Assembly (NCBI GenBank): GCA_963832055.1
Contig: CAWHST010000004.1
Span: 454,409-518,408 of the forward strand
Source: an uncultured Gemmatimonadales bacterium
GTDB lineage: Bacteria > Gemmatimonadota > Gemmatimonadetes > Gemmatimonadales > GWC2-71-9
Direction of reading: 5' to 3'
Length of the DNA stretch: 64,000 nt
Shown: positions 1-64,000 of the stretch, piece by piece
Layout: the number at the start of each line of letters is the position of its first letter
Numbering within the stretch: the stretch's first letter is position 1
The notes under the pieces: model-generated
What the model was told of the DNA's origin: nothing
The model's database searches: none
What the model saw: the letters and a program-made list of their open reading frames with translations, nothing else
Made by a program: the position numbers and the translations under genes

Positions 1-937
1 GCGCCGCCGACAGGTGGTACTTCCCGGCGAGAAACCATCGCTCCACGTACGGGATTCCCAGCCAGATCGCGGTCGACCCCAGCGCCACGAGCAGGATGAC
101 GAGCCGGGTCTCGCGGGCGATCAGCCGCCGGCGCTCCAGCACGTCGGGCGCCGCGCGCAGCCGCGGCAGCAGCGAGTAGCCGACGCCCATCTGCAGCACC
201 CGGAAGAGAGACCCGACGATCGCCGCGAGTACGCCGTACGTCGCCAGGTCGTGCAGGGGGAGCAGGTGGGGGATCAGGAGGCGCTCCAGCTGGATCAGCA
301 GTAGTCCGGCCGCGCTGAGCCCCGCCATCGCGAATGCCTCGCTCCAGGGAATGGCTACGTCGCGCCGGGGCTTCGCGTGACGCTCGCGGAAGAGCAGCCA
401 CCATCCCGCCGACGCCATGACGACGAAGCCGGCCGTCCAGATCAGGAGTGGAGGCTCGGCACCCTGAGTCCCGCCAGCACGACCCAGGCGGCGGACAACA
501 GCAGGATGAGATTGGGGCTCTGGTTGAGTGCCAGCGAGATCCCGAACCGCTGCTCGCTCTGGAACTGCCCGCCGGCGACCATCAGCGCCCCGCCGGCAAT
601 CGTGGACACCAGGATCATCAGAGGTGACGGACGGCGAAGTCTCATAGCCGACCACGCCGACCGCGGCGAAGAGGAGACCCGCGGGTATGATCGTGCGCAG
701 GATGTGTCGGAGAAGCCGGGGCCCGGCCTCGAGCGGAAGCCGGTTCACTACGCCGTCCACGCCGGCCGGCGCGAGCGGATAGCCGACGTTCACCAGCGCC
801 ACCACGAGGGTGAAGAGCGCGTACGCGGTGGTGGTCAGCGATCGGGCCAACATCAGATTCGCGACGGCGAAGCCAGCCCCGGAGAGTCCCAGTACCGCGA
901 CGGTGCGGAGCGTGGGCGACCGCCACAGCCGCCTCAC
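1..937 (-). CDS. Wzx/PST-family polysaccharide flippase (partial, runs off left edge; interrupted by ~2 frameshifts)
   Basis: My minus-strand translation starts at GTG 935-937 (GTGA overlap with the upstream GT stop): MRRLWRSPTLRTVAVLGLSGAGFAVANLMLARSL... It continues in a second frame (track ORF 442..645, ...NLILLLSAAWVVLAG) and a third (...LIWTAGFVVMASAGWWLLF...LPRLRAAPDVLERRRLIARETRLVILLVALGSTAIWLGIPYVERWF). Multi-TM and flippase-like. Frame switches near ~650 and ~470. Confidence 0.6.
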   Translation of the reverse strand, partial: MRRLWRSPTLRTVAVLGLSGAGFAVANLMLARSLTTTAYALFTLVVALVNVGYPLAPAGVDGVVNRLPLEAGPRLLRHILRTIIPAGLLFAAVGVVGYETSPSVTSDDPGVHDCRRGADGRRRAVPERAAVRDLAGTQPEPQSHPAVVRRLGRAGGTQGAEPPLLIWTAGFVVMASAGWWLLFRERHAKPRRDVAIPWSEAFAMAGLSAAGLLLIQLERLLIPHLLPLHDLATYGVLAAIVGSLFRVLQMGVGYSLLPRLRAAPDVLERRRLIARETRLVILLVALGSTAIWLGIPYVERWFLAGKYHLSAA

Positions 938-2107
938 GCGGAGGGCTGCCGCACGCGGGCCTCCATCGTGGTGTAGAAGGCCGCCAGCTTGCGGCGCGCC
1001 GCCTGGGGAGTGTGCTCGCGCTGCACGTAAGCCTTGGCGCTGGTGGCGAGCCGGAGCCGCAGCTCGGGGTCGCGCAACAGCGTGGCGAGGCCCTGGCCGA
1101 AGGCGGCCGGCTCCGGATCCACCAGGTAGGCCACGCCGTCATCGAGCACCTGGGTATGGGTGCGGAGCCGGGTCGCCAGTACCGCCGATCCCGAGTCGAG
1201 GTAGGAGTAGATCTTCATCGGGGTGTTGAGTCCCTTAAGTCGGGGCGAGACCAGCACATCGGCTTGCTGGAGCAGCCCGGGCAGTAGGCCGATCGGCCGG
1301 GGTCCCATGAACACGACCGACGACGCCATTCCCAGCCGCTCGGTTCGCCCGCGATAGCGGGCGATGTCGTCATCCCGCCCGCCGACGATCAGGAGCTTTG
1401 CCTCGGGCACGGTGCTCAGCGTGTGACGGAAGCCCTCCAGGAGGAGATCGATGCCCTGATACGGCTCGAGATTGCCCACGTACATGGCGACCGGACCGCC
1501 GTCCGTTCCGGGAAGGGTGCGGCCGTCCCGGTTGCCGGTCACCTTCGGCGAGAAGCGTCGTGTCCTCCACCCGGCCGACCGGCTTCCCGGGGTCGTGTGC
1601 CTGGGCGATGTCCTCCAACGCCGCGCACACGGTCAGCACCCCGATGCTCCGCCGGATGGCCATCCCCTCCATGCGGCGGAATGCGGGAAACAGGAAGCCG
1701 AGCGACGGGTAGGTCTCGACCATCTGCTCCGCGAGGGAGGAATCCATGTCGTAGACGTAGGGGACGCCGGAGAGCGCTTGCATACCGCCGGCGATGAAGG
1801 CCGACTCCTCGACCGCGTGGACGAGATCGTATCTGGTGCGGCGCATCATGCCGAGGCAGGCGACCACCATCAGCAAGTCGGAAACGACCTTCTTGAAGGA
1901 GAATCCCGCCCGGATGTTGGTCAGGCCCGGAACCCGGAGCGTGCGGTGCAACTTGCAGTTGGCGATCTCGACCTCGGCGCCCTCGGAATAGGTGAGGACG
2001 TCCACCGAGTGTCCCCGCTCGCTCAGGAACTCCAGCACGCCCTTGACGGCGATCGGCGTGCCGCGGGCCTGATAGAACGGGTGCGGCGCGAGCAGCAGGA
2101 TCTTCAC
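934..2107 (-). CDS. GT-B glycosyltransferase (GT1/GT4 family), one apparent frameshift near ~1545
   Basis: ORF 1370..2107 supplies the N-terminal GT-B half (MKILLLAPHPFYQARGTPIAVKG...). ORF 934..1542 supplies the C-terminal half (VGNLEPYQGIDLLLEGF...LLIVGG...VLVSPR...). The two halves are contiguous only after a 1-nt correction. Confidence 0.85.
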
Positions 2108-3623
2108 GCCGGCCCCGCCCGCGCACCGAGGCTACCTCGGCGGCTCGCCGCCCTTCGTCCCAACCGAGCGCATCGCCGACGATCCGCGGCGGCCTGCTCG
2201 ACCGCCTCGTGGCCGGGCCCCGGAGGGTCACCCAGCTCGGTCCTGCGATGCACGACGTCACCCAAGGTCACCGCCATTTCCTCCCGGGCCGCGTGCAGGA
2301 TCCGCCGCGCCAGGGGAGGCCGGTCGCCTGGCGAGAGCTCCGCACCCACCAATGGGGTCTCGGCGGTGCGGCAGGCACGCGGTTGAAGACCCATGGAAGC
2401 TAGCACCAGAGTCACCACCTCCTGGGCCACCGCCCGCGCGGTGGTGTACTTCACCGCCTCCACGGTCAAAAGATTGGCGGGCCCGGACGCGGCCGGCCCG
2501 CTTATGCGGGGCCGCTCAGCCAGAGTGACGGAGGGTCCCGACTCCAGGCCTGCCTTGAGCGGAAGACGTCCCCACTGCCGCCCGACCACGTCGGCGCCGG
2601 AGAGCTCGAGCCCGGGACACGCCCGGTTGAACTCGGCGAGAAGCGTCTCGGCGCCTCGCTCCAGCGCCGGGCCGGGATCGCTGCTGTCGTCGGCCACGCC
2701 GTACCAGGTGCCGAGGAGGGTGCTACGCTCCTGCGGCGCCAGGAAAAGGAAGCGCCCACCCGATCCGCCCGGGTCCCCGTCGGAAGACGAGCTCGAGCGA
2801 AGACCGACGGCGAGGTCGGCCACCCGGCGTCCGATGACCAGGTTGAGGGCGAGGGCATGCCGCGGGATGCCGGGAGCGAAGCCGAGGCTCCTGCCGGCGC
2901 GGGCGGCCAGCGTCTCGGTCCACGGCCCCGCTGCGATCACGATCTGCCGGGCCCGCAGCTCGTGGCGCCGACCGGTGAGCCGGTCCACCAGGCCCACTGC
3001 GTGCACGGCGCCGCCTGAGACCTCGAATCCCTCCACCTCCGCGTGGTTGGCCACCTGAGCCCCGGCCCGACGCGGCGGAGACGACGAAGGCCAGGGTCAG
3101 GCGCTCGGGGTGCGTCATGCGCGCGTCGTACCAGAGTGCGCCGCCGCTCAAGCTGCCGGGGTCGAGGGCAGGGAAGAGCCGCAGGCACTCCGGCCGGGAG
3201 AGTAGGCGTCCCGCGGCGATGCGCCGGCGGGGATCGAGGTGGCGGTTCCGAGTGGGCGAAAGCAAGTGGGTGAGCGCGAGGCCGGCGCCGAAGGCCGCTC
3301 TGCCCGGCACGCCGGGCCCGCCCGGTAGGCACCAGCACCGGCAGCGGCTCGACCAGTCCCGGCGCGATACGCAGCAGCGCCGACCGCTCCCGGATGGATT
3401 CCCTCATCCTGGCGAGGTCACCGCGGGACAGGTAGCGGAGGCCGCCGTGCACGATCCGCAGGCTGTTGGCCGAGGTCGCCGCACCGAAGTCGTCCCGCTC
3501 CACCAGGGCCACCTTGAGTCCGCGGAGCGCCGCATCCCACGCGATGCAGGCGCCCTGGATGCCGCCCCCGATGACCAGAACGTCGTGCCTTATCCCGCCA
3601 AGCTGGTTCAGATCCCGCCGCAT
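2104..3623 (-). CDS. FAD-dependent oxidoreductase (GlpD/DAO-like), split over three frames
   Basis: The N-terminus has a dinucleotide-binding motif, DVLVIGGGIQGACIAWDAALRGLKVALVERDDF (ORF 2937..3623). The middle lies in ORF 2723..3310 and the C-terminal part in ORF 2104..3054 (...QIVIAAGPWTE...). Shifts near ~3320 and ~3060. The stop overlaps the next gene's start (2104/2107). Confidence 0.8.
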
Positions 3624-3650
3624 CGGCCCGACCGCCGCGCGCAGCCCCGC

Positions 3651-4637
3651 TCAGGTCCGTTCGCGAACACGATAGGCCCGGCGGTGCGGGGCGCGCAGAT
3701 GGACGATGATCTCGCCGACCAGGCCGAGTCCCAGGAGCTGCACGCCCAGGGCCAGCAACAGGACCGCGAGCAGCAGCAACGGCCGGTTGGCGATGCCCTG
3801 GCCCTCGATGCGGTTGACCAGGAGCACCAGCGAGGTGATCGCGCCGGCGAGGAAGAACCCGGAGCCCACCAGCCCGAAGAAGCGCAGGGGCTTCTCGGTG
3901 AATTTGGCGAGGAAGAAGAACGCGGCGATGTCGAGCAGCCGGCGGACGTAGACCCCGGGCCCGTACAGCCGGGTGCGGGCGTTGCTCGGGTGCTGGGGCA
4001 CGGCCACCTCGGTCACCCGGTACCCCTCGCGCAGGGCCAGCGCCGGAATGAAGCGGTGGAGGTCGCCGTAGAGCGGGAGCCCCTCGGCCACGGTCCGGCG
4101 GATCACTCGGACGCCGCAGGCGATGTCGTGGAACGGGCGGTCGGTGACCCCGGCGATCATCCGGTTGAAGGCCGCCGACTGCAGCCGGTTGAGCCAGCCG
4201 TCGATGCGGGGCGACCGGCTGGCCACGACCATGTCGGTCTCGTCGCTCAGCGCGTCCAGCAGCATCCCGACGCCCTCGGGCTTCACCTGGAAGTAGGCGG
4301 GCAGCGTCAGGATCACGTCGCCCCGGCTCCGCTCGATGCCGAGTCGCAGTGCCGCGGTCTCGCCGAAGGCGCGGGCAAAGCGGAGAAAGCGGATGTGCTC
4401 CCGCTCCTGGCTCAGTGCGGAGAGCTCGGGGGGAGGGGTGTTCCCGCCGTCGAACACGAAGATGAACTCGTGCTCCGCGCCTCGGGATTCCAGCTCGGCG
4501 GTGAAGGTCCGGTACAGGGCCACGAGATCATCCGCCCTCTCGACGACCGGAACGACCACCGAGATGTATCCGGCGCCGGCGCCGCTTTTGGCGGGCGACC
4601 GCTCGAGGGACGGTTCCATCAGCACACCCTGCCCCAT
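3651..4637 (-). CDS. GT2 glycosyltransferase with C-terminal TM helices (polyprenyl-phosphate glycosyltransferase-like)
   Basis: ISVVVPVVERADDL...FIFVFDGG...DMVVASR...HRFIPALA, followed by a hydrophobic tail (FFGLVGSGFFLAGAITSLVLLV...LLLLAVLLLALGVQLLGLGLVGE). The ORF is intact. Confidence 0.85.
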   Translation of the reverse strand: MGQGVLMEPSLERSPAKSGAGAGYISVVVPVVERADDLVALYRTFTAELESRGAEHEFIFVFDGGNTPPPELSALSQEREHIRFLRFARAFGETAALRLGIERSRGDVILTLPAYFQVKPEGVGMLLDALSDETDMVVASRSPRIDGWLNRLQSAAFNRMIAGVTDRPFHDIACGVRVIRRTVAEGLPLYGDLHRFIPALALREGYRVTEVAVPQHPSNARTRLYGPGVYVRRLLDIAAFFFLAKFTEKPLRFFGLVGSGFFLAGAITSLVLLVNRIEGQGIANRPLLLLAVLLLALGVQLLGLGLVGEIIVHLRAPHRRAYRVRERT

Positions 4638-4638
4638 G

Positions 4639-5611
4639 TCAACGGACCTCCCAGGCTGTCGGAATCTCGTTGGCGCTTTCCCGCTCGCTGCTCAAGGCCA
4701 CCTCGGCTACCAGTCCCAGCATCAACAGGTAGAACGCGGCGCCGGCGCACAGCAGCGCGGCACCGGGAAAGACCAGGGCCTCGGCCTTGGACTGCTGGAA
4801 CTCCATCGCGGCCACCACGGCCATCGCCGCGAAGAGCAGTGCTCCGATCACCATCGGCACCGCCAGCGTGCCGAACCCGAGCAGCGGGCGCGAGCGGAAG
4901 GTGGTGATCATCTTGAGGGTGAGCAGGTCGGCCAGCACCTTCACCGTGCGTGAAATGCCGTACTTGCTCTCGCCGAACCGGCGGGCGTGATGGCGAACCG
5001 GCATCTCGGTGATCCGTGCGCCCACGCTCGCGCTGAGGGCCGGGATGAAGCGGTGCTGCTCCGCGTAGAGCGAGATCCGGTCGAGCAGCTCCCGGCGGTA
5101 GGCCTTGAGCGAGCAGCCGTTGTCCGTAATCTGTACCCCGGTCAGACGCCGGATGATCCGGTTCGCGACCCATGACGGCACCTTGCGCAAGAGAAACTTG
5201 TCCTGCCGCTGTTGCCGCCATCCGCAGACCAGGTCGTACCCCTCGTCGAGCTTGGCCAGGAGAGCCGGGATGTCACGCGGATCGTTCTGCAGGTCGCCGT
5301 CCAACGACACGATCACGCGTCCCCGGGCGTGATCGAACCCGGCCATCATGGCCGCGGTCTGGCCCACGTTTCGTCCCAAACCGAGTCCTCGAACCCTCGG
5401 GTCGCCTGCCGACGCGGCGGCCACTCGGGTCCAGGTGTCGTCCCGGCTCCCGTCGTCCACCAGGATGACCTCGAAGCTACCGGAATAGCCGGCGAGGCGC
5501 CTCGAGGATCCAGTCGACGAGAGGAGCCACGTTCTGAGACTCGTTGTACAACGGGGCGACCACCGACAGGTCGAGCTGGTCGGCCGGCGCCGTCGGGGCA
5601 ATCGAGGCCAT
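4639..5611 (-). CDS. GT2 glycosyltransferase (GtrB/DPM-synthase-like) with C-terminal TM helices; frameshift near ~5500
   Basis: The N-terminus MASIAPTAPADQLDLSVVAPLYNESQNVAPLVDWI lies in ORF 5477..5680. The rest is in ORF 4639..5649 (FEVILVDDGSRDDT...VSLDGDLQNDP...CGWRQQRQD...HRFIPAL...). The gene abuts the downstream GT2 (4637/4639). Confidence 0.85.
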
Positions 5612-5847
5612 GTCGCGTAGGCTTTCCGGTTTGTTGGACCCGGCTGCAAGATATGGACTTGACCCGCGCCTTACCAGCAATCCGCGTTCCGCTCACGCCC
5701 ACCTGGACCGCAGAGGCCAACCAATGGCGTGTCAATGATTTGTACCAAACGGCGGGACCCGGCCGGGAGCCGAGTGGTGGCGGATCGCACGAATATGGCC
5801 AGGGGACGACAGCGAGGACTCCAGGGCCCAACCGGTGGGGGCGAAGC

Positions 5848-6606
5848 TCACCAGCCTCCGCGGCGGAGAAAGACCACCGGGATGGTCTGCAGCATGATGC
5901 GGATGTCTTCGCCCAGGCTCCGCCGCCGGATGTACTCCAGGTCGTAGCGAACCTTGGTCCGGACGTCGTCCACCGAGCGGTCGTAGTGGTGGTGGATCTG
6001 GGCCAGGCCCGTGATCCCCGGCTTGGCCCGCTGGCGCAGCGGGTACTCGGCGATGTGCTCCCGCAGCTCGGCGAAGATGGTGGGCCGCTCGGGCCGGGGG
6101 CCGACGATGTTCATCTCGCCCCGCATGACGTTCAGCAGCTGGGGGATCTCGTCCAGCCGGTACTGGCGGAGGAAGCGGCCGACCGGGGTGATCCGGGGAT
6201 CGTTCTGGGTGGCCCAGACCGCGCCGGTGGCGCGCTCGGCGTCCACCTGCATCGTGCGGAACTTGTAGATGGTGAAGGGCTGGCCCCCGAGGTCACGGGT
6301 GCGCCGGCGGTTCCCCGCGTCGTTCCCGGAGGCGCGTCGGTCGAGCCCGACCCGCTCCTGCAGGTAGAGTACCGGGCCTCGGGAGGTGAGCTTGATGGCC
6401 AGGGCGATCAGGAGGAGCAATGGCAGCGCGACGAACAGGGCCAAGGCGGCGATGATGAGATTCATCACGCGATGCGCGGTGACATCCGCCTCCTCGACCA
6501 GAGCGTGCGCACCGGAGACGCGCACGCGCGCCGGGCTCGGCGACATCGAGCCCGTCAACAACTGGTGTGAAGGCTGTCGCCGCGGTCCCGAGGTGGCTAT
6601 GCCCAT
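5848..6606 (-). CDS. Undecaprenyl-phosphate sugar phosphotransferase (bacterial sugar transferase family, small EpsL/WbaP C-terminal type)
   Basis: ...LTSRGPVLYLQERVG...FTIYKFRTM...DPRITPVGRFLRQYRLDEIPQLLNVMRGEMNIVGPRPERP...KPGITGLAQI. The start is uncertain, with alternatives at 6546 or 6465. Confidence 0.9.
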   Translation of the reverse strand: MGIATSGPRRQPSHQLLTGSMSPSPARVRVSGAHALVEEADVTAHRVMNLIIAALALFVALPLLLLIALAIKLTSRGPVLYLQERVGLDRRASGNDAGNRRRTRDLGGQPFTIYKFRTMQVDAERATGAVWATQNDPRITPVGRFLRQYRLDEIPQLLNVMRGEMNIVGPRPERPTIFAELREHIAEYPLRQRAKPGITGLAQIHHHYDRSVDDVRTKVRYDLEYIRRRSLGEDIRIMLQTIPVVFLRRGGW

Positions 6607-6728
6607 TCGTCCTGTCCTTGAGCACCCGGATATAGCCGACCGCGGTCACGGTGGGACGCTCGGGCGCGTTTGTTCACGGTAACAGGGAACAACGATCTTC
6701 CCTGTGACGCGTCTCACTACACGGCGGC

Positions 6729-6938
6729 TCAGCCGGCGCTGCTACGCCCGGCTGGGTGCTTTGTCGGACGGAGAATCGGATCGGTCAGCTCGCCCAAGCC
6801 GAACCGCGCGAGCAGACGACTGAAGCGCGAGCGCTCGACCGGAAGCTCGGCCGGCGGCCGCCCGAGCCCACCCTGGCCCGAAACGCTCGTCGTCGCTTCC
6901 GAGGGCGCGGAAATCTGCGGGACTGGTCGCTGAGCCAT
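6729..6938 (-). CDS. Hypothetical small protein (69 aa)
   Basis: ATG-initiated sub-ORF of track ORF 6729..6956 (MAQRPVPQISAPSEATT...). GC3 is fairly high by eye. It lies ~130 nt downstream of a TTGTATAAG motif in the same orientation. No similarity recognised. Confidence 0.25.
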   Translation of the reverse strand: MAQRPVPQISAPSEATTSVSGQGGLGRPPAELPVERSRFSRLLARFGLGELTDPILRPTKHPAGRSSAG

Positions 6939-7374
6939 GCTGCACCATTGTTGCAAAGTTTTGCACTATCCAACGGCGTATCCCGATCGTGATTCAATAA
7001 TGACGCCGCGAATTCATGGCGCTCGGGCCGGCTCAACTCCCCTCGAGATCTGGATATCTAAGCCCCTATCTTATACAATGTTACCAACTCATGCCAGAGC
7101 CCGGTGCAACCCGGCGGTCCGGCGGGCCGCTCCGTTGCTCGGAAACCACAAGGTGGATGCGTCCTCCCACCACCGCCCTCAGGGGGGTACCTGACGTGGC
7201 ACGCCAGCATCCAAACTGTGGCGCTGCTCCCGCGGTCCGCCTTCACGGCGCTCCGATCGCTGCGGCCAAGTGTGTAAGCTCCATGCTCTTACGAATTCGC
7301 GACCCGGCCCGCACGACTCCTGCGGTCTAAGCCGGATCTGACCACCCCGCCGTCCCTACACCTTGGCACTCCCC

Positions 7375-8331
7375 ATGGCGAACCGAGATAAGGCCCCCAA
7401 TGCACCGCTCGTGCTGATCGCGAACGATCAGGAGTGGTCCGCCCGATCGCTGGAGAGCATTCTGGGCCCCAGCGGCTATTCGGTCGTGCGAGCCTACACC
7501 GGTCAGCAGGCCTTGGAGCGCGCGAGATCGTCCCAGCCCGACCTGATCATCCTCGACGCCCAGATGCCGGACATGCACGGGTTCGAGGTCTGCCGGACGC
7601 TGCGGAACGACCCGCGATTCAGCGCGACTACGCCAATCGTGATCACCACCTCCGGTCCATCGGGCCGCACCCAACGGCTGGAGGCGTACCGCGCCGGCGC
7701 CTGGGAATTCCTCGGCCAGCCGCTGGACGGCGAGGCGCTGCTCCTCAAGCTGAACACCTTCCTTCAGTGCAAGCGCGAGGTGGACGGCCTTCGGGAGGAG
7801 AATCTGCTCGACCCCGGCACCGGGCTCTACAACATGCGGGGACTTTCCCGGCGCGCCCGGGAAATCGGCGCGGAGGCGTTCCGTCGGAGGGACCCGATCG
7901 CCTGCGTGGTGTTCGCTCCCGATGCCGACGAGCAGGAGCCGGACACCGAGGAGGACGACGAGGCGCGCCGCACGTCCGACCAGGTGGCACTGCTGTTCCG
8001 TCAGGCCGGCCGGGCGTCGGACGCCATCGGACGGCTGGGACAGTCGGAATACGGTGTGATCGCGCCCGCCACCGGCCCCGAGGCCGCGATCCGCATGGTG
8101 CGCCGGCTCGGCGGCGTCATCGAGTCGTCTCCGATTCCCGTCCGGGGCGGCGAAAAGACCCTGCGGCTGCGCGCCGGGTACTGCGCCGTCCCCGACTTCG
8201 CCGAATCCTCGGTGGACGCCGTGGAGCTGCTCCTCCGGGCCACGACCGCGCTCCGCGACCTCAAACGAGAGGGCCAAGCGGGTGACCGAATTCGGGCGTT
8301 CGAACAGGTCCCCACCAAATTCGCCAACTAA
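7375..8331 (+). CDS. Response regulator: receiver domain + degenerate GGDEF-like domain
   Basis: REC: LVLIANDQ...DLIILDAQMPDMHGFEV...VITTSG...LGQPLD. The C-terminal half has the diguanylate-cyclase-like lead-in (DPGTGLYNMRGL) but carries GQSEY where GGDEF is expected. Confidence 0.8.
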   Translation: MANRDKAPNAPLVLIANDQEWSARSLESILGPSGYSVVRAYTGQQALERARSSQPDLIILDAQMPDMHGFEVCRTLRNDPRFSATTPIVITTSGPSGRTQRLEAYRAGAWEFLGQPLDGEALLLKLNTFLQCKREVDGLREENLLDPGTGLYNMRGLSRRAREIGAEAFRRRDPIACVVFAPDADEQEPDTEEDDEARRTSDQVALLFRQAGRASDAIGRLGQSEYGVIAPATGPEAAIRMVRRLGGVIESSPIPVRGGEKTLRLRAGYCAVPDFAESSVDAVELLLRATTALRDLKREGQAGDRIRAFEQVPTKFAN

Positions 8332-8410
8332 GCGGGGACCTAAATGTAGTGATGGCACAACGATATGCTGCGCCAGGTCGGCGCTCTGTAGCGCTCCCCC
8401 CTCAAAATGC

Positions 8411-8439
8411 TTGACACCAGCCCCCATCTGTTGTATAAG
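8411..8439 (+). promoter_or_regulatory. Sigma-70-like promoter: TTGACA - 17 nt - TATAAG
   Basis: TTGACA at 8411-8416, a 17-nt spacer, and TATAAG at 8434-8439. It sits 116 nt upstream of the NtrC-family gene. The -10 is part of the recurring TTGTATAAG motif. Confidence 0.45.
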
Positions 8440-8554
8440 AGACACTCTTCTATAGCCGCGGGTTAGCCCCTAGCCCGGCACCGGTACCGCAGCCGTCGCC
8501 ACTCCTCAGAACCGAGGAGCGGGCGAGTATGTCCGCCTGATCCAGGAGAGCAGG

Positions 8555-10075
8555 ATGGCCCACCCGCCGGCGCAGCCGGAGCGCAATGGTCCGCCCGCCT
8601 CAGAGGCGCCGCGCGATCCCCTATCCATTCCCAGCGAGGTCAAGGCGAGCATCCGTGTGCTCGTCGTGGACGATGAGCGCACGCTGCGGGAGAGCTGCGC
8701 GAGCGTGCTCCAGATGGACGGCTTCAATGTGACGCTGGTGGGGCGGGGCGAGGAGGCGCTGGAAACCGTCAAGCGGCGGAAGTTCGACATCATCCTGGTG
8801 GACCTGTACATGTCCCAGATCTCCGGTCTGGAGATCCTCCAGGCCGCGCTGGCCGCCTACAAGGACACCATCGTCGTCGTGATGACGGGCAACCCGAGCG
8901 TGACGAGCAGCATCGAGGCGCTCCGCGCAGGAGCCTGGGACTACCTCCCCAAGCCGTTCTCGGCGACCCACCTCCAGGTGCTCATCGGCCGTGCCTCGCA
9001 CGCGGTGATGATGTCCCGCGAGGCGCAGGACCTCCGGGTTCAGCTGATGAAGCAGCACGGGCACAGCGACAAGATCGCGTTGATCGGGATCTCGCCGCTG
9101 TTCCGCAAGGCCGTCGAGCTCGCCCGCAAGGTCGCGGCGACCGACGCGTCGGTCTTCATCAGTGGGGAGAGCGGCACCGGCAAGGAGGTCATCGCCCAGT
9201 TCATCCACCAGAACAGCCGTCGGGCCAGCCGGCCGCTGGTGCCGATCAACTGCGCCGCCCTCCCCGAGCCGCTCCTCGAGAGCGAGATGTTCGGGCACCG
9301 CAAAGGCGCCTTCACCGGTGCCGATCGGGACAAGCCCGGCCTGCTCGAGACCGCCAACGGCGGAACGCTCTTTCTCGACGAGCTGACCGAGATGACCATG
9401 CCGCTCCAGGCCAAGCTGCTGCGGGTCATCCAGGACGGCGTGGTGCGCCGGGTGGGGAGCGAGCAGCAGGACGCCGTGGTGGACGTCCGCTTCGTCTCCG
9501 CCACCAACCGCGAGCCGCAGGAGGCGGTGGATTCCGGCATCCTCCGGGGCGATCTCTTCTACCGCCTGCGGGTGGTGCCCATCAAGCTCCCGCCGCTCCG
9601 CAAGCGGCCGGAGGACATCCCGCTTCTCGCCAACCATTTTCTCACCTACTATTGGCAGCGTCATCGCCAGATGGGCGACCGGGCGCCCCGGCTCAGCGAG
9701 GCCAGCATCGGCTTCTTGCGCTCCCGGCCCTGGCGCGGCAACGTTCGGGAGTTGCAGAACGTGATCGAGCACGTCGCCGTGCTCGTCGAGCCCGATCAGG
9801 TGATTCAACCGAACGATATCCCGGTCTATGACGACGGAGCCGAGTGGCCCGCCGAGAGCGCGGTGCCGTCCGCCGTCATGGACGAGGCGTACCACCCCGC
9901 GAAAGACCGCGTCGTGGCGCAGTTCGAGAAGGAGTACCTGACCCGGCTGGTCAACCGCGCCGGGGGCAACATGTCGAAGGCGGCGCGGCTGGCCAGCATC
10001 GACCGGACCACCCTGTACCGGTTGATGGACAAGCACGAGTTTCATCGAGACGAGACACCCGGATCGACCGATTGA
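8555..10075 (+). CDS. Sigma-54-dependent response regulator (NtrC family: REC + AAA+ + Fis-type HTH)
   Basis: REC (RVLVVDDERTLRE...DIILVDLYMSQISGLE). AAA+ with Walker A GESGTGKE, the GAFTGA loop (RKGAFTGADRDKPG) and the ...WRGNVRELQN motif. C-terminal HTH (GGNMSKAARLASIDRTTLYRLM). Confidence 0.93.
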   Translation: MAHPPAQPERNGPPASEAPRDPLSIPSEVKASIRVLVVDDERTLRESCASVLQMDGFNVTLVGRGEEALETVKRRKFDIILVDLYMSQISGLEILQAALAAYKDTIVVVMTGNPSVTSSIEALRAGAWDYLPKPFSATHLQVLIGRASHAVMMSREAQDLRVQLMKQHGHSDKIALIGISPLFRKAVELARKVAATDASVFISGESGTGKEVIAQFIHQNSRRASRPLVPINCAALPEPLLESEMFGHRKGAFTGADRDKPGLLETANGGTLFLDELTEMTMPLQAKLLRVIQDGVVRRVGSEQQDAVVDVRFVSATNREPQEAVDSGILRGDLFYRLRVVPIKLPPLRKRPEDIPLLANHFLTYYWQRHRQMGDRAPRLSEASIGFLRSRPWRGNVRELQNVIEHVAVLVEPDQVIQPNDIPVYDDGAEWPAESAVPSAVMDEAYHPAKDRVVAQFEKEYLTRLVNRAGGNMSKAARLASIDRTTLYRLMDKHEFHRDETPGSTD

Positions 10076-10122
10076 CGCCTGATACCGCGATCTCCGGGAC
10101 CTCCAGCGGCGAGCGCCGCCGG

Positions 10123-11250
10123 GTGGGGTCGGGGTTACCCTCTCCACCTGCCAGGCTGTGGGAGCCCGACGGCCCGCGGCCAGCGGCCATCGGCCCAGCG
10201 CTGTGGGAGGCGCTGCGCGAAGCGGTGCATGCGACCCAGGCGGAGTGGGAACGGGCGATCGAGCACGCCTCGGGGGCCGAAGAGGTCACCAACCAGCTGG
10301 CCCAGCTCTCCACCGCGGTGCGGCAACACCTCCTCGGCCCTGTCGGTGAGCCCACCGAAGTGGCCCGGACCGCGCTCGCTCGCCGGCTGCTCGGCCTCAT
10401 CCGCGGCGCCTTTCTGGACCGGGCACAGTCTCTCCCGGCGCCGCCCGATTCCGGACAGCTGCTGCGCATGCTGGGTGCGATCGAGCACGTGAGCCAGCGG
10501 CTCGAGGCCGACTGGGCCCAGCATTTCACCGACCGGCTCTCCTCGCCCGACGGGCTCGAGCTGGTGGTCGAAGTCGCCCACGATCTTCGCTCGCCGCTCA
10601 CCTCGATCCTGTTCCTCGCCGAGACCCTCCAGCGCGGCCGGAGCGGGCCGGTCAATCCGGTCCAGGAGCGTCAGCTCGGCCTCATCTACAGCGCGGCCTT
10701 CGGCCTCAGCTCGGTGGCGAGCGACGTGATCGAGCTGGCCCGGGGCGGCGACCGGCTGGTGGATCTCGACCCGATCCCGTTCTCGGTCACCGATATCTTC
10801 GAGTCGGTGCGGGACATCGTCCAGCCGATCGCCGAGGAGAAGAACCTCAGCGTGCGGCTCGCCACCCCCGAAGCGGATTTCCGGATCGGGCACCCGGTGG
10901 CCTTGAGCCGGGTGCTGCTCAACCTCACCACCAACGCCCTCAAGTTCACCGCCGAGGGATTCGTGGAAGTGGTTGCCCGCCAGACCGGCGCCCGGCGCAT
11001 CGAGTTCTCGGTTCGCGACACCGGCCGCGGCATCCCTCCCCAGTCCATGGCCACCCTGTTCGAGCCGTTCCGCCGGCGGCAGAAGCACAACGAGTACGCC
11101 TTCTCGGGCTCCGGGCTGGGGCTCTCCATCTGCCGCAAGCTGGTGGAGGCGATGGGCTCCACCCTGCAGGTCGAGACCGAGCAATCGGTGGGAACCCGCT
11201 TCTATTTCGAGCTGGACCTGCCGCTGGCCGGCGAGACGGCGCTCGGGTAG
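10123..11250 (+). CDS. Sensor histidine kinase (HisKA + HATPase_c), cytoplasmic
   Basis: H-box VAHDLRSPLTSILFLAETL, N-box LLNLTTNALKFT and G-boxes VRDTGRGIP / GSGLGLSIC. The track ORF starts at 9844 inside the NtrC gene. I place the start at the in-frame GTG at 10123, which is uncertain. Confidence 0.85.
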   Translation: MGSGLPSPPARLWEPDGPRPAAIGPALWEALREAVHATQAEWERAIEHASGAEEVTNQLAQLSTAVRQHLLGPVGEPTEVARTALARRLLGLIRGAFLDRAQSLPAPPDSGQLLRMLGAIEHVSQRLEADWAQHFTDRLSSPDGLELVVEVAHDLRSPLTSILFLAETLQRGRSGPVNPVQERQLGLIYSAAFGLSSVASDVIELARGGDRLVDLDPIPFSVTDIFESVRDIVQPIAEEKNLSVRLATPEADFRIGHPVALSRVLLNLTTNALKFTAEGFVEVVARQTGARRIEFSVRDTGRGIPPQSMATLFEPFRRRQKHNEYAFSGSGLGLSICRKLVEAMGSTLQVETEQSVGTRFYFELDLPLAGETALG

Positions 11251-11554
11251 GCGCCCCTACCCCCCGCGTAGGACCCCCGCTAAATTCTTGACGCTGGCCA
11301 CCCTGAGAGGCGAGTGCTGTTGCGCGAACCGGCGACCCGGCCGGCTGCCGCGCAGCCGAAGCCCGGCACCCCACGCATGGTGGCGACAGCGTGACCCCCA
11401 TGGCGGGTCTCAGCTCCCCAGCATCGCTCCACCGACCTGCCGCAGACCGGGTCCGGCGAGGTGTCGCGAGCGATGGGCGGGGAGCATGAGGCCCGGAACG
11501 AGAGAGACGTGAACCGACCCGATCCGGCCCGCTCGGCATCTGAGCCAGCCTCCC

Positions 11555-13169
11555 GTGCACGCCCCGAACGCCGCCCTGCTGATCGATTTCGACAATGTCA
11601 CCCTTGGCATCCAGAAAGACCTGACCAAGGAGCTGCGCACCCTTCTCAACAGCGACATCATCAAGGGCAAAGTCGCCGTCCAACGCGCCTACGCCGACTG
11701 GCGTCGCTACCCGCAGTACATCGTTTCCCTCTCCGAGTCGTCGATCGATCTCATCTTCGCGCCCGCCTTCGGGTCCACCAAGAAGAATGCGACCGACATC
11801 CGCCTCGCCATCGACGCGATCGAGCTGGTGTTCACCCGGCCCGAGATCGGGACCTTCATCCTGCTCTCCGGCGACAGCGACTTCTCGACCATGGTGATCA
11901 AGCTCAAGGAGTACGGGAAATACGTCATCGGGGTCGGGATCCGGGAGTCGGCCAGCGATCTCCTGATTCAGAACTGCGACGAGTATTACTCGTACAACGA
12001 TCTCGCCGGTCTCACCAAGGAAGTGGACACTCCGTCCATCCAGCGCGATCCGTGGGAGCTCGCGGGGCAGGCCGTGGCGCAGATGGCCCGCAACGGCGAC
12101 GTGATGCGGTCGGACCGGCTGAAGCAGGTCATGCAGCAGATCGACCCGAACTTCGACGAGCGCAACGCCGGCTTCAACCGCTTCAGCAAGTTCGTGCTCG
12201 AGGCGGGACAGCGCGGCGTGGTGACGGTGACCAAGCTCGACAACGGGCAGTTCGAGGTGTCTCCGGGAGCGGTGGCCGCCGCCGCGCCCGCGGCGCTGCC
12301 GGCGCCCCGGTCGCGAGACGGTGAGACCGCGCGAGCGCGAGCCCGCGAGCCCCGCGAGGGCCGGGAGGATGGAGGCCGGGGAAGGCGCGGCCGGCGCGGT
12401 GGCCGCGGCCGCGGCGAGCGCCAGGCGAGCCCGGCCGACGAGTCGTCGGTGCGCGACGCGCCGTCGAGCCGGCCGAGCCCGACCGACGGCGCGCTGTCCC
12501 TCGCCCGCGCGTTCCAGCTCATGGCGCAGGCGCTGAGCGAGCTCCGCGGCCCGGTCACCCAGGAGGCGCTCCGCCTGCGCATGGCGGCGCTGCACGGGCG
12601 CGAGGATGCCCTGCTCGATCCGGCGCGCTTTCCCCGGCTGCTGCGCCAGGCCAACGATGCCGAGATCGCCGATGTGCGGAAGGTCGGCGACGACGACTAT
12701 GAGATCTCGGATCGTCGCGGTGCGGGAATGGCGCCTCCGTCACCCGCTTTACCCGCGGTATCCCCCGCCTCGGGACCAGCGGTGGAGCCGGCCGATGGCG
12801 CCGAGCCCGCCGAACCGGCCGCCGAGGTCCCGGCCGGCGCCCGGGAGAACGGCCAGCGGTTCGGCGTTCGCTTCCGGCGCGGCTCGCGTGGTGGATTGCG
12901 CGCGGGGGAAATTCCGCTCATCGGCGTGGTGCAGATGGACGTCGCGCCGGTCGAGGCTCTGCCGAGCCGAGATCGCCGAGCCGACCGAAGCAATCGAGCC
13001 AAAGCCAGCCCGTCCTCGGCGGGCGCCCAGGAAGAAGAAGGCCGCGACCGCCACGGCGGCCAAGGCAGACAAGCCGGCCAAGGCGGAGGCGTCGGGTGAA
13101 GACCCTGGCGCGGCTCCGGTGGCCACGGCCAAGCGAGGCCGGACCCGGGCCCGGAAGAAAGCGGAGTGA
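11555..13169 (+). CDS. NYN-domain (PIN-like RNase fold) protein with OST-HTH/LOTUS-like region and basic low-complexity tail; frameshift near ~12965
   Basis: N-terminus ALLIDFDNVTLG...VQRAYADW...DLIFAPAFGSTKKNATDIRLAIDAIEL...ILLSGDSDFSTMVIKLKEYGKYVIGVG is the limkain-b1-type NYN pattern. Helical segments follow, then an R/G/E-rich stretch. The frame of ORF 12606..13169 ends in a Lys/Ala-rich tail (...PRKKKAATATAAKADKPAKAE...KRGRTRARKKAE), and its stop forms a GTGA overlap with the next gene's start. Confidence 0.75.
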
Positions 13170-13951
13170 AGCGGCAACGACGGGCAGCGACGCTGCCCGT
13201 CGCGTTTTTCGACCGGCCCGCCGATGTCGTGGCGCGCGAGCTGTTGGGAGCGCTGGTGGTGTCACGGGCCGGTGGCGCCCGCACCAGCGCCCGGATCGTC
13301 GAGACCGAGGCCTACCTGGGCTACCGCGATCCGGCCTCCCACGGATACCTCCACCGCCGAAACGACCGCAACGCCGCGCTGTTCGGCCCGCCGGGCTCGT
13401 GGTACGTGTACTTGTCGTATGGAATCCACTGGTGCGCCAACCTCGTGTGCGGTGCGGAAGGAACGGCGGGCGCGGTCCTGTTGCGTGCGCTGGAGCCGGT
13501 GGAAGGCCTGGAGTGGATGCGGGAGCGAAGGGGCAGGGTGGACGACCGCGACCTTTGCTCGGGGCCGGGAAAGCTGTGCCAGGCGCTGGGTATCACCCGG
13601 GGCCTCGACGGCCGCATGATGCCGGACGCGGAGGTCGTCGTGATGCCGCCTTCGGTGGCCCTCCCGTTCCAGATCCTCACCACGCCGCGCATCGGCATCA
13701 CCAAGGCGGCCGATTGGCCGCTTCGGTTCGTGGTGGAGGGGAATCCGCACCTATCGGGGCGGGGCGGCGGGTGCGGGCCGGTCTTAGGCTCTCCAGCGGT
13801 CCGCCGGAGTGACGCAGCTAGAAAACGACGACGGGCAGCGCTCTCACGCTGCCCGTCGTTTCGTTGGTGGGGTGCCGCGCCGGCTACTTGTACCCGCCGG
13901 TCTTCACCGATTCGCGGGCGCCGCCGAGGCCGAACCGGAGGCCGCCGCTGA
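13166..13951 (+). CDS. DNA-3-methyladenine glycosylase (MPG/AAG family); 3' end probably over-extended
   Basis: LPVAFFDRPADVVARELLG...ARIVETEAYLG..DPASH......GPPGSWYVYLSYGIHWCANLV...VLLRALEP...GPGKLCQALGI...PRIGITKAADWPLRF is the family signature. The family normally ends soon after ...GNPHLS. The two other frames have stops at 13786-13788 and 13810-13812, just before a terminator hairpin at 13824. Confidence 0.85.
   Translation: MKRQRRAATLPVAFFDRPADVVARELLGALVVSRAGGARTSARIVETEAYLGYRDPASHGYLHRRNDRNAALFGPPGSWYVYLSYGIHWCANLVCGAEGTAGAVLLRALEPVEGLEWMRERRGRVDDRDLCSGPGKLCQALGITRGLDGRMMPDAEVVVMPPSVALPFQILTTPRIGITKAADWPLRFVVEGNPHLSGRGGGCGPVLGSPAVRRSDAARKRRRAALSRCPSFRWWGAAPATCTRRSSPIRGRRRGRTGGRR
13177..13209 (+). 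terminator. Intrinsic-terminator-like hairpin + T5 (palindrome family C, copy 1)
   Basis: ACGACGGGCAGCG A CGCTGCCCGTCG followed by CGTTTTT. It lies immediately after the NYN-gene stop (13169) and inside the first ~15 codons of the glycosylase ORF. Confidence 0.5.
13824..13865. terminator. Bidirectional terminator-like hairpin (palindrome family C, copy 2)
   Basis: AACGACGACGGGCAGCG CTCTCA CGCTGCCCGTCGTT, flanked by A-rich sequence on the left and T-rich sequence on the right. It lies between the convergent glycosylase and OMP genes. Confidence 0.5.
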
Positions 13952-14568
13952 AGGTGTGGGTCGGCCCGCTGAGCAGCCGGCCGAACGCGACCGGATTGCC
14001 GTCGGCATCGGAGACCGACGTCGTTGCCCGGGCTGGTGGTGATCTGATATTGGCCGAAGGCCATCAGCCGACCGAGCTGGAAGGTGATGCCGGCCAGGAA
14101 GGTGCCGAATCCGGTGCTGCCGAGCTCTTCGGCATCGCTCTGGAACGCGGTCGCGTTCTGCGGGGTCGGGCTCACCACGTGCATGATGCCGTAGCCGACG
14201 CCGAGGTAGGGCTGCGCGGCGGCCTTGATCGGGTACGCCATCAACACCGCGGAGTACTTCCGGATGTCGTTGAACGTCACCGGCTGGGTCCCGCTCAGGT
14301 CGCTGTAGGCGCTGGTCTCGTCCGAGCCCACGCCCTCTTCGACCGAGAGCAGCAGGCCGGTCCGCCGGGCGATGATCAGGGTCTGGCCCCCGAAGGTCGG
14401 AATGGCGGTCCGGTCCTGCGTCGGGGTATCGAAGAACATGACCCCGCCCTGGCCACCCACGTACCACTGGAAGTTGCTGTTGCCGGGCTCCTGCGCGGCG
14501 GCAGAGAGCGCCCCCAATGACAGTGCCAGCGCCGCGACCGGAATGCTGCGAGAGAGCATGCGCATCAC
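13884..14568 (-). CDS. Outer-membrane beta-barrel protein (OmpA-like barrel/porin-family), frameshift near ~14010
   Basis: Signal peptide MMRMLSRSIPVAALALSLGALSAAAQE, then alternating beta-strand pattern (WYVGGQGGVMFF..., YLGVGYGIMHV, FLAGITFQLG...FGQYQITT). After a 1-nt correction the C-terminus reads ...VSDADGNPVAFGRLLSGPTHTFSGGLRFGLGGARESVKTGGYK*, with the stop at 13884-13886. The remainder of track ORF 13321..14568 is read-through. Confidence 0.75.
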
Positions 14569-14823
14569 AGACTGCCTCCGTAAGGTGTCCGCACCAGGCG
14601 GGCCCTGGCGCCTACCGCGTCCCCAGTCGGCGGTACGTCAAAATGCGGGAAACTTGCTGGAAAGCGCGGGAGGGGAGGGGGAACGTTGGAGGTGGTATCT
14701 GCTTATACAATGCAAGAGTTGCAGGACTCACCCCACCGGGACTCTCCAGCCCGTCGGAGGGGTTGCGGGTGCAAGAGGCGGGCCGATGGCCTGGGGAGGA
14801 GGGTGCGCCAGAGGGCCCGCAGG

Positions 14824-16023
14824 TCAGATCAGGCGGAGCTGCCTCCCCACTTTGGAGAAGGCGCCAAGTGCCTGATCCAGGTCGTCCCTGGTGTGTGAGG
14901 CGGAGATCTGGCAGCGGACCCGCGCCTGGCCCTGGGGCACGACCGGGTAGCCGAAGCCGGTGACGAAGACGCCCTCGGCGAGGAGGAGGTCGCTCATGCG
15001 TATGGCGGCCGAGGTCTCGCCCAGGATCACGGGAATGATCGGGGTCTCGCCGGGCAGGGGCTTGAAGCCGAGCTCCAGTAGCCGCTCGCGAAAGTAGCGC
15101 GCCTGCTGGCGCAGGTGGGTGACGCGCTCGGGATGGGCCTCGAGGTATTCGATGCTGGCGAGCGAGCTGGCCGCCACGGTGGGCGGAAGCGCGTTGGAGA
15201 AGAGCTGGGGCCGCGCGCGTTGCGTCAGGTAGTCGCAGGTCGCCGCCGACGCGGCGACGAACCCGCCGGCGGCGCCGCCCAGCGCCTTGCCCAGCGTCGA
15301 GGTGATGATGTCCACGTCGCCCAGCATGCCGAAGTGCTCCGCCGTTCCCCGGCCGTTCGCGCCCAGCACACCGGTGGCGTGGGAGTCGTCCACCACCAGC
15401 ACCGCCTGGTGCCGGCGGCAGAGCTGGAGCAGGTCGGGCAGCCGCGCGATCGCGCCCTCCATCGAGAACACCCCGTCGGTGATCACCATCCGCACCCGCC
15501 GGTCGCGCGCGGCCGCCAGCTTCTGTTCCAGGTCGGCGAGGTCCGAGTGCTTGTAGACCGCCGTCTGGCACTTGGTGATCGCCTTGGCGAGCCGGACCCC
15601 GTCGATGATGGACGCGTGGTTGAGCTGATCGCTGATCACGATGTCGTCCTCGCCCAGCAACGTGCCGGGCACCGCTTCGTTGGCGTTCCAGCAGCTCACG
15701 AAGCTGAGCGCGGCCGGCGTGCCCACCAGCCGAGCGCAGGCCGCCTCCAGCGCGCGATGGACGGTGAAGGTTCCGCAGATGAAGCGGACCGAGGCGGTGC
15801 CCGCGCCCCAGCGGTCGAGCGCGGCCTTGCCGGCCGCGACGACCTCCGGCTGGTTGCTCAGGCCCAGGTAGTTGTTGGAAGACAGGATGATGACGTCGCC
15901 GCGTCCCTCCATACGGACCCGCGGCGCCTGGGGGCTGTCGAGGAAGTTGAGCCTCTTGTAGACCCCATCGCGGATGAACTGCTCCAGCTCGCTCTCCAGC
16001 CGCTGTTCCAGCGGGTTGCTCAT
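14824..16023 (-). CDS. kbl: 2-amino-3-ketobutyrate CoA ligase (glycine C-acetyltransferase)
   Basis: MSNPLEQRLESELEQFIRDGVYKRLNFL...ILSSNNYLGL...ICGT...DQLNHASIIDG...DGVFSMEG...VDDSHATG...ITSTLGKALGG (PLP lysine context). It forms an ATGA overlap with tdh. Track ORF 14824..17172 over-extends upstream. Confidence 0.93.
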   Translation of the reverse strand: MSNPLEQRLESELEQFIRDGVYKRLNFLDSPQAPRVRMEGRGDVIILSSNNYLGLSNQPEVVAAGKAALDRWGAGTASVRFICGTFTVHRALEAACARLVGTPAALSFVSCWNANEAVPGTLLGEDDIVISDQLNHASIIDGVRLAKAITKCQTAVYKHSDLADLEQKLAAARDRRVRMVITDGVFSMEGAIARLPDLLQLCRRHQAVLVVDDSHATGVLGANGRGTAEHFGMLGDVDIITSTLGKALGGAAGGFVAASAATCDYLTQRARPQLFSNALPPTVAASSLASIEYLEAHPERVTHLRQQARYFRERLLELGFKPLPGETPIIPVILGETSAAIRMSDLLLAEGVFVTGFGYPVVPQGQARVRCQISASHTRDDLDQALGAFSKVGRQLRLI

Positions 16024-17060
16024 GCCCCGACCTCCAGGATCACTTTCCCCGCCTGGCCCGCCTTGATGACCTGAATCGCGTCGCCGATGCACTCGAGCGG
16101 AAACCGATGGGTGATCACCGGCCGGGGATCGAGCTGTCCGGCCAGGAGGAATTGCCGCATCTGGTGCCAGGTCTCGTACATCTTCCGGCCGGTCACGCCG
16201 TAGAGGGTGAGTCCCTTGAAGATGACGTCGCGCGCGAAGTCGGTGTCGGTCCTGCGGCTCGGCGTGCCCAGCAGGTTGACCCGTCCACCGAGGCGCGCGG
16301 CGGCGAACGCGGTGGCGTGGCCGTCGGGATGACCGCTCATCTCGCAGACCAGATCCACGCCGTTCCCGCCGGTAAGCTCCTTGATCCGTGCCAGCACGTC
16401 GTCGTGGCCGGGGTCGAGGGTCACCTGGGCCCCCATGGCTCGCGCCAACTCCAGCCGGCGGGGATTGTAGTCGCTGGCGATCACCAGCGACGCCCCCGCC
16501 GCGCGGGCGACGCCGACCGCGAAGCACCCGATCGGCCCGCAGCCGAGGACGAACACGGTGTTGCCGGGCACCCGACCCTCGAGCACGGTGTGCACCGCAT
16601 TCCCCATGGGGTCCATGATGGCGCCGACCTCGGTGGGGATGCCGTCGAGCTTCATGACGTTGGACGCGGGCATCGCGATGAAATCGGCGAAGGCACCGTC
16701 GCGGTCCACTCCGATGATCTGGGTCCGCTGGCAGAGGTGGGCGTCGCCGAGCCGGCACTGGAGGCAGTGGCCGCACACGATGTGTCCCTCGGCGGTCACC
16801 AGGTCGCCGACGGCGAGCAGGCCGGCGGTCTCGGCCTCCTGCCCCAGCTCCACGATCTCCCCGGCGAACTCGTGGCCCACGACCACCGGCGGCTTGAGCC
16901 GCTGGCTGGCCCAGGTGTCCCACTCCCAGATATGGAGATCGGTGCCGCAGACGCCGGCGTGCCGGACGCGGATCAGGACCTCGGAGGAGCCGCAGGTGGG
17001 CTTGGCGACATCGCGGAGCACCATCCCGGGTCCGGGGCCTGCTTTCACCAGAGCGCGCAT
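16020..17060 (-). CDS. tdh: L-threonine 3-dehydrogenase (Zn-dependent MDR family)
   Basis: MRALVKAGPGPG...VRHAGVCGTDLHIWEWDTWA...VVGHEFAGEIVELG...GHCLQCRLGDAHLC...VLGCGPIG. The order tdh-kbl is the classic threonine degradation operon. Confidence 0.93.
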   Translation of the reverse strand: MRALVKAGPGPGMVLRDVAKPTCGSSEVLIRVRHAGVCGTDLHIWEWDTWASQRLKPPVVVGHEFAGEIVELGQEAETAGLLAVGDLVTAEGHIVCGHCLQCRLGDAHLCQRTQIIGVDRDGAFADFIAMPASNVMKLDGIPTEVGAIMDPMGNAVHTVLEGRVPGNTVFVLGCGPIGCFAVGVARAAGASLVIASDYNPRRLELARAMGAQVTLDPGHDDVLARIKELTGGNGVDLVCEMSGHPDGHATAFAAARLGGRVNLLGTPSRRTDTDFARDVIFKGLTLYGVTGRKMYETWHQMRQFLLAGQLDPRPVITHRFPLECIGDAIQVIKAGQAGKVILEVGA

Positions 17061-17122
17061 GGGGGTCCAGGAAGAAGTCGGGGGGAATATAGGAGAGGTC
17101 GGGTATCAGCCATCCATCGAGG

Positions 17123-17214
17123 AAAGCGTGAACGGTGAACAGTGAACGGTGAAAGGGAAGGTGGCATGACACGCACCCTCCCTTTCACCGTTCACTGTTC
17201 ACCGTTCACGCTTT
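17123..17214. repeat. REP-like palindromic element, family A copy 1 (arms built of GTGAACN heptads)
   Basis: The left arm is CGTGAACGGTGAACAGTGAACGGTGAAAGGGAAGGTG. The right arm is its reverse complement with one mismatch, and the loop is ~10 nt. The stop of the FdhA-like gene (17206-17208) lies inside the right arm, and the tdh start (17060) lies downstream. Confidence 0.7.
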
Positions 17215-20207
17215 TGTGGTAATGAATCCGCCTGGAGTTTGGCGACCCGCCGCCGCCGCTGGCTTGGCGAGCTCTCTTGCCCTCGCCCGCTCGATGCGGA
17301 CCGCGCTGATCTTGAACGCGGCGATGCGGGCGTAAGGGTCGAGCTGCGGGTTGGTCAGCAGGTTGGCGGCGGCCTCCCGGAAATGCATCGGCATGAACAC
17401 CTGGCCCAGCGCCTGCCGGTCGGAGATGCGGACCCCGATGAGCACCGCCCCGCGGCGGGAAGTGACCCGAACGGTGTCGCCCTCGCATACGCCGAGGTCG
17501 ATGGCGTCGGCGGGATGGATCTCGATGATCGGGGTCGGCTCGCGGGAGTCGAGCCCTTCCGACCGGCGCGACATCGTTCCGGTGTGCCAGTGGTACATCT
17601 GGCGCCCGGTGTTGAGGATGTACGGGTACTCCTCGCTCGGCAGCTCGTCCGGCTTGAGGAACTCGACGGGCACGAAGCGGGCCTTGCCGTCCGGCGTGGG
17701 AAACGCGTCCTGGAAGAGAAACGGCGTACCGGTCGAGTCGGGGGTCGGCACCGGATACTGGATCGAGCGCAGCCGCTCGAGCATCGCGTAGCTCACCCCG
17801 CGCCACGACGGCGTCACGCTGGCGATCTCGCGCATCACGTCGCCCGGCGAGCGATAGTCGGTGGGCAGCCCGAGCCGGTTGCTCAGCTCGATCAGGATGT
17901 CGAGGTCGCGGCGCGCCTGACCGGGCGGATCGAGCGCGGCCTCGGTGAGCTGAATGTGGCGGTCGGTATTGACGAAGGTGCCACCCTTTTCGGCGAAGGA
18001 GGAGCCCGGGCAGCACCACGTCCGCCCAGCGCGCGGTCTCGGTGAGGAACAGGTCCTGTACCGCCAGGAACTCCAGCCCGCGCACCCAGTGCTCGGCGTG
18101 GGAGATGTTCGGATCGGAGAGCACCGGGTTCTCGCCCATGATGTAGAGGCCGCGGATCGGGCTGTCGTCCTGCACCATCTCCGTGACCATCAGTCCGTGC
18201 TGGAGCGAGAGGGACTCCTCCGGCACCCGCCAGGCCTTGGCGTACTCGGCGCGGTTGGCGGCGTCGGTGACCGGCCGGTAGTCGGTGTAGGCGAACGGGA
18301 TCGCGCCCATGTCGCTGGCGCCCTGCACGTTGTTCTGGCCCCGGATGGGGAGCATCGCCGCGCCCCACTTCCCGATCATCCCGCAGGCGAGCATCAGGTT
18401 CAACAGGCTCGCCACGATGTCGGTGCCGGTGTTGTGCTGGGTGAGGCCCATCGCCCAAAGGGTCGAGGTGCGCGGTCCCCGGGCATACATCTCCGCGGCG
18501 GCGCGGATGGTCGCCGCCGGGATGCCGGTGATCTTGGCGGTGCTCTCCGGGGTGTAGCCCGCGACCGACTCCTTTACCTTCTCGAAATCGTGGGTCCGCC
18601 CCTCGATGAACTTCCGGTCGGTGAGCCCGGCGGCGATGATGTGGTTCACCATCCCGTTGTAGAGCGCCACGTCGGTGCCCGGCAACATCTGGAGATGGAT
18701 GTCGGCCAGGTCGGCAAGCTCCGTGCGCCGGACGTCGGCGACGATGAGGCGCGCGCCCTTGGATACCGCCCGCTTGATCAGCGCGCCGAAGACCGGATGG
18801 GTCTCGGTGGTATTGGCGCCCGAGATGAAGATGACGTCGCACGCCTCCTCGATCTCCCGCATCGAGCCCGACGCCGCGGAGGTCGCGAGCGCGCGGCCCA
18901 TCGCCGCCACGGAGCTCGAGTGGCAGAGCCGGGTGCAGTGGTCCACGCTGTTGGTGCCGAAGCCGGCCCGGACCATCCGCATGAAGACGTAGTTGTCCTC
19001 GTTGCTGCACTTGGCGGAGGAGAGCGCGGCCAGCGCGCGCGGGCCGTGGACCTGGCGGATCCGCTTCAGCTCCTGAGCCACCAGGCTCAGCGCCTCATCC
19101 CAGGTGGCCTCGCGGAACGCGCTGTGCCATGCCGGCGGGGTGGCGACGCGATCGCGCACGTCGTCCTCCTCCGCGTTGGGCACGCCGGTCATCGGCGGCT
19201 TTCCCACGCTGCGCTGTGGGCGGCCGAGGCTTCTTTCGAGAGCCCATCTCCTCGATCGTCTGCCAGGGGCCTTCGCGGTGCCGGGGCCATTCGCCGGTCC
19301 ATACCCACTGCTCGCCGTCGTGCATCCAGCCTTTGCGGATCACCGGGGTCATCAACCGGTCCCGGTGCATCGGGAAGTCGTAGCCGAAGCGCCCCTTCAC
19401 GCAGGTCGAGCCCTGGTTCGGCGTCCGCTCCTCGATGTCGGGCGAGGTGACCCGCATGATCTGGTCGCCTTTCACGTGGAGATCGATCTGGCACCCTACG
19501 CCGCAGTAGGGACAGACCGAGCGGACCACCTTGTCGGGGGTGCGGACGGCCTCCGATCCGAAGCGCTGTTTGGGGATGAACTCGAAGATCGCTCCGGTGG
19601 GGCAGACCCGGACGCACTCGCCGCACCAGGTGCAGCCCGCGTGATCGGGGTCGCCGTCGCCGCCGACGATGATCTGAGCATGCTCGCCCCGCATCCCCAC
19701 ATCGAGCACCCCTACCTCCTGGATGTCCTCGCAGGCCCGCACGCAGCGGGTGCAGAGGATGCAGGTGCTCATGTCGTGCTGGATCATCACGTCGCCGGGA
19801 CGCTCGTCGCCGGACCGGAGGGGAAGCTCGTGATAGTCGCGGATGGGGACGTCGTACTGAGTGACGTAGCGCTCGAACTCGTTGCGCGGGTGGCTGCGTC
19901 CACCGTTCTGGAGGTGCTCGCCCGGATATCGCTCGAGCAGGAGGCCGAGAACGCCCCGACGACTCTCTACGGCGGCCTGGGACTCGGTCTCCACCACCAT
20001 GCCCTCGGCCGCCGGCGTGGCGCAGGCGGGCACCATCTTGCCCTGGCCCTGAACCGACACCAGGCAGATGCGGCAGTTCCCCACGATGGGCAACTTGGGG
20101 TACCAGCAGAGGGTCGGGATGTCGATGCCGGCGGCCCGGGCGGCCTCCAGGATGGTGGCCCCAGGCTCGAAAGCAACGTCACTGCCGTTGACGACAATCT
20201 TGGCCAT
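17206..20207 (-). CDS. FdhA/FdsA-like molybdopterin oxidoreductase alpha subunit (2Fe-2S + 4Fe-4S + MopB + C-terminal molybdopterin-binding domain); two frameshifts
   Basis: ORF 19095..20207 gives MAKIVVNGSDV...CWYPKLPIVGNCRICLV..., the CILCTRCVRAC, CTWCGECVRVCP and CPYCGVGCQIDLH clusters. ORF 17192..19207 gives ...CSNEDNYVF...DHCTRLCHSSS...GANTTETHPV...RGQNNVQG. The frame of ORF 17206..17838 extends upstream to ~18005 (SSFAEKGGTFVNTDRHIQL...YILNTGRQMYHWHTG...). Shifts at ~19210 and ~18005. Confidence 0.88.
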
Positions 20208-20290
20208 TGCGCACCGAGTTTCGGCGGAAGACAGGCGATCTAAGTGAGTTTAGACCCGGCAGATGGGAGGGGCAAGGGGAGCTGGCGGGC

Positions 20291-20324
20291 AAAAGAAACA
20301 CCCCCGGACCACGGTCGGGGGTGT
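20291..20324 (-). terminator. Rho-independent terminator (minus strand)
   Basis: On the minus strand: ACACCCCCG-(9 nt)-CGGGGGTGT followed by TTCTTTTG. It lies downstream of the small ORF ending at 20368 and upstream of the FdhA-like start at 20207. Confidence 0.6.
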
Positions 20325-20367
20325 GCCTCGATACGCCGACCTCGCGCAGCGAGCGCCTTGCGCGCTG

Positions 20368-20535
20368 CTACGCGGCGTGTTCCGTCGGGACCCGCTGATG
20401 CCAGTGGTCCTGGGCGGTCTCCTCGTCCGCGGCCCACATGTAGGCCCAGAAGCGCACGGGCTTCGGGGCGGGCCCGCCGTTCTTGATGACGATGCCGAGC
20501 GGCGCCGAGGGAACGGCGATGGGGATGGTGGTCAC
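20368..20535 (-). CDS. Hypothetical small protein (55 aa)
   Basis: GTG start preceded by GAGGAAAG 5 nt upstream (MTTIPIAVPSAPLGIVIKNGGPAPKPVRFWAYMWAADEETAQDHWHQRV...). An intrinsic terminator follows. No family recognised. Confidence 0.35.
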   Translation of the reverse strand: MTTIPIAVPSAPLGIVIKNGGPAPKPVRFWAYMWAADEETAQDHWHQRVPTEHAA

Positions 20536-20670
20536 GGGACTTTCCTCGCTGACGAGAGAGCCACGACTGCGTCTCGCCCGAGAGAAGGCACGCCCCATGC
20601 CTCCCTGATGCAGGCCGCTAACCTGTTACAACAACGGAGTTTGGAGGGCGGGGAAACAGCCGGCCAAGTG

Positions 20671-21552
20671 TCAGTTGGACGCGGCGAGCGGTGATGCCGC
20701 CGCGTCCGGTGGACACGTGGGCTTGGCGAGCAAAAGCCCATCGGGCCGGCGGGCGGTGATCGCGCGCTTGCGGCGCGGCGGCTCCTCTTCCACGGTCCAT
20801 CCGTCGTAGAGCCCGCGGATCGAATCCGGCGACAGCGCCCGGCACCCACCCAGCACCACGTGAACTCCCCCGGGGCGACTGCGCCGCTGGAGATCCTTGA
20901 GAAGCGCGGCACGGGCGGGCGGCTTGAACCCGGACAGCGTGTTGGGGTCGAGGACGACGATGTCCACTCCGTCGAGCGCCTCGAGGAAGCCGGGCAGCGC
21001 CGGCCCGAGAGGCGCCACGAAGCCCTCGAACAGACTCGCCAGTGCTTCCGCCGCCATGCGAGACTCGACCCGCTCGACGCAGCCGACGTCGCAGGTCACG
21101 AAGGTGACAGCGGCATCGTGCGCGGCGAGGAGGTAGGTGGCCGGCTCCGCACCGGCGCCGATCACCAGCGCGGTATCGTGCGACTCGATGCGGGGCAGGA
21201 GGCGGGCGAGCGCGCACCCGCCGTCGAGACCCCAATGCACCGGGGTGCGCTGCGCCTCGCGCAGCTTCCGGAACTGCTCGCGCCAACGGCGATAGGGCCG
21301 GAGGGCGAGCCGCTTCATGATGAGCCGGTCCACCGTCTCGAGCATGAGCACTTCGGTGAGCACGAACTGGCCCTCGGACGTCGCCTGCAACTCCGAGGCG
21401 GCCTCGTCGCCCAGTCGCATCAATTCCTCCCGGCCGATCGAGTTCTTGAATCCCTCGATCCGCTGGAGGATGTACTCGTGATAGTGCTGCTTGTCGGAAT
21501 AGGGCGAGCGCCGCCGCCGCTGAGCGCCACGGATCTCGGTGGCGTTCAGCAT
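20671..21552 (-). CDS. Hypothetical protein; C-terminal half resembles a Rossmann/class-I methyltransferase-like fold
   Basis: Intact 293-aa ORF. The pattern ...TALVIGAGAEPATYLLAAHDAAVTFVTCD...IVVLDPNTL...RPGGVHVV is only suggestive. The N-terminal ~110 aa are unrecognised. Confidence 0.55.
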   Translation of the reverse strand: MLNATEIRGAQRRRRSPYSDKQHYHEYILQRIEGFKNSIGREELMRLGDEAASELQATSEGQFVLTEVLMLETVDRLIMKRLALRPYRRWREQFRKLREAQRTPVHWGLDGGCALARLLPRIESHDTALVIGAGAEPATYLLAAHDAAVTFVTCDVGCVERVESRMAAEALASLFEGFVAPLGPALPGFLEALDGVDIVVLDPNTLSGFKPPARAALLKDLQRRSRPGGVHVVLGGCRALSPDSIRGLYDGWTVEEEPPRRKRAITARRPDGLLLAKPTCPPDAAASPLAASN

Positions 21553-21718
21553 GACGTCCTGATCGGCAGGAGGCCGCGCGCAACGGGGCGGCCGGTGACG
21601 AAGTTCACCGAATAAGCTGTATGGAATGGGCTCCGGACGGACGATGGCCCCACGAAGGCCACCGTGATTGACAATGGTGCAAATTCATACATCGGGTGGG
21701 TCGGGTCAAGGCGGCAAG

Positions 21719-22873
21719 CTAGTCTGCCTCCAAAAGGGCGCCCTTGAGGTATCCCGTCTCGGGGATGGTCAGTACCTCGGGGTGATCCTCACCCTGGCCC
21801 AGGATGCGCCGCACGCGGATCCGGCGGCCGCTGTCGCCGGCGGCCTCGGTGAGCATCGCGAGGAACTCCGGCAGCCGGACGTGGAACGAGCAGGAGGCCG
21901 TCAGCAGCGTGCCGCCGGGAGCGAGGCAGCGCATCGCGCGGAGGTTGATCTCCCGGTAGCCGCGGATCGCATCCGGGACCGTGGCCCGAGACTTGGCAAA
22001 GGCTGGGGGGTCGAGCACGATGGTGTCGAACCGCTCCCGCGCTCGGGCCATCGTGCGGAGCGCCTCGAAGGCGTCGGCTTCGCGAAACTCGAGATTGGCC
22101 AGGCCGTTGAGCGCCGCATTGGCTCTGGCCCTCTCCAGTGCGTCCCCGCTCGAGTCGAGGGCGAGCACGCTGCCGGCCCGCCTCGCCAGATGCAGGGCGA
22201 ACGAGCCGTGATACGTGAAACAGTCCAGAGCTCGCCCACCCTGACGGGTGATGTCCCCGGCGAGCAGGCGATTGGGGCGCTGGTCGAGAAACGCCCCGGT
22301 CTTCTGTCCGTCCCAGGGGGCGGCGAGGTACCGCACGCCGCCTTCGCGCACCTCGATCTCCCGGGGCACCGAGCCGAAGACCTCCTCGATCTCGGCCGGA
22401 AGGTGCTCCCGGCGGCGGGCGGGGACGTCGTGCCGGAGCAGGATGCCCGCGGGGTCGAAGAGTGAGGCGAGCGCGTCGAGGATCGGCTGCCGCATCGTCT
22501 CCAACCCGGCGGAGAGAATCTGCGCCACGATCCATCTGTCGTAGCGATCCACCACCAGTGAAGGCAATCCGTCCCCTTCACCATGCACCAACCGGCAGGC
22601 TGTGGCGTCGATGCCGGCCCGGCGGGCCGCGGCCGCCTCGATCCGTTCCCGCCACCACGCCGGGTCCACGGCGCGGTCGCCGCGCTCCAGCAAACGCAGC
22701 CTGATCTCCGACCCTGGGGAGAGCAGCCCCTGGCCGATGAATCGGCCGCGCGGGTCCTGGACGGGCACCAGGCCCGGCTCGGGCGGATGGCTCTCGACGT
22801 CGCTGCGATAGATCCAGGGATGTCCTCGAACCCAGCGCTCGGCGCCGCGCGCCGTCACTCGGGCAGGGATCAC
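21719..22873 (-). CDS. rlmI: 23S rRNA m5C methyltransferase RlmI-like (PUA + class I SAM MTase)
   Basis: ...GHPWIYRSDV...LVHGEGDGLPSLVVDRYD...QKTGAFLDQRPNR...ALDCFTYHGSFALHLA...IVLDPPAFAKS...YREINLRAMRCLAPGGTLLTASCS. The GTG start at 22871-22873 forms a GTGA overlap with the aroH stop. Track ORF 21719..23938 is a read-through extension. Confidence 0.85.
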   Translation of the reverse strand: MIPARVTARGAERWVRGHPWIYRSDVESHPPEPGLVPVQDPRGRFIGQGLLSPGSEIRLRLLERGDRAVDPAWWRERIEAAAARRAGIDATACRLVHGEGDGLPSLVVDRYDRWIVAQILSAGLETMRQPILDALASLFDPAGILLRHDVPARRREHLPAEIEEVFGSVPREIEVREGGVRYLAAPWDGQKTGAFLDQRPNRLLAGDITRQGGRALDCFTYHGSFALHLARRAGSVLALDSSGDALERARANAALNGLANLEFREADAFEALRTMARARERFDTIVLDPPAFAKSRATVPDAIRGYREINLRAMRCLAPGGTLLTASCSFHVRLPEFLAMLTEAAGDSGRRIRVRRILGQGEDHPEVLTIPETGYLKGALLEAD

Positions 22874-23244
22874 GCCCGGTCGGGACGGAGAACCGTGGCC
22901 CCCCGCAGATAGCAATGCTTGATTTCGCCGCGGTCGCGGCGAGTGTAGGCGTGAACCAGCAGCCGGATGCAGCGGGGAAGCGACCCCGGCACTGGAATTT
23001 CCGACGCGTGCAGCAGCGCCACGATGTTCCACCCGAAGTCCTCCGCGGCCCGGGCGGGGAAGGCGGCGTCGAGGTCCCGGGTGACCGTGAAGAGCGCGCT
23101 CACGATGTCGTCGGGCTGGAGCTCGTTGCTCTCGATCAGCGTGCGGAGCAGCTCGTCGGTCGCGGCGAGGATCTCGGACGCGTCGTTGCGCTCGACGGTG
23201 GTGGCGCCGCGGATGCCGTGCAACCGGGGAGTGGGGAGCGTCAT
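22870..23244 (-). CDS. aroH: Chorismate mutase, AroH class
   Basis: MTLPTPRLHGIRGATTVERNDASEIL...ALFTVTRDLDAAFPA...CIRLLVHAYT...HCYLRGATVLRPD closely follows the monofunctional AroH pattern (IRGIRGATTVE...VFPA...CIRV...LRPD). Confidence 0.88.
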   Translation of the reverse strand: MTLPTPRLHGIRGATTVERNDASEILAATDELLRTLIESNELQPDDIVSALFTVTRDLDAAFPARAAEDFGWNIVALLHASEIPVPGSLPRCIRLLVHAYTRRDRGEIKHCYLRGATVLRPDRA

Positions 23245-23860
23245 GGCAGATAATGTAGCGGCGATGGTTCGGCTGATGCTCGTCACCGACGACCGGTTGG
23301 TCGAGGGACGGGACCTGGTGGCGCTGGCGCTGGCCGCCGAGCGCGGCGGGGCGACGTCGTTGCAGCTTCGGCTCAAGCTGGCCTCGCCCCGCGAGCAGGT
23401 CGACCGAGCCCGCGCGCTGGTCGCGGCACTGCGGATCCCGGTGCTGGTGAACGACCGGCCCGACATCGCGCTCGCCGCGGGGGCCGCCGGTGTGCACCTC
23501 GGCCCGGACGATCTGCCGGTGGCGCTGGCCCGCCGGATAGCGCCACCCGGCTTCATCATCGGCGCCTCGGTCGGCGCGGCCGCCGAAGCCGATGCCGCGG
23601 CCCAGGCCGACTACTGGGGCATCGGACCCTGGAGGGCGACGGGGACGAAGGCGGACGCGGGTGCGGCGCTCGGGGCGGAGGGGTTCCGAAGGCTTTCGGC
23701 GCTGGGAGCCGGCAGGCCGTGCATCGCCATCGGTGCCGTGCGGCCGGAGGACGTGCCTCTGGTGCTCGCTGCCGGCGGGTCTGGGGTGGGGGTGGTATCG
23801 GGGATACTCGGAGAGGAGGACGTGGAGCGGGCCACCCGGCGATTCGCGGCCTCGGGATGA
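23243..23860 (+). CDS. thiE: Thiamine-phosphate synthase
   Basis: ...RLMLVTDDRL...GGATSLQLRLK...RIPVLVNDRPDIALAAGAAGVHLGPDDLP...IIGASV...ADYWGIGPWRATGTKAD...IAIGAV...GGSGVGVVSGIL. An alternative start is at 23264. Confidence 0.88.
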   Translation: MADNVAAMVRLMLVTDDRLVEGRDLVALALAAERGGATSLQLRLKLASPREQVDRARALVAALRIPVLVNDRPDIALAAGAAGVHLGPDDLPVALARRIAPPGFIIGASVGAAAEADAAAQADYWGIGPWRATGTKADAGAALGAEGFRRLSALGAGRPCIAIGAVRPEDVPLVLAAGGSGVGVVSGILGEEDVERATRRFAASG

Positions 23861-23873
23861 CAGGTGCCGCCTG

Positions 23874-24956
23874 CTATCTCCCTCGCCGCACCCGCGCGAT
23901 CGACCGCAGGTGCTCGTCGTAGGTCTTGGAGAACACATGCCGTCCGTCCGGCCCCGCCACGAAATAGAGGTAGGGCACCTTCGCTGGATGGAGCGAGGCC
24001 TCGAGGCTCCGCCGGCTGGGTGAGTTCACCGGCCCCGGCGGCAAGCCCCGGTTGAGGTAGGTGTTGTACGGCGACCGGAACTGATAGTCTCTGGTGAAGA
24101 GCCTGGGCTTGCGCTTTCCGGTGGCGAGGAAGATCGCGTACTGCACCGTCGGGTCGGCCTGCAGCGCCATCCCGATGCGAAGCCGGTTGTGGTAGACCCC
24201 GGCGATCGTTTCGCGCTCGTCATCGGCCCGCGCCTCGCCTTCCACGATCGAGGCGAAGGTGACCAGCTGCGCCGGGGTCCAGCCCAGGGAATCGAGGCGC
24301 CGGTCCCACTCGGGCTTCCAGGCCGACTTGAATCCCTCGGCCATCACCCGCACCAGCTCCGGCGCCGTCGTTCCCAGCCGGAGCGAGTAGGTCTCCGGCC
24401 GGAGGAATCCCTCGAACGAACGGACCGGAAAACCCAATGTCGCCGAGGCGGCGGCGCTGTCTCGCGCGGCGGCCATCACCGAGTCGGCCGGTATCCCAAG
24501 CTTCTGTTGCGCCAGCGCCGAAACCTCGGGAATGGTGAGGCCCTCGGGGACCGTGAACCGGGTCGCCACCTCGTCGCCCGCCTCGAGGATATCGAGCACT
24601 TTCCAGACGGAGATTCCGGGGGTGAACTGGTACACTCCCGCCCGCACCGAGCGGTCGGCGCCCCGCACCCGGGCGATCAACTTGAACCAGAAGCGGCTCC
24701 TGACGACGCCGTGGGCGGCCAGCGTGTCAGTCACCGCCGAGAAAGTCGCACCGGGCGGGAGGGTGACCCGTTCGGCGGAGGAGTTGCTGCCGCAGGCGAG
24801 GAGGGTGAGGGTGAGAAGGAAGCACAGGGCGGACGGGCGGACGGGCGGACGGGCGGAACCAAGGGCCGCTACCGAACCTTGCTCCGGGCATCGGGCACCG
24901 TCCGTCCGTCCGCCCGTCCGCCCGTCCGCCCTACCGGTCACGCACCCGCCTGGCAT
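23874..24956 (-). CDS. mltG: Endolytic murein transglycosylase MltG (YceG-like)
   Basis: ...AGVYQFTPGISVWKVLDIL...FTVPEGLT...GFLRPETY...LVTFASIVEGEA...IAGVYHNRLRIGMALQADPTVQY...SPYNTYLNRGLPPGPVNSP...YLYFVA. The start is uncertain (ATG 24956 or GTG 24941), and the N-terminus is read through palindromic element B1. Confidence 0.88.
   Translation of the reverse strand: MPGGCVTGRADGRTGGRTDGARCPEQGSVAALGSARPPVRPSALCFLLTLTLLACGSNSSAERVTLPPGATFSAVTDTLAAHGVVRSRFWFKLIARVRGADRSVRAGVYQFTPGISVWKVLDILEAGDEVATRFTVPEGLTIPEVSALAQQKLGIPADSVMAAARDSAAASATLGFPVRSFEGFLRPETYSLRLGTTAPELVRVMAEGFKSAWKPEWDRRLDSLGWTPAQLVTFASIVEGEARADDERETIAGVYHNRLRIGMALQADPTVQYAIFLATGKRKPRLFTRDYQFRSPYNTYLNRGLPPGPVNSPSRRSLEASLHPAKVPYLYFVAGPDGRHVFSKTYDEHLRSIARVRRGR
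24827..24931. repeat. REP-like palindromic element, family B copy 1 ((GGACGGGC)n arm / ~40-nt loop / (GCCCGTCC)n arm)
   Basis: GGGCGGACGGGCGGACGGGCGGACGGGCGGA occupies 24827-24857. CCGTCCGTCCGTCCGCCCGTCCGCCCGTCCGCCC occupies 24898-24931. At least 24 nt of the two arms are perfectly complementary. Confidence 0.7.
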
Positions 24957-25374
24957 CCAGGAAATGCTGCAGCAGCACCGCGGCCGCCAGTGAATCCACG
25001 TCGGCTTTCCGGCCCCGAGTACTGCCGCCCTGCTCGCGAATAGCGGCGAGCGCCCGCGCGGTGCTCATCCGCTCGTCCCACAGCTCGACCGGGAGCCCGC
25101 TCTTGCCGGCCAGGCCGCCGGCGAGCTCGCGGGCGGCGACGGCGCTCTCCTCCTCGTCACCCTCACCGGTCAGCGGCAAGCCCACCACTAGGCCGGACGG
25201 CTCGTGCAGCGCGATCAGCTCGAGGAATCTCGACATGGGAAAGCGCTTGCCCCGCCGGCGGACCAGCGTCTCCAGCGGCGTGGCCAGGGTTTGAGTCTCG
25301 TCGCTGAGCGCCAGGCCGATCCGGACCTCGCCCCAGTCGACCGCCAGAATCCGGCCCTCCACGGGAAGTGGCAT
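24931..25374 (-). CDS. ruvX: Putative pre-16S rRNA nuclease / Holliday junction resolvase-like YqgF
   Basis: MPLPVEGRILAVDWGEVRIGLALSDE...GLVVGLPL...DERMSTARA. Track ORF 24931..25449 over-extends into palindrome A2. Confidence 0.88.
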   Translation of the reverse strand: MPLPVEGRILAVDWGEVRIGLALSDETQTLATPLETLVRRRGKRFPMSRFLELIALHEPSGLVVGLPLTGEGDEEESAVAARELAGGLAGKSGLPVELWDERMSTARALAAIREQGGSTRGRKADVDSLAAAVLLQHFLDARRVRDR

Positions 25375-25387
25375 CCGGGGAATAAAG

Positions 25388-25466
25388 CGGGAAAGGTGAA
25401 CCGTGAACAGTAAAAGGGGGTCGCAGGACGACCCCCCTTCACCGTTCACCGTTCACTTTTCCCGCT
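25388..25466. repeat. REP-like palindromic element, family A copy 2 (GTGAACN heptad arms, imperfect)
   Basis: GCGGGAAAGGTGAACCGTGAACAGTAAAAGGGGGTCG / CAGGA / CGACCCCCCTTCACCGTTCACCGTTCACTTTTCCCGC, with ~5 arm mismatches. It begins 5 nt after the rho stop (25471) and lies ahead of the ruvX start (25374). Confidence 0.65.
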
Positions 25467-25470
25467 GTAT

Positions 25471-26724
25471 CTACTGGGCCATCGTGGCGAAGAATTCCTT
25501 GTTGTTCTTGGTCCGCTTCATCCGCTCGAGCAGGAACTCGAGCGCCTCGACCGGCGGCATGTCCGCCAGGAAGTTGCGCAGCAGGTAGACCCGGTTGAGC
25601 TCGTCCTTGTCCATCAGGAGCTCCTCCTTACGGGTCGAGGTGCGCTGGATATCGATCGCGGGGTAGATCCGGCGGTCGGCCAGGCGGCGGTCGAGCACCA
25701 GCTCCGAGTTGCCGGTGCCCTTGAACTCCTCGAAGATCACCTCGTCCATCCGGCTGCCGGTGTCCACCAGCGCCGTGGCGATGATGCTGAGGCTGCCCCC
25801 CTTGTCGATGTTCCGGGCGGCGCCGAAGAACCGCTTGGGCTTCTGCAGCGCGTTGGCGTCCACGCCGCCGGAGAGAATCTTGCCGGAGTGCGGGACCACC
25901 ACGTTGTGCGCCCGCGCCAGACGGGTGATCGAGTCGAGCAGGATCACCACGTCGCGGCCGTGCTCCACCAGCCGCTTCGACTTCTCGATCACCATGTCGG
26001 CCACCTGGACGTGACGGTCGGCCGGCTCGTCGAAGGTGGAGGAGATGACCTCCGCCTTGACGTTCTCCTCCATGTCGGTGACCTCCTCGGGGCGCTCGTC
26101 GATCAGCAGCACGATGAGGACGATCTCGGGATGGTTCTCGCTGATCGCGTTGGCGAGCTTCTGCATCAGGATGGTCTTACCCGCCTTGGGCGGCGCGACG
26201 ATCAGCGCGCGCTGGCCTTTCCCGAGCGGGGCGAGAAGGTCTACCACCCGCATGGAGAGGTCGCTGTTCTTGCGCTCCAGCCGGATCCGGGAATCGGGGT
26301 ACCGCGGTCGAAGGTTGTCGAACGCGATGCGGTGTTTGGTCTTTTCCGGCTCCTCGAAGTTGACCTGCTCGACCTTGAGCAAGGCGAGGTAGCGCTCCCC
26401 TTCCTTGGGCGGTCGCACCTGGCCCATGACGGTGTCGCCGGTACGGAGGTCGAACCGCTTGATCTGGCTGGGGCTGACGTAGATGTCGTCGGGTCCGTAC
26501 AGGTAGTTCCAGTCCTGGCTCCGGAGGAAGCCGTACCCTTCGGGCAGGATCTCCAGCACTCCCTCGCCCCGGATCACGGTGTCGGAGTCGAGCAGCGACT
26601 GCTCGATGCGGAAGATCAGGTCCTGCTTCCGCAGCCCTGAGTAGTTGGTGATGTTCAACTGCTCGGCGAGAGTGTGCAGCTCGGCGACCGACTTCTGTTT
26701 CAGCTCAGCGATATCCACGGACAT
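25471..26724 (-). CDS. rho: Transcription termination factor Rho
   Basis: [25 protein letters not shown]...[14 protein letters not shown]...[19 protein letters not shown]...[12 protein letters not shown]...[13 protein letters not shown]...GGVDANAL...RIYPAIDI. The start is set at the ATG at 26722-26724, and the track ORF extends to 26910. Confidence 0.95.
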
Positions 26725-26986
26725 TGACTCCAAACGGACGGGCCCTGCCGGCGTGCGGGCGGGTGGTGGACGGAATACGTGAGAGATGCCGGCGAGGTTG
26801 GCCTGGGTATATGTCGGCCCGATGGCGGAACGGCGTACTGTTGTGACGGGGAGTTGTCCGGCCGAATCCAAGAAGCGACTCAACTTAGAGTGCTCCGAAG
26901 GTCCAGTCAAGAGCCCGCTTGCAGAAGTCTCCGGGACTCACGATTATGGCTGACTCCTTGGCGGGTCAATCCGAGTCGGAGCGGAC

Positions 26987-27169
26987 ATGGTCGAATCAGA
27001 ACGTCTGGGCAAGCTCCGGCACGACCTTTCGAACCCCCTCTCGGCCCTTCTGGCCGAGATCCAGCTCCTCTTGCTCAACGAGTCCCAGTTCGACCCCGAG
27101 ACCCTGACCAGTCTCAAGGAGATCGAGGCACTGGCCATCCGGATGCGGGGCATGCTCCGGGACATGTGA
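26987..27169 (+). CDS. Stand-alone HisKA/DHp-like mini-protein (60 aa)
   Basis: MVESERLGKLRHDLSNPLSALLAEIQLLLLNESQFDPETLTSLKEIEALAIRMRGMLRDM has an H-box-like helix (LRHDLSNPLSAL) plus a second helix. No sensor or ATPase domain is present in any adjacent frame. It converges on the RDD gene (stop at 27171). Confidence 0.4.
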   Translation: MVESERLGKLRHDLSNPLSALLAEIQLLLLNESQFDPETLTSLKEIEALAIRMRGMLRDM

Positions 27170-27170
27170 C

Positions 27171-28925
27171 TCAGCCGGACCGCCGGACCCCGCCGTTCAG
27201 CAGGTAGGCGGCGAGAAAGGCCAGACTCCCGGCACTGGCGGCCGCCCGGAACGCCACGTCACCTCCGCCGACCGACACGAACCCCTCGATCAACCCCGAC
27301 ACCACCAGCAGCACCGCCGCCCCGCCCACCATCCTGACCGCGGTCCGCCCGCTCAGGACCAGGGCGTCTCCCCGACTCAGATCTCCCGGCGCCACCACCG
27401 TACGACCGAGCAGGAACCCCGCGGCCCCCGCCACCCAGATGGCGAACAGCTCGAGCAGGCCATGCCCGAGGATGAACTCGAGCAGGTAGCCCAGCAGTCC
27501 CCGGTTGGCGAAATGCCCCGCGGTGGCTCCGATGAGGAGGCCATTGAATCCGAGCAGCACCAGGGAGCCGACCCCCAGGAAGATGCCCCCGGCGAAACAG
27601 GCGATGGCCACCCGGACGTTGTTGGTGATGATTCCCGACGCCATCAGCGGGCGGTCCTCCACCGCCACGTCCACATAGCGCCTGCCCGCCGCCATGCGTT
27701 CCGCCCCGGCATCCGCGCGCTGGATCATGACCTCGGGGAGCATGTCGACGGCCAGATCCGGCTGCTCCCGCATGAGCAGGTAGCCGGCCCCGGCCGGCAG
27801 CAGGAACGCGAGACAGGCGAGGGCGATATAGGCTCGGGCCTGGCGGATGGCGGCAGGGCACTCCCGGATCAGCACCTCCCAAACCCGCCGCCAGGTGCCT
27901 CGCTCGTCCCGGTACAGCGCGTTGTGGCCGGCGGCCGCCAGCCGCTCCAGGTGCTCCAGGGTGGCGTCGTCCACCCCATAGGTCCGGGCGCGCGCCAGGT
28001 CGGCCGCGACCTCCCGGTAGCGGGCGGCGAAATCGGGCAGCTCGTGCGAGGCGAAGCTGTCGAGCCCTTTGCTGGCGGCGCGCTCGGCCAGCTCCTGGAA
28101 TTCGGCCCAGCGGGCCTGCTTGCGGGCCGCGAAAGACGCGGCGGCCGCGGAGCCCTTCAAGGCGACGGTGCCCTCCCGCCGGTCCCGCTCCCGGCGGTGC
28201 AGCTCCAGCAGGTGTTCCAGATCGCCGACGCCCGACGGCGCGGGGTGGTCCGCCAGCCGACGGGCGATCGCCGCCGCGAGCCGGAGCCTGGCCGGCTGGG
28301 CCAGCTGGGCTTGCCGGCCCTCGAACTGGGCCACCAGGCGGAACTCCGCGTCGGTCAGCTCCGGGATCAGAGAGAGCGGAGCCGTGGGCTGACTCCGGGG
28401 CTTGGTGGGGACGACCAGCTGGGAGGGACGGTCTCGTGCCACCACGGTGCCGGCGACCATATCCCCCAACCGCTTCCCCCGCGGGTGCAAGGCCACGAGC
28501 AGGGCGCCGGTCAGGTAGGGAGGAGGCAGGAAGTCGGCGACTCGCAAAAGGTTGCGTGCCGCCGCCGCGCTGAGGCTGACCGCGTTGCCGGTGTCGCTGA
28601 CCACCCGGATTCCGACCATCCGCTTGCCCGGCGTCTGCCCCTGGCGCAGCCCCTCGAACAGGATGAAGTAACCGGTCCAGGCGGCGAATCCCCCCAGCAT
28701 GAGAAGTGCGCCGCCGATCGAGCCGAGCGTCACTCCGAAACCGGCGACGATGCTCAGCACGATGAACACGCCAAGCATCGAGCCGACCAGCACCAGCATG
28801 TCGATGAGCGCCGCGAGCGCGCGGGAGCCGACCCCCGCGATCTCGAGGTCGAGCGTCACGTGCTCCGGCGTTTCGACCTGGAGCCGCTGGCGGTAGTCGG
28901 GTGGGGAGGGGCGCCGCTTCGTCAT
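27171..28925 (-). CDS. RDD-family membrane domain fused to stage II sporulation protein M-like (SpoIIM/DUF95) membrane domain
   Basis: N-terminal RDD pattern (...AGVGSRALAALIDMLVL...TPGKRMVGIRVV...RNLLRVAD...GKRLGDMVAGTVV). A helical linker follows. The C-terminal part has the multi-TM SpoIIM-like pattern (...IITNNVRVAIACFAGGIFLGVGSLVLLGFNGLLIG...GHGLLELFAIWVAGAAG...). The ORF is intact at 584 aa. Confidence 0.8.
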   Translation of the reverse strand: MTKRRPSPPDYRQRLQVETPEHVTLDLEIAGVGSRALAALIDMLVLVGSMLGVFIVLSIVAGFGVTLGSIGGALLMLGGFAAWTGYFILFEGLRQGQTPGKRMVGIRVVSDTGNAVSLSAAAARNLLRVADFLPPPYLTGALLVALHPRGKRLGDMVAGTVVARDRPSQLVVPTKPRSQPTAPLSLIPELTDAEFRLVAQFEGRQAQLAQPARLRLAAAIARRLADHPAPSGVGDLEHLLELHRRERDRREGTVALKGSAAAASFAARKQARWAEFQELAERAASKGLDSFASHELPDFAARYREVAADLARARTYGVDDATLEHLERLAAAGHNALYRDERGTWRRVWEVLIRECPAAIRQARAYIALACLAFLLPAGAGYLLMREQPDLAVDMLPEVMIQRADAGAERMAAGRRYVDVAVEDRPLMASGIITNNVRVAIACFAGGIFLGVGSLVLLGFNGLLIGATAGHFANRGLLGYLLEFILGHGLLELFAIWVAGAAGFLLGRTVVAPGDLSRGDALVLSGRTAVRMVGGAAVLLVVSGLIEGFVSVGGGDVAFRAAASAGSLAFLAAYLLNGGVRRSG

Positions 28926-29027
28926 GGGGCGATTCTAACCTCTCGCGGAAGGACTCGCATCTGTCGCACCGGCGAAGCATCTTACTCCTCAGTCATCCTG
29001 TCACTGTTCAAGCCGCCGGAGTTTTCA

Positions 29028-29795
29028 ATGGTGCCCACGACCCTGCGACCGCTATCGGTGGGTGAGATCCTCGATGTGTCGTTCACGCTCTACCGCCGCC
29101 ACTTCGCGACCCTGGGCACGGTCGCCGTACTCTGTTCCGGGCTGCCGGTACTGCTGAGCCTCTACATCGAGGCCTCGGGCGGGGTGCTTCAGAATCTGTC
29201 GCTCACGCTGGTGTACTACGTGGTGTTCACCGTTCTGAGCTCCATCGCGACCGCCGCGACCGTGTTCGTCGTCTCGGCGAGCTACCTGGGGCAGCCGCTC
29301 AAGGCCGCGGGTGCGCTCAAGCGGGCGACCCCGCTCCTCGGACGGCTCATTCTCTGCTCGTTGCTCCTCGCCATCGTGGTCGGTTTCGGATTCCTTTTCT
29401 TCATGGTCCCCGGCATCGTGCTCCTGTGCGGCCTGGTCCTCGCCTTTCCCTCGCTGGTGCTGGAGCCCGGCAGCTCCCCCACCGGAGCGCTGTCCCGCTC
29501 CTGGTCGCTCACCCGGGGGTCACGCTGGCGGATGCTGGGTCTCTTGGTGACACTGCTGGTCCTGCTCTACGTCCCGATCATCGCCCTCGGCGCGATCGCG
29601 ACGGTGGTGCTCCCGTCCGGCGGAGGCGCTGGAAGCTTCACCCCAGGCCTCCTGACGCTGGCGGTGGTGGGAGTGATGCAGATGCTGCTGTATCCCTTGC
29701 TCTATTGCGTCCTGACGGTGGCCTACTACGACCTCAGGGTTCGCAAGGAAGGCTTCGACCTGGAGGTGCTCGCCTCGACCCTCCAAACCGCCTGA
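29028..29795 (+). CDS. Polytopic membrane protein (GPDPase-membrane-domain-like / DUF-type commonly linked to DUF4129-MoxR clusters)
   Basis: [26 protein letters not shown]... is followed by ~6 hydrophobic segments and ends ...LTVAYYDLRVRKEGFDLEVL. This is the ATG-initiated tail of track ORF 27462..29795. Confidence 0.7.
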   Translation: MVPTTLRPLSVGEILDVSFTLYRRHFATLGTVAVLCSGLPVLLSLYIEASGGVLQNLSLTLVYYVVFTVLSSIATAATVFVVSASYLGQPLKAAGALKRATPLLGRLILCSLLLAIVVGFGFLFFMVPGIVLLCGLVLAFPSLVLEPGSSPTGALSRSWSLTRGSRWRMLGLLVTLLVLLYVPIIALGAIATVVLPSGGGAGSFTPGLLTLAVVGVMQMLLYPLLYCVLTVAYYDLRVRKEGFDLEVLASTLQTA

Positions 29796-29800
29796 ACGCC

Positions 29801-30421
29801 GTGCTGCCGCAGGGACAGGCCGGCCCCGAGCTTTACCGGGCGGTGCTCGATTCCGTCTTCGCGACCAAACCCTACCAGTGGGCCCCGCAGTCGGCGGTGC
29901 TTCGCCTCATCTCCGAATGGTGGGACTGGCTGATCCGCTATCTCGACGGGCTCCGGGCCCAAAACCCCCTGCTGTTTCGCATCTTCCTCGTCGCGGTCCT
30001 GCTCGCCTGGGTAGCCATCTTCGTCCACGCCGCGTGGCTGGTCTGGCTCACGGTCCGCGGCGCAGCCCGGGCCGAACGGACGGTCGCGCTTCCCGTCGCG
30101 GGTGAGCGTCACGACGCCGAGTGGTATACCCGCGCCGCCGATCGGGCGGCCGCCGAGGGCCGCTTCGCGGAGGCCCTCCAGCTCGCGTTCGTCGCGCTTG
30201 CCCTGACGCTGGAGGGTCAGGGACTGCTGCAATACCACCCCAGCAAGACCCCGGCGGAGTGCGCCCGCGAGGCCCGGCTCGCGGGCTCGGACCGGGAGCG
30301 GCTGAGGGACCTGGTCAGGAGCCTCTACTCCTACGCGTTCGGCGGACGATCGATCGCCGCGGACGACTACCGGCGCTGGCGGGAGAGCGGGGCGGGACCC
30401 TGGCATGCGCCCGCGCACTGA
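29801..30421 (+). CDS. DUF4129-like protein (N-terminal TM + helical domain)
   Basis: GTG start 6 nt after the upstream stop. TM segment LLFRIFLVAVLLAWVAIFVHAAWLVWL, then ...EWYTRAADRAAAEGRFAEALQLAFVALA...HPSKTPAECAREA...LYSYAFGGR, which is typical of DUF4129. Confidence 0.7.
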   Translation: MLPQGQAGPELYRAVLDSVFATKPYQWAPQSAVLRLISEWWDWLIRYLDGLRAQNPLLFRIFLVAVLLAWVAIFVHAAWLVWLTVRGAARAERTVALPVAGERHDAEWYTRAADRAAAEGRFAEALQLAFVALALTLEGQGLLQYHPSKTPAECAREARLAGSDRERLRDLVRSLYSYAFGGRSIAADDYRRWRESGAGPWHAPAH

Positions 30422-31615
30422 GCTGAGCCTCGCGGCCGGTCTCCTGTTCCTGCTCGGCGTGGTCGTCGTCGCGGTGGGCAGCAGCCGGGCACAGCCCCCG
30501 GCGCGCGAATCGTCCCGCTCCACCTACCTCACCGGCCCCGGCGGCGCGAGTGCGTTCGCCGAGGCCGCTTCTCGACTCGGGGTCGCGGTCGAGCGCTTCC
30601 GGCGGCCGATGGTGGCCCTCAAGGTGACGGACACGGGCCGGCGCGGACGAGGTCGTTGCCGTCATCGGGCCCGCGACCGCGCTCAGCCCGGCCGAGTCGA
30701 AGCATCTCCTCGATCTGCCGGTGGATCTCCTGCTGGCCGGCACCAACTCAGGCCAGCGCGATCCGCTGCCTCGGCTATCATGTGTCGGTGCGAAAGCGGA
30801 CCGATCCGGCGGCGACCAGGGCTCCGGCCGGCGCAGAACGCCTTCCGTCTCCCAGGGTCTGGGCCGTGCTGACACCACACATGGCCCGGCAAATCGTGGA
30901 CTCGTCGGGAGACGACGGACGCAAGGTGAGCTGTGACGTGCCGGTGCCGGTCCGGGTGGACACCCTGCTTCAGACCCTGACCGACCGGCCGGTGGTGGTG
31001 CGGCTCACCTACTCCGACCGGCGGGTCGTGACGGTCATGGCCGAGGACCGGCTCTTCCGGAACCGGACGATGCGCAGGACCTCGGCCGGCGAGCTGGTGC
31101 TCGGGCTGGTGACGCCGCGCTACCGCCGCGTGGTGGTGGACGAGTTCCACCACGGATACCAGGTCGCCGGCTCGCTCACCGGAGCCGCATTCGGCTGGAG
31201 CACCCGCTCGCCCTGGGGATGGATCGTGTGGCAGCTCGCCGCCGTGGGTCTGGTGGCGCTGCTCGCCTCGGGGGTCAGGTTCGGGCCGGTGCGGAGCGCG
31301 ATCCAGCGCCGGCGCCGCTCGCCGATGGAACACGTGCGCGCGCTGGCGACCGCGCTCGCCGCCGCGCGGGGACACGACGTGGCGGTGCGTCTGATGATCC
31401 AGGGTCTCCGGCGGCGGCTTTCGCTGGGCGGCCGCCCGCCGCCCGCCGATCTCGGCAGGTGGCTCGAAGGCCTCGGGCCTTCGGTCCGGACCGCGCGTGG
31501 GCGGGAGGCCCTGGACTCGCTCACCGCCGTGACCCGCCGCCCGCCGGACGCGGATAGCGTTCTGCAGGCCGCCAATGCCGTGGAGAACCTGTGGGAGGAG
31601 CTGAAGCCGACATGA
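30405..31615 (+). CDS. DUF4350-like protein; needs ~2 frame corrections (~30640, ~30755)
   Basis: N-terminus MRPRTELSLAAGLLFLLGVVVVAVGSS...STYLTGPGGASAFAEAASRLG (ORF 30405..30872). Then DEVVAVIGPATALSPAESKHLLDLPVDLLLAG in the frame of ORF 30721. Then ...VVVDEFHHGY...TM...MEHVRALATALA (ORF 30656..31615). The stop forms an ATGA overlap with the MoxR start. Confidence 0.6.
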
Positions 31616-32596
31616 CCACCGCAATGGCGCCGCTCGGCGCCGAGGAAGCCTTGCGCGGGGCAGGAGAGGCCCGGGCGATCGTGGAACAGCTCGGCCGCGT
31701 TGTACTGGGGCAAGAGGCGGCGGTGCGCGACGCGGTGGCGGCGCTCATCGCCCGGGGGCACGTGCTGCTGGAGGGAGTGCCGGGCACCGCGAAGACGCTC
31801 CTGGTCCGGGCGCTGGGCCAGATCCTCAGCCTGGAGTTCCGGCGGATCCAGTTCACGCCGGACCTCATGCCTTCGGACCTCACAGGGGTCAACCTGTTGG
31901 CCGGTCCGGGAACCTTCACTTTCCGCCAGGGACCCATCTTCGGCGATCTGGTGCTGGGCGACGAGATCAACCGGGCCCCGGCGAAGACGCAGGCCGCATT
32001 GCTGGAGGCGATGCAGGAGCGGCGGGTCACGGTGGACGGCGTGTCCCACCCGCTGCCGGAGAGCTTCACGGTCTTCGCCACCCAGAATCCGATCGAGTTC
32101 GAGGGCACCTACCCGCTGCCCGAGGCCGAGCTGGACCGGTTCCTCGTGAAGGTGATCGTGGGCTATCCCGACGAGCCGGTGGAGCAGGGGATCCTTCACC
32201 GGGTGCTGAACGGGTTCGAGGCCGACACGCCGGCGAGCTACGGGGTGGATCGGGTGGCGGACACCGCGGGACTGGCGCGGCTGAGGAACGCGTGCCGGCG
32301 GGTGCGAGTCGAGCCCACCGCTGGTGGCGTACATCGCGGCGATCGTCCGGGCGACCCGGACCGCCCCGGTCCTCACGCTCGGCGCGTCGCCCCGGGCCAG
32401 CGTCGCGCTGCTGAAGATGTCCCAGGCCTCGGCGCTGCTGGAGGGACGGTCCTTCGTCGTGCCGGACGACGTGAAGACGCTGGCGCCTGCCGTGTTGCGG
32501 CATCGGGTCACGGTGGCGCCCGAGCTGGAGCTCGAAGGCGTGTCGCCCGACGCGGCGCTTCGCGGCATCATCGAGAAGATCGAGGCGCCCCGGTGA
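31612..32596 (+). CDS. MoxR-family AAA+ ATPase; frameshift near ~32315
   Basis: ...VVLGQEAAVRDAVAALIARGHVLLEGVPGTAKTLLVRALG...IQFTPDLMPSDLTG...GPIFGDLVLGDEINRAPAKTQAALLEAMQERRVTVDG...FTVFATQNPIEFEGTYPLPEAELDRF. The C-terminus lies in ORF 32324..32596 (...LGASPRASVALLK...VVPDDVK...VLRHR). Confidence 0.9.
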
Positions 32597-33913
32597 GGCT
32601 GATTCCCTCGCGACGGTGGCTGTTGGGGGCGGCGGCGCTCGCGCTGATCGCGCCCGCCGGGCTGTGGTGGCCCGGCGCCCTGACGCTCCTGCTCGTGCCT
32701 GGACGTCGTCTGGATAGTGGCCGGTGCCGCGGACGCCCTTGCCGCTCCCGGTGCCCGGGCGGTCGCCGTGCGCCGCGAGGCGCCGGTCGCCTTCTCCCTC
32801 GGTCGCCGGTTCATCATCCGCTACCGCTGGCGCCACGCCGGTCGGCGGCGGCTCCGGGTCGAAGTGAAGGAGCACCTGCCCGAGCCGCTCGGCGGCGCGG
32901 TCTCGCCGCTTCGCCGGCTGGAGCTGCCGGCCCATCTGACCGTCGAGGAGCAGCTCGAGCTCGAGCCGGTGAGGCGGGGCATCGGGACCGGCGGGACCAT
33001 CGATCTGCGGATCCTGGGCCCGCTCGGCCTGGGCTGGCGACAGAGCCGGATCGAGGCGCCGTGGACCGCGACGGTCTATCCCAGCCTGCGCGGCGCGTGG
33101 CTGCGGGCCCTGCCCATCCAGGCGATCCGGCGGCGGGAGGCCGGACTCCGCAGCGTGCGGCACCGGGGCGAAGGGCAGCTCTTCGAGGGCCTCCGCGAGT
33201 GGGTGCCGGGCGACGACACCCGGACCATCGATTGGAAGGCAACCGCCCGCCGGGGCAAGCCGATCGCGCGGCAGTACGAGGACGAGCGGCGGCAGCAGGT
33301 GATGTTGGTGGTGGACGCCGGACGCCTGCTCACCGCGGAGGTGGAAGGCGTGCCGCGGCTGGAATCGGTGATTTCAGCGGCGCTGCACCTGGCCCATGCC
33401 GCCGTGGAGCACGACGACAACGTCGGACTGCTGGTCTTCGCCGACACCATCCAGCGCTACCTGCCGCCCGCCCGCGGGCGCCGCGCGCTCCGCGCCGTGG
33501 TGGAGGGACTCGCCGCGGCCGAGGGCCGGCTGGTCGAATCCGACTATCCCGCGGCGTTCCGCTACCTGGCCGCGCGAAGCCGGAAGCGCGCGCTCACCGT
33601 GCTCTTCACCGACGTGATCGACCGGACCGCGAGCGAGGCGCTGGTGGCGCAGACGGCGACCCTGCGCCCGCGCCATCTTCCGCTGGCCGTCACCCTGCGC
33701 GACCCGGCGATGGAGGCGCTCGCCTCGGCCCGACCGGCCGGGCCGGCCGACGCGTTCGAGCGGGCCGCGGCGGAGGAGCTGCTCGGCGCCCGTGAGGCCG
33801 CCCTCGGCGAGATGCGCTCGCGCGGCGTCATGGTGCTCGATGTGCTCCCGGCCGGCGCCAGCTCGGCGCTGGTGGAGCGATATCATCTGTTGAAGCGAAA
33901 GGGAATGCTCTAG
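32593..33913 (+). CDS. DUF58 protein (vWA-like, MoxR partner); frameshift near ~32700
   Basis: GTGA overlap with the MoxR stop. N-terminal TM region (VRLIPSRRWLLGAAALALIAPAGLWWPGALTLLLV...), then ORF 32717..33913 with G(E)GQLFEGLREWVPGDDTRTIDWKATARRGKPIARQYEDERRQQVMLVVDAGR. Confidence 0.85.
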
Positions 33914-33938
33914 GGGCAGGCCGGAATCACCGCATCGG

Positions 33939-34999
33939 TCACACGTATATCTCCACCGCCCTCTCGCTCGGGTAGGCCTCCACGAACGCCTCGACCGCTT
34001 CGGGATCGAGCTGAGACCCCGCCACCCGTCGCAGCTCGGCCAGGGCATCCGCGGGAGAACGCGACTCGCGGTACGGGCGCCGGGTGGTCATCGCGTCGAA
34101 GGCGTCCGCCACGGCCACGATGCGGGCCTCGATCGGGATCTTCTCGCCGCGGAGACCGTCGGGAAAGCCCGCGCCCGTCCAGCCGCTCGTGGTGTGAGCG
34201 CACGATGCGCAGGACGTCCGGCGATTCCTGCGCCAGGGGTGACAGCATCCGCTCGCCGAGCAGCGGGTGCTCGGTGATCTGGCGGAATTCCTCGGCGGTG
34301 AGCGATCCCGGGCTTGTGCAGCACGGCCTCACGGGTCCCGATCTTGCCGATGTCGTGCAGCTCGCCGCCCAGGCGGATCCCGTCGAGCGAGACGCCCGCG
34401 AACCCCATGCGCGACGCCATCGCCACGGCGTACTGGCTCACCCGGATCGAGTGCCCCCGGGTGTAGGCATCCTTGGCCTCGAGCGCTCTCGCGAGCATCT
34501 GCACGCCCTGGAGGAACAGCTCCTGGATCCGGGTCGCCTGCTCGTGCACCTGGCGCTCGAGATGCTCCTGGTAGAAGCGATTCTGCAGGACCAGGGCGCG
34601 CTTCTCGAGCGCGCGGGTGACGCGCGCCTGAAACTCGCTCATCGAGATCGGCTTGAGCAGGAAGTCGGCGGCGCCGCGGTGCAGGCAGTCCACGGCGGTG
34701 CTGGTGTCGTTCATCCCCGTCAGCATGATCACCGAGGTGTCGGGATACTGGTCCCGCACCACCTCCAGGAAGGTGATCCCGTCCATCTCGGGCATCCGCA
34801 TGTCCGAGACGATGAGGGGAGGGGCGTCGATGCGGTCGAGGACGCGGAGCGCCTCTCGTCCGGAGGCCGCCTCGAAGCACTGGAAGCCCTGGGCCTGGAG
34901 CATCCGGATGAGGAATTTCCTCACCCCGGGCTCGTCGTCCACAACGAGGCATGTGGCGGAGCCGGCCACGACCGGCTGCGCGAGCTGGCTTGTCGGCAT
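33939..34999 (-). CDS. Response regulator with HD-GYP domain (RpfG-like c-di-GMP phosphodiesterase); two frameshifts (~34310, ~34175)
   Basis: REC (CLVVDDEPGVRKF...LIVSDMRMPEMDGITF...MLTG...DFLLKP). HD-GYP: ...EAKDAYTRGHSIRVSQYA...GGELHDIGKIG...HPLLGERML...HHERLDG then, after correction, GAGFPDGLRGEKIPIEARIVAVADAFDAMTTRRPYR...VEIYV*, with the stop at 33939-33941. Confidence 0.85.
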
Positions 35000-35191
35000 G
35001 GTTCACAGTGTACTTGAGGTGGGCGATGGATGCCACGAACATCCAATCGCTTACACTGTAAGCAATCGCTCACGAAATGTCCACTGCCGGCCGATCCGGC
35101 CGGTCCGGAGGGGGCAAATTTGCGGTCCCGGGCCGGGCAGGCATCTTGTATGGTCGTGCCCCGAGCCATACCGATCCCGGATACCGCGCGG

Positions 35192-36349
35192 ATGTCACTC
35201 GAGTCCTTTGAAGCCCGCGTCCCGCAGGCACTGCTCGACGACCTGGGCGAGCGCCTGCGGCGCACCCGTTGGCCCGACCCACCTCCGGGGCCGCGAGGTG
35301 TGACCGGCATCGTCCAGGACGACCTGCGCGATCTGATCGAGTTCTGGCGGGACGGCTTCGACTGGCGCGCCGCGGAGGGACGGCTCAACCGGTACTCCCA
35401 GTTCCGGGCGAAGCTGGGCGGAGGGTGGGTCCACTTCATCCATGAGCGCGGACGAGGACCGCGGCCGCTGCCCCTGGTCATCACGCATGGGTGGCCGGGC
35501 TCGGTGTTCGAGATGCTGGACCTGATTCCCCGCCTCATCGACCCCGAGCGCTTCGGCGGCGGGGCCGAGGACTCGTTCGACGTGGTGGTGCCATCGTTGC
35601 CCGGATACGGCTTCTCCGATCCTCCCGCGGCTCCCGGGATGCATCCCGGAAGAATCGCGGAGTTGTGGCTGGACCTGATGGACCAGCTGGGCTACGATCG
35701 CTTCGGCGCGCAGGGCGGCGATTGGGGCGCGAGCGTAGCGACTCGCCTGGCGCTCCGCGAGCCGGGCCGACTGGCCGGCATCCATCTCAACTATCTGCCC
35801 GGTTCGTACCGACCTCCGCTGGGGCCGGGGACCCGACCGCTCTCCGGTCCGGAGACCGACTTTCTCGCCGCCTGCGACCGATGGGGCGAGGCGGAGGGCG
35901 CCTACGCCCACGTGCAGCGCACGGCTCCCGACACCCTCGCCGTGGCGTTAGCCGACTCGCCGGCCGGACTGGCGGCCTGGATGGCGGAGAAACTGTGGAG
36001 CTGGAGCGATCACACGGCGGAGGGGAAGAGCACACTGCCGCCGGATGAGGTGCTGGCGAACGTGGCGCTCTACTGGCTGACCGGGACCATCGGCTCGTCC
36101 ATGCGGCTATACCACGAGGCGAGCCGGCACCCGCTCCGCCTCGCGGTGGGCGAGCGGATACTGGTCCCGACCGGCCTGGCCCTCTTTCCCGCGGAGACCC
36201 CCGCGAACCCGCCCCGCGAATGGGTCGAGCGGGGCTACGAGGTCACCCGATGGACCACGATGCCCCGCGGCGGTCATTTCGCCGCGTGGGAGGAGCCCGA
36301 TCTGCTGGCCGCGGACGTCAGGGAGTTCTTCCGGCCGCTCCGTGGGTAG
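35192..36349 (+). CDS. Epoxide hydrolase (alpha/beta hydrolase with N-terminal EHN domain)
   Basis: MSLESFEARVPQALLDDLGERLRRTRWPD...RLNRYSQFRAKLGGGWVHFIHERG...PLPLVITHGWPGSVFE...FDVVVPSLPGYGFS...GAQGGDWGA...GGHFAAWEEP. Confidence 0.88.
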   Translation: MSLESFEARVPQALLDDLGERLRRTRWPDPPPGPRGVTGIVQDDLRDLIEFWRDGFDWRAAEGRLNRYSQFRAKLGGGWVHFIHERGRGPRPLPLVITHGWPGSVFEMLDLIPRLIDPERFGGGAEDSFDVVVPSLPGYGFSDPPAAPGMHPGRIAELWLDLMDQLGYDRFGAQGGDWGASVATRLALREPGRLAGIHLNYLPGSYRPPLGPGTRPLSGPETDFLAACDRWGEAEGAYAHVQRTAPDTLAVALADSPAGLAAWMAEKLWSWSDHTAEGKSTLPPDEVLANVALYWLTGTIGSSMRLYHEASRHPLRLAVGERILVPTGLALFPAETPANPPREWVERGYEVTRWTTMPRGGHFAAWEEPDLLAADVREFFRPLRG

Positions 36350-36478
36350 CAGCGGCCCCCGACAGTGCGGAGGCCGGTCGCCGGATTATGTGGAATCGCG
36401 GCGATTTTGTTAAATTGGGGCGACTCTCGCGGGCCATTGGAAACTTGGTTGGCCGGCGCCCGCCGGCGAGGAGAGACG

Positions 36479-36727
36479 ATGCCAGGTGTGCAGGCGCGCC
36501 TGCGGGCGGAACACCAGCGGAAGTACCCCGAGCTCAACCCGTCCAAATGGTACGAGGTGGCGCCGATCTTCCCCGGGGTCACCCAGCGCATGGTCAACAT
36601 GGCGGGCGAGCGCCTGACCCGGCTCAGCACCTCTCGCGGATTCGTGATCCTTCGCGCCGAACATCTGGAGTTCCGCCCGGCGCGGGATGAGGCCGCCACC
36701 GAGCCGGACACCGAGGCCATCGCCTAG
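36479..36727 (+). CDS. Hypothetical small protein (82 aa)
   Basis: The ATG is preceded by GGCGAGGAGAG. MPGVQARLRAEHQRKYPELNPSKWYEVAPIFPGVTQRMVNMAGERL... No family recognised. Its stop overlaps the convergent kinase stop at a CTAG. Confidence 0.4.
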   Translation: MPGVQARLRAEHQRKYPELNPSKWYEVAPIFPGVTQRMVNMAGERLTRLSTSRGFVILRAEHLEFRPARDEAATEPDTEAIA

Positions 36728-39129
36728 ACCGCGCGGGCGTCCAGCATCTCCCGGACTTTCCGGGCCAGGCCTTCGGGCGTGAACGGCTTCTGCTGGAACG
36801 GCATCCCCGGCTCGAGCAACCCCCGCTGAATCACGTCGTCTCCCGTATACCCCGACATGTACAGGATGGGCAGCTCCGGCTGGAGGATGGCCAGGCGCGC
36901 TCCCAGCTCCCGGCCGCCCAGCTCCGGCATGACCACGTCGGAGATGACCAGGTCGATGGTGTGCCGACCCTTGGCCAACCGATCCAGCGCTTCGTGCCCG
37001 TGCCTGGCCTCGATCACGGTGTACCCCTGCTCCCGGAGGCCGCGGCAGGCGAGCGAGCGGACCACGTCCTCGTCCTCCACGACCAGGATGGTCTCGCTCC
37101 CGCCTCGGAGATCCGCGAGCGGGCCGGCGGGCGGGGTCGGCAGGGCCGGTGCGCCCGCCCGGGGCAGATAGATCTTGAAGGTGCTACCGTGCCGGGGCTC
37201 GGTGTAGCACCAGATGAAGCCGTCGCTCTGCTTCACGATGCCGTACACCGTGGAGAGCCCGAGCCCGGTGCCCTGTCCGACCGGCTTGGTGGTGAAGAAC
37301 GGCTCGAAGATCCGGGCCTGGACGTCGGGCGACATGCCGGAACCGGTATCGGTAACCGACAGAAACACGTACTCGCCTGGCGGTATGCCGATGCCGGCGT
37401 GCGCCTGGGCGTAGACCTCGTCGAGCGTGGCCTGGCCGGTGGTGATGGTCACCCGGCCGTGGGCGGGCATCGCATCACGTGCGTTGAGGGTCAGGTTCAG
37501 CAGCACCTGCTCCAGCTGCCCGCGGTCGGCGCGGATCTCGCCGACGTCCGAGGAGAGCTTGAGCTCCAGCACGTGATCTTCGCCCAGGGAGCGGCGCAGC
37601 ATTTTCTCGAGGCTGCTCACCACGCCGTTGACGTCGAGCGTCTCGGGATGCAGCAGTTGCTGGCGGGTGAACGCCAGGAGCTGGCGGGTGACGTCGGACG
37701 CACGGGTGCCCGCGCGGATGATCTCCTGGACCTCGCCGCGACGGACGTCGTCCTCGGCGAAGCTGCGCAGCAGGAACTCACTGAAGCCGATGACGCCGGT
37801 CATCATGTTGTTCACCTCGTGCGCCATCCCGCCGGCGAGACGGCCCGCCGCCTGCATCCGCTCCGCGCGGCGAAGCTGGTCCTCCACCCGCTTGCGCTCG
37901 GTCACGTCGCGGTAGATGCCCCGGAGCATGACCGGGCGGCCGCTCTCGAGTGTGCAGCTGAGATTCCCCTCCACCGTGATCGCGGTGCCGCTGTCGGTCA
38001 CCAGGACCAGCTCGACGTGCGTCAGCGCCTCGCCCGCCAACGCACGCTCCACCACCAGCTGGTACCGGTCCCGACTGTCGGGGTGGAGTACGTCGAGGAA
38101 TCTCCTCCGGCCCAGTTCCCCGTCGGACAGTCCGATAGCCTGGTGCCAGGCGCGGTTCACGTAGAGGAACCGTCCCTCGGGATCGGTGGCGCAGACCAGG
38201 TCGCTCGCGTGGTCGAACAGGTCGCGGTAGCGCGCCTCGCTCTCCCGGAGCGCCCGCTCGGCCTGCTTGCGGGTACTGACGTCGCGCGCGTTCAGGCACA
38301 CTCCGATGACCGATCCCCGCTCGTCCACCACCGGCGCGTGGGTGGTCTCGAACCAGAGCTCGGACCCGTCGGTGTCCGCCAGACAGCGCTCGACGTTGCG
38401 GACCTCGCCGGCGAGCGCGGCGCGGAATGCGTCTACCGCCTCGGGCACGAAGTCCGCCACCTGCGCGCCCTCGTGGAGCGGGCGGCCGAGGAGCCGCGTG
38501 CTCCACTCGACGGCGGTGGAATTGAGGGCCTGGATGGTTCCGTCCGGGTCGATCAGAAGAAATGCCTGCAGGCTGTTGTTGAAGATGGCGCGGAGGTTCG
38601 CTTCGGATCGGTGGAGCGCCTCCTCCGCCCGGGCTTTCTCGTCGCGGGCGCGGACCCGGGCGAGCGCTCCCTCGATCGCCGGGCCGATGCGGGCGAGGTT
38701 GCTCTTGAGCAGGTAATCGGTCGCGCCCGCCTTCATGCAGCCGACGGCGGTCTCCTCGTTGACCGAGCCGGTCACGATGAGAAACGGCACCGAGGGCGCC
38801 TGTTGTCGGGCGAGCGACAGCGCCGCCATCCCGTCGAAGCGGGGGACGCTGTAGTCGGAGAGAATCAGGTCGGGCGCGAACTCCTGGAGCTCGCGCAGGA
38901 AGGACTCGCGGGTATCCACTCGCCGGGCCGCGAAGGGGATGCGGGCCCGCTCGAGCTCGTACTCCACGAGCTCGGCGTCCATCTGGACGTCTTCCAGGAT
39001 GAGGATGCGGAGGGGACCGGGATCCACGCGCGCCCTCCGGCTGTCGGATGTGGTCGTGGGCGCCGCACCCGAGGAACGAATTGCGGTCGGTGGCACGCCG
39101 AAGTGTGTCACTAATATATTGGAAGTCAA
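36724..39129 (-). CDS. Hybrid sensor histidine kinase: REC - PAS - PAS - HisKA - HATPase_c - REC
   Basis: N-terminal REC ([16 protein letters not shown]...[13 protein letters not shown]...LLKS). Two PAS-like blocks ([23 protein letters not shown]...; [23 protein letters not shown]...). H-box [15 protein letters not shown]-box [12 protein letters not shown], and G-boxes DTGSGM / [12 protein letters not shown]-terminal REC ([10 protein letters not shown]...[13 protein letters not shown]...). The start could be the GTG at 39027. Confidence 0.92.
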
Positions 39130-39254
39130 GCAGTTCCCGATGGTCGCACCATGCGTGATCCCGTGTGACGCCGGTCACGGAAAGCATTGGCGCGCACCCG
39201 ACATCATTCCGCACTCTATCCCGTGCACAGCAGCCCCGCGCACCCGGAGCCTCC

Positions 39255-45663
<6,409 letters not shown>

Positions 45664-45664
45664 C

Positions 45665-45808
45665 GGCGGACGGGCGGGCGGACGGGCGGACGGGCGGACA
45701 GGCGGACGGGCCGGGAATCATGGACGGCAACGGAGTGCTGGGCGAGATGGCAGCCCAGGCGCCAGCCGACCCGCTGTCCGCCCGTCCGTCCGTCCGCCCG
45801 TCCGCCCC
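45665..45808. repeat. REP-like palindromic element, family B copy 2
   Basis: GGCGGACGGGCGGGCGGACGGGCGGACGGGCGGACAGGCGGACGGGCC (45665-45712), a ~58-nt loop, then CCGCTGTCCGCCCGTCCGTCCGTCCGCCCGTCCGCCCC (45771-45808). It starts 2 nt after the poly-HAMP kinase stop. The loop holds the ATG (45720) of the next gene. Confidence 0.7.
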
Positions 45809-46964
45809 GGTCAACATCCTGCTGGTGGACGACCAGCCGGCCAACCTGCTGGCGCTCGAGGCGATGCTCCAAGGGTTGGGGCAGAACCTGGTCAAGGCCG
45901 AGTCGGGACGGGAGGCCCTGAAGCGGCTGCTCACCGACGAGTTCGCCGTGATCCTGCTCGACGTGAAGATGCCCGACATGGACGGCTTCGAGACGGCCGC
46001 GCTCATCCGGGAGCGGGACCGGAGCCGCGACACGCCCATCATCTTCCTGACCGCCGCGGACAAGACTCACACGGAGGCGGTGCGGGGCTATGCCGTGGGC
46101 GCGGCGGACTACCTGGTGAAGCCGGTGGTTCCCGAGTTCGTCCGGTCCAAGGTGTCGGTCTTCGTCGAGCTGGCGAAGAAGAGCGAGCTGCTGCGCCGCC
46201 AGACGGAGCAGCTCCGCGAGGGGGAGCAGGCGGCGCGCGAGCTGGCCGAGACCAGGGCCGAGCTGGTGCGGGACCTCGAGCACAAGAATCGGGAGCTGGA
46301 GAGCTTCAGCTACGCGGTCTCCCACGACCTCCGGGCGCCGCTCCGCCGGATCGAAGCGTTCGGCAGGGCGGTACTCGAGAGCCAGGCCGAGCGGCTCGAT
46401 CCGGACGGGCGGCGCTACCTGGAGCGCATCCAGGAGTCCAGCCGGCAGATGTCGCAGCTCATCGACGACGTCCTCCATCTCTCGAAGGTGAGCCGCGCGG
46501 AGCTGCGCCAGCAGGAGGTGGACTTGAGCGCGCTGGCCACGGCGATCCTCGAGCGGCTGCGCGAGGCCGAGGCGGAGCGGGCGGTGGAGACGCGGGTGCG
46601 TCCCGGCGTGACGGTGGTCGGCGACGGGAGGCTGCTCCGCATCGCCCTGGTCAACCTGCTGGAGAATGCCTGGAAGTTCACCGCCAGGGAGCCCGCCGGC
46701 CGGATCGAATTCGGGATGACTACGATCGCCGGGGAGTCCACCTACTTCGTCCGCGACAACGGAGCGGGGTTCGACATGGCGCACGCGGACCGGCTCTTCG
46801 GGCCGTTCCAGCGGCTGCATCTGGCGAGCGAGTTTCCCGGTTCCGGGATCGGCCTCGCCACGGTGCAGCGGATCATCCATCGCCTCGGCGGCCGGGTATG
46901 GGCCGAGGGTCTGGTGGGGCAGGGCGCCACCTTCTCCTTCACGATCGGCCGGCCCCGCGGGTGA
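45720..46964 (+). CDS. Response regulator-histidine kinase fusion (REC - coiled coil - HisKA - HATPase_c)
   Basis: VNILLVDDQPANLLALEAML...VILLDVKMPDMDGFE...IIFLTA...DYLVKP. Then ...ELESFSYAVSHDLRAPLRRI..., LVNLLENAWKFT, DNGAGFD and GSGIGLATV. An alternative start is at 45747. The track ORF starts at 45573 inside the upstream gene. Confidence 0.88.
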   Translation: MDGNGVLGEMAAQAPADPLSARPSVRPSAPVNILLVDDQPANLLALEAMLQGLGQNLVKAESGREALKRLLTDEFAVILLDVKMPDMDGFETAALIRERDRSRDTPIIFLTAADKTHTEAVRGYAVGAADYLVKPVVPEFVRSKVSVFVELAKKSELLRRQTEQLREGEQAARELAETRAELVRDLEHKNRELESFSYAVSHDLRAPLRRIEAFGRAVLESQAERLDPDGRRYLERIQESSRQMSQLIDDVLHLSKVSRAELRQQEVDLSALATAILERLREAEAERAVETRVRPGVTVVGDGRLLRIALVNLLENAWKFTAREPAGRIEFGMTTIAGESTYFVRDNGAGFDMAHADRLFGPFQRLHLASEFPGSGIGLATVQRIIHRLGGRVWAEGLVGQGATFSFTIGRPRG

Positions 46965-47354
46965 GGGCCGGCGCCGCTACCTCGTCCGGCTGTTCGCCTT
47001 CCTCCTCATTTTCGGGGCGCTCGTGGAAGAGAATCGCGCCACCCCTCGGCGCCCGGCTGAGGGCCTCCGCCTCGGCGTTCGTGGTCGGCCCGCTCCCGGT
47101 TGGCCTCGCGCGCCCGGACGATCCCGCAGGACGCCCAGGGATGCGGCTGGATCATGGGGCATTCCCGGGTGCTCTTGTGGACCACCATGTCCTCGGCCGG
47201 CGAGCGGTCCGGCCGGGCCTTCTCTCCGCTATCGGTCATTCGTTACCCGGCCGGAGGAAGGCTTGCAGCTGACGGACGAAACTCGGAAGCGCCGGCGTGG
47301 AGTGGCAGTGCATGGGTGAGGATATACCGGAGCATGACGCGGCGCCAGCGAACT

Positions 47355-48930
47355 TCAGGCCCCGGCGCTCGACAACTTTGCCGCGGCGCCCGGCAGCAGC
47401 CGCTTGAAGTCCTTGACCTGCTGTGCCACGAACGTCCGGGCGAACAGCATCAGTGAGGCCGCGTACACCGCGACTCCCGCCGAGACCATGACGAGCAGGT
47501 GAACGGCTCGGCTCTCGAAGCCCTGGCCCACCAGGCGATCGAGCGCGATCAGCGCCCCAGCCATGACCAGCGAAGTGAGCAGGGGCGGTGCGATCGCTCG
47601 CAGCAGCTCACCGTGGCCCAGCCCGCTGTATTTCTTGAAGGCCCACATCTGAATCGGCAGCACCAGATAGGCGCGGATGACGTATGCCGCCGCGATGGCG
47701 AGCAGGCCGAATGGTGCGGCCGCGAGCGTCATGACCACGGTCAGCGCCAGCTGGAGCCCGGCGATCTTCGCCAGCAGCGTGGACTGTCCCAGGGTGGCGA
47801 GGGCTGGACCGGCGAAGCGATTCAGGGTGAACGGCACCGCCATGAACCCGAGCAATTGTGCGATTCTGGCACTCTCCTCCCACTGGTCCCCGAAGATGAG
47901 CGGGATGGCGTGGGGGGCCACGACGGCGAACCCGATGATCGCGGGAAAGGCGAGCGCCGAGCTCACCGCGATGATGCGGAGGTACGCCTTCCGGAAGGCG
48001 GGCAGATCGTCCTGGAGTCGGCCCAGGGTCGGGAGGGACACCTGGGAGAACGGCATGATCATGCCCTGCGCGATCAGCTCCACCGTCCGCCAAGCCGTGC
48101 GATAGACACCGACCGCCGCGATGCCGATGGTCCGCCCGATGATGACGTCCTGCACCCGCACCAGCGCCACGAAGAGCACCTGGGTCAAGGTCATGCTGGC
48201 GCTGAACCCGGCCAGCTCCCGGAGCACCTCGAATCGAGAATCGTCTCCCGGGCATCCATCGGTAGGCGTGCCACGCCATCGCCGTCCCCGCCACCTCCGT
48301 CACCCCGCGCTGCACCACCAGGCTCCAGGCGCCCCAGCCACTCGCCGCGGCCGCGAGGGCCGCCGCGCCGCCCGCCAGGTTGCTCACCACCGACCGGGTG
48401 GCCATCGCCCTGTGGCCGAACTCCCGGAGCGTCATCGCGATGTGGATCGCGCCCGCGACCGAGATCACCAGGATGACGCCCAGCGCCATCAACAGCGGGG
48501 CCACGCTCGGCTCCCCGAAGGCGCTCGCGATCGGCCGTGCGAGCAACGCCAGCACGGTCGCGACGAGGATCCCCAGGGCGAGCGAAGTCCAGAAGACGGT
48601 GTCCGCCATCTCCGGCGTCACCCGCTTGGCGCGCTGGATCGCGGTCGCCAGTCCCGCCGCCGGAAGGATCTTGCCGAATTCGGCGAAGGCCACCGCCAGG
48701 GCGAAGACGCCGAACGCCGCGGGGCCGAGCTTCCGCGCGAGGACCGCGAAGACCGCGAAGGAGAGGATATAGTCGGAGCCGGTCCGGACGATGGTCCAGA
48801 TGATGGACCGCGCGGTCTTCTCCTTCAGGTCGGACAGCGGCCGGCGGGGGGCCGGCTCGGCGCCCTCGAGGTCGGGGCTGGAGGCCCCGTCGAGCGGATC
48901 GTCTAACCCGTGGTCAGGGCCGCCGGTCAT
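47355..48930 (-). CDS. Wzx/PST-family polysaccharide flippase; frameshift near ~48235
   Basis: ...LKEKTARSIIWTIVRTGSDYILSFAVFAVLARKLGPAAFGVFALAVAF... lies in the lower part of track ORF 47608..49701. It continues in ORF 47355..48227 (...MTLTQVLFVALVRVQDVIIGRTIGIAAVGVYRTAWR...) with many TM segments. Confidence 0.8.
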
Positions 48931-49701
48931 CGTGCGGCCAGCGAGCGCAGCGCGGGTGGGGTGCCCGTTGTGAGCAAGCGGAGTCGCTGCCGGAGCTTGA
49001 GGACCCGGTCCTTCATCTTCATCGCCTGGCGCCGCACCCGGAGGCGGCGCGGGCATGGTGAATCGCTCGAACCGCGCCGGGCCGATGGTAGACGCCGTGG
49101 ACTGCTCGATCACGGGGAACGGGAAAATGCCGAGGCAGGCGACGCCGTGCTCCCAGGACCGGTCGAGCTCGTCGTCGAGCGGACGTCGGACCTCGCGGCA
49201 GTGGCGCACGAACAGCCGGGCGCCTGCCCGCGTCATGAGGTAGCCCTGGGTTCCCAGCGGGCGGTCCAGATACTCGATCAGGGTGCGCTGTTGTTCGACG
49301 GCATCGCGCAACACCACGCGGAACGCGCAGGGGCGCTTGGCGTAGAGTCTCAGGTAGGGAATGCCGGCCGCCTGAATGTCCACCGTCACCAGCTTCTCGA
49401 GAAACCCCCAGTCCACGATCGTGTCGTCCTCGAGAACCAGCATCTGCGGCGCCCCGGAGTCGAGGAACATCTCCCACGCGGCGTAGTGGCTCGAGTAGCA
49501 ACCCAGCTCGCCGGGGTACAGCGGCCTGCCCTTGGCGACGATCGCCTCGTCCGGATCGTGGGTGAGGCCGGGCGCCAGCTCCCGGTGCGCGTCGAACCAG
49601 GTCCACCCGATCGACGTCCCCCGCGCCCGCTCGGCGAACGACGCCCGCCGGTCGGACGCGTCGGGCAGGCTGATCACCACCACTTTCGTGTGACCGACCA
49701 C
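48931..49701 (-). CDS. Glycosyltransferase family 25-like domain protein (no stop before the in-frame flippase)
   Basis: MVGHTKVVVISLPDASDRRASFAERA...GRPLYPGELGCYSSHYAAWEMFL...MLVLEDD...GTQGYLMTRAGARLF is the GT25 pattern. It is followed by a P/G/A/D-rich linker that runs in frame into the flippase. Confidence 0.7.
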
Positions 49702-49707
49702 GGCCGG

Positions 49708-50944
49708 CTAGCTCGGCCGCACGCGCAGGCGCGATTCGGCCGCGGTCCGAAGCTCCGAGAGCAGCGTGAGCGCGCTCCGGGTCCAGGAAAAATCCGCCGC
49801 CCGGCGCAGTCCTCGGCTCCGCAGCTCCCCGGCGAGGCGGTCGTCGAGGCTGACCCGCTCCATGGCCGCCGCCAATCCGGCCACGTCGTCGGGATCCACC
49901 AGCAGGGCGGCGTCGCCGGCGATCTCGGGACATGCCGACGTCGTCGCGGTGATGACGGGGCAGCCGCACGCCATCGCCTCGACGATGGGAATGCCGAAGC
50001 TCTCGTAGCGCGAGGGGAACACCAGGGCGCGCGCCAGACTGTAGAGGGCGGGCATGTCGGTGAACTCCACGAACCCCGGCGTGTGCACCGAGGACGGCTC
50101 GGCGTGTTCGGCAATCGCGTCGGGCGTCAGGCGCTCCGCGATGCCGATCCCCAGGATCACGAGCGGCGGCACCGTCGCGCCCCCGGCGGCGGTCTGCCGC
50201 CGCATGCGACCGTACGCCTGCAATGCCGCCGCCACGTTTTTGCGCGGCGTGAGCGTCTTCCCGGAGGCCTGCCCCAGGATCTGGTGGCCCTTGACCACCA
50301 TCAACAGGAACGGCTCGGCCGGAAGCCGGTAGCGCGCCCGGACCGCGGCGAGCGCGGCCTGGTCCGTGATCGGCCGGAAGCTCTCGTCGGCGGAGGCGTA
50401 CACCGTGCGCAACTTGGAGCGCGGAACGCCCACGTAGCGGACCAGCTCGTCACCCAGCGTGTCGGAGTTGGTGAGCACCCGGACCGCCCGCCGGCAATAG
50501 AGCGGGATCATCAGCCGATTGTAGAGCCGATCCAGGCGTCCCGACCACCCCACGTAGAATTCCGGATGGCTCCAGTACTCCGTGCCGCGCTGCTGTACCA
50601 CCGTGGGGCAGGGCGGCGCCAGCGGGATGCTGAACTTGTGATGGAAGAGGACGTCGAGATTCTCCCGGCGCGCGGCCAGCGGGACCAGCACCTGGTCCCA
50701 GAGCAGCTTGCCCGGTTCCGGGCACCACGACCTCCCGCACGTTGGGCCGGTCGCGATAGCGTCCCGCCTGCGCGGCGTCGCTGTAGAAGGCGACGTACTC
50801 GTTCCACGGGTCCGATTGGAACAGTGCGTCGCACAGCTTGCGGATATAAATGCCCTGGCCATCGACGTCGTCGATGGCGCGGAGCATGAGCCCGACCCGC
50901 AGGCGCGCTTTGGATGACCCCCTGACGGCGGCATCGGGCGCCAT
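49708..50944 (-). CDS. GT-B glycosyltransferase (GT4 family); frameshift near ~50715
   Basis: N-terminus in ORF 50450..51049 (MAPDAAVRGSSKARLRVGLMLRAIDDVDGQGIYIRKL...). The rest is in ORF 49708..50958 (...LVFPSRYESFGIPIVEAMACGCPVITATTSACPEIAGDAALLVDP...). Confidence 0.85.
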
Positions 50945-51155
50945 GTGTGACGCATCACCTTGAGAAAGTGTGATGGGACCCGTTGACACGATCACCTCCC
51001 AACGTGTAGTAATGCGACACCCGAAACCGGCCAGGAAGTCTCGTGCCAATCGAATCCCTTTAGTTACAGCGGACGGCTTCGATGGGGCGTGACTGTCGTC
51101 ACAACTCTATCCGACAGCGGGCAGCCCGGGGTTCTCACAAGAGTAATGAGGTGCA

Positions 51156-52169
51156 ATGACCGAACGGTCCAGACGAGAGCTCACCCTGGTCACCGGGGCT
51201 ACCGGATTCACCGGAAGCCACCTGGTCCGCGCCCTGGTATCCGATGGCGCCCGGGTCCGGGTCATCGCCCGGTCCGCGGCCAGGGCTCGCGACATCCTGC
51301 CGCAGGCGGCGGAGATCGTGGAAGGCGATATCGCCGATTCCGACGTGGTCGAGCGAGCGGCGCAGGGTGTGACGACGGTCTACCACCTCGCGGCGGTGTA
51401 TCGCGAAGCCAAGCATCACGACTGGCGCTATCGTGAAGTCAACGTGGACGGATCCCGGAAACTGCTCGACGCCGCGGTCGGCGCGGGGGTGACCCGGTAC
51501 GTCCACTGCAGCACCGTCGGCGTGCACGGGCACATCGCCTCGCCCCCCGCCGACGAGCAGACCGCCTACGAGCCGGGCGACGTCTATCAGGAGACCAAGT
51601 GCGAGGCGGAGCAGCTCGCGCTCTCCTACCGCGACCGGATCCCCCTCGCCGTGGCTCGGCCGACGGCGATCTACGGTCCCGGCGACACCCGGCTCCTCAA
51701 GCTGTTCCAGATGGTGGCCCGGCAGCGGTTTCCGCTGGTCGGGGGCGGCGAGAACTACTACCACACGGTTCACGTGAACGATCTCGTCCGCGGGCTCCGG
51801 CTGCTGGGGACTCACCCCAAGGCGGTGGGCGAGATCTTCATCCTCGGCGGGGAAAGCTACCTCAAGCTGTCGGAGCTCACCGCCATGATCGCGGAGGCGG
51901 CGCGGGTCCCCGCCCCTCGGTTGCGGCTGCCGGCCAGGCCGTTCCAACTGCTCGGGTCGCTGGTCGAGAAGCTCTGCGTGCCCTTCGGCATCGAGCCGCC
52001 GATCCATCGCCGCCGGGTCGACTTCTACACCAAGAGCCGCGCGTTCAGCATCGAGAAAGCCAAGCGCCTCCTCGGCTATCGGCCGGAGGTGCTGCTCAAG
52101 GACGGCATCGGGGAGACGTTCGACTGGTACGTGGCCAACGGATACATCGAGACCGCCTACCAGCGATGA
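51156..52169 (+). CDS. NAD-dependent epimerase/dehydratase (extended SDR)
   Basis: LVTGATGFTGSHLVRAL...VYHLAA...HCSTVGVHG...YQETKCEAE...ARPTAIYGPGD. Intact 337-aa ORF. Confidence 0.9.
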   Translation: MTERSRRELTLVTGATGFTGSHLVRALVSDGARVRVIARSAARARDILPQAAEIVEGDIADSDVVERAAQGVTTVYHLAAVYREAKHHDWRYREVNVDGSRKLLDAAVGAGVTRYVHCSTVGVHGHIASPPADEQTAYEPGDVYQETKCEAEQLALSYRDRIPLAVARPTAIYGPGDTRLLKLFQMVARQRFPLVGGGENYYHTVHVNDLVRGLRLLGTHPKAVGEIFILGGESYLKLSELTAMIAEAARVPAPRLRLPARPFQLLGSLVEKLCVPFGIEPPIHRRRVDFYTKSRAFSIEKAKRLLGYRPEVLLKDGIGETFDWYVANGYIETAYQR

Positions 52170-52931
52170 CGGCGGCCGCGACTCAGGCTCGGGAGGATGC
52201 CGACGTCGAGTCGTCCTCCGAGCAATACGCGCGGCGCTTCGACGGTCCGGTCGGCCGATGGTTCGTCGATTCCCAGACCAGGATCACGCTCGAATGCCTC
52301 GCGGGACTACCGGCGGGGGCCACGATTCTCGACGTCGGGGGCGGCCACGCGCAGGTGGCGCCTCCACTGGTGGAGGCGGGCTTCCGGGTGACGGTCGTGG
52401 GCAGCGATCCCTCCTGCGGTGAGCGGCTCGCATCGCTCACCTCCACCGGCCGTTGCCGGTTCGACGTAGGGGACCTTCAGGCGCTGCCGTATGCGGCCGC
52501 TTCCTTCGACGCGGTGGTGTGCTATCGCCTGATCGCGCACAGCGTCGAACTGGCGGCATCTCATCGCCGAGCTGTGCCGGGTCGCCCGGCACCGGGTGAT
52601 CGTGGACTATCCCGCGCGCCGCAGCGTGAACGTCGCCTCGCAGGCCCTCTTCCGCTTCAAGCACTCCATCGAGCGGGGCACCACCCGCCCCTTCGCGCTC
52701 TACGGGCGCGGGGAGATCGCGCGGGCGTTCGAGCGGGCCGGGTTCGCGGTCGTTCGGGTCCGTCCGCAGTTTCTGTTTCCGATGGCGCTCTATCGCCTGG
52801 CGGGATCGGTGCGGCTGGCGCGCACGGCGGAAGGCTTCGCGCGAGCAATCGCCCTGACCGGCCTGCTCGGGTCCCCGGTGATCGCCCGGGCCGACCGGCG
52901 GCTGGGGCCCGGTGAATCCCCCCGCGCCTGA
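52166..52931 (+). CDS. Class I SAM-dependent methyltransferase; frameshift near ~52550
   Basis: ATGA overlap with the epimerase stop. ...ATILDVGGGHAQVAPPLVEAGFRVTVVGSD...FDAVVCYRLIAHSV lies in the frame of ORF 51599..52915. It continues with ...VIVDYPARRSVN...FALYGRGEIARAFERAGFAVV (ORF 52596..52931). Confidence 0.8.
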
Positions 52932-53979
52932 CGCGCCACTCCGCGTGCTGGCCTGGCCGGGACTGGGCGCGCGGGCGAAGAACCCCTACACCTGGCTTCT
53001 CTGCTCCCATCTGGCGGAGCTGGGCGTGCGCATCCGGGACTTCACCCCGGCCCGCGCCCTCCGCGGCGGATACGACGTCCTCCACATCCACTGGCCGGAC
53101 AAGGCGCTCAACGCCGAGTCGCTGCCGGGCAGGGTGGCCGGGGCGGTCGCCGCGATCACCATCCTCGAGGCCGCTCATTTCCATGGCGCTCGGGTGACGT
53201 GGACCGCCCACAATGCGCAACCCCACGAGTCGCGGCATCCCAGGTTGGAGGCGTGGTTCTGGTCGGCGGTGGTGCGGCGGGTGGACACGGTGATCCATCC
53301 CAGCGCGGCGGGCCAGCAGGCAGTGGAGGCGATCCATCCCGAGCTGGCCCGGCGCCCGCACGCGGTGGTCCCCCTGGGTCACTTTCGTGGCACCTATCCC
53401 GATACCATCTCGCGTGGGGAAGCCCGTGCCGTGTTCGGCATATCGGACAGCGCCCGGGTGGTCGCCTTTCTCGGACTGGTACGGGCGTACAAGAACGTGC
53501 CCCATCTCATTCGCACGGTCCGGGCCCTTCCTCGCGAGGCGGGGGAGGTGGTTCTTCTCGTCGGCGGTGCTCCCCACCCGGCCGCCTTGGCGGACGAGGT
53601 CCGCGAGGCCGCCGGCGGGGATCCGCGGGTGCGGTTGTTTCTGGAGCACGTGCCCGACGAGGACGTCCAGCGCTACCTCCGCGCGGCCGACCTCGTCGTG
53701 CTTCCGTTCCGGGACATCACCAACTCGGCCAGCGCGCTGCTGGCGCTCTCGTTCGACCGGCCGGTCCTGGTTCCCGCTCGCGGGGCGATGGGGGAGCTCC
53801 AGGAGCTCGCCGGCGCGGACTGGGTGTGGACCTACGATGACGACCTGACTCCGGATATCCTCGCTCGCGCGCTCGACCGGGCGGTCGGTCAGCGGCGCGG
53901 TGCTCCCCGCCTCGATGCCCTCGAGTGGCCGGAGATCGCCCGCCGGACGCTCGCGGCGTTTCGGGCGGAGAGCCGGTAG
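52912..53979 (+). CDS. Glycosyltransferase (GT-B, GT4-like, divergent)
   Basis: ...DVLHIHWPD...RVTWTAHN...DTVIHPSAAG...VVAFLGLVRAYKNVPHLI...LVGGAP...VVLPFRDITNSASALLALSFDRPVLVP. Intact 355-aa ORF, and family assignment is only moderate. Confidence 0.7.
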   Translation: MNPPAPDAPLRVLAWPGLGARAKNPYTWLLCSHLAELGVRIRDFTPARALRGGYDVLHIHWPDKALNAESLPGRVAGAVAAITILEAAHFHGARVTWTAHNAQPHESRHPRLEAWFWSAVVRRVDTVIHPSAAGQQAVEAIHPELARRPHAVVPLGHFRGTYPDTISRGEARAVFGISDSARVVAFLGLVRAYKNVPHLIRTVRALPREAGEVVLLVGGAPHPAALADEVREAAGGDPRVRLFLEHVPDEDVQRYLRAADLVVLPFRDITNSASALLALSFDRPVLVPARGAMGELQELAGADWVWTYDDDLTPDILARALDRAVGQRRGAPRLDALEWPEIARRTLAAFRAESR

Positions 53980-53985
53980 GTACCG

Positions 53986-54960
53986 GTGCCCCGGGTATCG
54001 GTGGTCATTCCGCTCTACAACAAGGCGGCGTCCGTCCGCGCCGCGGTCGACTCGGTCCTGGGGCAATCCTACGCCGACTTCGAGCTGATCGTGGTGGATG
54101 ACGGCAGCACCGACTCCAGCGCATCGGTCGTGGCGGGCAGCAGGGATGGGCGGATCCGGCTCCTGGCCCAGGCGAACGCGGGGCCGGGCGCGGCGCGGAA
54201 TCGGGGCCTCGGAGTGGCGCGCGGCGAGTACGTCGCCTTCCTCGACGCCGACGACGAGTGGGAGCCGGAATTTCTCGACCTGGCCGTGGCCGCCCTCGAC
54301 AGTCATCCGGAATGCGGTGCCTGGGTGTCGGGCCGCGCGGTCGGGCCGGCCCGCGCGAGCCAGGGCCCGCGCAACCGGCGAATGGGGCTCACCGGCGGAC
54401 CCTGGCGGCTCCCTCACCAGACCCCGCCCAAGGCGCTCAAGTTCTACGTGGACTTCTGTCACTCCAGCTGCGTCGTGGCCCGTCGCTCGCTGGTGCAGCG
54501 CTACGGCGGGTACTACGATGCCGGCCGCAGTACCTACGGCGAGGACAGCTACCTCTGGCTGACCTTCGTCATGAATCATCCGCTGTACGTGGATCCGGAG
54601 CCGCGCATCTGGTTCCACACCGAGCACTCCAGTCTCGGCTCCGCGCTGCTCGGGGAGCACCCGGTGCGTCCCGCCCTGATCGCCAGCGAGCCGCTGCTCG
54701 ATCGGTGCGATCCCGCGTATCTCGGCGAGCTGCACGACCTGCTGGCGTACTACCGGCTGATCGAGACCGAGAAGATGGCGGGGCAGGGACGACTGGGGAG
54801 GGACGAGCTGGACACTTGGCGGAAGCGCTTTCCATGGCGGCGGGGCGTCCGCGGGAAGGTCGCGATGCGGGAGAGGGTCGTCTCCGCGGCGGCCGCCTGG
54901 CCGCTGGTCAGGAGAGCGCTGGGGTGGCTGACCCGACCCGGTCGCCGAACGAATAGTTGA
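53986..54960 (+). CDS. GT2 glycosyltransferase
   Basis: VSVVIPLYNKAASVRAAVDSVLGQSYADFELIVVDDGSTDSS...NAGPGAARNRGL...YVAFLDADDEW. Confidence 0.88.
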   Translation: MPRVSVVIPLYNKAASVRAAVDSVLGQSYADFELIVVDDGSTDSSASVVAGSRDGRIRLLAQANAGPGAARNRGLGVARGEYVAFLDADDEWEPEFLDLAVAALDSHPECGAWVSGRAVGPARASQGPRNRRMGLTGGPWRLPHQTPPKALKFYVDFCHSSCVVARRSLVQRYGGYYDAGRSTYGEDSYLWLTFVMNHPLYVDPEPRIWFHTEHSSLGSALLGEHPVRPALIASEPLLDRCDPAYLGELHDLLAYYRLIETEKMAGQGRLGRDELDTWRKRFPWRRGVRGKVAMRERVVSAAAAWPLVRRALGWLTRPGRRTNS

Positions 54961-55644
54961 AGGCCTCGACGTCTTTCCGGAACAGCCGAGCCACGAACTC
55001 TCTCGACTCGTCGTCGTAGTACTGGGTGTAATGCCCGAAGGTGTGTTTCCTCTCCCGGCTCCAGAGCGCCCGGCGGAGCTGCTTGCGAAGCTCTCGAAAG
55101 GAGTCGGGCCGCGCCTGCTCCAGCGACCGGTTCACCCTGGGCAGGCGGCGTCGGCGGGATGCCGAGCGCGGGCGCACACCTGGTCGAAGTCGGCCTGGAG
55201 GCTCTCGAATCTCCCCACGAAGTCCACCAGCAGCTTCCCCGCCTCGTCGTGCAGGAATTCATACTGCGGGATGACGTGCGAGTAGGTATCGGTCCAGCCG
55301 GGCGCCGGGAGGTGCTTGAAGAGGTAGGTCTTGAAATCGATCTTGACCGGATACCCGCGGTACTTGTACTCCGAGACGATTCGGTCCCACGGGTTTCGCA
55401 CGAAGGAGAACTTGAAGTACGAGGCGAACTGCTCCGCCGTCAGATGTCCCCGGGCGACGTACTCCTCGGCCTTGAGATGCTCCAGTCGGGGCGGGCCGAG
55501 CCTGGGGTCCTCGTTGCCGCCCAGCAGCAGGGGCGCTCGATTTTTCCAGGTCAGTCCTACCAGCCGTAGAAAGACGTCCTCGATGCTCATCCCCGCGGTC
55601 TTCGGGATGTGGACGAACAGGCAGCGGTATTCGCCGCAGATCAT
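54908..55644 (-). CDS. Sulfotransferase family protein (Sulfotransfer_2-like); frameshift near ~55160
   Basis: MICGEYRCLFVHIPKTAGMSIEDVF...FKFSFVRNPWDRIVSEY...IPQYEFL...VGRFESLQADF (ORF 55132..55644), continuing in ORF 54908..55177 (...YYDDESREFVARLFRKDVEAFNYSF). The 3' end overlaps the convergent GT2 gene by ~50 nt. Confidence 0.75.
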
Positions 55645-55705
55645 GCCGGACTCCTCGACAAGTGGTCATGCCCCCGGGCTGCCATCTCCTGCGCTCGGTC
55701 GCGGC

Positions 55706-56143
55706 TCACTGACGATCCGGCTGCCGCAAGTGCGGCACGCCGGTGTCCGGCCTGCCACGCCGCAGGTCCTGTCGGGCCCGCTCGGCCAACTCCTCGTACT
55801 CCGCACGGATTCGATCGAGCTCGTGGTCCTCGAGCTCCTCCAGGTCGAGCAGTGCCACGTGGGCCCCTTTGGTGACGCGCAGCAGCTCGTCCAGCTTGAC
55901 CTGCACCGCCTCGCTGTCGCGGTTCTGCGTGCTCTGGATCAGGAACACCATCAGGAAGGTGACGATGGTGGTGCCCGTGTTGATCACCAGCTGCCAGGTA
56001 TCGCTGAATTGAAAGAGAGGGCCGGTCGCGATCCAAACGAGTACGGTACCGGCGGCAAGGAAGAAGGCGATCGGCCTTCCGGCGACCCGGCTGGTCGCCT
56101 TGGCGAATCGAGTGAACCAGGACCGAGACTTGGTGGGGCGCAT
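55706..56143 (-). CDS. Low-affinity iron permease family membrane protein
   Basis: MRPTKSRSWFTRFAKATSRVAGRPIAFFLAAGTVLVWIATGPLFQFSDTWQLVINTGTTIVTFLMVFLIQSTQNRDSEAVQVKLDELLRV. This is the ATG-initiated tail of track ORF 55706..56587. Confidence 0.75.
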   Translation of the reverse strand: MRPTKSRSWFTRFAKATSRVAGRPIAFFLAAGTVLVWIATGPLFQFSDTWQLVINTGTTIVTFLMVFLIQSTQNRDSEAVQVKLDELLRVTKGAHVALLDLEELEDHELDRIRAEYEELAERARQDLRRGRPDTGVPHLRQPDRQ

Positions 56144-56378
56144 GGAGGCTCCGGGGAGAGATAGAGCACTCAGGGCCCCTCTTGCGAAAAAGTCCAGCCC
56201 CACCCCAATTTTCGTGGTACGGGCGACAGGTCCACGCCCAACCTCTTCGGCCTTCCCCCAGCGGAGGCCCTCGGGAGGCAAAGGGGGGCAGACTCCCGGA
56301 TCGAGTTGAAGCCTTTGGCGCCGCCGCGAGCGACGCTGCTGGGGAGCGTGCTCGTGGCCCGACCAAAGGATCCCACCG

Positions 56379-57038
56379 ATGACGGCCAATAAAGACTTCA
56401 AGCGTCTCGTTCGCGGGCGCATGCTCAAGACCGGCGAATCGTATACCGCCGCGCGCTCCCATTTCATCAAGACGGCTCCTGTTGCGAGGCCCGAGTACGC
56501 CAAGCTCGCCGGCTGGAGCGACGACCTGATCAAGGCGAGGACCGGCTGCGACTGGAACCGCTGGGTCAAGGCGCTCGACTCCGCCAAGGCCTACGAATGG
56601 TCCCATCGCGAGATCGCCCGCCATGTCCACGAGAAATACAAGGTGGCCCCCTGGTGGACCCAGACGGTGACGGTGGGGTACGAACGGATCAAGGGTCTCC
56701 GGGCGATCGGCCAACGGAGGGACGGGGGCTACGAAGCCAACAAGAGCAAGACCTACCCGGTCCCCCTCGGCCGGCTCTATCGCGGGTTCAGTGACAAGCG
56801 CAATCGTGCGAAATGGCTGCCCGGCGTGGATCTCACGGTTCGCTCCGCCAGCAAAGACAAATACATGCGGATCAGCTGGCCGGATGGCACCTCGGTCGTG
56901 GTGGGCTTTCTGTCGAAGGGCAGAGGCAAGAGCGCGGTGTACGTGCAACACGGCAGGCTGCCCGACAAGGCCGCGGCCGACAAACTGAAAGTATTCTGGG
57001 GTGAGCGGTTCGCGGCATTGGCCGAGGTGCTTGCGTAG
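56379..57038 (+). CDS. DUF4287-like N-terminal domain protein (hypothetical)
   Basis: ...CDWNRWVKALDSAKAYEWSHREIARHVHEKYKVAPWWTQTVTVGYERIKG resembles DUF4287. The C-terminal half is unassigned. Intact 219-aa ORF. Confidence 0.6.
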   Translation: MTANKDFKRLVRGRMLKTGESYTAARSHFIKTAPVARPEYAKLAGWSDDLIKARTGCDWNRWVKALDSAKAYEWSHREIARHVHEKYKVAPWWTQTVTVGYERIKGLRAIGQRRDGGYEANKSKTYPVPLGRLYRGFSDKRNRAKWLPGVDLTVRSASKDKYMRISWPDGTSVVVGFLSKGRGKSAVYVQHGRLPDKAAADKLKVFWGERFAALAEVLA

Positions 57039-57046
57039 GCAGACAT

Positions 57047-57080
57047 CGCCCCGCCTGGCTGAACGAGCCAAGGCGGGGCG
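57047..57080. terminator. GC-rich hairpin between convergent genes
   Basis: CGCCCCGCCTGGCT GAACG AGCCAAGGCGGGGCG, with one bulge. It lies between the stops at 57038 (+) and 57096 (-). Confidence 0.55.
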
Positions 57081-57095
57081 CTGTTCACGGTGGGC

Positions 57096-57596
57096 TCAGC
57101 CGCAGGCGTCGCGGGCGACCAGCTTGTCGACGACGACGTCTCCGTTGGCATTCACCGTGAGCTTGATGCGGACGGCCAGACGGGCGTTCAGCGCCCCTCC
57201 CTGGCCGATGAGGCGGGTGTAGTCGTTGAGAATGGCTGAGAAGGTTCCCCCAGCCGCGAGGTTGGTATTGTCGAAGAGCCGGTCGTTCCATTGATAGCGG
57301 GCACCGGTCACTTGCCCGATTCCCACACCCTTGGCATTGATGTGGAACCGGAAGCGCTCCTTCCCGTTTGGGCCCACGAAGAATTGGACGACCTGGTGGA
57401 ACGTCCCGCTCACGTCCACCGCCTCGCCACAGGTCGTGACCGTGAAAGCGAAGGGCTCAAAGCTCGGGTTGGGCACCGCGAAGCTGGGCTCAAGGGGCAC
57501 TGCACCGTCTCCAGTCATCGATTCAGGGGCGGTCCCTGATTCACAGGCCAGGAGGAGGAACGCGGCGCACGCGGACAACAACGCCGAGCGTGACAT
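57096..57596 (-). CDS. Hypothetical lipoprotein
   Basis: MSRSALLSACAAFLLLACESG has a lipobox (LLAC). The mature part is beta-rich and ends ...VARDACG. This is the ATG-initiated part of track ORF 57096..57698. Confidence 0.6.
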   Translation of the reverse strand: MSRSALLSACAAFLLLACESGTAPESMTGDGAVPLEPSFAVPNPSFEPFAFTVTTCGEAVDVSGTFHQVVQFFVGPNGKERFRFHINAKGVGIGQVTGARYQWNDRLFDNTNLAAGGTFSAILNDYTRLIGQGGALNARLAVRIKLTVNANGDVVVDKLVARDACG

Positions 57597-57754
57597 GAGA
57601 GCTCCTTTCAGGCAGACGGTTTCTCTTGACGTCGGGGCAGGCGCCGCACTCTCGTGCCCCGGTACTATATAGTGGACCGCTTTCCTAGTGCAACGCACCT
57701 CCGGCTACAGGGACAACCCGGTCGGAGTGGGGAGGTCTCATTTCCCGCCCGTCC

Positions 57755-57785
57755 TTGACTTAGAGCGCTCTAACTCTCCTATACT
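57755..57785 (+). promoter_or_regulatory. MerR-type promoter: TTGACT - 19-nt spacer containing dyad TTAGAGCGCTCTAA - TATACT
   Basis: -35 TTGACT at 57755-57760. The spacer 57761-57779 is exactly 19 nt. -10 TATACT at 57780-57785. A perfect 14-bp palindrome at 57760-57773 overlaps the -35/spacer junction. It sits 49 nt upstream of the MerR-family gene's ATG. Confidence 0.6.
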
Positions 57786-57833
57786 GCTTCCAGCGAGTTG
57801 TTCCGATACCCGGATGCAGGAAGGACAGGTCTC

Positions 57834-58346
57834 ATGGCTACCCAAACCCGACCCCCGATTGCACGACGCCGCGCGCCGCGCCTGCTCCCTGCGATGCCCA
57901 GCCCCACTGCCCCCTCACGAGATGGACTCACCGTGCAGGAGACGGCGGAGCGCACCGGCTTGAGCGAACATACGCTGCGCTACTACGAGCGGGCCGGCCT
58001 TCTGACCGCCGTGCGCCGTGACGGCTCGAGCGGTCACCGGCGCTACTCGGCCGACGACGTGGCCCGAATCAGCACCCTCGCATGTCTCCGCGCGACCGGG
58101 ATGCCCCTCGAGCAGATGCGCCGCTACTTCACACTGGCGGCCCGGGGGCGGAGCGCCGCTCACGAGCTCCGCGCCCTCCTGGAGGAACAGGAAGGCGCGC
58201 TCGAGGAGCGCATGCAGGCCATGCAGCGGCACCTGGACTACGTACGTCGAAAGATCGACTACTGGAGGGCGCTCGAGGCAGGGAAGGACGCCGTCGCACG
58301 ACGGATCGCCGACGAGCTTGCCTGCCAGACCCGAACCACGACCTGA
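57834..58346 (+). CDS. MerR-family transcriptional regulator
   Basis: LTVQETAERTGLSEHTLRYYERAGLLTAVRRDGSSGHRRYSADDVARISTLACLRATGMPLEQMRRY, followed by a coiled-coil dimerisation helix. The start is set at ATG 57834 (GGAAGGA upstream), and the track ORF starts at 57798. Confidence 0.88.
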   Translation: MATQTRPPIARRRAPRLLPAMPSPTAPSRDGLTVQETAERTGLSEHTLRYYERAGLLTAVRRDGSSGHRRYSADDVARISTLACLRATGMPLEQMRRYFTLAARGRSAAHELRALLEEQEGALEERMQAMQRHLDYVRRKIDYWRALEAGKDAVARRIADELACQTRTTT

Positions 58347-58361
58347 ACCCAAGGAGTTTCC

Positions 58362-59462
58362 GTGACACATACCCATGACGCACCCGCGGCCGGCACCGCG
58401 ACCCTGGCCCGGGGCCTTCCGACCCGAGGCTATGCCGCCGCGAGCGCCCGCTCGCCGCTGGCGCCGTTCGAGTTCGAGCGGCGGGCGCCCGGCCCGAAGG
58501 ACGTCCACATCGACATCCTCTTCTGCGGCGTCTGCCACTCCGACCTCCACCAGGCGCGGGACGAATGGGGCGGGTCCATGTTCCCCATGGTACCCGGGCA
58601 CGAGATCATCGGGCGGGTGAAGCAGGTCGGCGCCGAGGTCACCCGCTTCACCGCCGGCGACCTGGTCGGCGTCGGCTGCATGGTGGACTCCTGCCGCCAC
58701 TGCGCCGAGTGCCGCGAAGGGCTGGAGCAGTTCTGCCAGAACACGCTCACCCTCACGTACAACAGCCCCGATCCCATCCTGGGCGGTTCGACATACGGCG
58801 GCTACTCGAACCAGATCGTGGTGGACCAGGATTTCGTGCTGCGGGTGTCGGAGAAGCTCGATCCGGCCGCCGCGGCCCCGCTGCTCTGCGCCGGGATCAC
58901 GACGTACTCGCCGCTCCGCCACTGGCGGGTCGGCCCCGGTCAGCGGGTCGGCGTGGTCGGCCTGGGAGGGCTCGGCCACATGGGCGTCAAGCTCGCCCGG
59001 GCGATGGGCGCGGATGTGTCGCTCTTCACGACCTCTCCTGGCAAGGCGGACGATGCCCGGCGGCTCGGCGCCGACGAGGTGATCGTCTCCCGGAATGCGG
59101 AGGAGATGAAGCGCCACCGCCGCCGGTTCGATTTCATCCTCGACACCGTGGCTGCGCCGCACGACCTCGATGCCTATCTCACGCTGCTCAAGCGGGACGG
59201 CACGCTCTGCCTGGTCGGCGCGCCGGACCAGCCCCACCCGTCTCCGACGGCATTCAACCTGATTCTCGCGCGGCGACAGCTGGCCGGCTCCGCCATCGGG
59301 GGCATCAAGGAGACCCAGGAGATGCTGGATTTCTGCGCCGAGCGGGGGATCGTCTCGGACGTCGAGGTGATCCCGATGGAGCGGATCAACCAGGCGTACG
59401 AGCGGATGCTCAAGGGCGACGTGAAGTATCGATTCGTGATCGACCTGGCGACGCTCGCCTAG
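58362..59462 (+). CDS. NAD(P)-dependent Zn alcohol dehydrogenase (cinnamyl-ADH/YahK-like MDR)
   Basis: ...ILFCGVCHSDLHQARDEWGGSMFPMVPGHEIIGRV...CRHCAECREGLEQFC...VGVVGLGGLGHMGVKLA... Confidence 0.92.
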   Translation: MTHTHDAPAAGTATLARGLPTRGYAAASARSPLAPFEFERRAPGPKDVHIDILFCGVCHSDLHQARDEWGGSMFPMVPGHEIIGRVKQVGAEVTRFTAGDLVGVGCMVDSCRHCAECREGLEQFCQNTLTLTYNSPDPILGGSTYGGYSNQIVVDQDFVLRVSEKLDPAAAAPLLCAGITTYSPLRHWRVGPGQRVGVVGLGGLGHMGVKLARAMGADVSLFTTSPGKADDARRLGADEVIVSRNAEEMKRHRRRFDFILDTVAAPHDLDAYLTLLKRDGTLCLVGAPDQPHPSPTAFNLILARRQLAGSAIGGIKETQEMLDFCAERGIVSDVEVIPMERINQAYERMLKGDVKYRFVIDLATLA

Positions 59463-59491
59463 GTCCAAGGCGGCGGATCGAATATGGGAAA

Positions 59492-59525
59492 AGCGACGCC
59501 CAGGGTCCGGACCCTGGGCGTCGCT
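59492..59525. terminator. Perfect 34-nt palindrome (bidirectional terminator-like)
   Basis: AGCGACGCCCAGGGTCC|GGACCCTGGGCGTCGCT lies between the ADH stop (59462) and the inferred end of the convergent DUF1877 gene. Confidence 0.6.
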
Positions 59526-59545
59526 ACCCCGCAGCCAGTGCTGGA

Positions 59546-60152
59546 TTACGGAGATAGCCACGAGCAGACCGAATCCTCTGCCGGCAACGACGGACACGGT
59601 CTCTCTCAGGCGTCCGACATCCTCGAGGAGGTGGCCCAAAAATTCCTCGCTCCAGGACCCGGGATAGATCTCCAGCCGGGTCATCTCGACGGAGTTCGCC
59701 CTCGCCCGCACCTCGTCGTCGCCCAGCCGCATGAGCGCGTCCGCGATGCGACGGGTGTCAGCGCTGTTGTGGGTCAGCAGCGGAGGCTCGCCGTCCTGAA
59801 GCTCCAACTCCCGTCCACCACCCATCAGGAAGTTCAGCGGCGGCTCGCCCTCCTCCGACGTCCCGGTCAGCAGATAGTGTAGCCCGTGCCAGGACTTCTC
59901 GAAGTCGCCGAGCCGGTCCAGATCGCCCTCTCCTGGGGCGAGCTCCAGCGGCGGGGGGACTGGCGGCGGCTCCGCCTTCGCTCCCCGAAAGAGCCGTGCG
60001 AAGAGGCCGGGCCGCGGCTGCAGATCGGCGCGAGCCTCCGCCTCCCGCTCGGGTCGCTCAGGGTCCATCACCCGCCAGGCGAGTGGGGGGTCGGCGTGCA
60101 GCCGCTCGATGGTGGCGTCGCTCAGTGCGTAGATCGCTAGGTAGATGCCCAC
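59546..60152 (-). CDS. DUF1877 (YfbM-like) protein; 3' end inferred
   Basis: MGIYLAIYALSDATIERLHADPPL...FEKSWHGLHYLLTG...EIYPGSWSEEFL...GFGLLVAIS. Track ORF 57915..60152 has no in-frame stop and runs antisense through the ADH and MerR genes. A TAA at 59546-59548 is reached with a 1-nt shift next to ...VAIS, just before the palindrome. Confidence 0.6.
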
Positions 60153-60327
60153 GGGCCCGCCTGGTCAATATGGCTCGCAGAGCCGCCATCACCGCCTGCG
60201 TCGAGGGTGCGGTTCGACGGCCGAAGGATCGAATAAACCGAAATCCGTCGCCGGCGGCAACGGCGACCCAGCGGCGTCGGGGCTGGGCGATCGCCCAGCC
60301 CGTGACCGGCGTGCTTGCCGAGTATCG

Positions 60328-60718
60328 TCAGCGGGAATCGCCGTGCACGCGCGCAATGGAGCGGCCAACATACCTCTCGATCACGAGGTCGACCTGCTCC
60401 CCGGCCTGGAGCCGAACCGGACGCGCCCAATAGCTCCCACCGCCATCCGAGACTGCGAGGAAGGAGTTCCGGCCGGAAGGGCAGCGTGCCGCCTCAGGCT
60501 GAACTTCGAATGCCGCGGCTCCCTTCTTCGGGATATAACCGAGCCATCTCCCCTCACGGACGCCGCACGTCAGGTACACGTCCACGTCACTGCGGTTGTA
60601 GCTGTGGCCGGAAATCTGGATCGGCGTGGCCGGCGGTTCGGGGTTTCTGGGTATGCCGGCGCAAGCTCCCAAGAGCAGCGCCGCGGCGGCCCACCAGCCT
60701 GGCCGGCGGCCAATTCAC
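60328..60718 (-). CDS. Hypothetical small lipoprotein; frameshift in the signal-peptide region (~60700)
   Basis: The frame of ORF 60328..60672 extends upstream as ...RRPGWWAAAALLLGACAGIPRNP, with a lipobox LGAC. The GTG at 60716-60718 comes into frame if one C is removed, giving MNWRRPGWW... Confidence 0.45.
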
Positions 60719-60722
60719 GGGG

Positions 60723-62224
60723 TTACGGGCCGACGGTTACCATCTTCGCGACCGAAGGGACACCCGCGCCATTGATCAGGAACAGCATGTACGGTCCGGG
60801 CGGCGCCAAGGCGCCCCTCTCCGGGGCCACGCTGGTGAGGGTGCGTGGAGTTGGTCGCCTTCACGGCTAGAGGAAAGAGGAGCTGGCTCTGGTTGAACCC
60901 ATGGGTGACCGAGGACAGCCGGATCAAGGTGGCCCGGCTGATGGACCCCGCGTTCGGCGTCTGGATCGTGAACGACTGTCGGTAGGAGAGGCGCGACGGC
61001 GCCGAGGTGATGCTCGGCCGGGGGGCAGGGCTGCCATCGGCCTTGAACAGGTAGGGCGGGGTGAACACTTGCGCCGAGAGCTCGCTGTTGCGCAAAGGCG
61101 ATCCCACCCCCTTCGCCGCTCCCGGTCGAGAGCACCCTGCCGTTGGGCAACAGGATCGCCGACGAGTGGTAGGTCCGGTTGCGGCTCTCCGAGGCCATGG
61201 TGGTCCAGGACTCGGTCTTCGGGTTCCAGAGCTCAGCGGCGCGAACGGCGGCTGCCTGGTTGTTGAAGCCGGCCCCCCTGGTTCCGCCTGTCACCAGCAC
61301 ACTGCCGTCGGCCAGGATGGTGGCGTTCAACTGGCGGCGCGGGAATGCCATCGGCGGCACGGTGCGCCAGGCAGGGGCGCTCTGGTTGAGATCGATCACC
61401 TCCGCCGAGGCCGTAGGTGGAAAGAGAGTGTCGCGCGCGAGGACACTGTCGACGCCGCCGCCTACGTAGAGGATCTTCCCGGGTGCATACATCACCGCCG
61501 ATCCAAGCTTCCTGCCTACGACCTCCCGCTTGTCCACCGGACTCCATTGACCGGTCCCGGTGACGTCCAGATAGGCGGAGGTCGGTGTGAAGCCGGCGAG
61601 GAACACCTTGCCGTTCGGCGCGACGAACATCGCCGGATAGAAGGGATTGGCAATGGCCAGCGGGGCCGTCGTCAGCCGGCGCCATCCGCTGCCGGATCGT
61701 ACTTCGGGGATCCTGACGACCGCCCTGGCTGTGTCGTGGCCCGACATGACCAGAACGTCGCCGTTGGGCAGGGTGGTGGCAGTCGGGTAATAGCGGCCCT
61801 GGGCCATCGAGGCGGTGGCGCTCCACGTCTTGGTCGAGGGGTCGAAGATCGTGGCGTAGCGCAGGCCTCGGGTGCCCGGGCTGGTTCCCCCCATGACCAG
61901 AAGCCGGCCATCGGAGAGGAAGGTGTGACCCGTGCAGTAGATCCTGAACGGCTTCGGGGCCGCCGGAGTGAAGCCGGCACTCGCGCTCCAGAGGTAGGCC
62001 CCCTTCTGGTCACCCCACAGCAGCACTTTGCCGGTTCGCAGCAGGTGCACGTGCACCGCGACTGACGGCGTCGTGAACACCGGCGCCCAGCGCCCCGTCG
62101 TGGCTGCGGTGCTCGCGGCGACTGAGGTCGAGGGCTCGGTGACGTCAGGTGCGTCCTGACACGCGTAGATGACCAGCAATCCGAGTCCGAGCAGGGCTAA
62201 AGTCAGCAGTGCCAGCGGCTTCAT
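60723..62224 (-). CDS. Glyoxal/galactose-oxidase-like protein (Kelch beta-propeller + DUF1929-like C-terminal domain), lipoprotein; two frameshifts (~61085, ~60860)
   Basis: MKPLALLTLALLGLGLLVIYAC..., then Kelch-like blades (LLWGD..., YCTGHTFLSDGRLLVMGG, YYPTATTLPNGDVLVMSG, ...MYAPGKILYVGG, ...LADGSVLVTGG, YHSSAILLPNGRVLSTGSG). Next comes ORF 60715..61107 (AQVFTPPYLFKADGSPAPRPSITSAP...ATLIRLSSVTHGFNQSQ). After correction the end reads ...PGPYMLFLINGAGVPSVAKMVTVGP*. Confidence 0.8.
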
Positions 62225-62474
62225 CGTGCCCTCCTCAGGGTCGGACCGTACGTGACGCAGTGTCCTGGCTGCCCCGGTCGGGCAGCGGGAACGTCACGAA
62301 CCATGTGTCATGGCCTTCAAGCCGATGTCAAGTGGCAGGGCGCTTCCGCCATGTGCCTCGATCGGCCAAATCCCACCTCGACCGAAGTCGAAGCGGGGAA
62401 GCCGTTCGCTTGGGTTATGTTTCGCCGGGCGATTTCGATGCTTGTGTCAAACCCGAGGAGATGGTTGGAAGCCT

Positions 62475-63338
62475 ATGAAAACAGCAGCTTTGATCTTCAC
62501 CGTCCTGTTGTCGACCGCCGTGTCGGCGCAGGCACAAAAGCCAACAACCGGTTACGCGCCGGTCAACGGCCTCAAGATGTATTATGAAATCCACGGCAGC
62601 GGCAGCGGCGAACCTTTGGTGTTGCTGCACGGTTCGTACATGACGATTTCGAGCAATTGGACCGAGTGGATCGGCGAATTCTCGAAAACCCGCAAAGTCA
62701 TCGCCGTCGAAATGCAGGGCCACGGACGCACGGCCGACATCAACCGCGATTTCAGTTATGAAAACCTCGCCGACGACATTGCCGCGATGCTCGATTACCT
62801 CAAAATCAAGCAGGCCGATTTGCTCGGTTACAGCATGGGCGGCGGCGTCGCGATGCAGGTCGCCATCCGCCATCCTGAAAAAGTGCGCAAAGTTGTCAGT
62901 ATTTCTGCCGTTTTCCGCCACGACGGCTGGGTCAAGGAAGCGCTCGACATGTTTCCGCAACTGACGGCCGACATCTTCAAAGGCTCGCCCATCGAGACCG
63001 AATACAAGAAGCTCAGTCCGACGCCCAACGAGTTCCCGAACTTCGTCAAGCGCGTCATCGCGATGGATTTGAAGCCATACGATTTCGGAGCCGATAAACT
63101 CAAGGCCACCAAGGCCCCGTTTCTTTTCATACACGGCGATGCCGACGGCGTCCGACTGGACCACATCTCTGAAATGTTCCGCCTCAAGGGCGATGAGATT
63201 TTTGGCGACATGCGGCCGCGCTCGGAATCCAGGTTGGCCGTTCTCCCGAACACGACACACATTACGCTGATGGAAAAAGGCAATGCCATCATCCCCATGG
63301 TAAACGATTTCCTCGACGCCAAATCGCAGAAAAAATAA
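62475..63338 (+). CDS. Secreted alpha/beta hydrolase
   Basis: Signal peptide [21 protein letters not shown], then ...LVLLHG...[13 protein letters not shown] (nucleophile elbow)...FIHGDADG...TTHITL. Codon usage is visibly less GC-rich than upstream genes. Confidence 0.88.
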
Positions 63339-63356
63339 AGCCCGGACATCCGGGCT
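63339..63356. terminator. Short hairpin directly after the hydrolase stop
   Basis: AGCCCGG ACAT CCGGGCT lies right after the TAA at 63336-63338. There is no downstream T-tract on the plus strand; the A-run upstream belongs to the coding end. Confidence 0.35.
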
Positions 63357-63460
63357 GCGGGAAACCTCGAGATGGGGCCATTGACCACAGGGCAGCTTTT
63401 CAGCCTCTAGCGCGCCGCTGAGAAAGGCCCTAGGCTAAACAACCCAAATCAATCAGCCCT

Positions 63461-63838
63461 ATGTCCACGCTTCTCGTGATTGATGACGAACCCGTAGTAC
63501 GTAAGCTGGCCTGCCAAGCCCTCCGGCAGGCCGGTTATGTCTGCCTTGAGGCCGATTCCGCCTTGGCGGCGCTGGAGCAGCTCCAGTCAGATCCGCAGCG
63601 GCTCGACGGCATGATCGTAGACATCAGGCTTCCGGATATGAGCGGGCTGAATCTCGTCCGACTGGCGCGCATCCATCGGCCTGGAACGCCGGCCCTCTTC
63701 ATTTCTGGCTATGCCCAGCCTGTTGCAGAGGAGCCTGAACTCCAGCAGCTTTTACAAGCCTTCCTGCCCAAGCCATTCACACCTGATCAGCTCTTAGCGG
63801 CTGTCCGCGAATTGCTACCCGCACCGCAGTCAGCCTGA
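63461..63838 (+). CDS. Single-domain response regulator (CheY-like receiver)
   Basis: MSTLLVIDDEPVVRKLACQAL...GMIVDIRLPDMSGLNLV...LFISGY...LPKPF. Intact 125-aa ORF. Confidence 0.88.
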   Translation: MSTLLVIDDEPVVRKLACQALRQAGYVCLEADSALAALEQLQSDPQRLDGMIVDIRLPDMSGLNLVRLARIHRPGTPALFISGYAQPVAEEPELQQLLQAFLPKPFTPDQLLAAVRELLPAPQSA

Positions 63839-64000
63839 GCCTCCAAATAGCGGCGAGGGGGTGGCTGTCGAGCTACCGGATTCACAGATGCTGGCGACTC
63901 GTCGGGATGTATCCCCCGGTCTCAGGGCCAAAGCGAATGTCAGGAGCAGACCGCCTAGGAGTATGGCGCCCACGATGGATCGGGACATAGGTCGATTCTC

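Follow-up and report, generated by a model that had tools for sequence, protein, structure and literature searches.

Almost exclusively +1 frame breaks in a Gemmatimonadales metagenome-assembled genome: a very probable consensus-error artefact

Introduction

Residual indel errors are reportedly found in long-read assemblies, the commonly described nanopore error being a deletion in longer homopolymers. Decaying genomes, such as those of Mycobacterium leprae and recent endosymbionts, keep their essential genes intact, with common nonsense mutations and deletions, downstream drift and a falling coding density; in addition, a deletional bias is reported for bacterial pseudogenes. Programmed +1 frameshifting on the ribosome, exemplified by prfB/RF2, uses single sites that relatives share and that come with a defined motif. 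For long-read contigs, 6 frameshifts per kb have been reported, a figure that falls to 1.2 per kb with short-read polishing, and CheckM is reported to do badly on data of this kind (Arumugam et al. 2019, Microbiome 7:61, PMC6469205).

The window analysed here, the whole stretch of 64,000 nucleotides, belongs to a metagenome-assembled genome (MAG) of a Gemmatimonadales soil bacterium comprising 3.98 Mb in 6 contigs, with 70% G+C. Its frame breaks resemble those of long-read-only (meta)genome assemblies in three respects, including (i) a density of about one single-base break per kb, in essential and accessory genes alike, (ii) a CheckM-type completeness that is depressed despite near-complete contiguity, and (iii) full-length proteins that are recovered by frameshift-aware alignment. 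Unlike the commonly described nanopore error, the breaks are almost purely insertions, involve runs of at most 3 bases, avoid runs of 4 or more and follow GC in their density. The MAG shares with decaying genomes the many frameshifted genes that are still recognizably similar to intact orthologues, but essential genes are broken, nonsense mutations and drift are absent, and the coding density is normal. With prfB/RF2 it shares a +1 shift in otherwise continuous coding sequence, but here the sites number in the thousands, are without a conserved counterpart in any of the relatives and come with no motif. On the evidence of the sequence, the breaks are almost certainly a consensus-error artefact and not pseudogenization and, as an artefact, would carry no biological significance.

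Location of the frame breaks

The reference set comprised true-frame ORFs from the syntenic DNA of 12 same-genus genomes, aligned to the window with tblastn and with a purpose-written frameshift-aware protein-to-DNA aligner, and the GC3 phase and a codon-model Viterbi scan provided homology-free checks. A simple filter of GC3>0.82 with greedy tiling of the tblastn hits admitted wrong-frame and antisense ORFs and lost sites; in the final procedure its place is taken by a stricter codon-position filter and the frameshift-aware aligner. The verified set comprises 24 single-base insertions and one deletion, spread over 18 genes, each missing from the loci of the relatives (up to 13 loci). Of 23 sites, 21 show a GC3 phase shift of exactly +1, a result that does not depend on homology, and the Viterbi scan finds 17 of the 25 verified breaks, with 17 of its 18 insertion calls in the window verified.

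Several candidates were discarded. Two 'deletions' called by the Viterbi scan, at 12695 and 39328, receive no support from homologues, and the junctions at 26722 and 14602 lie upstream of the start codons of rho and of gene 13890-14571, respectively, so that neither breaks a gene. Conversely, two genes that plain tblastn presents as unbroken are revealed by frameshift-aware alignment to carry a compensated insertion/deletion pair (gene 2-964) and an N-terminal +1 (the GT2 gene).

An earlier note on this DNA had listed 26 break positions and proposed a frameshift-aware alignment as a check. This alignment confirms real frame breaks at 23 of them, each within ~30 nt, including ~470 (a deletion), ~650, ~1545, ~3060, ~3320, ~5500, ~12965, ~14010, ~18005, ~19210, ~30640, ~30755, ~32315, ~32700, ~34175, ~34310, ~42846, ~48235, ~50715, ~52550, ~55160, ~60860 and ~61085. 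Two more, ~13780 and ~59545, are plausible though tentative, and a break at ~60700 is not supported, as the homologue aligns through the last residue at 60726, directly followed by TAA. The breaks were also described as evenly spread, which is only roughly so in the window; nevertheless, 7 gaps are shorter than 400 nt, against ~3.5 expected (p=0.035), and stretches of 7-11 kb are clean.

Broken genes of the window

On the minus strand, gene 2-964 encodes a conserved membrane protein with no Pfam match, in which a single-base insertion at 621..626, found by both Viterbi scan and alignment, displaces the frame and a single-base deletion at 466..480 restores it. The 50 codons enclosed by the two events, from 622 to 473, agree with the homologue of relative G004 only in the shifted frame, which the assembled ORF does not read. 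Single-base insertions on the same strand also affect the GT4 glycosyltransferase gene 937-2599 (1549..1550), the FAD-dependent oxidoreductase (DAO) gene 2188-3638, twice (3066..3071 and 3320..3325), and the GT2 glycosyltransferase gene 4642-~5610, ~35 codons into the gene (5496..5498), where four relatives agree.

The plus-strand gene 11522-13166, coding for an NYN-domain protein, carries a single-base insertion at 12964..12972, before a Lys/Arg-rich tail. A possible insertion at 13742..13785 (plus strand) concerns the C-terminus of a 3-methyladenine-glycosylase-like (Mpg-like) gene, the ORF of which runs 61 codons past the end of its homologues, the tails of the relatives being themselves different. 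On the minus strand, a single-base insertion at 14020..14034 breaks the conserved hypothetical gene 13890-14571, with seven loci in support, and two others, at 18004..18011 (context GCCCGGGC) and 19216..19221, break the FdhA-like molybdopterin oxidoreductase gene 17281-20249, the first being a net +1 against 13 of 13 loci. Amino acid identity to relatives is equal before and after each break, as in the FdhA-like gene (82/82/81%), and GC3 in the shifted frame after the breaks is 0.72-1.0, with undiminished codon bias.

Four further genes carry six single-base insertions, including (i) the DUF4350 gene ~30400-31612, twice (30635..30647 and 30741..30752, plus strand), (ii) the MoxR AAA+ ATPase gene 31612-32593, with CC where the relatives have C (32318..32321, plus strand), (iii) the DUF58 gene ~32590-33910, ~40 codons into the gene (32693..32699, plus strand), and (iv) the response-regulator/HD-GYP gene 33948-35002, twice (34167..34171, with 10 loci in support, and 34305..34312, minus strand). 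The DUF58 ORF of the window, in the shifted frame, codes for 398 aa, compared with 437-440 aa in almost every homologue cluster among the 120 listed. All four genes are intact in a short-read (k141) contig of 86-90% DNA identity, where they encode DUF4350 of 402 aa, MoxR of 327 aa, DUF58 of 439 aa and the response-regulator/HD-GYP protein of 352 aa. A second contig, L234, shows just two gaps against the window over 1.7 kb, both of them at the extra bases.

The plus-strand gene 39201-45660, which encodes a HAMP-repeat/GAF hybrid histidine kinase of ~2,150 aa, is split by a single-base insertion at 42845..42846 in a context without any run, GGC[G/C]CAAG, supported by six loci with 84-98% amino acid identity on either side. 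Downstream, the minus strand comprises single-base insertions in the Polysacc_synt_3 polysaccharide-biosynthesis gene 47358-~49000 (48230..48235), for which G004 is the sole relative, in the GT25 glycosyltransferase gene 48930-49698, ~40 codons before its end (49043..49055), a site that the earlier list omitted, and in the GT4 glycosyltransferase gene 49738-50953 (50713..50722), with six loci in support. On the plus strand, the SAM methyltransferase gene 52178-52907 has an insertion at 52546..52547, again without a run (GT[C/G]GAA). The minus-strand sulfotransferase gene 54911-55644, with G004 as the only relative, carries two insertions, at 55144..55146 and, 22 nt upstream in the reading direction, at 55166..55168, so that the single break formerly placed at ~55160 is really a pair netting +2.

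A probable frame break at 59533..59560 (minus strand) falls in the last codons of the DUF1877 gene 59553-60152, where both the Pfam profile and a single homologue of 43% identity end; the ORF continues for ~545 codons more, antisense through the next gene. Finally, the galactose-oxidase-like Kelch gene 60726-62224, on the minus strand, carries single-base insertions at 60843..60845 and 61087..61093.

In the coding parts of the window, 25 frameshifts stand against zero nonsense codons; all 32 stops within strong HSPs are located either ahead of a start or in the frame of another gene, which bears out the earlier reading that the correct frames hold no premature stop. At no site does any relative have the extra base, including the contigs that are 86-90% identical in DNA. 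A Rho-anchored metagenome scan for same-species DNA reached 88% nucleotide identity at best, and a search with the DUF58 protein 96% amino acid and 90% nucleotide identity; neither yielded sequence of the same species or an independent assembly of the same strain. An Rfam search of the 64,000 nt gave no matches.

Genome-wide distribution and error signature

The codon-model scan of the whole MAG predicts ~4,270 shifts, comprising 3,421 insertions and 850 deletions (10.7 per 10 kb), compared to 22 insertions and 15 deletions with the same model in the 12 relatives, over 564 kb (0.66 per 10 kb), a 16-fold difference in rate, with a same-genus genome of 3 contigs showing only 0.34 calls per 10 kb. 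A predicted shift is present in 53% of the MAG genes of at least 300 nt. Essential genes are affected as well: rpoB has one break and rpoC three, all of them +1, with pieces 83-95% identical in amino acids to relative G007, and the scan independently placed all four. Judged from rpoB and rpoC, essential single-copy genes are broken at the same rate as others. The verified spectrum of the window and these two genes amounts to 28 insertions and 1 deletion; the errors, earlier described as indels, are single-base as stated, but nearly all +1 insertions instead of a mixture.

The MAG has an estimated completeness of 62% and a contamination of 2.4%, whereas the same-genus genomes, of 2.7-4.5 Mb, reach a completeness of 70-97%. 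This low marker-gene value contrasts with the high contiguity and the full size of the genome, the MAG matching its intact relatives in size and having a coding density in the normal range (79-85%). The figure of 62% understates a MAG that is probably near-complete.

A coincidence of the breaks with homopolymers, suggested earlier as a check, does not hold. Of the 23 sites scanned, roughly half require no run, and the longest run involved measures 3 bases, against a background in which 46% of window bases belong to runs of at least 2; across the genome, runs of at least 4 are scarcer near calls (7.8% of calls) than at background positions (11.2%), so that the nanopore-type concentration in homopolymers is absent. 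The strongest 5-mer enrichment at calls, that of CGGGC/GCCCG, does not exceed about twofold and accounts for 12% of calls. The inserted base is G or C in at least 17 of the 23 sites, with no excess over the 69% G+C composition. Along the contigs, call density varies about tenfold, with 0-36 calls per 10 kb and strong over-dispersion (variance/mean 6.3), with long clean stretches, and it correlates with local GC (Spearman 0.59); the window itself is among the cleanest 7% of the genome.

Origin of the extra bases

The extra bases appear to stem from base-calling or from the building of the consensus, and not from the organism itself. The source would be a highly contiguous but poorly polished long-read MAG, with spurious single extra bases in its consensus by the thousand. 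Any one of these, when inside a gene, would move the reading frame by +1, and since at 70% G+C wrong frames seldom hold stops, broken genes would appear as long overlapping ORFs, not as truncated ones. The error process seems to depend on the sequence, with a density that rises with GC and an approximately twofold enrichment at CGGGC/GCCCG, and to be distinct from homopolymer compression.

In one version of the artefact explanation, the inserted bases would come mainly from the collapse of several co-existing strains into one consensus, and not from raw-read noise at low coverage. The over-dispersion of the calls, with its long clean stretches, does suggest some influence of the local read pile-up; nevertheless, strain collapse should yield substitutions and mixed indels, not ~96% insertions, and the GC correlation and mild motif point to a sequence-dependent bias of base-calling or consensus, which makes this variant unlikely. 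It is very improbable that the +1 bases reside in the DNA of the lineage and are bypassed by genome-wide recoding, or that the 25 breaks include a small number of genuine, recent pseudogenes concealed by the errors.

Genuine indels throughout, the product of massive recent pseudogenization in, for example, a newly host-restricted or dying lineage, are scarcely credible, even though the breaks are truly present in the deposited sequence. With four breaks in rpoB and rpoC and 53% of genes shifted, genuine decay would leave no viable cell, and the absence of nonsense mutations beside 25 frameshifts also argues against it. The ratio of 28 insertions to 1 deletion is opposite to the deletional bias reportedly typical of bacterial pseudogenes, codon bias and conservation are not lost downstream of the breaks, the coding density is normal and the genome is as large as those of intact relatives; in short, neither sparing of essential genes, nor mixed lesions with a deletional bias, nor drift is found. 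The breaks in rpoB and rpoC, the proportion of shifted genes, the excess of insertions and the completeness of 62% all support the preference of the earlier note for assembly errors, a reading drawn from sequence data.

A lineage-wide +1 recoding of real extra bases, by ribosomal +1 frameshifting, quadruplet decoding or RNA-level base removal, would account for the near-exclusive +1 events and the perfectly coding downstream frames, but has a negligible probability, as a search of the +1 sites for a shared codon, slippery motif or four-base word found none (contexts as heterogeneous as GGG[C]TCC, GC[G]CAAG, GT[C]GAA, ACC[G]CTG and GGA[A]CC), the top 5-mer is enriched merely twofold, no relative carries the extra base at any of the sites, the 3-contig congener is nearly free of calls, and the tenfold variation in density fits read support and not a decoding rule.

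Consequences for annotation

With consensus error as the preferred explanation, the signature, near-pure +1, non-homopolymeric, GC-dense and mildly enriched in CGGGC, may be useful to polishers of high-GC long-read MAGs. The MAG is a species representative, yet ordinary gene callers cannot read more than half of its genes. Its ORF tracks hold chimeras of in-frame and out-of-frame sequence of up to 2,100 codons, and other findings from it, such as unusual inserted domains, genes in pieces, 'missing' partners or new small ORFs, should first be re-read with frameshift-aware alignment.

Among the long ORFs that had been regarded as chimeras, 39165..45569, 47608..49701 and 57915..60152 do result from frame breaks. 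On the other hand, 14824..17172 and 21719..23938 each comprise a real gene with a stop-free upstream extension over its neighbour (ADH-like and thiE antisense, respectively), and these extensions are an effect of high GC, not of a frameshift.

Detection and verification of frame breaks

The assembly comprises 3,985,066 bp in 6 contigs with 69-70% G+C, the window lying at C4:454,409-518,408, and its nearest public relatives in a Rho-anchored search are Gemmatimonadales MAGs. The DNA is so GC-rich that wrong frames remain open over hundreds of codons, and the 64-kb window displays 147 mutually overlapping ORFs of at least 150 aa. As a result, ORFs are not cut short at a frame break, and detection relies on homology or codon statistics. 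To that end, syntenic DNA was taken from 12 same-genus genomes, including G004 (3 contigs), which is colinear with most of the window. Those stop-to-stop ORFs of the relatives whose codon-position pattern was that of true coding sequence were used as tblastn queries against the window, followed by our own frameshift-aware protein-to-DNA aligner, and each site was narrowed by deleting single bases in turn and re-scoring against up to four relatives.

Frameshift-aware alignment verified 24 single-base insertions and one deletion in the 64-kb window. The insertions are located at 621-626, 1549, 3066-71, 3320-25, 5496-98, 12964-72, 14020-34, 18004-11, 19216-21, 30635-47, 30741-52, 32318-21, 32693-99, 34167-71, 34305-12, 42845-46, 48230-35, 49043-55, 50713-22, 52546-47, 55144-46, 55166-68, 60843-45, and 61087-93, and the deletion at 466-480. 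The earlier note had listed 26 break positions from the sequence alone, 23 of which are confirmed by alignment to the relatives' intact ORFs; a C-terminal break is plausible, though thinly supported, at both ~13780 and ~59545, and the one at ~60700 finds no support, a galactose-oxidase-like homologue aligning through its final residue at 60726, directly followed by TAA. The break at ~49050 is absent from that list, and the one placed at ~55160 is a pair of insertions separated by 22 nt. These breaks are also borne out by two homology-free checks: (i) the highest-GC codon position shifts by exactly +1 at 21 of 23 sites, and (ii) a six-frame Viterbi codon model, with this genome as training set, finds 17 of the 25 verified sites, with a single unverified call among its 18 insertion calls in the window.

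Nature of the lesions

Wherever a break is well supported, the window carries one base more than the ORF of the relatives, a net +1 seen in up to 13 loci for a single site. As had been claimed, premature stops are lacking: the coding parts of the window contain zero nonsense codons, and each of the 32 stops within strong alignments is either upstream of a real start or in the frame of a neighbouring gene. Conservation is equal across the breaks, with 82, 82, and 81% identity for the pieces of the FdhA-like gene and 85 and 84% before and after the break in the kinase gene, and GC3 in the shifted frame is 0.72-1.0. In the conserved membrane-protein gene 2-964, the insertion (622) and the deletion (473) flank 50 codons that match the homologue only in a frame unused by the assembled, still-open ORF.

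About half of the sites fit the lengthening of a run from one to two or two to three bases, the longest run being three, and the remaining sites lie outside any run, such as GGC[G/C]CAAG at 42846 and GT[C/G]GAA at 52547. Since 46% of the window bases occur in runs of at least two, this association represents no enrichment. The proposed homopolymer link is further weakened by the genome-wide insertion calls of the codon model, around which homopolymers of at least four bases are depleted (7.8% vs 11.2%). CGGGC/GCCCG is about twofold (12% vs 6%) and GCGC 1.35-fold enriched near these calls; the scan places calls only within about 10-20 nt, so that such k-mer and run enrichments are indicative.

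Broken and intact genes

The identities of the 18 broken genes were established by Pfam on the relatives' intact ORFs. They comprise the membrane protein with no Pfam match, four glycosyltransferases (two GT4, one GT2, and one GT25), an FAD oxidoreductase, an NYN-domain protein, a conserved hypothetical protein, an FdhA-like molybdoenzyme, the neighbouring DUF4350, MoxR, and DUF58 genes, a response regulator with an HD-GYP domain, a HAMP-repeat/GAF hybrid histidine kinase of ~2,150 aa, a polysaccharide-biosynthesis membrane protein, a methyltransferase, a sulfotransferase, and a galactose-oxidase-like Kelch protein. Rho is unbroken, as are about 35 further genes of the window.

The FdhA-like gene (17281-20249) contains two assembly insertions (18004-11 and 19216-21). 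Once these frame changes are taken into account, the proteins of the relatives, 982-996 aa in length, align with it colinearly at ~81%, and an 'extra segment' deduced from the assembled ORF needs checking again in the shifted frames. The gene is missing from G004, where window 17100-20370 is absent. The hybrid kinase (39201-45660), a region with an AT skew of 0.25, displays about 11 tandem 276-nt (92-aa) HAMP/HAMP_2 units followed by GAF, HisKA, HATPase_c, and three receiver domains. Amino acid identity to G004 is 92-98% in the final repeats and the C-terminal portion, with flanking DNA at ~80%.

Comparison with independent sequences

When used as a query, the DUF58 fragment disclosed 2,981 homologues. 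Of the 120 clusters listed, nearly all are 437-440 aa, compared to 398 aa for the window ORF in that frame. Two contigs encoding close homologues were retrieved for DNA comparison. A short-read (k141) contig, with 86-90% DNA identity and the same gene order as the window, encodes intact DUF4350 (402 aa), MoxR (327 aa), DUF58 (439 aa), and HD-GYP response regulator (352 aa) proteins, and, apart from the window's six extra bases, the alignment shows no uncompensated gap within these genes. The second contig (89.7% identity) shows exactly two gaps in 1,721 nt, the extra C of the window at 32318 and 32698. The metagenome and protein collections searched contained no same-species sequence. In the related metagenome contig L153 (Ga0209751_10058019), the HD-GYP response regulator gene adjoins rho, whereas 7 kb separate them in the window, a local rearrangement between species.

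Genome-wide pattern

Across the whole genome, the codon-model scan returned 3,421 insertion and 850 deletion calls (10.7 per 10 kb), and 53% of the 3,077 predicted genes of at least 300 nt carry a called shift. The same scan over 564 kb of the 12 relatives gave 22 insertions and 15 deletions (0.66 per 10 kb), with 0.34 calls per 10 kb in G004, the other highly contiguous assembly. Judged in the window, insertion calls have a sensitivity of 68% and a precision of about 94%, so that the genome probably contains 3,000-5,000 insertions in all; little reliance can be placed on the deletion calls, as none of three in the window was verified and close insertion pairs mimic a deletion. The breaks had been described as evenly spread; genome-wide, their density is very uneven: a 10-kb bin holds between 0 and 36 calls, variance/mean is 6.3, and density correlates with local GC (Spearman 0.59). 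The window has 21 calls, where the median for 64 kb is 59, which places it among the cleanest 7%. The 20-kb bins of contig C4 hold 3 to 62 predicted shifts, in blocks of 100-200 kb.

In the rpoB/rpoC region (C4:846,500-855,600), the single-copy rpoB is split over two frames and rpoC over four, all four shifts being +1 and independently located by the scan, and each piece shows 83-95% amino acid identity to the intact proteins of the same-genus genome G007. Broken RNA polymerase β and β′ subunits, together with frameshifts in over half of the genes, are not compatible with life.

Origin of the frame breaks

Judged from sequence, consensus error is by far the best explanation and very probably the correct one, because deletions and nonsense mutations are nearly absent, the downstream sequence is undecayed, and a contiguous, full-size genome shows low completeness (62.06%, contamination 2.42%; 70-97% for the 12 same-genus genomes of 2.7-4.5 Mb). 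The earlier preference for assembly error over gene decay thus holds, given the mutation spectrum, the intact downstream sequence, the low completeness, and the broken rpoB and rpoC. In long-read metagenome contigs, short-read polishing lowers the frameshift rate from 6 to 1.2 per kb, and such contigs mislead CheckM (PMC6469205); the published rates bracket the ~1.1 per kb of this genome. Unlike the classical homopolymer-deletion signature, the errors here are insertion-only and GC-linked. Part of the patchiness may come from a strain-mixture consensus, which is itself a form of this artefact. Genuine mass pseudogenisation is highly improbable, being at odds with the broken essential genes, the mutation spectrum, and the lack of sequence drift. 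Equally improbable is +1 recoding, as the sites share no common motif and are conserved in no relative.

Other elements in the window

A near-perfect 93-nt hairpin (fold energy -76 kcal/mol) occurs at 17123-17215 and ~25384-25466, between convergently ending or tandem genes. Built of GTGAACG/GTGAACA heptamers and AT-richer than the genome, it is found at about 73 places, with copies on each of the 6 contigs and in same-genus relatives as well, and resembles a family of REP/terminator-like intergenic repeats belonging to this Gemmatimonadales genus. The minus-strand ORF 21719-23938 (739 codons) is real only in its last ~390 codons, comprising PUA_3 and SAM methyltransferase domains (RlmI-like); its first ~350 codons are antisense to thiE (22967-23860, plus strand; TMP-TENI, E = 1e-41), over which the long antisense frame is also open in G004 and G007.

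Follow-up and report, generated by a model that had tools for sequence, protein, structure and literature searches.

A conserved NYN-LOTUS gene preceding mpg in Gemmatimonadetes and its putative role in RNA metabolism

Proteins that join a nuclease-like NYN domain to OST-HTH (LOTUS) winged helices are known from animals and bacteria, and the locus described here raises the question of what such a protein does in a bacterium and whether the gene that encodes it, which falls apart into more than one reading frame, is intact. The window (64,000 nucleotides, the whole stretch of DNA analysed) comes from an uncultured Gemmatimonadales bacterium. An earlier note, made from the sequence alone, described an NYN-OST-HTH protein starting at 11555, with an Arg/Gly-rich linker and a basic tail reached after a frame correction. 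The features recognised in the present analysis are collected in Table 1.

Table 1. Coordinates of the features at the NYN-mpg locus (positions in the window)
Feature	Position	Strand	Evidence or remark
Conserved leader, remnant of an acyl-CoA ligase gene (3' end)	11400..11508	+	alignment
Whole NYN-LOTUS-RGG-LOTUS-basic-tail gene in the relatives' layout, ~551 codons	11509..13169	+	relatives' ORFs and DNA alignments
Conserved GTG start codon	11509..11511	+	in-frame stop directly 5' in L005, L059 and others
Frame break 1, one extra base vs L001 and L002 (GACCC[G]ATCC)	11521	+	DNA alignment
NYN / LK-nuclease (PIN-like) domain	11570..11992	+	PF01936, invariant motifs
NYN motif LLIDFDN	11576-11596	+	motif alignment
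NYN motif KKNATDIRLAIDA	11780-11818	+	motif alignment
NYN motif LLSGDSDFS	11861-11887	+	motif alignment
LOTUS/OST-HTH domain 1, winged helix HHH-EE	12041..12265	+	PF12872, AF2
Disordered Arg/Glu-rich linker RSRDGETARARAREPREGREDGGRGRRGRRGGRGRGERQ, ending in the RGG box	12308..12424	+	sequence, AF2
Conserved RGG box GGRGRRGRRGGRGRGER	12371-12421	+	alignment
Second, divergent LOTUS-like winged helix (LSLARAFQLM...RLLRQANDAEIADVRKVGDDDYEISD)	12494..12712	+	hhalign, AF2
Conserved short linear motif NGQRFGVRFRRGSRGGLRAGEIPLIGVV	12848..12931	+	alignment
Frame break 2, AGCC (4 bases) vs GTC (3) in the close relative L001	12965..12968	+	DNA alignment
Acidic A/P/E spacer and bipartite basic tail	12969..13166	+	stop TGA 13167-13169
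Basic cluster KPARPRRAPRKKK	13002-13040	+	alignment
Basic cluster KRGRTRARKKAE	13131-13166	+	alignment
mpg, 3-methyladenine DNA glycosylase (Pur_DNA_glyco)	13166..13805	+	PF02245 E 5.6e-65; NF002003
GC-rich hairpin, stem CGACGGGCAGCG / CGCTGCCCGTCG, then TTTTT	13178..13202	+	scan, fold

Gene model and frame breaks

In the relatives the gene is a single uninterrupted ORF of ~530-580 aa. Two single-base frame breaks interrupt it in the present assembly, but most likely the organism produces a complete protein of ~551 aa. The start at 11555 proposed earlier did not hold, since the true conserved start is the GTG located 46 nt upstream. It opens an N-terminal extension, V/M-N-R-P-(L)-I-R-P-[AG]-R-H-L-S-Q-P-P, that precedes the sequence VHAPN, the 'V' of which is replaced by L, T, P, S, A or H in distant loci, and homologue matches begin at about residue 20 of the homologues. 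Because the gene starts there, a second +1 base is recognised at 11521. The frame correction 'near 12965' was exact: DNA alignment against L001, a 96%-identical relative, places a net gain of one base relative to the relatives at 12965-12968, and 3' of this point the protein resumes in the frame of ORF 12606-13169, which contains the predicted Lys/Ala/Pro tail (...PRKKKAATATAAKADKPAKAE...KRGRTRARKKAE). Intact relatives read without interruption through ...VEALPVEIAEPTEAIEPKP...RKKAE.

On indirect evidence, both breaks are almost certainly errors of long-read assembly, because the relatives are uninterrupted, many frame switches occur nearby, completeness is low and other genes are split as well. 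Approximately nine frame switches are found across 17 kb of the window when it is compared with the proteins of the relative L002, and the present genome (3.99 Mb in 6 contigs) is yet only 62% complete, almost all genomes of the phylum-wide sample being 90-100% and the close relatives sampled 70 to 100% complete. Its RNase E/G and RNase Y genes are each split over two frames, whereas RNase E/G is a single match in all 20 relatives and 19 of them have a nearly full-length RNase Y, that of G083 being partial. The same assembly also breaks OMP, glycosyltransferase, FdhA and mpg genes; the called mpg ORF extends to 13951 (true end near 13800) because of another frame break near 13765, and only residues 1-200 of the Mpg of L002 (212 aa) match in one frame. 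Among the relatives, broken-looking copies of the NYN gene are concentrated in long-read MAGs.

That the breaks are real is very unlikely. The gene would then be a pseudogene or encode a truncated protein, running from GTG 11555 to 13099, in which a 44-residue out-of-frame tail replaces the basic tail. Public annotation of this genome does call a 514-aa ORF (P0001), and the change at 12965-12968 is no simple homopolymer slip; however, outside the breaks the gene shares 94% identity with an intact relative, its NYN domain is perfectly conserved, and the low completeness and other broken genes described above speak for a fault of the assembly. Programmed ribosomal frameshifting, by which two long overlapping ORFs on the same strand would be connected, was rejected as effectively refuted, since the junction is in frame in more than 60 relatives, the break occurs in the present assembly alone and the junction is devoid of a conserved slippery site or stimulatory structure. 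In terms of quality control, the apparent frameshift and the many others nearby are to be read as assembly errors, and not as pseudogenes or recoding.

Domain architecture and relation to known families

The gene is genuine, and Gemmatimonadetes bacteria conserve it strongly as a single copy. A strong single copy of the long form occurs in 62 of the 62 class genomes sampled and in none of the 19 genomes from sister classes, and a profile search of the present genome recovers one copy, namely the same NYN gene, at 92.2 bits. Across the class the identity of the NYN domain is 82-100% (median 92%), and in the linkers it drops to 2-30%. One sister-class genome (G012) encodes a short NYN-LOTUS homologue that lacks a glycosylase neighbour.

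The N-terminal domain is predicted to be an NYN endonuclease of the PIN-like, metal-dependent type, whose acidic active site is intact. PF01936 matches aa 6-146 of the 11555 ORF (142 of the 145 positions of the profile) with E 7e-25 and 88.6 bits, the cut-off being 24.2, which bears out the NYN domain proposed earlier. Residues D26, D28, N29, D96, D102, D122 and D124 (numbered as in L001) do not vary among 44 homologues with identities as low as 50%. Profile support for NYN/OST-HTH and invariant catalytic Asp motifs thus leave the earlier domain assignment standing. The acidic motifs align with 2QIP (E 1e-5) and with the KNAADD and S(T)D motifs of MARF1, i.e., D426 and D452 (6FDL), which are catalytic in that enzyme (PMC6294520); the residue matching MARF1 D427 is Ile. 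Searches of PDB sequences with the whole protein or its profile returned 2QIP as the sole match, and 6FDL surfaced only when the NYN domain alone was the query (E 1.1). In the AlphaFold model, which is good only for the two LOTUS domains, the NYN domain shows the alternation of strands and helices at a pLDDT of only 40-60, and Foldseek found nothing in the PDB at E <= 0.001.

Two folded winged helices with disordered segments between them are predicted for the rest of the protein; both are modelled as H-H-H-E-E with pLDDT ~96. Of the OST-HTH modules expected after the NYN domain, the first was recovered by Pfam, and a second, LOTUS-like one is supported by profile-profile comparison and AlphaFold. 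On the whole protein PF12872 scores 20.8 bits, below its cut-off of 23.8, but the isolated domain 1 reaches 24.6 bits and 18 of 18 homologues match (best E 1.2e-5). Domain 2 does not match PF12872 in any of 24 members at E <= 1; hhalign aligns it with domain 1 over 67 columns (95% probability, E 2.9e-8). The LOTUS structures of TDRD7, 3rco (TMt 0.70) and 2lh9 (0.62), appear in the Foldseek list among generic winged helices, with weak E-values. Of the two bacterial LOTUS domains assayed in the literature, TP0894 binds G4 RNA in vitro and NE0665 does not (PMC7498356).

Disorder is predicted for about 55% of the protein, in which acidic blocks alternate with Arg-rich ones. The Arg/Gly/Glu-rich low-complexity region noticed earlier is present and carries the RGG box, and the linear motif has the class-wide core [LV]RFRRGSR-x5-8-[IV]P[LM][IV]GVV. 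In the tail (~55 aa) only the two short basic clusters are conserved, the spacer being variable and partly acidic. The description of this tail as 'histone-H1-like' is justified for its composition, but the Pfam search of the protein gave no linker-histone domain; a linker histone H1-like protein was rejected since the likeness is compositional, without an H1/H5 domain or long K/A/P arrays. Similarly, the two nucleic-acid-binding-type tails that had been called unusual do exist, but they are not peculiar to this genome, being conserved across the class. An amphipathic helix, similar to a membrane-targeting sequence, closes the tail in distant subfamilies of the Gemmatimonadota.

By its architecture the protein elaborates, in a lineage-specific way, on the bacterial LK-nuclease + OST-HTH family (DUF88/NYN, PF01936, COG1432 'LabA-like') described in 2010, with which it shares an N-terminal NYN domain followed by single or duplicated OST-HTH modules. 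This order is stereotyped in bacteria and was predicted to belong to a stand-alone RNA-degradation enzyme (Anantharaman, Zhang & Aravind 2010, PMC2848206; Matelska et al. 2017, PMC5499597). In agreement with the earlier note, both papers treat the combination as known in bacteria and devoid of a defined function, and RNase activity has been reported for no bacterial PF01936/COG1432 protein (PMC5499597). The class form adds an N-terminal extension of ~16 aa, the RGG box, a very divergent LOTUS2, the RFRRGSR…PLIGVV motif and the bipartite basic tail; it belongs to the single-copy core genes of the whole class, whereas the bacterial family overall is sporadic, and it is fixed upstream of mpg, unlike the family in the 2010 survey, which had no conserved linkage to other known RNA-processing genes (PMC2848206).

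Metal-dependent endoribonuclease activity has been shown only for eukaryotic MARF1 (PMC6294520). Animal MARF1/limkain-b1 shares the NYN endoribonuclease and LOTUS combination, the D426/D452 equivalents and disordered regions, but its orthologous group has RRM domains and many tandem LOTUS domains, while Pfam finds no RRM here and two LOTUS-like domains are present; the architecture is therefore MARF1-like, without membership in the MARF1 family, and at a marginal similarity (6FDL, E 1.1) the two share domain logic and not orthology. Synechocystis Slr1870 and Slr0650 and Synechococcus LabA and LalA belong to the same PF01936 family, Slr1870 having OST-HTH as well; compared by description, they are much shorter, with RGG and basic disordered regions and glycosylase linkage undescribed, and the evidence on LabA comes from circadian-output genetics only. 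VPA0982 of Vibrio parahaemolyticus (2QIP) shares the D-x-D…LDA…SGDGDF motifs (E 1e-5), but it is a single-domain protein of 165 aa, unlike the multi-domain class form. RNase E, too, has a nuclease domain with a long disordered C-terminal scaffold, which carries Arg-rich RNA-binding segments and short conserved microdomains. The likeness to RNase E is one of working principle only, a nuclease with a disordered Arg-rich tail on an unrelated catalytic fold; a short RNase G-type enzyme and RNase Y are encoded in the genomes here as well.

Genomic neighborhood and the embedded hairpin

The neighbors are those described earlier, as Pfam confirms: a sigma-54 response regulator and a histidine kinase upstream, and the Pur_DNA_glyco glycosylase downstream. 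The GTG of mpg (13166) overlaps the stop codon of the NYN gene (13167-13169) as GTGA, and among loci the overlap takes the forms GTGA and ATGA. mpg lies immediately 3' of the NYN gene in 68 of 69 loci, and this adjacency persists in distant orders despite changes in the other neighbors.

A terminator had been placed after the gene; the hairpin and the T-run exist, but they are located inside the first glycosylase codons. The terminator-like hairpin occupies mpg codons 5-13 (RAATLPVAFF), folds at -29.7 kcal/mol (z -3.3) and is found at the same place in 40 of 68 loci, with an invariant stem and a variable loop. There is little true covariation, because the stem is invariant and also protein-coding. 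A search of 11150-14100 against Rfam gave only sroE at E 0.077, which is at chance level.

Upstream, the leader sequence …LPQTGSGEVSRA… corresponds to part of the acyl-CoA ligase protein. Distant loci have the complete ligase gene, which overlaps the start of the NYN gene, and here only a relic persists. A structured 5'-leader RNA at ACCGGGTCCGG, the flanks of which seemingly covary, was thus rejected, the block being T-G-S-G(K) of the acyl-CoA ligase C-terminus.

Possible role of the protein

The reading we favor, to which we give a joint probability of about 0.62, is that the gene is the Gemmatimonadetes orthologue of the LK-nuclease + OST-HTH family, that it encodes an RNA-acting NYN endonuclease co-transcribed with mpg, and that its breaks are artefactual. 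The LOTUS pair, together with the RGG box, the RFRRGSR motif and the bipartite basic tail, would bind RNA that is single-stranded, G-rich or structured and present it to the NYN nuclease, the protein acting as a stand-alone housekeeping endoribonuclease beside RNase Y and RNase G. The overlap of stop and start suggests that translation of the NYN gene and mpg is coupled; the hairpin and its U-tract probably end or stabilize most transcripts 3' of the NYN gene and would limit mpg expression to read-through. A link of the family to RNA and ribosomes is suggested by Slr1870 and Slr0650, Synechocystis LabA/NYN proteins that are purified together with ribosomes and with Rbp3, an RRM protein (PMC12232666). 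A role purely in RNA decay leaves the tight class-wide linkage to the glycosylase unexplained.

It is unlikely that the substrate is instead DNA, or DNA-RNA damage intermediates, and that the protein and the glycosylase form a two-gene repair module, with the NYN domain, winged helices and basic tail binding DNA to process base-excision intermediates or to clear alkylated nucleic acid. The fixed adjacency to mpg, with its overlap and its persistence in distant orders, argues for such a role, as do another NYN gene that shares an operon with the uracil-DNA glycosylase Udg4 (PMC5499597), the membership of the NYN fold in the 5'->3' nuclease/FEN superfamily (PMC2848206) and Foldseek matches, all weak, among them the H1 globular domain and winged helices that bind DNA. 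However, characterized relatives with the same domain pair (MARF1) cleave RNA (PMC6294520), LOTUS favors RNA G4 over DNA G4 (PMC7498356), the terminator-like hairpin between the genes suggests unequal expression levels, and the short homologue of G012 does without the glycosylase. Furthermore, the linkage may be historical and not functional, since the ancestral operon also held the acyl-CoA ligase.

A mainly non-catalytic organizer or regulator, likened to cyanobacterial LabA or germ-granule LOTUS proteins, has the same low likelihood. Its NYN domain would bind RNA and not cut it, and the RGG and charged blocks would drive ribonucleoprotein assemblies. The extensive disorder, the alternating blocks and the conserved RGG box fit this role, as do the animal LOTUS proteins that organize RNP granules (PMC2848206) and the cyanobacterial family members found with ribosomes and an RRM protein (PMC12232666). 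Against it, the acidic active-site residues are all invariant in the class, the pattern of an active PIN-like nuclease, and inactive PIN domains, e.g., SMG5, lose them (PMC6294520). Two further candidates were discarded. Replacement of a missing major RNase is ruled out by RNase G-type and RNase Y genes in all relatives, only RNase J being absent; an anti-phage defense function finds no supported match among the PADLOC models (only PDLC01154, E 0.03, 11.7 bits), and a single-copy core gene argues against it.

A more speculative proposal, doubtful as it stands, is that the NYN-double-LOTUS protein and Mpg form a conserved nucleic-acid damage module. The RGG/LOTUS nuclease would recognize and remove alkylated or stalled RNA or RNA-DNA intermediates while Mpg repairs DNA, possibly within a condensate built by the charged disordered blocks, and the embedded hairpin would set the NYN:Mpg protein ratio. 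If true, the bacterial LK-nuclease + OST-HTH family would gain its first assigned function, and bacteria a parallel to the link that MARF1 makes between RNA decay and genome integrity. Proteins combining PF01936 NYN and OST-HTH domains are widespread in bacteria, and the Gemmatimonadetes form offers a good entry point to them: it is universal and single copy in its class, its nuclease domain is 82-100% identical, it has eukaryote-style RGG and basic disordered regions, a fixed partner in mpg and an embedded conserved hairpin, and cultured Gemmatimonas species allow experimental tests.

Reading frame and start of the NYN-LOTUS gene

The NYN-LOTUS gene is spread over two overlapping ORFs, which an ORF scan recovered in agreement with the earlier note. 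A protein search with the 514-aa ORF returned thousands of relatives, the best of which (530-580 aa, from Gemmatimonadales MAGs) cover just its first ~91% and maintain a single frame across ...IPLIGVVQMD..VEALPVEIAEPTEAIEPKP..RRAPRKKK...KRGRTRARKKAE. When aligned with the contig of the intact relative L001 (96% identical), the window carries AGCC (12965-12968, four bases) against GTC (three) and then proceeds in the tail frame. The frame correction proposed near 12965 is thus borne out by uninterrupted relatives and a one-base surplus.

In nearly all of 80 genomic loci the open frame extends upstream to a GTG, from which the N-terminus reads V-N-[RK]-P-L-I-R-P-[GA]-R-H-L-S-Q-P-P-V-H-A-P-N. The true start is placed at this GTG (11509) because in-frame stops immediately precede it in several loci, the 'V' of the start previously placed at 11555 is L/T/P/S/A/H in distant loci, and representative homologues align from their own residue ~20; the 11555 start is consequently abandoned. 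Four codons past GTG 11509, the window has an extra G (11521) relative to L001 and a second relative, L002.

Compared with L002 proteins, the frame changes ~9 times in ~17 kb, roughly once per 2 kb. The genome (3.99 Mb, six contigs) has a completeness score of just 62%, against 90-100% for almost all of the phylum-wide sample and 70-100% for close relatives sampled for RNase genes. In this genome the genes for RNase E/G and RNase Y each occupy two frames; of 20 relatives, all give one match for RNase E/G and 19 have a nearly full-length RNase Y, the remaining one, G083, giving a partial match. Broken-looking NYN-LOTUS copies are confined to 5 of 16 'MFD' long-read MAG loci, one 'tig' locus (assembly types inferred from record titles) and two other loci. 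Both breaks in the NYN gene are almost certainly assembly artefacts. The assembly is riddled with single-base indels, and therefore any reading of this genome that relies on ORFs calls for a check of the frame. The FdhA-like molybdoenzyme gene (17206-20207) lies in three different frames when compared with protein pieces of a relative, and the extra segment attributed to it may be a frameshift artefact.

Features of the window (nucleotides) and of the 551-aa L001 protein used as intact proxy (residues)
Feature	Position	Strand	Basis or remark
Glycosyltransferase gene, frame switch	~5500		vs L002 protein
Bac_transf gene, frame switches	~5755, ~5914		vs L002 protein
Sigma-54 response regulator	8555-10075		upstream; Pfam
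Histidine kinase	10090-11250		upstream; Pfam
Acyl-CoA ligase relic	11400-11508
NYN gene, two frame switches	11521, 12965		vs L002 protein
ORF, 514 aa	11555-13099	+	ORF scan
Overlapping ORF, other frame, encoding tail	12606-13169	+	ORF scan
mpg (Pur_DNA_glyco, 3-methyladenine glycosylase)	from 13166		downstream; Pfam
Hairpin	13178-13202		-29.7 kcal/mol, z -3.3
mpg, frame switch	~13765		vs L002 protein
Second hairpin	13828-13859
OMP gene, frame switch	~14030		vs L002 protein
FdhA-like gene, frame switches	~18007, ~19240		vs L002 protein
N-terminal extension	residues 1-17
NYN domain	residues 18-170		82-100% identical across class, median 92%
LOTUS1	residues 178-252		PF12872 in 18/18 homologues, domain scanned alone
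Disordered linker	residues about 253-327		A/P-rich, then R/E-rich; conserved RGG box at end
LOTUS2	residues 328-400		homologous to LOTUS1 (hhalign, 95% probability, E 2.9e-8)
Acidic A/P/E linker	residues 401-445
Conserved motif	within residues 446-474		[LV]RFRRGSR-x5-8-[IV]P[LM][IV]GVV
Acidic spacer and basic tail	residues 475-551		basic clusters KPxRPRRAPRKK, KRxRxRxRKKAE

Domains of the protein

The NYN domain was detected by Pfam in the window ORF (PF01936, aa 6-146, E 7e-25, 88.6 bits). Its motifs LLIDFDN, KKNATDIRLAIDA and LLSGDSDFS are invariant among the homologues aligned and line up with those of 2QIP and with KNAADD and S-T-D of MARF1, in which D426 and D452 lie within the experimentally defined active site (PMC6294520). 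OST-HTH (PF12872) remained sub-threshold in the window ORF (aa 183-232, 20.8 bits vs a 23.8 cut-off), and LOTUS2 gave no match in the Pfam scan of members. AlphaFold rendered both LOTUS domains as H-H-H-E-E winged helices (pLDDT ~96), left the linkers disordered and modelled the NYN domain poorly (pLDDT 40-60); Foldseek returned weak winged-helix matches only, TDRD7 LOTUS domains among them. The earlier observation of a NYN/OST-HTH protein is confirmed and its interpretation supported, by Pfam for NYN, by the isolated-domain scan for LOTUS1 and by the invariant NYN motifs.

The C-terminus varies among relatives: in place of the basic …RKKAE, L056, L060, L070 and L079 end in …ESFWSKVKRGLTGGA, and L069, L073 and L076 in …LLRRMTAALKKVVEGPDAE. 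In these distant subfamilies it is short and amphipathic-helix-like, and may resemble the membrane-targeting sequences of proteins such as MinD. The tail closes with conserved codons (…AAG AAG GCG GAG TGA, window 13131-13169). Because a Shine-Dalgarno-like, purine-rich stretch and the start of mpg, which overlaps, fall within them, mpg translation signals may account for the conservation of '…KKAE' as much as protein function does.

Gene neighbourhood and the junction with mpg

The flanking genes named from sequence, a sigma-54 regulator and histidine kinase upstream and a DNA glycosylase downstream, were all recovered by Pfam. The glycosylase gene follows directly in 68 of the 69 loci with enough sequence, typically overlapping by ATGA or GTGA. 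In L046 (about 3998-6181), a short-read MAG locus, the NYN-LOTUS frame reads on into mpg as one of 727 codons, which reflects a true fusion or else a mistake in the assembly. Distant orders (loci L026, L030, L040, L056, L069, L076) have a complete acyl-CoA ligase gene that overlaps the start of the NYN gene at GTGA. All that the window's clade retains of it is a ~110-nt degenerate relic of its C-terminus (…LPQTGSGEVSRAMGG…), which is highly conserved at the DNA level and forms a leader between the histidine kinase and NYN genes.

The terminator that the earlier note placed after the gene corresponds to a terminator-like hairpin with T-run, located inside mpg. This GC-rich hairpin (CGGGCAGC-loop-GCTGCCCG, then T5-6) occurs in 40 of 68 loci, 10-25 nt past the NYN stop and within mpg codons R-A-A-T-L-P-V-x-F-F. 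The sequence of its stem does not vary, and this extends to a GCA codon that pairs with the T of CTG on the other arm; the loop is variable, with in-frame insertions. We infer that the hairpin acts between the two cistrons as a terminator or a 3'-stabiliser and, in addition, gates translation of mpg. A second hairpin just past mpg, oriented as terminator of the convergent OMP gene, has an identical 12-nt stem (CGACGGGCAGCG/CGCTGCCCGTCG), so that copies bracket mpg; the second copy is present in L002 and L003, too.

Predicted function and place in the family

The bacterial NYN and OST-HTH pair has been predicted to be a stand-alone RNA-degradation enzyme, with no member tested (PMC2848206, PMC5499597); in vitro, G4 RNA is bound by one LOTUS domain from a bacterium (PMC7498356), and ribosomes co-purify with cyanobacterial family members (PMC12232666). 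On the best reading, the NYN-LOTUS protein is a predicted active endoribonuclease, which its LOTUS domains and Arg-rich disordered elements would direct to targets. It is predicted to be an additional nuclease rather than a replacement, because relatives' genomes also encode RNase Y and a short RNase G-type enzyme; the RNase gene search found no RNase J in them. A DNA-damage-related role is a less likely alternative, suggested by the linkage to the glycosylase gene, which the endoribonuclease reading leaves unexplained.

In the phylum-wide sample, one strong copy (E <= 1e-146) occurs in 62 of 62 same-class genomes and the long form in 0 of 19 genomes of other classes, one of which has a 259-aa NYN and single-LOTUS homologue with no glycosylase neighbour; the window's genome holds a single copy. 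The family to which the NYN-LOTUS gene belongs is known but uncharacterised, and the gene is an elaborated form of it specific to this lineage.

Follow-up and report, generated by a model that had tools for sequence, protein, structure and literature searches.

Heptanucleotide repeats termed STRR were reportedly described in cyanobacteria by Mazel et al. in 1990, a work cited in PMC4692102. Intergenic arrays of about four 7-nt units are found in further bacteria: the GGGAATC heptamers of Xanthomonas and the GGGGAYT heptamers of Nostoc are no more than 50 bp away from stop codons, with some of them in inverted pairs (PMC4692102), and in Geobacter inverted heptanucleotide arrays carry the annotation of putative sites for a global regulator (PMC2700814). 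In marine Beggiatoaceae and cyanobacteria, TAACTGA repeats are direct, with one inverted case, and mostly located just upstream of start codons; their arrays can overlap only the very end of an ORF, which governs their location (PMC4679880). Work cited in two of these reports proposes that slippage accounts for the excess of heptamers (PMC4679880, PMC4692102). A second related group comprises the intervening sequences (IVS) of 23S rRNA genes, e.g. that of Coxiella with its 28-bp stem, tandem heptamers and S23p ORF (PMC4990558), and a third the REP sequences, imperfect palindromes of 20–40 nt, one end of which bears a conserved tetranucleotide, GTAG or CGTC (PMC3733652).

The window studied here, i.e. 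the whole analysed stretch of 64,000 nt from an uncultured soil Gemmatimonadales bacterium, contains two hairpins built of GTGAACN-type heptads, hereafter family A, at 17122–17215 and 25384–25468, where the initial annotation had placed them. The window contains 11 matches to the heptad pattern where 1.0 would be expected, a number that none of 100 shuffles reached. Copy 1 (17122–17215, the whole palindrome) consists of a GAAAGC flank, a 5′ arm of the four heptads GTGAACG GTGAACA GTGAACG GTGAAAG (17128–17155, plus strand), a GC-rich tip specific to this copy (GGAAGGTGG-loop-CACCCTCC, 17156–17181), a 3′ arm of the heptads CTTTCAC CGTTCAC TGTTCAC CGTTCAC (17182–17209, plus strand), and a GCTTTT flank. 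When read on the minus strand, the 3′ arm is the GTGAAC arm that is met by the upstream gene, which encodes an FdhA-like molybdopterin oxidoreductase (17206–19207, minus strand) and is split by a frameshift near 17840–17990, PF00384 being found in the ORF 17192–19207 and PF01568 (Molydop_binding) in the ORF 17206–17838. The TGA stop of this gene (17206–17208, minus strand) is, as had been proposed, the first TGA of the element, located in its outermost heptad; the second frame of the split gene stops likewise within copy 1 (17192–17194). Downstream follows the gene of a tdh-like Zn-dependent dehydrogenase (16020–17060, minus strand), with 61 nt between its start codon (17058–17060) and the element. 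For copy 1, the minus strand gave a folding energy of -82.9 kcal/mol (z -14.4) and the plus strand one of -81.2 kcal/mol (z -12.1).

Copy 2 (25384–25468, the whole palindrome) comprises AAAGC, the heptads GGGAAAG GTGAACC GTGAACA GTAAAAG, a tip, the 3′ arm, and GCTGT. The preceding gene rho ends on a TAG (25471–25473, minus strand) outside the element, at a distance of 2–7 nt according to the boundary chosen. The likely ATG start of ruvX (MPLPVEGRILAVDWG..., 25372–25374, minus strand) lies about 10–14 nt past the element; in the longer ORF, the domain search placed the start of the RuvX domain at residue 33. Because the start is so close, ruvX lacks space for a promoter of its own, and the hairpin must consequently be read through between rho and ruvX. 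For copy 2, the folding energy was -68.9 kcal/mol (z -11.7) in the rho sense and -57.6 kcal/mol on the opposite strand, and its reported "about 5 mismatches" are G·U pairs in the rho-sense RNA.

The count of two copies is correct for the window, but the genome (G000) contains 87 non-redundant, dispersed hairpin copies of about 75 nt each. The arms are composed of 3–5 tandem GTRAAMR heptads (28–40 nt), forming stems with a median of 34 pairs, and the palindrome is flanked by GAAMAGC and GCTKTT, ends of this type being common to 65 of the 87 copies. The tips are GC-rich mini-hairpins that differ in every copy, and since no tip is common to two copies, there are no recent whole-element duplicates. 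Four heptad variants are combined in the arms as in a mosaic, not as mutated copies of one master, and the innermost heptads are A-rich (GTGAAAG, GTAAAAG). In units 2–4 of the arms TGA was kept, or changed to TAA, in 98% of the cases; the heptad positions G1, A4 and A5 are invariant to the same degree as the TGA. Inverted pairs predominate (87 paired versus about 10 solo heptad arrays), and as the palindrome shows GTGAAC heptads as its 5′ arm on both strands, orientation is undefinable from the arms.

The family A variant itself is new, and a literature search for its exact sequence returned no bacterial match; its kind, i.e. heptamer repeats and IVS-like hairpins, is already known. Tandem 7-nt units, a location that overlaps the upstream stop codon or is at most 50 bp from it, rarity between divergent genes, some inverted pairs that could form stem-loops, and a position conserved between relatives with variable length and sequence are all common to family A and the intergenic heptamer repeats of Xanthomonas, Nostoc, Geobacter and the STRR type. 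Unlike in these, the inverted-pair hairpin is the rule in family A, the unit is A-rich with a stop codon and not G4-forming, and the common GAAMAGC/GCTKTT flanks define a discrete element. With the TAACTGA repeats it shares stop-bearing heptamers that provide stops in all three frames (PMC4679880), but family A is palindromic and located downstream of genes. Literature on CAACAGT/STRR3 yielded nothing useful.

Like REP/REPIN sequences, family A consists of extragenic palindromes in high copy number, with an enrichment inside operons and between convergent genes, for which mRNA 3′ stabilisation and termination are among the proposed roles (PMC3733652, PMC2817692). It differs from them by the missing GTAG/CGTC head, by its much longer stems and by a stem that is itself a tandem repeat. 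REP/REPIN-RAYT was ruled out on the basis of the ends (GAAMAGC-GKGAAC and GTTCMC-GCTKTT) and the lack of a PF01797 gene: the RAYT (Y1 transposase) search gave no match in the possibly incomplete genome, and the control search was positive in 6 of 14 genomes. The hallmarks of a MITE were not seen either: the 65 copies with both conserved ends had no target-site duplication (k = 2–6, offsets -2 to +4, matches as in the shuffled expectation) and no transposase-encoding autonomous relative was found, the gene-bearing relatives carrying only ORFs for PF05635 four-helix-bundle proteins, which are not known to be transposases. Integron attC sites (RYYYAAC...GTTRRRY cores in cassette arrays of one orientation near IntI) were set apart by inspection, the arms here being GTGAAC/GTTCAC and the copies scattered among housekeeping genes in either orientation; like these, the LexA "Cheo box" (GAAC-N4-GTTC) was rejected on spacing and sequence. 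All matches in Rfam stayed below threshold and were to models of animal miRNA hairpins, i.e. generic matches of long stems.

Gene context was determined with crude gene calls (our own maximal-segment caller and a local six-frame test) in an assembly with many frameshifts. Family A copies were situated between convergent genes in 37, tandem genes in 47, and divergent genes in 3 of the 87 cases, compared to 291, 2177 and 337 (10, 78 and 12%) of all gaps in the genome (chi-square p = 5e-22). Convergent gaps were accordingly fourfold enriched (p = 1e-14), and family A was nearly absent from divergent regions (p = 0.005). At least one gene 3′ end adjoins 84 of the 87 copies, and none of the copies is inside a gene. 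An element-supplied TGA or TAA is the stop codon of 53 of the 117 approaching ORFs (45%), and a further 31 of these gene ends have their stop within 15 nt upstream of the element, so the genome-wide check of copy number and stop-codon association that had been suggested turned out positive. The element-supplied stops were distributed over the offsets +1 (n = 12), +8 (n = 16), +15 (n = 18) and +22 (n = 7) with uniform use of frames (p = 0.54), and the share of TGA among the stops beside family A equals that of the whole genome (68% and 69%). Due to the heptad period of 7 (7 mod 3 = 1), each of the three reading frames meets a stop, as stated in the initial annotation; this holds for the incoming side of either strand, with TAA in place of TGA in the GTAAAM units. 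The next coding region is at most 30 nt away in 27 of 45 tandem copies; most tandem copies, including that between rho and ruvX, must therefore be transcribed through, because a promoter would not fit downstream.

Two more hairpin families, B with GGCGGAAC octamer arms and C with a long palindrome, are as tightly placed at stop codons as family A, yet they supply almost no stops. Family A is one flavour of a class of tandem-repeat-armed hairpins (7–9 nt units) that fills the genus, the dominant unit being genome-specific. GTGA-heptad arrays were found in 43 of 61 genomes of the genus, with GTGAAGR as the dominant unit in G073 and GTGAGAR in G016, and each of these two uses its dominant unit in its rho hairpin as well. 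In the comparison of 12 species, every one had a rho–ruvX hairpin, and the unit differed from species to species. Orthologous sites undergo element turnover: the tdh/fdhA site is occupied by family A in G000, by a family-C-like hairpin in G021 and G075, and by an octamer-armed nest in G020, with little or nothing in G060 and G061, and the family B copy between ruvX and yceG is present in G000 only. A TGAAC-containing mini-hairpin was observed at the fdhA stop of G061. GTGAACR hairpins occur in several other phyla too, where they abut ORF ends; unequal array length between the two arms is common in such hairpins.

PF05635 is the family named "23S rRNA intervening-sequence protein". Both PF05635 genes of G000 sit in hairpin loops, one with family A arms (C1:55929-56396, Pfam E = 6e-18) and one with family B arms. 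The gene is present in only one of 88 family A loci and lacking in the other 87, including both copies of the window. Over 23 genomes of the genus, inverted arrays of 7–9 nt units enclose PF05635 genes at 26 of 30 loci, and three of the remaining four loci are cut by contig ends. The cassette arms are made of many different units, some with and some without stops, and the units around different PF05635 genes differ within one genome. Array count correlated with PF05635 gene count (Spearman 0.63, p = 1.7e-4, uncorrected for phylogeny or assembly quality). Among 120 GTGAACR loci from other genomes, a PF05635 ORF was nearby in only two. Literature on PF05635 in combination with inverted repeats yielded nothing useful.

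A close likeness is to the 23S rRNA IVS with an S23p/PF05635 ORF in Coxiella burnetii and Leptospira, which have a long stem of terminal inverted repeats containing tandem heptamers and a PF05635 four-helix-bundle ORF in the loop (here in one family A and one family B element, and at the 26 loci of the genus) (PMC4990558). Unlike the IVS, the elements of G000 lie between protein-coding genes and are nearly all gene-less. An IVS in helix 25/45 of 23S rRNA that is excised by RNase III was rejected as an explanation: the 7 kb that follow the only 16S primer-motif hit of G000 contained no tandem arrays, and no RNase III domain was detected in G000 or 30 relatives. As the domain was not detected in this order, RNase III excision is unlikely, and RNase III processing was dropped as a mechanism.

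Family A copies look like gene-less relatives of these rRNA-gene "intervening sequence" cassettes, and not like a dedicated stop-plus-terminator device. We consider it probable that they are gene-less, IVS-like hairpin repeats of the PF05635-cassette class, which have been spread or homogenised and persist where they are least harmful. The full-size form of the class would hold the PF05635 gene in its loop, and the short hairpins would relate to the cassettes as miniature elements to their gene-bearing parents. Within a genome, the elements may spread or be homogenised by a route other than a classical transposase and survive where harm is least; no mobility was observed, and the lack of target-site duplications, RAYT and tip-sharing copies was counted against element spread, as was the rarity of the PF05635 gene at family A loci and at GTGAACR loci of other genomes against the explanation as a whole. 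Family A could occupy or directly follow the last codons of an ORF and alter no more than about 7 residues, being tolerated there because every heptad carries a stop and the period shifts the frame (7 mod 3 = 1). The resulting 3′ or intercistronic RNA stem is predicted to be very stable and would most likely block 3′ exonucleases and pause or partly terminate RNA polymerase, and in operons such as rho-ruvX it would have to be read through.

A wider form of this reading, which we regard as rather doubtful, joins the heptamer-armed hairpins and the PF05635 genes into one self-maintaining system, in which the arrays would be read by an Avd-like pentamer or copied with its help, family A would be the gene-less population with its TGA unit as an adaptation to last codons, and the apparent lack of RNase III would let RNA stems of 30–45 bp accumulate. 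If a PF05635 pentamer read the arrays or helped in copying them, the genome-specific flavour, which extends to orthologous hairpins such as that after rho, would be explained. Where rRNA intervening sequences come from and what scattered bacterial heptamer repeats mean are questions of about 30 years' standing, and the genus offers an unusually rich natural test set for them, with dozens of species each having its own repeat unit, nearly every sampled PF05635 gene enclosed by arms, and a gene-less population clearly present at gene ends. One can ask there by which route a dispersed hairpin family becomes uniform in the absence of a known transposase, and how mRNAs are affected by very long stems when the bacteria seem to be devoid of RNase III.

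The initial annotation had suggested a combined stop and structure cassette. In its fullest version, this would be a selected, bidirectional gene-end "insulator", where all-frame stops arrest any ribosome, also frameshifted or read-through ones, before a hairpin that terminates transcription or stabilises the 3′ end. The all-frame stops are real and in use by 45% of the neighbouring genes, and together with the gene-end placement they are the part of the suggestion that stands; the fourfold enrichment between convergent pairs, the 98% retention of TGA or TAA, the hairpin after rho in 12 of 12 species, and the same-unit GTGAACR hairpins abutting ORF ends in other phyla are in line with it, as are A-rich and T-rich flanks (GAAAAGC/GCTTTTC) resembling the A- and U-tracts of bidirectional terminators. 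As a purpose-built device, however, it is unlikely, since families B and C hold the same positions nearly without stops, the arms of the PF05635 cassettes use units both with and without stops, G1, A4 and A5 outside the stop codon vary as little as the TGA, the share of TGA among the stops beside family A is that of the genome, rho stops on its own TAG ahead of the element, and read-through is needed in most tandem copies and at ruvX.

A U-tract of terminator grade is also absent, as first reported: the intrinsic terminator test (GC-rich stem-loop and at least 5 T in 8) gave 0 sites at both window copies, and consensus promoter and terminator scans of these copies found nothing. Short T-runs are nevertheless present, as the terminal GCTKTT leads to TTTT after copy 1 (plus strand) and TTTATT after copy 2 (minus strand), and T-runs of at least 3 within 12 nt follow 34% of family A ends versus 2% of the background; those of at least 4 follow only 14%, which together with the 0 sites speaks against a canonical intrinsic terminator. 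Strand-specific tolerance of G:U pairs was not seen, with plus- and minus-type transition mismatches of 48/40 in ++, 44/42 in -- and 52/53 in convergent contexts, copy 2 alone folding better on the rho-sense strand. Compensatory covariation of the arms was rejected, arm complementarity being barely higher within a copy (84%) than between copies (80%). With complementarity barely raised and G:U-type mismatches unbiased, nothing points positively to selection on RNA structure; the tip motif was too rare for comparing loop orientation relative to transcription. A simpler view of the all-frame stop is that of a tolerance filter, which permits settling in the last codons of an ORF and excludes gene interiors, as already noted for the TAACTGA repeats (PMC4679880).

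It is decidedly unlikely that there is neither element nor function, i.e. that local polymerase slippage makes the arrays, template switching over terminator hairpins perfects the inverted pairs, and ectopic gene conversion homogenises the unit. Such an origin agrees with heptamers being the commonest long simple repeats in bacteria, and with unique tips that resemble surviving native terminator stems, A-rich innermost heptads that resemble A/U tracts, mosaic arms, arrays that often differ in length between the two arms, the mini-hairpin at the fdhA stop of G061, and the missing target-site duplication and transposase. It leaves unexplained one unit at about 87 loci that recurs in distant phyla, the GAAMAGC/GCTKTT ends of 65 copies, and the PF05635 association.

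That the arrays are candidate sites for a nucleic-acid-binding protein, either a global regulator, as annotated for Geobacter (PMC2700814), or the PF05635 pentamer, acting on DNA or RNA at gene ends, is very improbable: the phased 7-nt units with an invariant G-T-R-A-A core, the genome-specific unit that suggests co-evolution with a reader protein, and the co-varying array and PF05635 gene counts would suit it, but units differ around different PF05635 genes of one genome and the hairpin would bury them in duplex.

Repeats of this kind break short-read assemblies, several of the PF05635 loci ending at contig edges. For annotation, it is of consequence that 45% of the genes neighbouring family A end on codons supplied by the repeat.

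The two palindromic hairpins reported in the initial annotation were confirmed on the sequence and belong to a discrete family of heptamer-array hairpins present in many copies, referred to as family A. Copy 1 (17122–17215) is a palindrome in which the 5′ arm GTGAACG GTGAACA GTGAACG GTGAAAG is joined to its complement through a GC-rich tip of 26 nt; the short flanks GAAAGC and GCTTTT lengthen the stem. Its folding energy is −82.9 kcal/mol for the minus strand (z = −14.4) and −81.2 kcal/mol for the plus strand. Copy 2 (25384–25468), likewise a palindrome, reaches −68.9 kcal/mol for the rho-sense strand and −57.6 kcal/mol for the opposite one; the about five mismatches ascribed to it are G·U pairs when it is read as rho-sense RNA. 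The two-heptad pattern matched the window 11 times, against 1.0 expected.

As had been proposed, the FdhA-like molybdopterin oxidoreductase gene (17206–19207, minus strand) ends on a TGA of the element itself (17206–17208, minus strand, outermost heptad), which closes an ORF with a Molydop_binding domain. The gene is divided between two frames with a break near 17840–17990, probably one of many assembly indel errors, and its alternative frame also terminates within copy 1, at 17192–17194. The rho stop does lie close to copy 2, as its own TAG at 25471–25473, immediately beyond the element. On the opposite side, the start of ruvX is most likely the ATG at 25372–25374, about 10–14 nt past copy 2, and the Pfam RuvX domain sets in at residue 33 of the longer ruvX ORF.

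The host genome (3.99 Mb in 6 contigs, 70% GC) contains 87 non-redundant palindromic family A copies and about 10 solo arrays; a shuffled genome returned 4 arrays. The median length is 77 nt with a median stem of 34 pairs, and the heptad logo is G-T-R-A-A-M-R. Positions G1, A4 and A5 are invariant in at least 95% of heptads, G (78%) or A (19%) at position 3 keeps the triplet as TGA or TAA, and positions 6 and 7 are two-state (C/A and G/A, respectively), so that each arm is a mosaic drawn from four types of unit. Boundaries are sharp, with GAAMAGC at one end, GCTKTT at the other and background composition outside, and the tips of 12–30 nt are mostly GG...CC mini-hairpins, every one of them different.

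Because frameshifts are pervasive in the assembly, which yields 6175 coding segments and a CheckM completeness of 62% over 4 Mb, the gene map was built from a codon-usage model (969 long ORFs), maximal-segment calls and a local six-frame test beside each element. According to these gene calls, which are our own and made on an error-rich assembly, family A occupies 37 convergent, 47 tandem and 3 divergent contexts, compared to 291, 2177 and 337, respectively, among all gaps of at least 40 nt in the genome (chi-square p = 5e-22; convergent excess p = 1e-14; divergent deficit p = 0.005), and on the same map none of the 87 copies lies in a gene interior. The arms themselves cannot score orientation, because in a palindrome the GTGAAC arm is met first on either strand. 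Gene ends approaching the elements numbered 117, and 53 of them (45%) stop within the element, at offsets +1, +8, +15 and +22 (12, 16, 18 and 7 cases), that is, on the TGA or TAA of heptads 1–4, with uniform use of the three frames (p = 0.54). The remaining ends stop up to 15 nt upstream (31), 16–50 nt upstream (27) or, in only 6 cases, elsewhere. Family A is confined to gene ends, and on these stop and context counts the genome-wide association that the initial annotation had suggested checking is strong.

When all long inverted repeats of the same genome were surveyed, two further families, B and C, emerged, both lying tight against stop codons. Family B consists of hairpins with GGCGGAAC/GGACGGGC octamer-array arms and loops of 27–150 nt, counted strictly in at least 39 copies (window 24827–24931 and 45665–45808, and for example 745905–746560 on contig C6), and of the 44 gene ends that approach them 26 have their stop no more than 15 nt upstream. 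Family C, a palindrome of 82 nt (TGTCATCCCGAGCGnAGCGAGGGATC..., of the form TGTCATCCCGAGCGnAGCGAGGGATCTT...AAGATCCCTCGCTnCGCTCGGGATGACA), has about 41 copies at gene ends (for example C1:225344–225425 and C4:110492–110573), and family B loops often have such a palindrome nested within them. Only 3 and 4 stops are supplied by families B and C, respectively, and some ORFs traverse the elements; some family C copies fall in frames that read through.

A cassette combining an all-frame stop with a stable structure had been the attractive reading of family A. The all-frame stops are real and much used, and the tie to gene ends and stop codons, with uniform frames, favours a dedicated stop-plus-terminator device, yet the cassette is not accepted as the explanation and we consider such a device unlikely. 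Families B and C hold the same gene-end niche while supplying almost no stops, so the position belongs to the whole class, stop codons or not. Nor is TGA special, as the non-stop heptad positions are equally invariant and the neighbour genes of family A use TGA at the genome average (68% and 69%). More simply, the stops may be read as a filter: an all-frame array would not last in a gene interior but can take the place of the last few codons, a point already published for stop-bearing TAACTGA repeats (PMC4679880).

The terminator half of the device is weak as well, in line with the earlier remark that the element is not a classical intrinsic terminator. The palindrome's own TKTT accounts for the whole T-rich tail, T-runs within 12 nt of the element ends reach at least 3 in 34% and at least 4 in 14% of cases, and a consensus terminator scan of both window copies gave zero calls. 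Downstream coding signal begins within 30 nt in 27 of 45 tandem contexts, and expression of ruvX needs read-through of copy 2; close-spaced tandem copies, copy 2 included, are operon-internal. The RNA stem gives no positive sign of selection either, as transition mismatches in family A that would read as G·U on the transcribed strand do not outnumber the opposite type, and arm complementarity is 84% within a copy versus 80% between copies (p = 1.6e-5), a difference small enough that most of the pairing stems from the shared unit.

A search in which GTGA was fixed, and which is therefore uninformative on its conservation, found four or more GTGA-NNN heptads in a row in 43 of 61 genomes of the GTDB genus, and the unit varies by genome (GTGAACR, GTGAAGR, GTGAGAR, GTGAGCG, GTGACAA, GTGACTC, GTGAATG). 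In the related genome G005, about 60 GTGACAA arrays surfaced as matches to the reversed control pattern. Each relative belongs to another species, and most are represented by fragmented short-read MAGs, where repeats are under-assembled. At the rho–ruvX junction, 12 of 12 species compared have a long hairpin directly after the rho stop, with differing units that include the stop-free GACGGAAG, GCGAAAG and GGGGAAA. In all three genomes checked (the host, G073 and G016) the unit at this junction is the dominant unit of the genome. The hairpins of the host, G044 and G073 align heptad by heptad, which indicates an inherited site whose unit drifts along with the family. At the tdh/fdhA junction, family A of the host is replaced by a family-C-like hairpin in G021 and G075, by such a hairpin nested inside octamer arms in G020, and by a small GAAC...GTTC hairpin in G061, where the stop context AAA GCC TGA AC equals the outer heptad of the host; in G060 the junction is almost empty. 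The family B copy at 24827–24931 (ruvX/YceG-like junction) is found in the host only and missing in 11 related species. Both retention and turnover are thus seen at orthologous sites, the latter from differing occupancy, and family A is replaced or lost there; no clean filled/empty pair with exact junctions was seen among the sites compared. Purely local slippage with template switching is a doubtful source of family A, and a role of its heptads as protein-binding sites is very improbable.

Family A is related by architecture to cassettes carrying a gene of PF05635, the 23S rRNA intervening-sequence protein family. At C1:55929–56396 the family A arms are separated by 399 nt coding for a 134-residue PF05635 protein (23S_rRNA_IVP, E = 6e-18), and the second and last PF05635 gene of the host (C6:746063–746356) is enclosed by family B arms, one arm having 19 octamers. 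In a genus sample of 30 loci from 23 genomes, 26 were flanked by inverted tandem arrays of 7-, 8- or 9-nt units, the unit differing at almost every locus, and three of the four others were truncated by contig ends. One PF05635 gene of G005 (locus L172) has AGTGACA arms, the abundant flavour of that genome. Counts of GTGA arrays and PF05635 genes correlate across 31 genomes (Spearman 0.63, p = 1.7e-4, uncorrected for phylogeny). The same anatomy is known from the 23S rRNA intervening sequence of Coxiella burnetii, an element described as of unknown origin and mobility, in which terminal inverted repeats with tandem GACAGAT heptamers pair over 28 bp and the loop carries an S23p ORF (PMC4990558).

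We therefore favour, with moderate confidence, family A as a tolerated hairpin family related to the PF05635 cassettes. Copies would persist at sites of tolerance, and a stop-bearing unit would extend the tolerated niche to the final codons of genes. The RNA stem would probably impede 3′ exonucleases and make the polymerase pause or partly terminate, and the unit would be homogenised within a genome, whether by gene conversion or by a protein-guided process.

Other element classes were ruled out. A REP/RAYT system is excluded by the lack of a RAYT gene in the host and of a GTAG/CGTC head in family A, and a classical MITE by the lack of target-site duplication and of a transposase-bearing relative; family A matched no Rfam family. 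An RNase III site was rejected because the RNase III domain was undetected in the host and 30 relatives: PF14622 gave zero matches in the host, PF00636 zero in the host and the relatives (nine genera; 20 relatives at least 90% complete), and the signature motif was not found in six-frame translation; the two profile searches were positive in 8 of 14 control genomes. Judged from these sequences, Gemmatimonadales may lack a classical RNase III, which, if true, would leave RNA stems of 30–45 bp uncut and deserves its own follow-up.

Scanning of species-representative genomes for three GTGAACR units returned at least 120 stretches. Among the matches listed were direct arrays in cyanobacteria, Bacteroidota, Cloacimonadota and others, long in the first two, and GTGAAC-loop-GTTCAC hairpins in MAGs of Acidobacteriota, Chloroflexi, Bacteroidota, Vulcanimicrobiota and Beta-, Gamma- and Deltaproteobacteria, the GC content of MAGs with true hairpins being 34–68%. 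Long ORFs terminate at or within these cross-phylum hairpins (loci L027, L041, L043, L046, L048, L051, L062, L066, L079, L093, L102 and L103), and a PF05635 ORF was nearby at only 2 of the 120 listed loci. In one Chloroflexi copy, GTGAACA units are mixed with GTCAACA, which we take to be the cyanobacterial STRR3 heptamer (CAACAGT) of Mazel et al. 1990.

Follow-up and report, generated by a model that had tools for sequence, protein, structure and literature searches.

The divergent arrangement of one long membrane-protein gene and five tightly packed genes in DNA from an uncultured Gemmatimonadales bacterium raises a question: is such a gene set a conserved unit and, if so, what could it do? 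We addressed it in a 64,000-nucleotide stretch of contig CAWHST010000004.1 (the window, whose numbering is used throughout).

Gene content and reading frames of the locus

The features of the locus are as follows.

27171–28925, minus strand: RDD-DUF8413(linker)-SpoIIM fusion gene, 584 aa, intact
28449–28838, minus strand: RDD membrane domain, aa 30–159, about three TM helices (Pfam, topology and model)
27846–28400, minus strand: DUF8413 linker, about 185 aa, charged, all-helical, cytoplasmic (topology, alignment and AF2)
27273–27815, minus strand: SpoIIM/DUF95 membrane domain, aa 371–551 (Pfam and topology)
28926–29027, no strand: divergent intergenic region, 102 bp
29028–29795, plus strand: polytopic membrane protein (GPDPase_memb / DUF7847 / UPF0259-like), 255 aa, intact
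29801–30421, plus strand: DUF4129 protein, 206 aa, intact (Pfam 8.8e-10)
30405–31615, plus strand: DUF4350-like gene, predicted true product 402 aa, broken by two 1-nt insertions
30647 (±2 nt), plus strand: putative spurious base 1, GCGG[A]CGAG, in the DUF4350 gene
30750 (±5 nt), plus strand: putative spurious base 2, ACTC[A]GGCC, in the DUF4350 gene
31612–32596, plus strand: MoxR AAA+ ATPase gene, predicted true product 327 aa, broken by one 1-nt insertion
~32318, plus strand: putative spurious base 3, CCCA[C]CGC, in the MoxR gene
32593–33913, plus strand: DUF58 gene, predicted true product 439 aa, broken by one 1-nt insertion
~32697, plus strand: putative spurious base 4, TCGT[G]CCTGG, in the DUF58 gene

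An earlier note, made from the window alone, had described the minus-strand ORF as a fusion of RDD to SpoIIM, and Pfam indeed matched both domains (2.5e-20 and 1.1e-33, respectively). The divergent region, put at approximately 100 bp in that note and expected there to contain both promoters, measured 102 bp. A sigma-70 consensus pair was sought in 28926–29027 and none was found, the only conserved element being a TAGAAT box near the fusion start; GTTAGAATC, which carries this −10-like box, ends 6 nt upstream of the fusion’s ATG and is kept within the genus.

The families proposed for the plus-strand genes were recovered with Pfam. The membrane protein, with five or six predicted TM helices, narrowly exceeded the GPDPase_memb cut-off (30.2 vs. 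29.6 bits), carried a precomputed DUF7847 assignment, and was found in 35 loci. The DUF4129 protein is predicted to have a single TM helix followed by a cytoplasmic DUF4129 tail. The MoxR matches fall in two successive frames, AAA_3 (2e-59) in the first and AAA_lid_2 (1.7e-23) in the second, and the sequence has both Walker motifs, A as GVPGTAKT and B as LGDEINR. The last gene of the operon encodes a protein with matches to DUF58 (1.5e-35) and VWA_2 (3.5e-6), for which an N-terminal TM hairpin and a cytoplasmic vWA-like domain are predicted. The MIDAS of this domain is degenerate, reading D-A-G-R-L, not the canonical DxSxS; D-x-G-R/K/H occupies the same column in 43 orthologues from four phyla, i.e. 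all of the phyla sampled.

The layout of five coupled genes also held, with one correction and one reservation. The DUF4129 and DUF4350 genes share a 17-nt overlap (30405–30421), the DUF4350-like gene lies directly 5' of MoxR with an ATGA overlap (31612–31615), and MoxR lies directly 5' of DUF58 with a GTGA overlap (32593–32596); the gap before the GTG start of the DUF4129 gene, previously given as 6 nt, is 5 nt. The reservation, absent from the earlier note, is that no intact ORF of the window encodes DUF4350, MoxR or DUF58: by tblastn, DUF4350 crosses three frames (0, 1, 2), and MoxR and DUF58 switch frame once each.

Are these breaks real? Judging from comparison with relatives, the four frame breaks are assembly insertions, not biology: all four are missing from two congeners (G004 and G009) and from a 98.4%-identical strain (L019, which has its own, different indel), the substitutions in the three “broken” genes are nearly all synonymous, the assembly, of 6 contigs, has a completeness of 62%, and its rpoC lies in four frames. 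The window carries 13 one-base insertions relative to L019 across 21.7 kb. MoxR (327 aa) is intact in L019 and DUF58 (439 aa) in both L019 and G009, and a 98%-identical short-read contig encodes a 402-aa DUF4350 orthologue with the same overlaps as in the window. Genuine decay of the operon in this strain, with the three genes as pseudogenes, would fit four frame-breaking insertions within 3.5 kb and a module that is dispensable, being missing from about half of the related species. We nevertheless hold it to be very improbable, for once the indel columns are removed the three genes are clean ORFs (DUF4350 being open over 1209 nt) with no internal stops and a pN/pS of 0.00–0.13; moreover, like insertions change the frame of rpoC three times, and the flanks carry about 0.6 of them per kb. 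That the four sites undergo programmed +1 frameshifting or quadruplet decoding strains belief even more. All four breaks are indeed in the +1 direction, but the sites have no common motif, near-identical and related genomes do not have the insertions, and comparable ones occur in intergenic DNA and in many other genes. The three genes thus appear to look broken only because of stray bases in the assembly. With approximately one such base per 1–2 kb, ORF-level oddities in this genome need to be checked against a relative before they are believed.

Conservation and distribution of the module

The neighbourhood proved to be conserved outside this genome, both in Gemmatimonadota and in several other phyla. 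In a DUF4129-centred set of Gemmatimonadota loci, the four-gene core (DUF4129-DUF4350-MoxR-DUF58) was present in 35 of 40, and in a 36th the contig ends within DUF4350; the fusion gene accompanies the core at 33 of those 35. Two arrangements were seen when this set was pooled with the window and four reference loci: 25 divergent and 11 convergent. The fusion and DUF4129 occur together in 67 of the 79 genomes that have either (2 × 2 table 67/6/6/71), for an odds ratio of 132 in a Fisher test that ignores the kinship of the genomes. In four genomes they are unlinked, yet both are retained. This tight phylogenetic profile implies that the parts of the module are gained and lost together. The module is accessory: about half of the Gemmatimonadota species have it, and within the genus its occurrence is patchy. 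Its genes are all under purifying selection (pN/pS of 0.06 for the fusion gene vs. L019). Housekeeping genes (rho, ruvX, yceG) flank the module in the near-identical L019.

Clusters of the same families also occur in Pseudomonadota, Actinomycetota, Bacteroidota, Verrucomicrobiota, Cyanobacteriota and Planctomycetota, so that the set stays together through rearrangements and across phyla. Loci from Nocardia, Prevotella, Lysobacter, Imhoffiella, Verrucomicrobiota, Planctomycetaceae and cyanobacteria were annotated with our own profiles, while those from Paracoccus, Rhizobium and Catenovulum are annotated records; some of the taxon labels beyond Gemmatimonadota come from MAGs. RDD and SpoIIM are usually separate neighbours in these phyla, and the earlier remark that they are more often separate genes is true outside Gemmatimonadota, both in the other-phylum loci and in the literature (PMC8191103). 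Within the phylum, no stop separates them: they form one open ORF in 37 of 37 loci, including loci from many-contig, presumably short-read assemblies. At least 120 database proteins, among the matches listed, have the single-ORF form. Neighbourhood and fusion integrity thus both support the reading of the locus as a conserved, uncharacterised module, and the phylum-wide natural fusion argues for RDD and SpoIIM-like proteins working as one unit.

Architecture of the fusion and DUF4350-like proteins

Precomputed Pfam assignments on near-identical contigs place PF28475/DUF8413 between RDD and SpoIIM. This domain has seven invariant residues (R204, W273, Y303, R304, D309, R312 and H334) and, where RDD and SpoIIM are split, is the N-terminal part of the SpoIIM-like gene. 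An AF2 model of the fusion (pLDDT 84.5, pTM 0.77) was without a structural relative in the PDB, and its activity is therefore unconstrained; Foldseek returned mostly transporters, at insignificant scores (E > 0.6, TM < 0.25).

The fragmented DUF4350 pieces of the window had no Pfam match. The intact orthologue in G009 scored 27.4 bits, slightly below the 30.4-bit cut-off, and the orthologue on the 98%-identical contig has a precomputed DUF4350 match. The predicted topology comprises an N-terminal anchor, an outer domain, a TM helix and a cytoplasmic tail, with an invariant R304-S305-x-x-E308-H309 (the RRSPLEH juxtamembrane motif) immediately past the helix. For the model (pLDDT 87.6), the best folds in Foldseek were OST chain G (6ezn_G and 7oci_G, which we take to be Wbp1/OST48), IFT52-N (5fmr_A), class I GATases and a GH42 beta-galactosidase; the top matches were weak (E 5e-3 to 0.1, probability 0.85–0.98, TM 0.2–0.5). 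They agree with the HHpred assignment of DUF4350 to GldG by Makarova et al. 2015 (PMC5898192). The alignment has no conserved Cys for the Cys-His-Glu triad of true GATases, and the GIFT-like (GldG/IFT52/OST48-like) outer domain is thus probably non-catalytic.

Known relatives and possible function

The module comprises seven families: RDD, SpoIIM-like with a DUF8413 N-domain, GPDPase_memb-like, DUF4129, DUF4350, MoxR and DUF58. It was not first found here, being the known mycobacterial Rv3689-Rv3695-type cluster (MoxR2 = Rv3692; M. chelonae BB28_RS01875-01900; M. abscessus MAB_0386c-0392c). That cluster has an equal family set, with membrane protein, DUF4350, MoxR, DUF58, SpoIIM-like and RDD genes that are adjacent and co-regulated, the M. 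chelonae orthologues being downregulated together (PMC8191103). There, however, RDD and SpoIIM are encoded by two genes of divergent orientation, whereas here they are one polypeptide. The Nocardia locus, by our profiles, has the mycobacterial layout.

Proteobacterial loci (Paracoccus aminovorans p_II OH746_RS20805-20830; Rhizobium pRheCIAT894d RS26655-26680; Catenovulum adriaticum pCadTS8_2 OLW01_RS18055-18080) share DUF4129-like, DUF4350-like, MoxR, DUF58, SpoIIM and RDD genes with overlaps of 1–4 nt. They differ in that all genes lie on one strand and two genes, in either order, encode RDD and SpoIIM; the alphaproteobacterial loci have DUF805 genes upstream, and Catenovulum has a fusion of the membrane protein with DUF4129. 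This fusion and that of RDD to SpoIIM indicate that the parts in each would pair physically 1:1.

More distant systems share fewer parts. In the archaeal arCOG01314 (DUF4350)-MoxR-vWA system, predicted to act in secretion or membrane remodelling, the DUF4350 gene likewise has MoxR-type ATPase and vWA genes as neighbours, and the protein combines a signal/anchor and a C-terminal TM helix with an outer domain of GldG-like flavodoxin fold, an architecture that the DUF4350-like protein here may share; the archaeal neighbourhoods add Ig-like and S-layer proteins, and RDD, DUF4129 and the polytopic protein are not described there (PMC5898192). MoxR-DUF58-TgpA operons (P. aeruginosa TgpA, PMC3507681; prediction, PMC3495828) also combine MoxR-DUF58 with a DUF4129-bearing membrane protein. 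TgpA-type loci in Gemmatimonadota (L032 and L058) carry DUF4129 at the C-terminus of a transglutaminase with Transglut_core/TgpA_N domains beside MoxR-DUF58, whereas Pfam found neither domain in the 206-aa protein, only DUF4129 on a single-TM protein. In Bat/MRP-type operons (Bacteroides, Francisella, Riemerella), for which a stress- and envelope-related chaperone-like role has been proposed, DUF58 directly follows MoxR (AAA_3), as here (PMC11834572). MoxR is the first gene there but the fourth here, and Pfam found no BatA/BatB vWA membrane or TPR proteins among the six module proteins. Bacillus subtilis SpoIIM, of the DMP engulfment complex, shares the SpoIIM/DUF95 membrane domain, to which the present protein adds the DUF8413 N-domain and the RDD fusion. 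SpoIID and SpoIIP were absent from the six module proteins and from the called genes of the L019 locus; Gemmatimonadota are not known to sporulate. Makarova et al. 2015 noted that bacterial SpoIIM homologues adjoin vWA and COG0714 ATPase genes and that those in non-sporulators must serve another role (PMC5898192).

What could that role be? The searched literature yielded no established client or phenotype, as the earlier note had said. We consider it reasonably probable that the locus is a lineage-typical Gemmatimonadales copy of a widespread, uncharacterised seven-family module whose proteins would join in one ATP-driven inner-membrane complex. A soluble MoxR AAA+ hexamer with intact Walker motifs would be tethered to the membrane by DUF58, whose TM hairpin would serve as anchor and whose vWA-like domain, without a canonical MIDAS, as adaptor on the cytoplasmic side. 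MoxR would spend ATP on assembling, remodelling or gating its partner membrane proteins, contacting their conserved cytoplasmic parts: the DUF4129 tail, the DUF4350 RRSPLEH motif and the helical DUF8413 domain. As the extracytoplasmic DUF4350 domain would be the only large outward-facing element, the module’s output or input probably concerns the cell envelope.

Three other functions compete with such a complex. Membrane-proximal extraction or quality control, in which DUF58 would recruit a polypeptide client for MoxR to unfold or extract on a platform of membrane proteins, was proposed by Zhang and Aravind 2012 for MoxR-vWA-TGL operons (PMC3495828), the analogy being with the predicted MoxR-vWA-TgpA degradation system (YebA-like transglutaminase/peptidase), and DUF4129 is common to TgpA proteins and the module, both adjoining MoxR-DUF58 in Gemmatimonadota. 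The module, however, lacks a peptidase or transglutaminase core, its neighbourhood has no conserved protease gene, and the vWA MIDAS is degenerate, leaving this role unlikely. We give still less credence to a regulated transporter or channel, with RDD, SpoIIM and the polytopic protein as an ion or solute path assembled or regulated by MoxR-DUF58. In Halobacillus, an RDD-family protein has been reported to be a Na+(Li+,K+)/H+ antiporter (PMC5996927), and the fusion’s Foldseek matches are mostly transporters; these are insignificant, though, no transporter family model matched, and RDD in the module is a 3-TM domain always alongside six other families. An anti-phage or conflict system of MoxR-vWA type seems very far-fetched. 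It would fit the patchy distribution and a weak secondary match of MoxR to bpMoxR (8e-10), the family of MoxR-vWA-beta-propeller ternary conflict systems, but AAA_3 scores far above bpMoxR, PADLOC models match none of the six proteins, effector, beta-propeller and nuclease genes are absent, and the flanks are housekeeping genes.

Returning to the ATP-driven complex, it is a speculative and rather doubtful extension that the seven families form a hitherto unrecognised kind of inner-membrane machine, driven by an AAA+ ATPase and directed at the envelope. Were it true, a lipid-linked or glycan substrate might be handled via the GIFT-like domain, in the manner of GldG and OST48, which act as scaffolds of their complexes, and the RDD-SpoIIM fusion would be a natural single-chain Rosetta stone, fixing the ratio in which two orphan membrane folds without a solved structure combine and their topology relative to each other. 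Among bacterial gene sets that lack a tested function, this cluster is one of the more widespread, and the tuberculosis bacillus has it, so any mechanistic handle would be useful.

Gene layout and reading-frame integrity

The window's locus is an unremarkable example of a cluster that is known but uncharacterised. It has one useful feature, the phylum-typical RDD-SpoIIM fusion, and one main trap, assembly errors. The source assembly, G000, is a Gemmatimonadales MAG of 3.99 Mb in 6 contigs, with an estimated completeness of only 62%; genes in the window (G+C ~68%) were called from a GC3 frame plot and stop-to-stop ORFs.

Genes of the module in the window
27171-28925, minus: RDD-SpoIIM fusion gene, 584 aa, clean ORF (GC3 plot, ORFs, Pfam)
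29028-29795, plus: polytopic membrane protein, 255 aa, GPDPase_memb/DUF7847-like
29801-30421, plus: DUF4129 protein, 206 aa, GTG start, 5 nt past the preceding stop
ATG at 30405, plus: DUF4350-like gene, 17-nt overlap with the DUF4129 gene
ATG at 31612, plus: MoxR gene, ATGA overlap
GTG at 32593, stop 33913, plus: DUF58 gene, GTGA overlap

Pfam places RDD at aa 30-159 and SpoIIM at aa 371-551 of the fusion, and the precomputed annotation of identical proteins sets PF28475/DUF8413 between them. The fusion gene is separated from the plus-strand genes by 102 bp. In this gap, GTTAGAATC (a TAGAAT -10-like box; 28926-28940, minus strand) ends 6 nt before the fusion ATG. This sequence is conserved among members of the genus, and the fusion mRNA may lack a leader or have only a very short one. 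Sigma-70 and terminator scans returned no match. On the other side, the end of a 60-aa HisKA-like ORF (26987-27169, plus) comes to within 1 nt of the fusion stop. Gene calls for the 98.4%-identical strain L019 and for three independent Logan contigs (weak PF00512) include this ORF too, and it thus accompanies the fusion gene in close relatives.

The earlier note had described the same families in the same layout, and this description is partly confirmed; it overlooked that the window's DUF4350, MoxR and DUF58 each fail to read as one open frame. Both the GC3 signal and tblastn searches using intact orthologues trace DUF4350 through three frames. MoxR switches frame once, between AAA_3 and AAA_lid_2, as does DUF58, whose TM hairpin lies in a different frame from the remainder. 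A three-way nucleotide alignment with the congeners G004 and G009 revealed exactly four 1-nt insertions in the window (at about 30647, 30750, 32318 and 32697); all remaining indels were multiples of three. L019, an independent assembly (ENA ERZ25039586 contig_2462), has none of the four, and its MoxR (327 aa) and DUF58 (439 aa) are intact. In the gene table of a 98%-identical short-read contig (Logan), DUF4350 is an unbroken gene of 402 aa whose overlaps, 17 nt and 4 nt, match those of the window. When the indel columns were removed, all six module genes became clean ORFs of the expected length. Judged comparatively, from the assemblies of relatives, we take the four frame breaks to be assembly errors.

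Such errors are not peculiar to the module: single-base insertion errors occur genome-wide in the G000 assembly. Over 21.7 kb, the window differs from L019 by 13 one-base insertions and 4 one-base deletions. Many more separate it from G004 where the latter keeps a long open frame, with further breaks of this kind near 472, 625, 3066, 3317, 3648, 42845, 48234 and 49051. The essential rpoC of G000 (contig C4, about 850969-855576, outside the window) traverses frames 1, 2, 0 and 1, and UvrA and Lon likewise look split. Two other readings of the insertions were rejected. Recoding is unsupported because the four sites have no motif in common. The genes could instead be pseudogenes, but the insertions are absent from L019, rpoC is broken in the same way, and the module genes differ from those of L019 almost solely at synonymous positions (pN/pS 0.00-0.13, comparable to rho).

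Several side observations were made in these comparisons. The DUF4350 gene of L019 has a different extra base of its own, at window position about 31015, and is falsely split there too. The contig of the closest relative, G014, stops just past the fusion gene, leaving the plus-strand operon uncovered. At about 23800-25000, divergence from L019 far exceeds that of the flanking sequence: the 24-25 kb bin has 67 mismatches, and indels of 11 nt and 3 nt lie at 23863 and 24819, respectively. A tandem array of 276-nt period at 39641-42780, with many off-diagonal BLAST matches to G004, is a poly-HAMP kinase.

Distribution of the module

Iterated profiles made from the window's proteins were used to annotate the regions within 10 kb on either side of DUF4129 matches, 40 loci in all, from 38 Gemmatimonadota genomes of five families. 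The four-gene core DUF4129-DUF4350-MoxR-DUF58 was present in 35 of the 40 loci; in a 36th, L035, the contig ends within DUF4350. Among the 35 core loci, 33 also had the fusion gene inside the fetched flank. Once the window, G004, G009, G027 and L019 were included, 25 loci had the gene divergent from the start of the operon and 11 had it at the DUF58 end, in convergent orientation. A single stop-free ORF spanned RDD, linker and SpoIIM in 37 of 37 loci.

In a fixed sample of 150 high-quality Gemmatimonadota genomes, DUF4129 and the fusion co-occurred strongly (both in 67, DUF4129 only in 6, fusion only in 6, neither in 71; odds ratio 132, Fisher p 7e-28, uncorrected for phylogeny). They lay no more than 7 kb apart in 63 of the 67 genomes, and were unlinked yet both retained in 4. 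Of the three DUF4129-only genomes examined, two (G073 and G146) had weak matches within amidohydrolases and one a TgpA-type protein. Presence of the module varies even among members of the genus, and it is therefore accessory.

The families also occur together in further phyla. They are found on annotated replicons of Paracoccus, Rhizobium and Catenovulum, where SpoIIM and RDD are separate, overlapping genes, in contrast to the window's fused copy; the earlier note had stated that the two families are more often annotated separately. A tblastn search of plasmids with DUF4350 gave no match; the plasmid copies were found with a DUF58 query. In Catenovulum adriaticum, the polytopic protein and DUF4129, separate in the window, are joined, making a second natural fusion in the module; the protein, OLW01_RS18070 (L062:2736-4283, pCadTS8_2), is a 515-aa "hypothetical protein" matching both profiles. 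One or two DUF805 genes directly precede the module in the alphaproteobacterial plasmid copies (L060, Paracoccus; L061, Rhizobium). The window-derived profiles further detected the set in Nocardia farcinica, Prevotella, Lysobacter soli, Imhoffiella purpurea, beta- and gammaproteobacterial MAGs, a Verrucomicrobiota genome, cyanobacteria and a Planctomycetaceae MAG. True single-ORF fusions are sporadic outside Gemmatimonadota-labelled records, and the labels of those found may be wrong: L121 (Planctomycetaceae), L134 (Clostridia) and L102 (Gammaproteobacteria, a sponge MAG) could reflect independent fusion, transfer or mis-binning. The conserved neighbourhood and the unbroken RDD/SpoIIM frame bear out the earlier interpretation of these genes as a conserved module.

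Protein anatomy and possible function

The module is a co-inherited set under purifying selection, made up of an ATPase, a vWA adaptor and membrane proteins of five families, the last encoded by four genes in the window. MoxR is soluble (Walker A GVPGTAKT, Walker B DEINR). The N-terminal TM hairpin of DUF58 is followed by a cytoplasmic part of 390 aa, and D-x-G-R/K/H replaces the MIDAS DxSxS of its vWA-like domain in all phyla sampled. DUF4129 consists of a single TM helix with a basic tail of 131 aa. TgpA-type transglutaminases of Gemmatimonadota likewise end in DUF4129 and adjoin MoxR-DUF58, which makes DUF4129 a plausible docking element for the ATPase and its adaptor.

In DUF4350, an N-terminal anchor leads into an outer domain of ~240 aa, which a TM helix connects to a tail of 112 aa; conservation is strongest at RRSPLEH, directly inside the membrane. 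The best fold matches of its AF2 model (pLDDT 87.6), all with weak statistics, were OST chain G, the IFT52 N-domain, class I glutamine amidotransferases and a GH42 beta-galactosidase, in agreement with its assignment as GldG-like (Makarova et al. 2015, PMC5898192). The alignment contains no conserved Cys, and the outer domain is thus probably a non-catalytic scaffold. The fusion was modelled confidently (pLDDT 84.5, pTM 0.77) as about three TM helices, seven cytoplasmic helices and five or six further TM helices; the predicted RDD/SpoIIM packing is only suggestive at this pTM. No significant PDB relative of the fusion was found by sequence or fold, and NCBIfam has no specific family for any membrane component.

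We infer that the module proteins form one inner-membrane complex, in which a tethered MoxR would remodel or gate partner proteins via their cytoplasmic domains while a GIFT-like domain would face the envelope. Other readings compete with such a complex. The module might be a peptidase-less relative of the MoxR-vWA-TgpA degradation system, itself a prediction (PMC3495828), or a regulated transporter, since an RDD protein has been reported as an antiporter (PMC5996927). It might also serve in defence, but PADLOC gave no match for the module proteins. An RDD protein of P. aeruginosa is upregulated in tam mutants (PMC13098762); no tie to the module could be made. In M. chelonae, the orthologues of Rv3689, Rv3691, Rv3692, Rv3693, Rv3694c and Rv3695, from a mycobacterial cluster with the same family set, are adjacent, and their expression falls jointly (PMC8191103).
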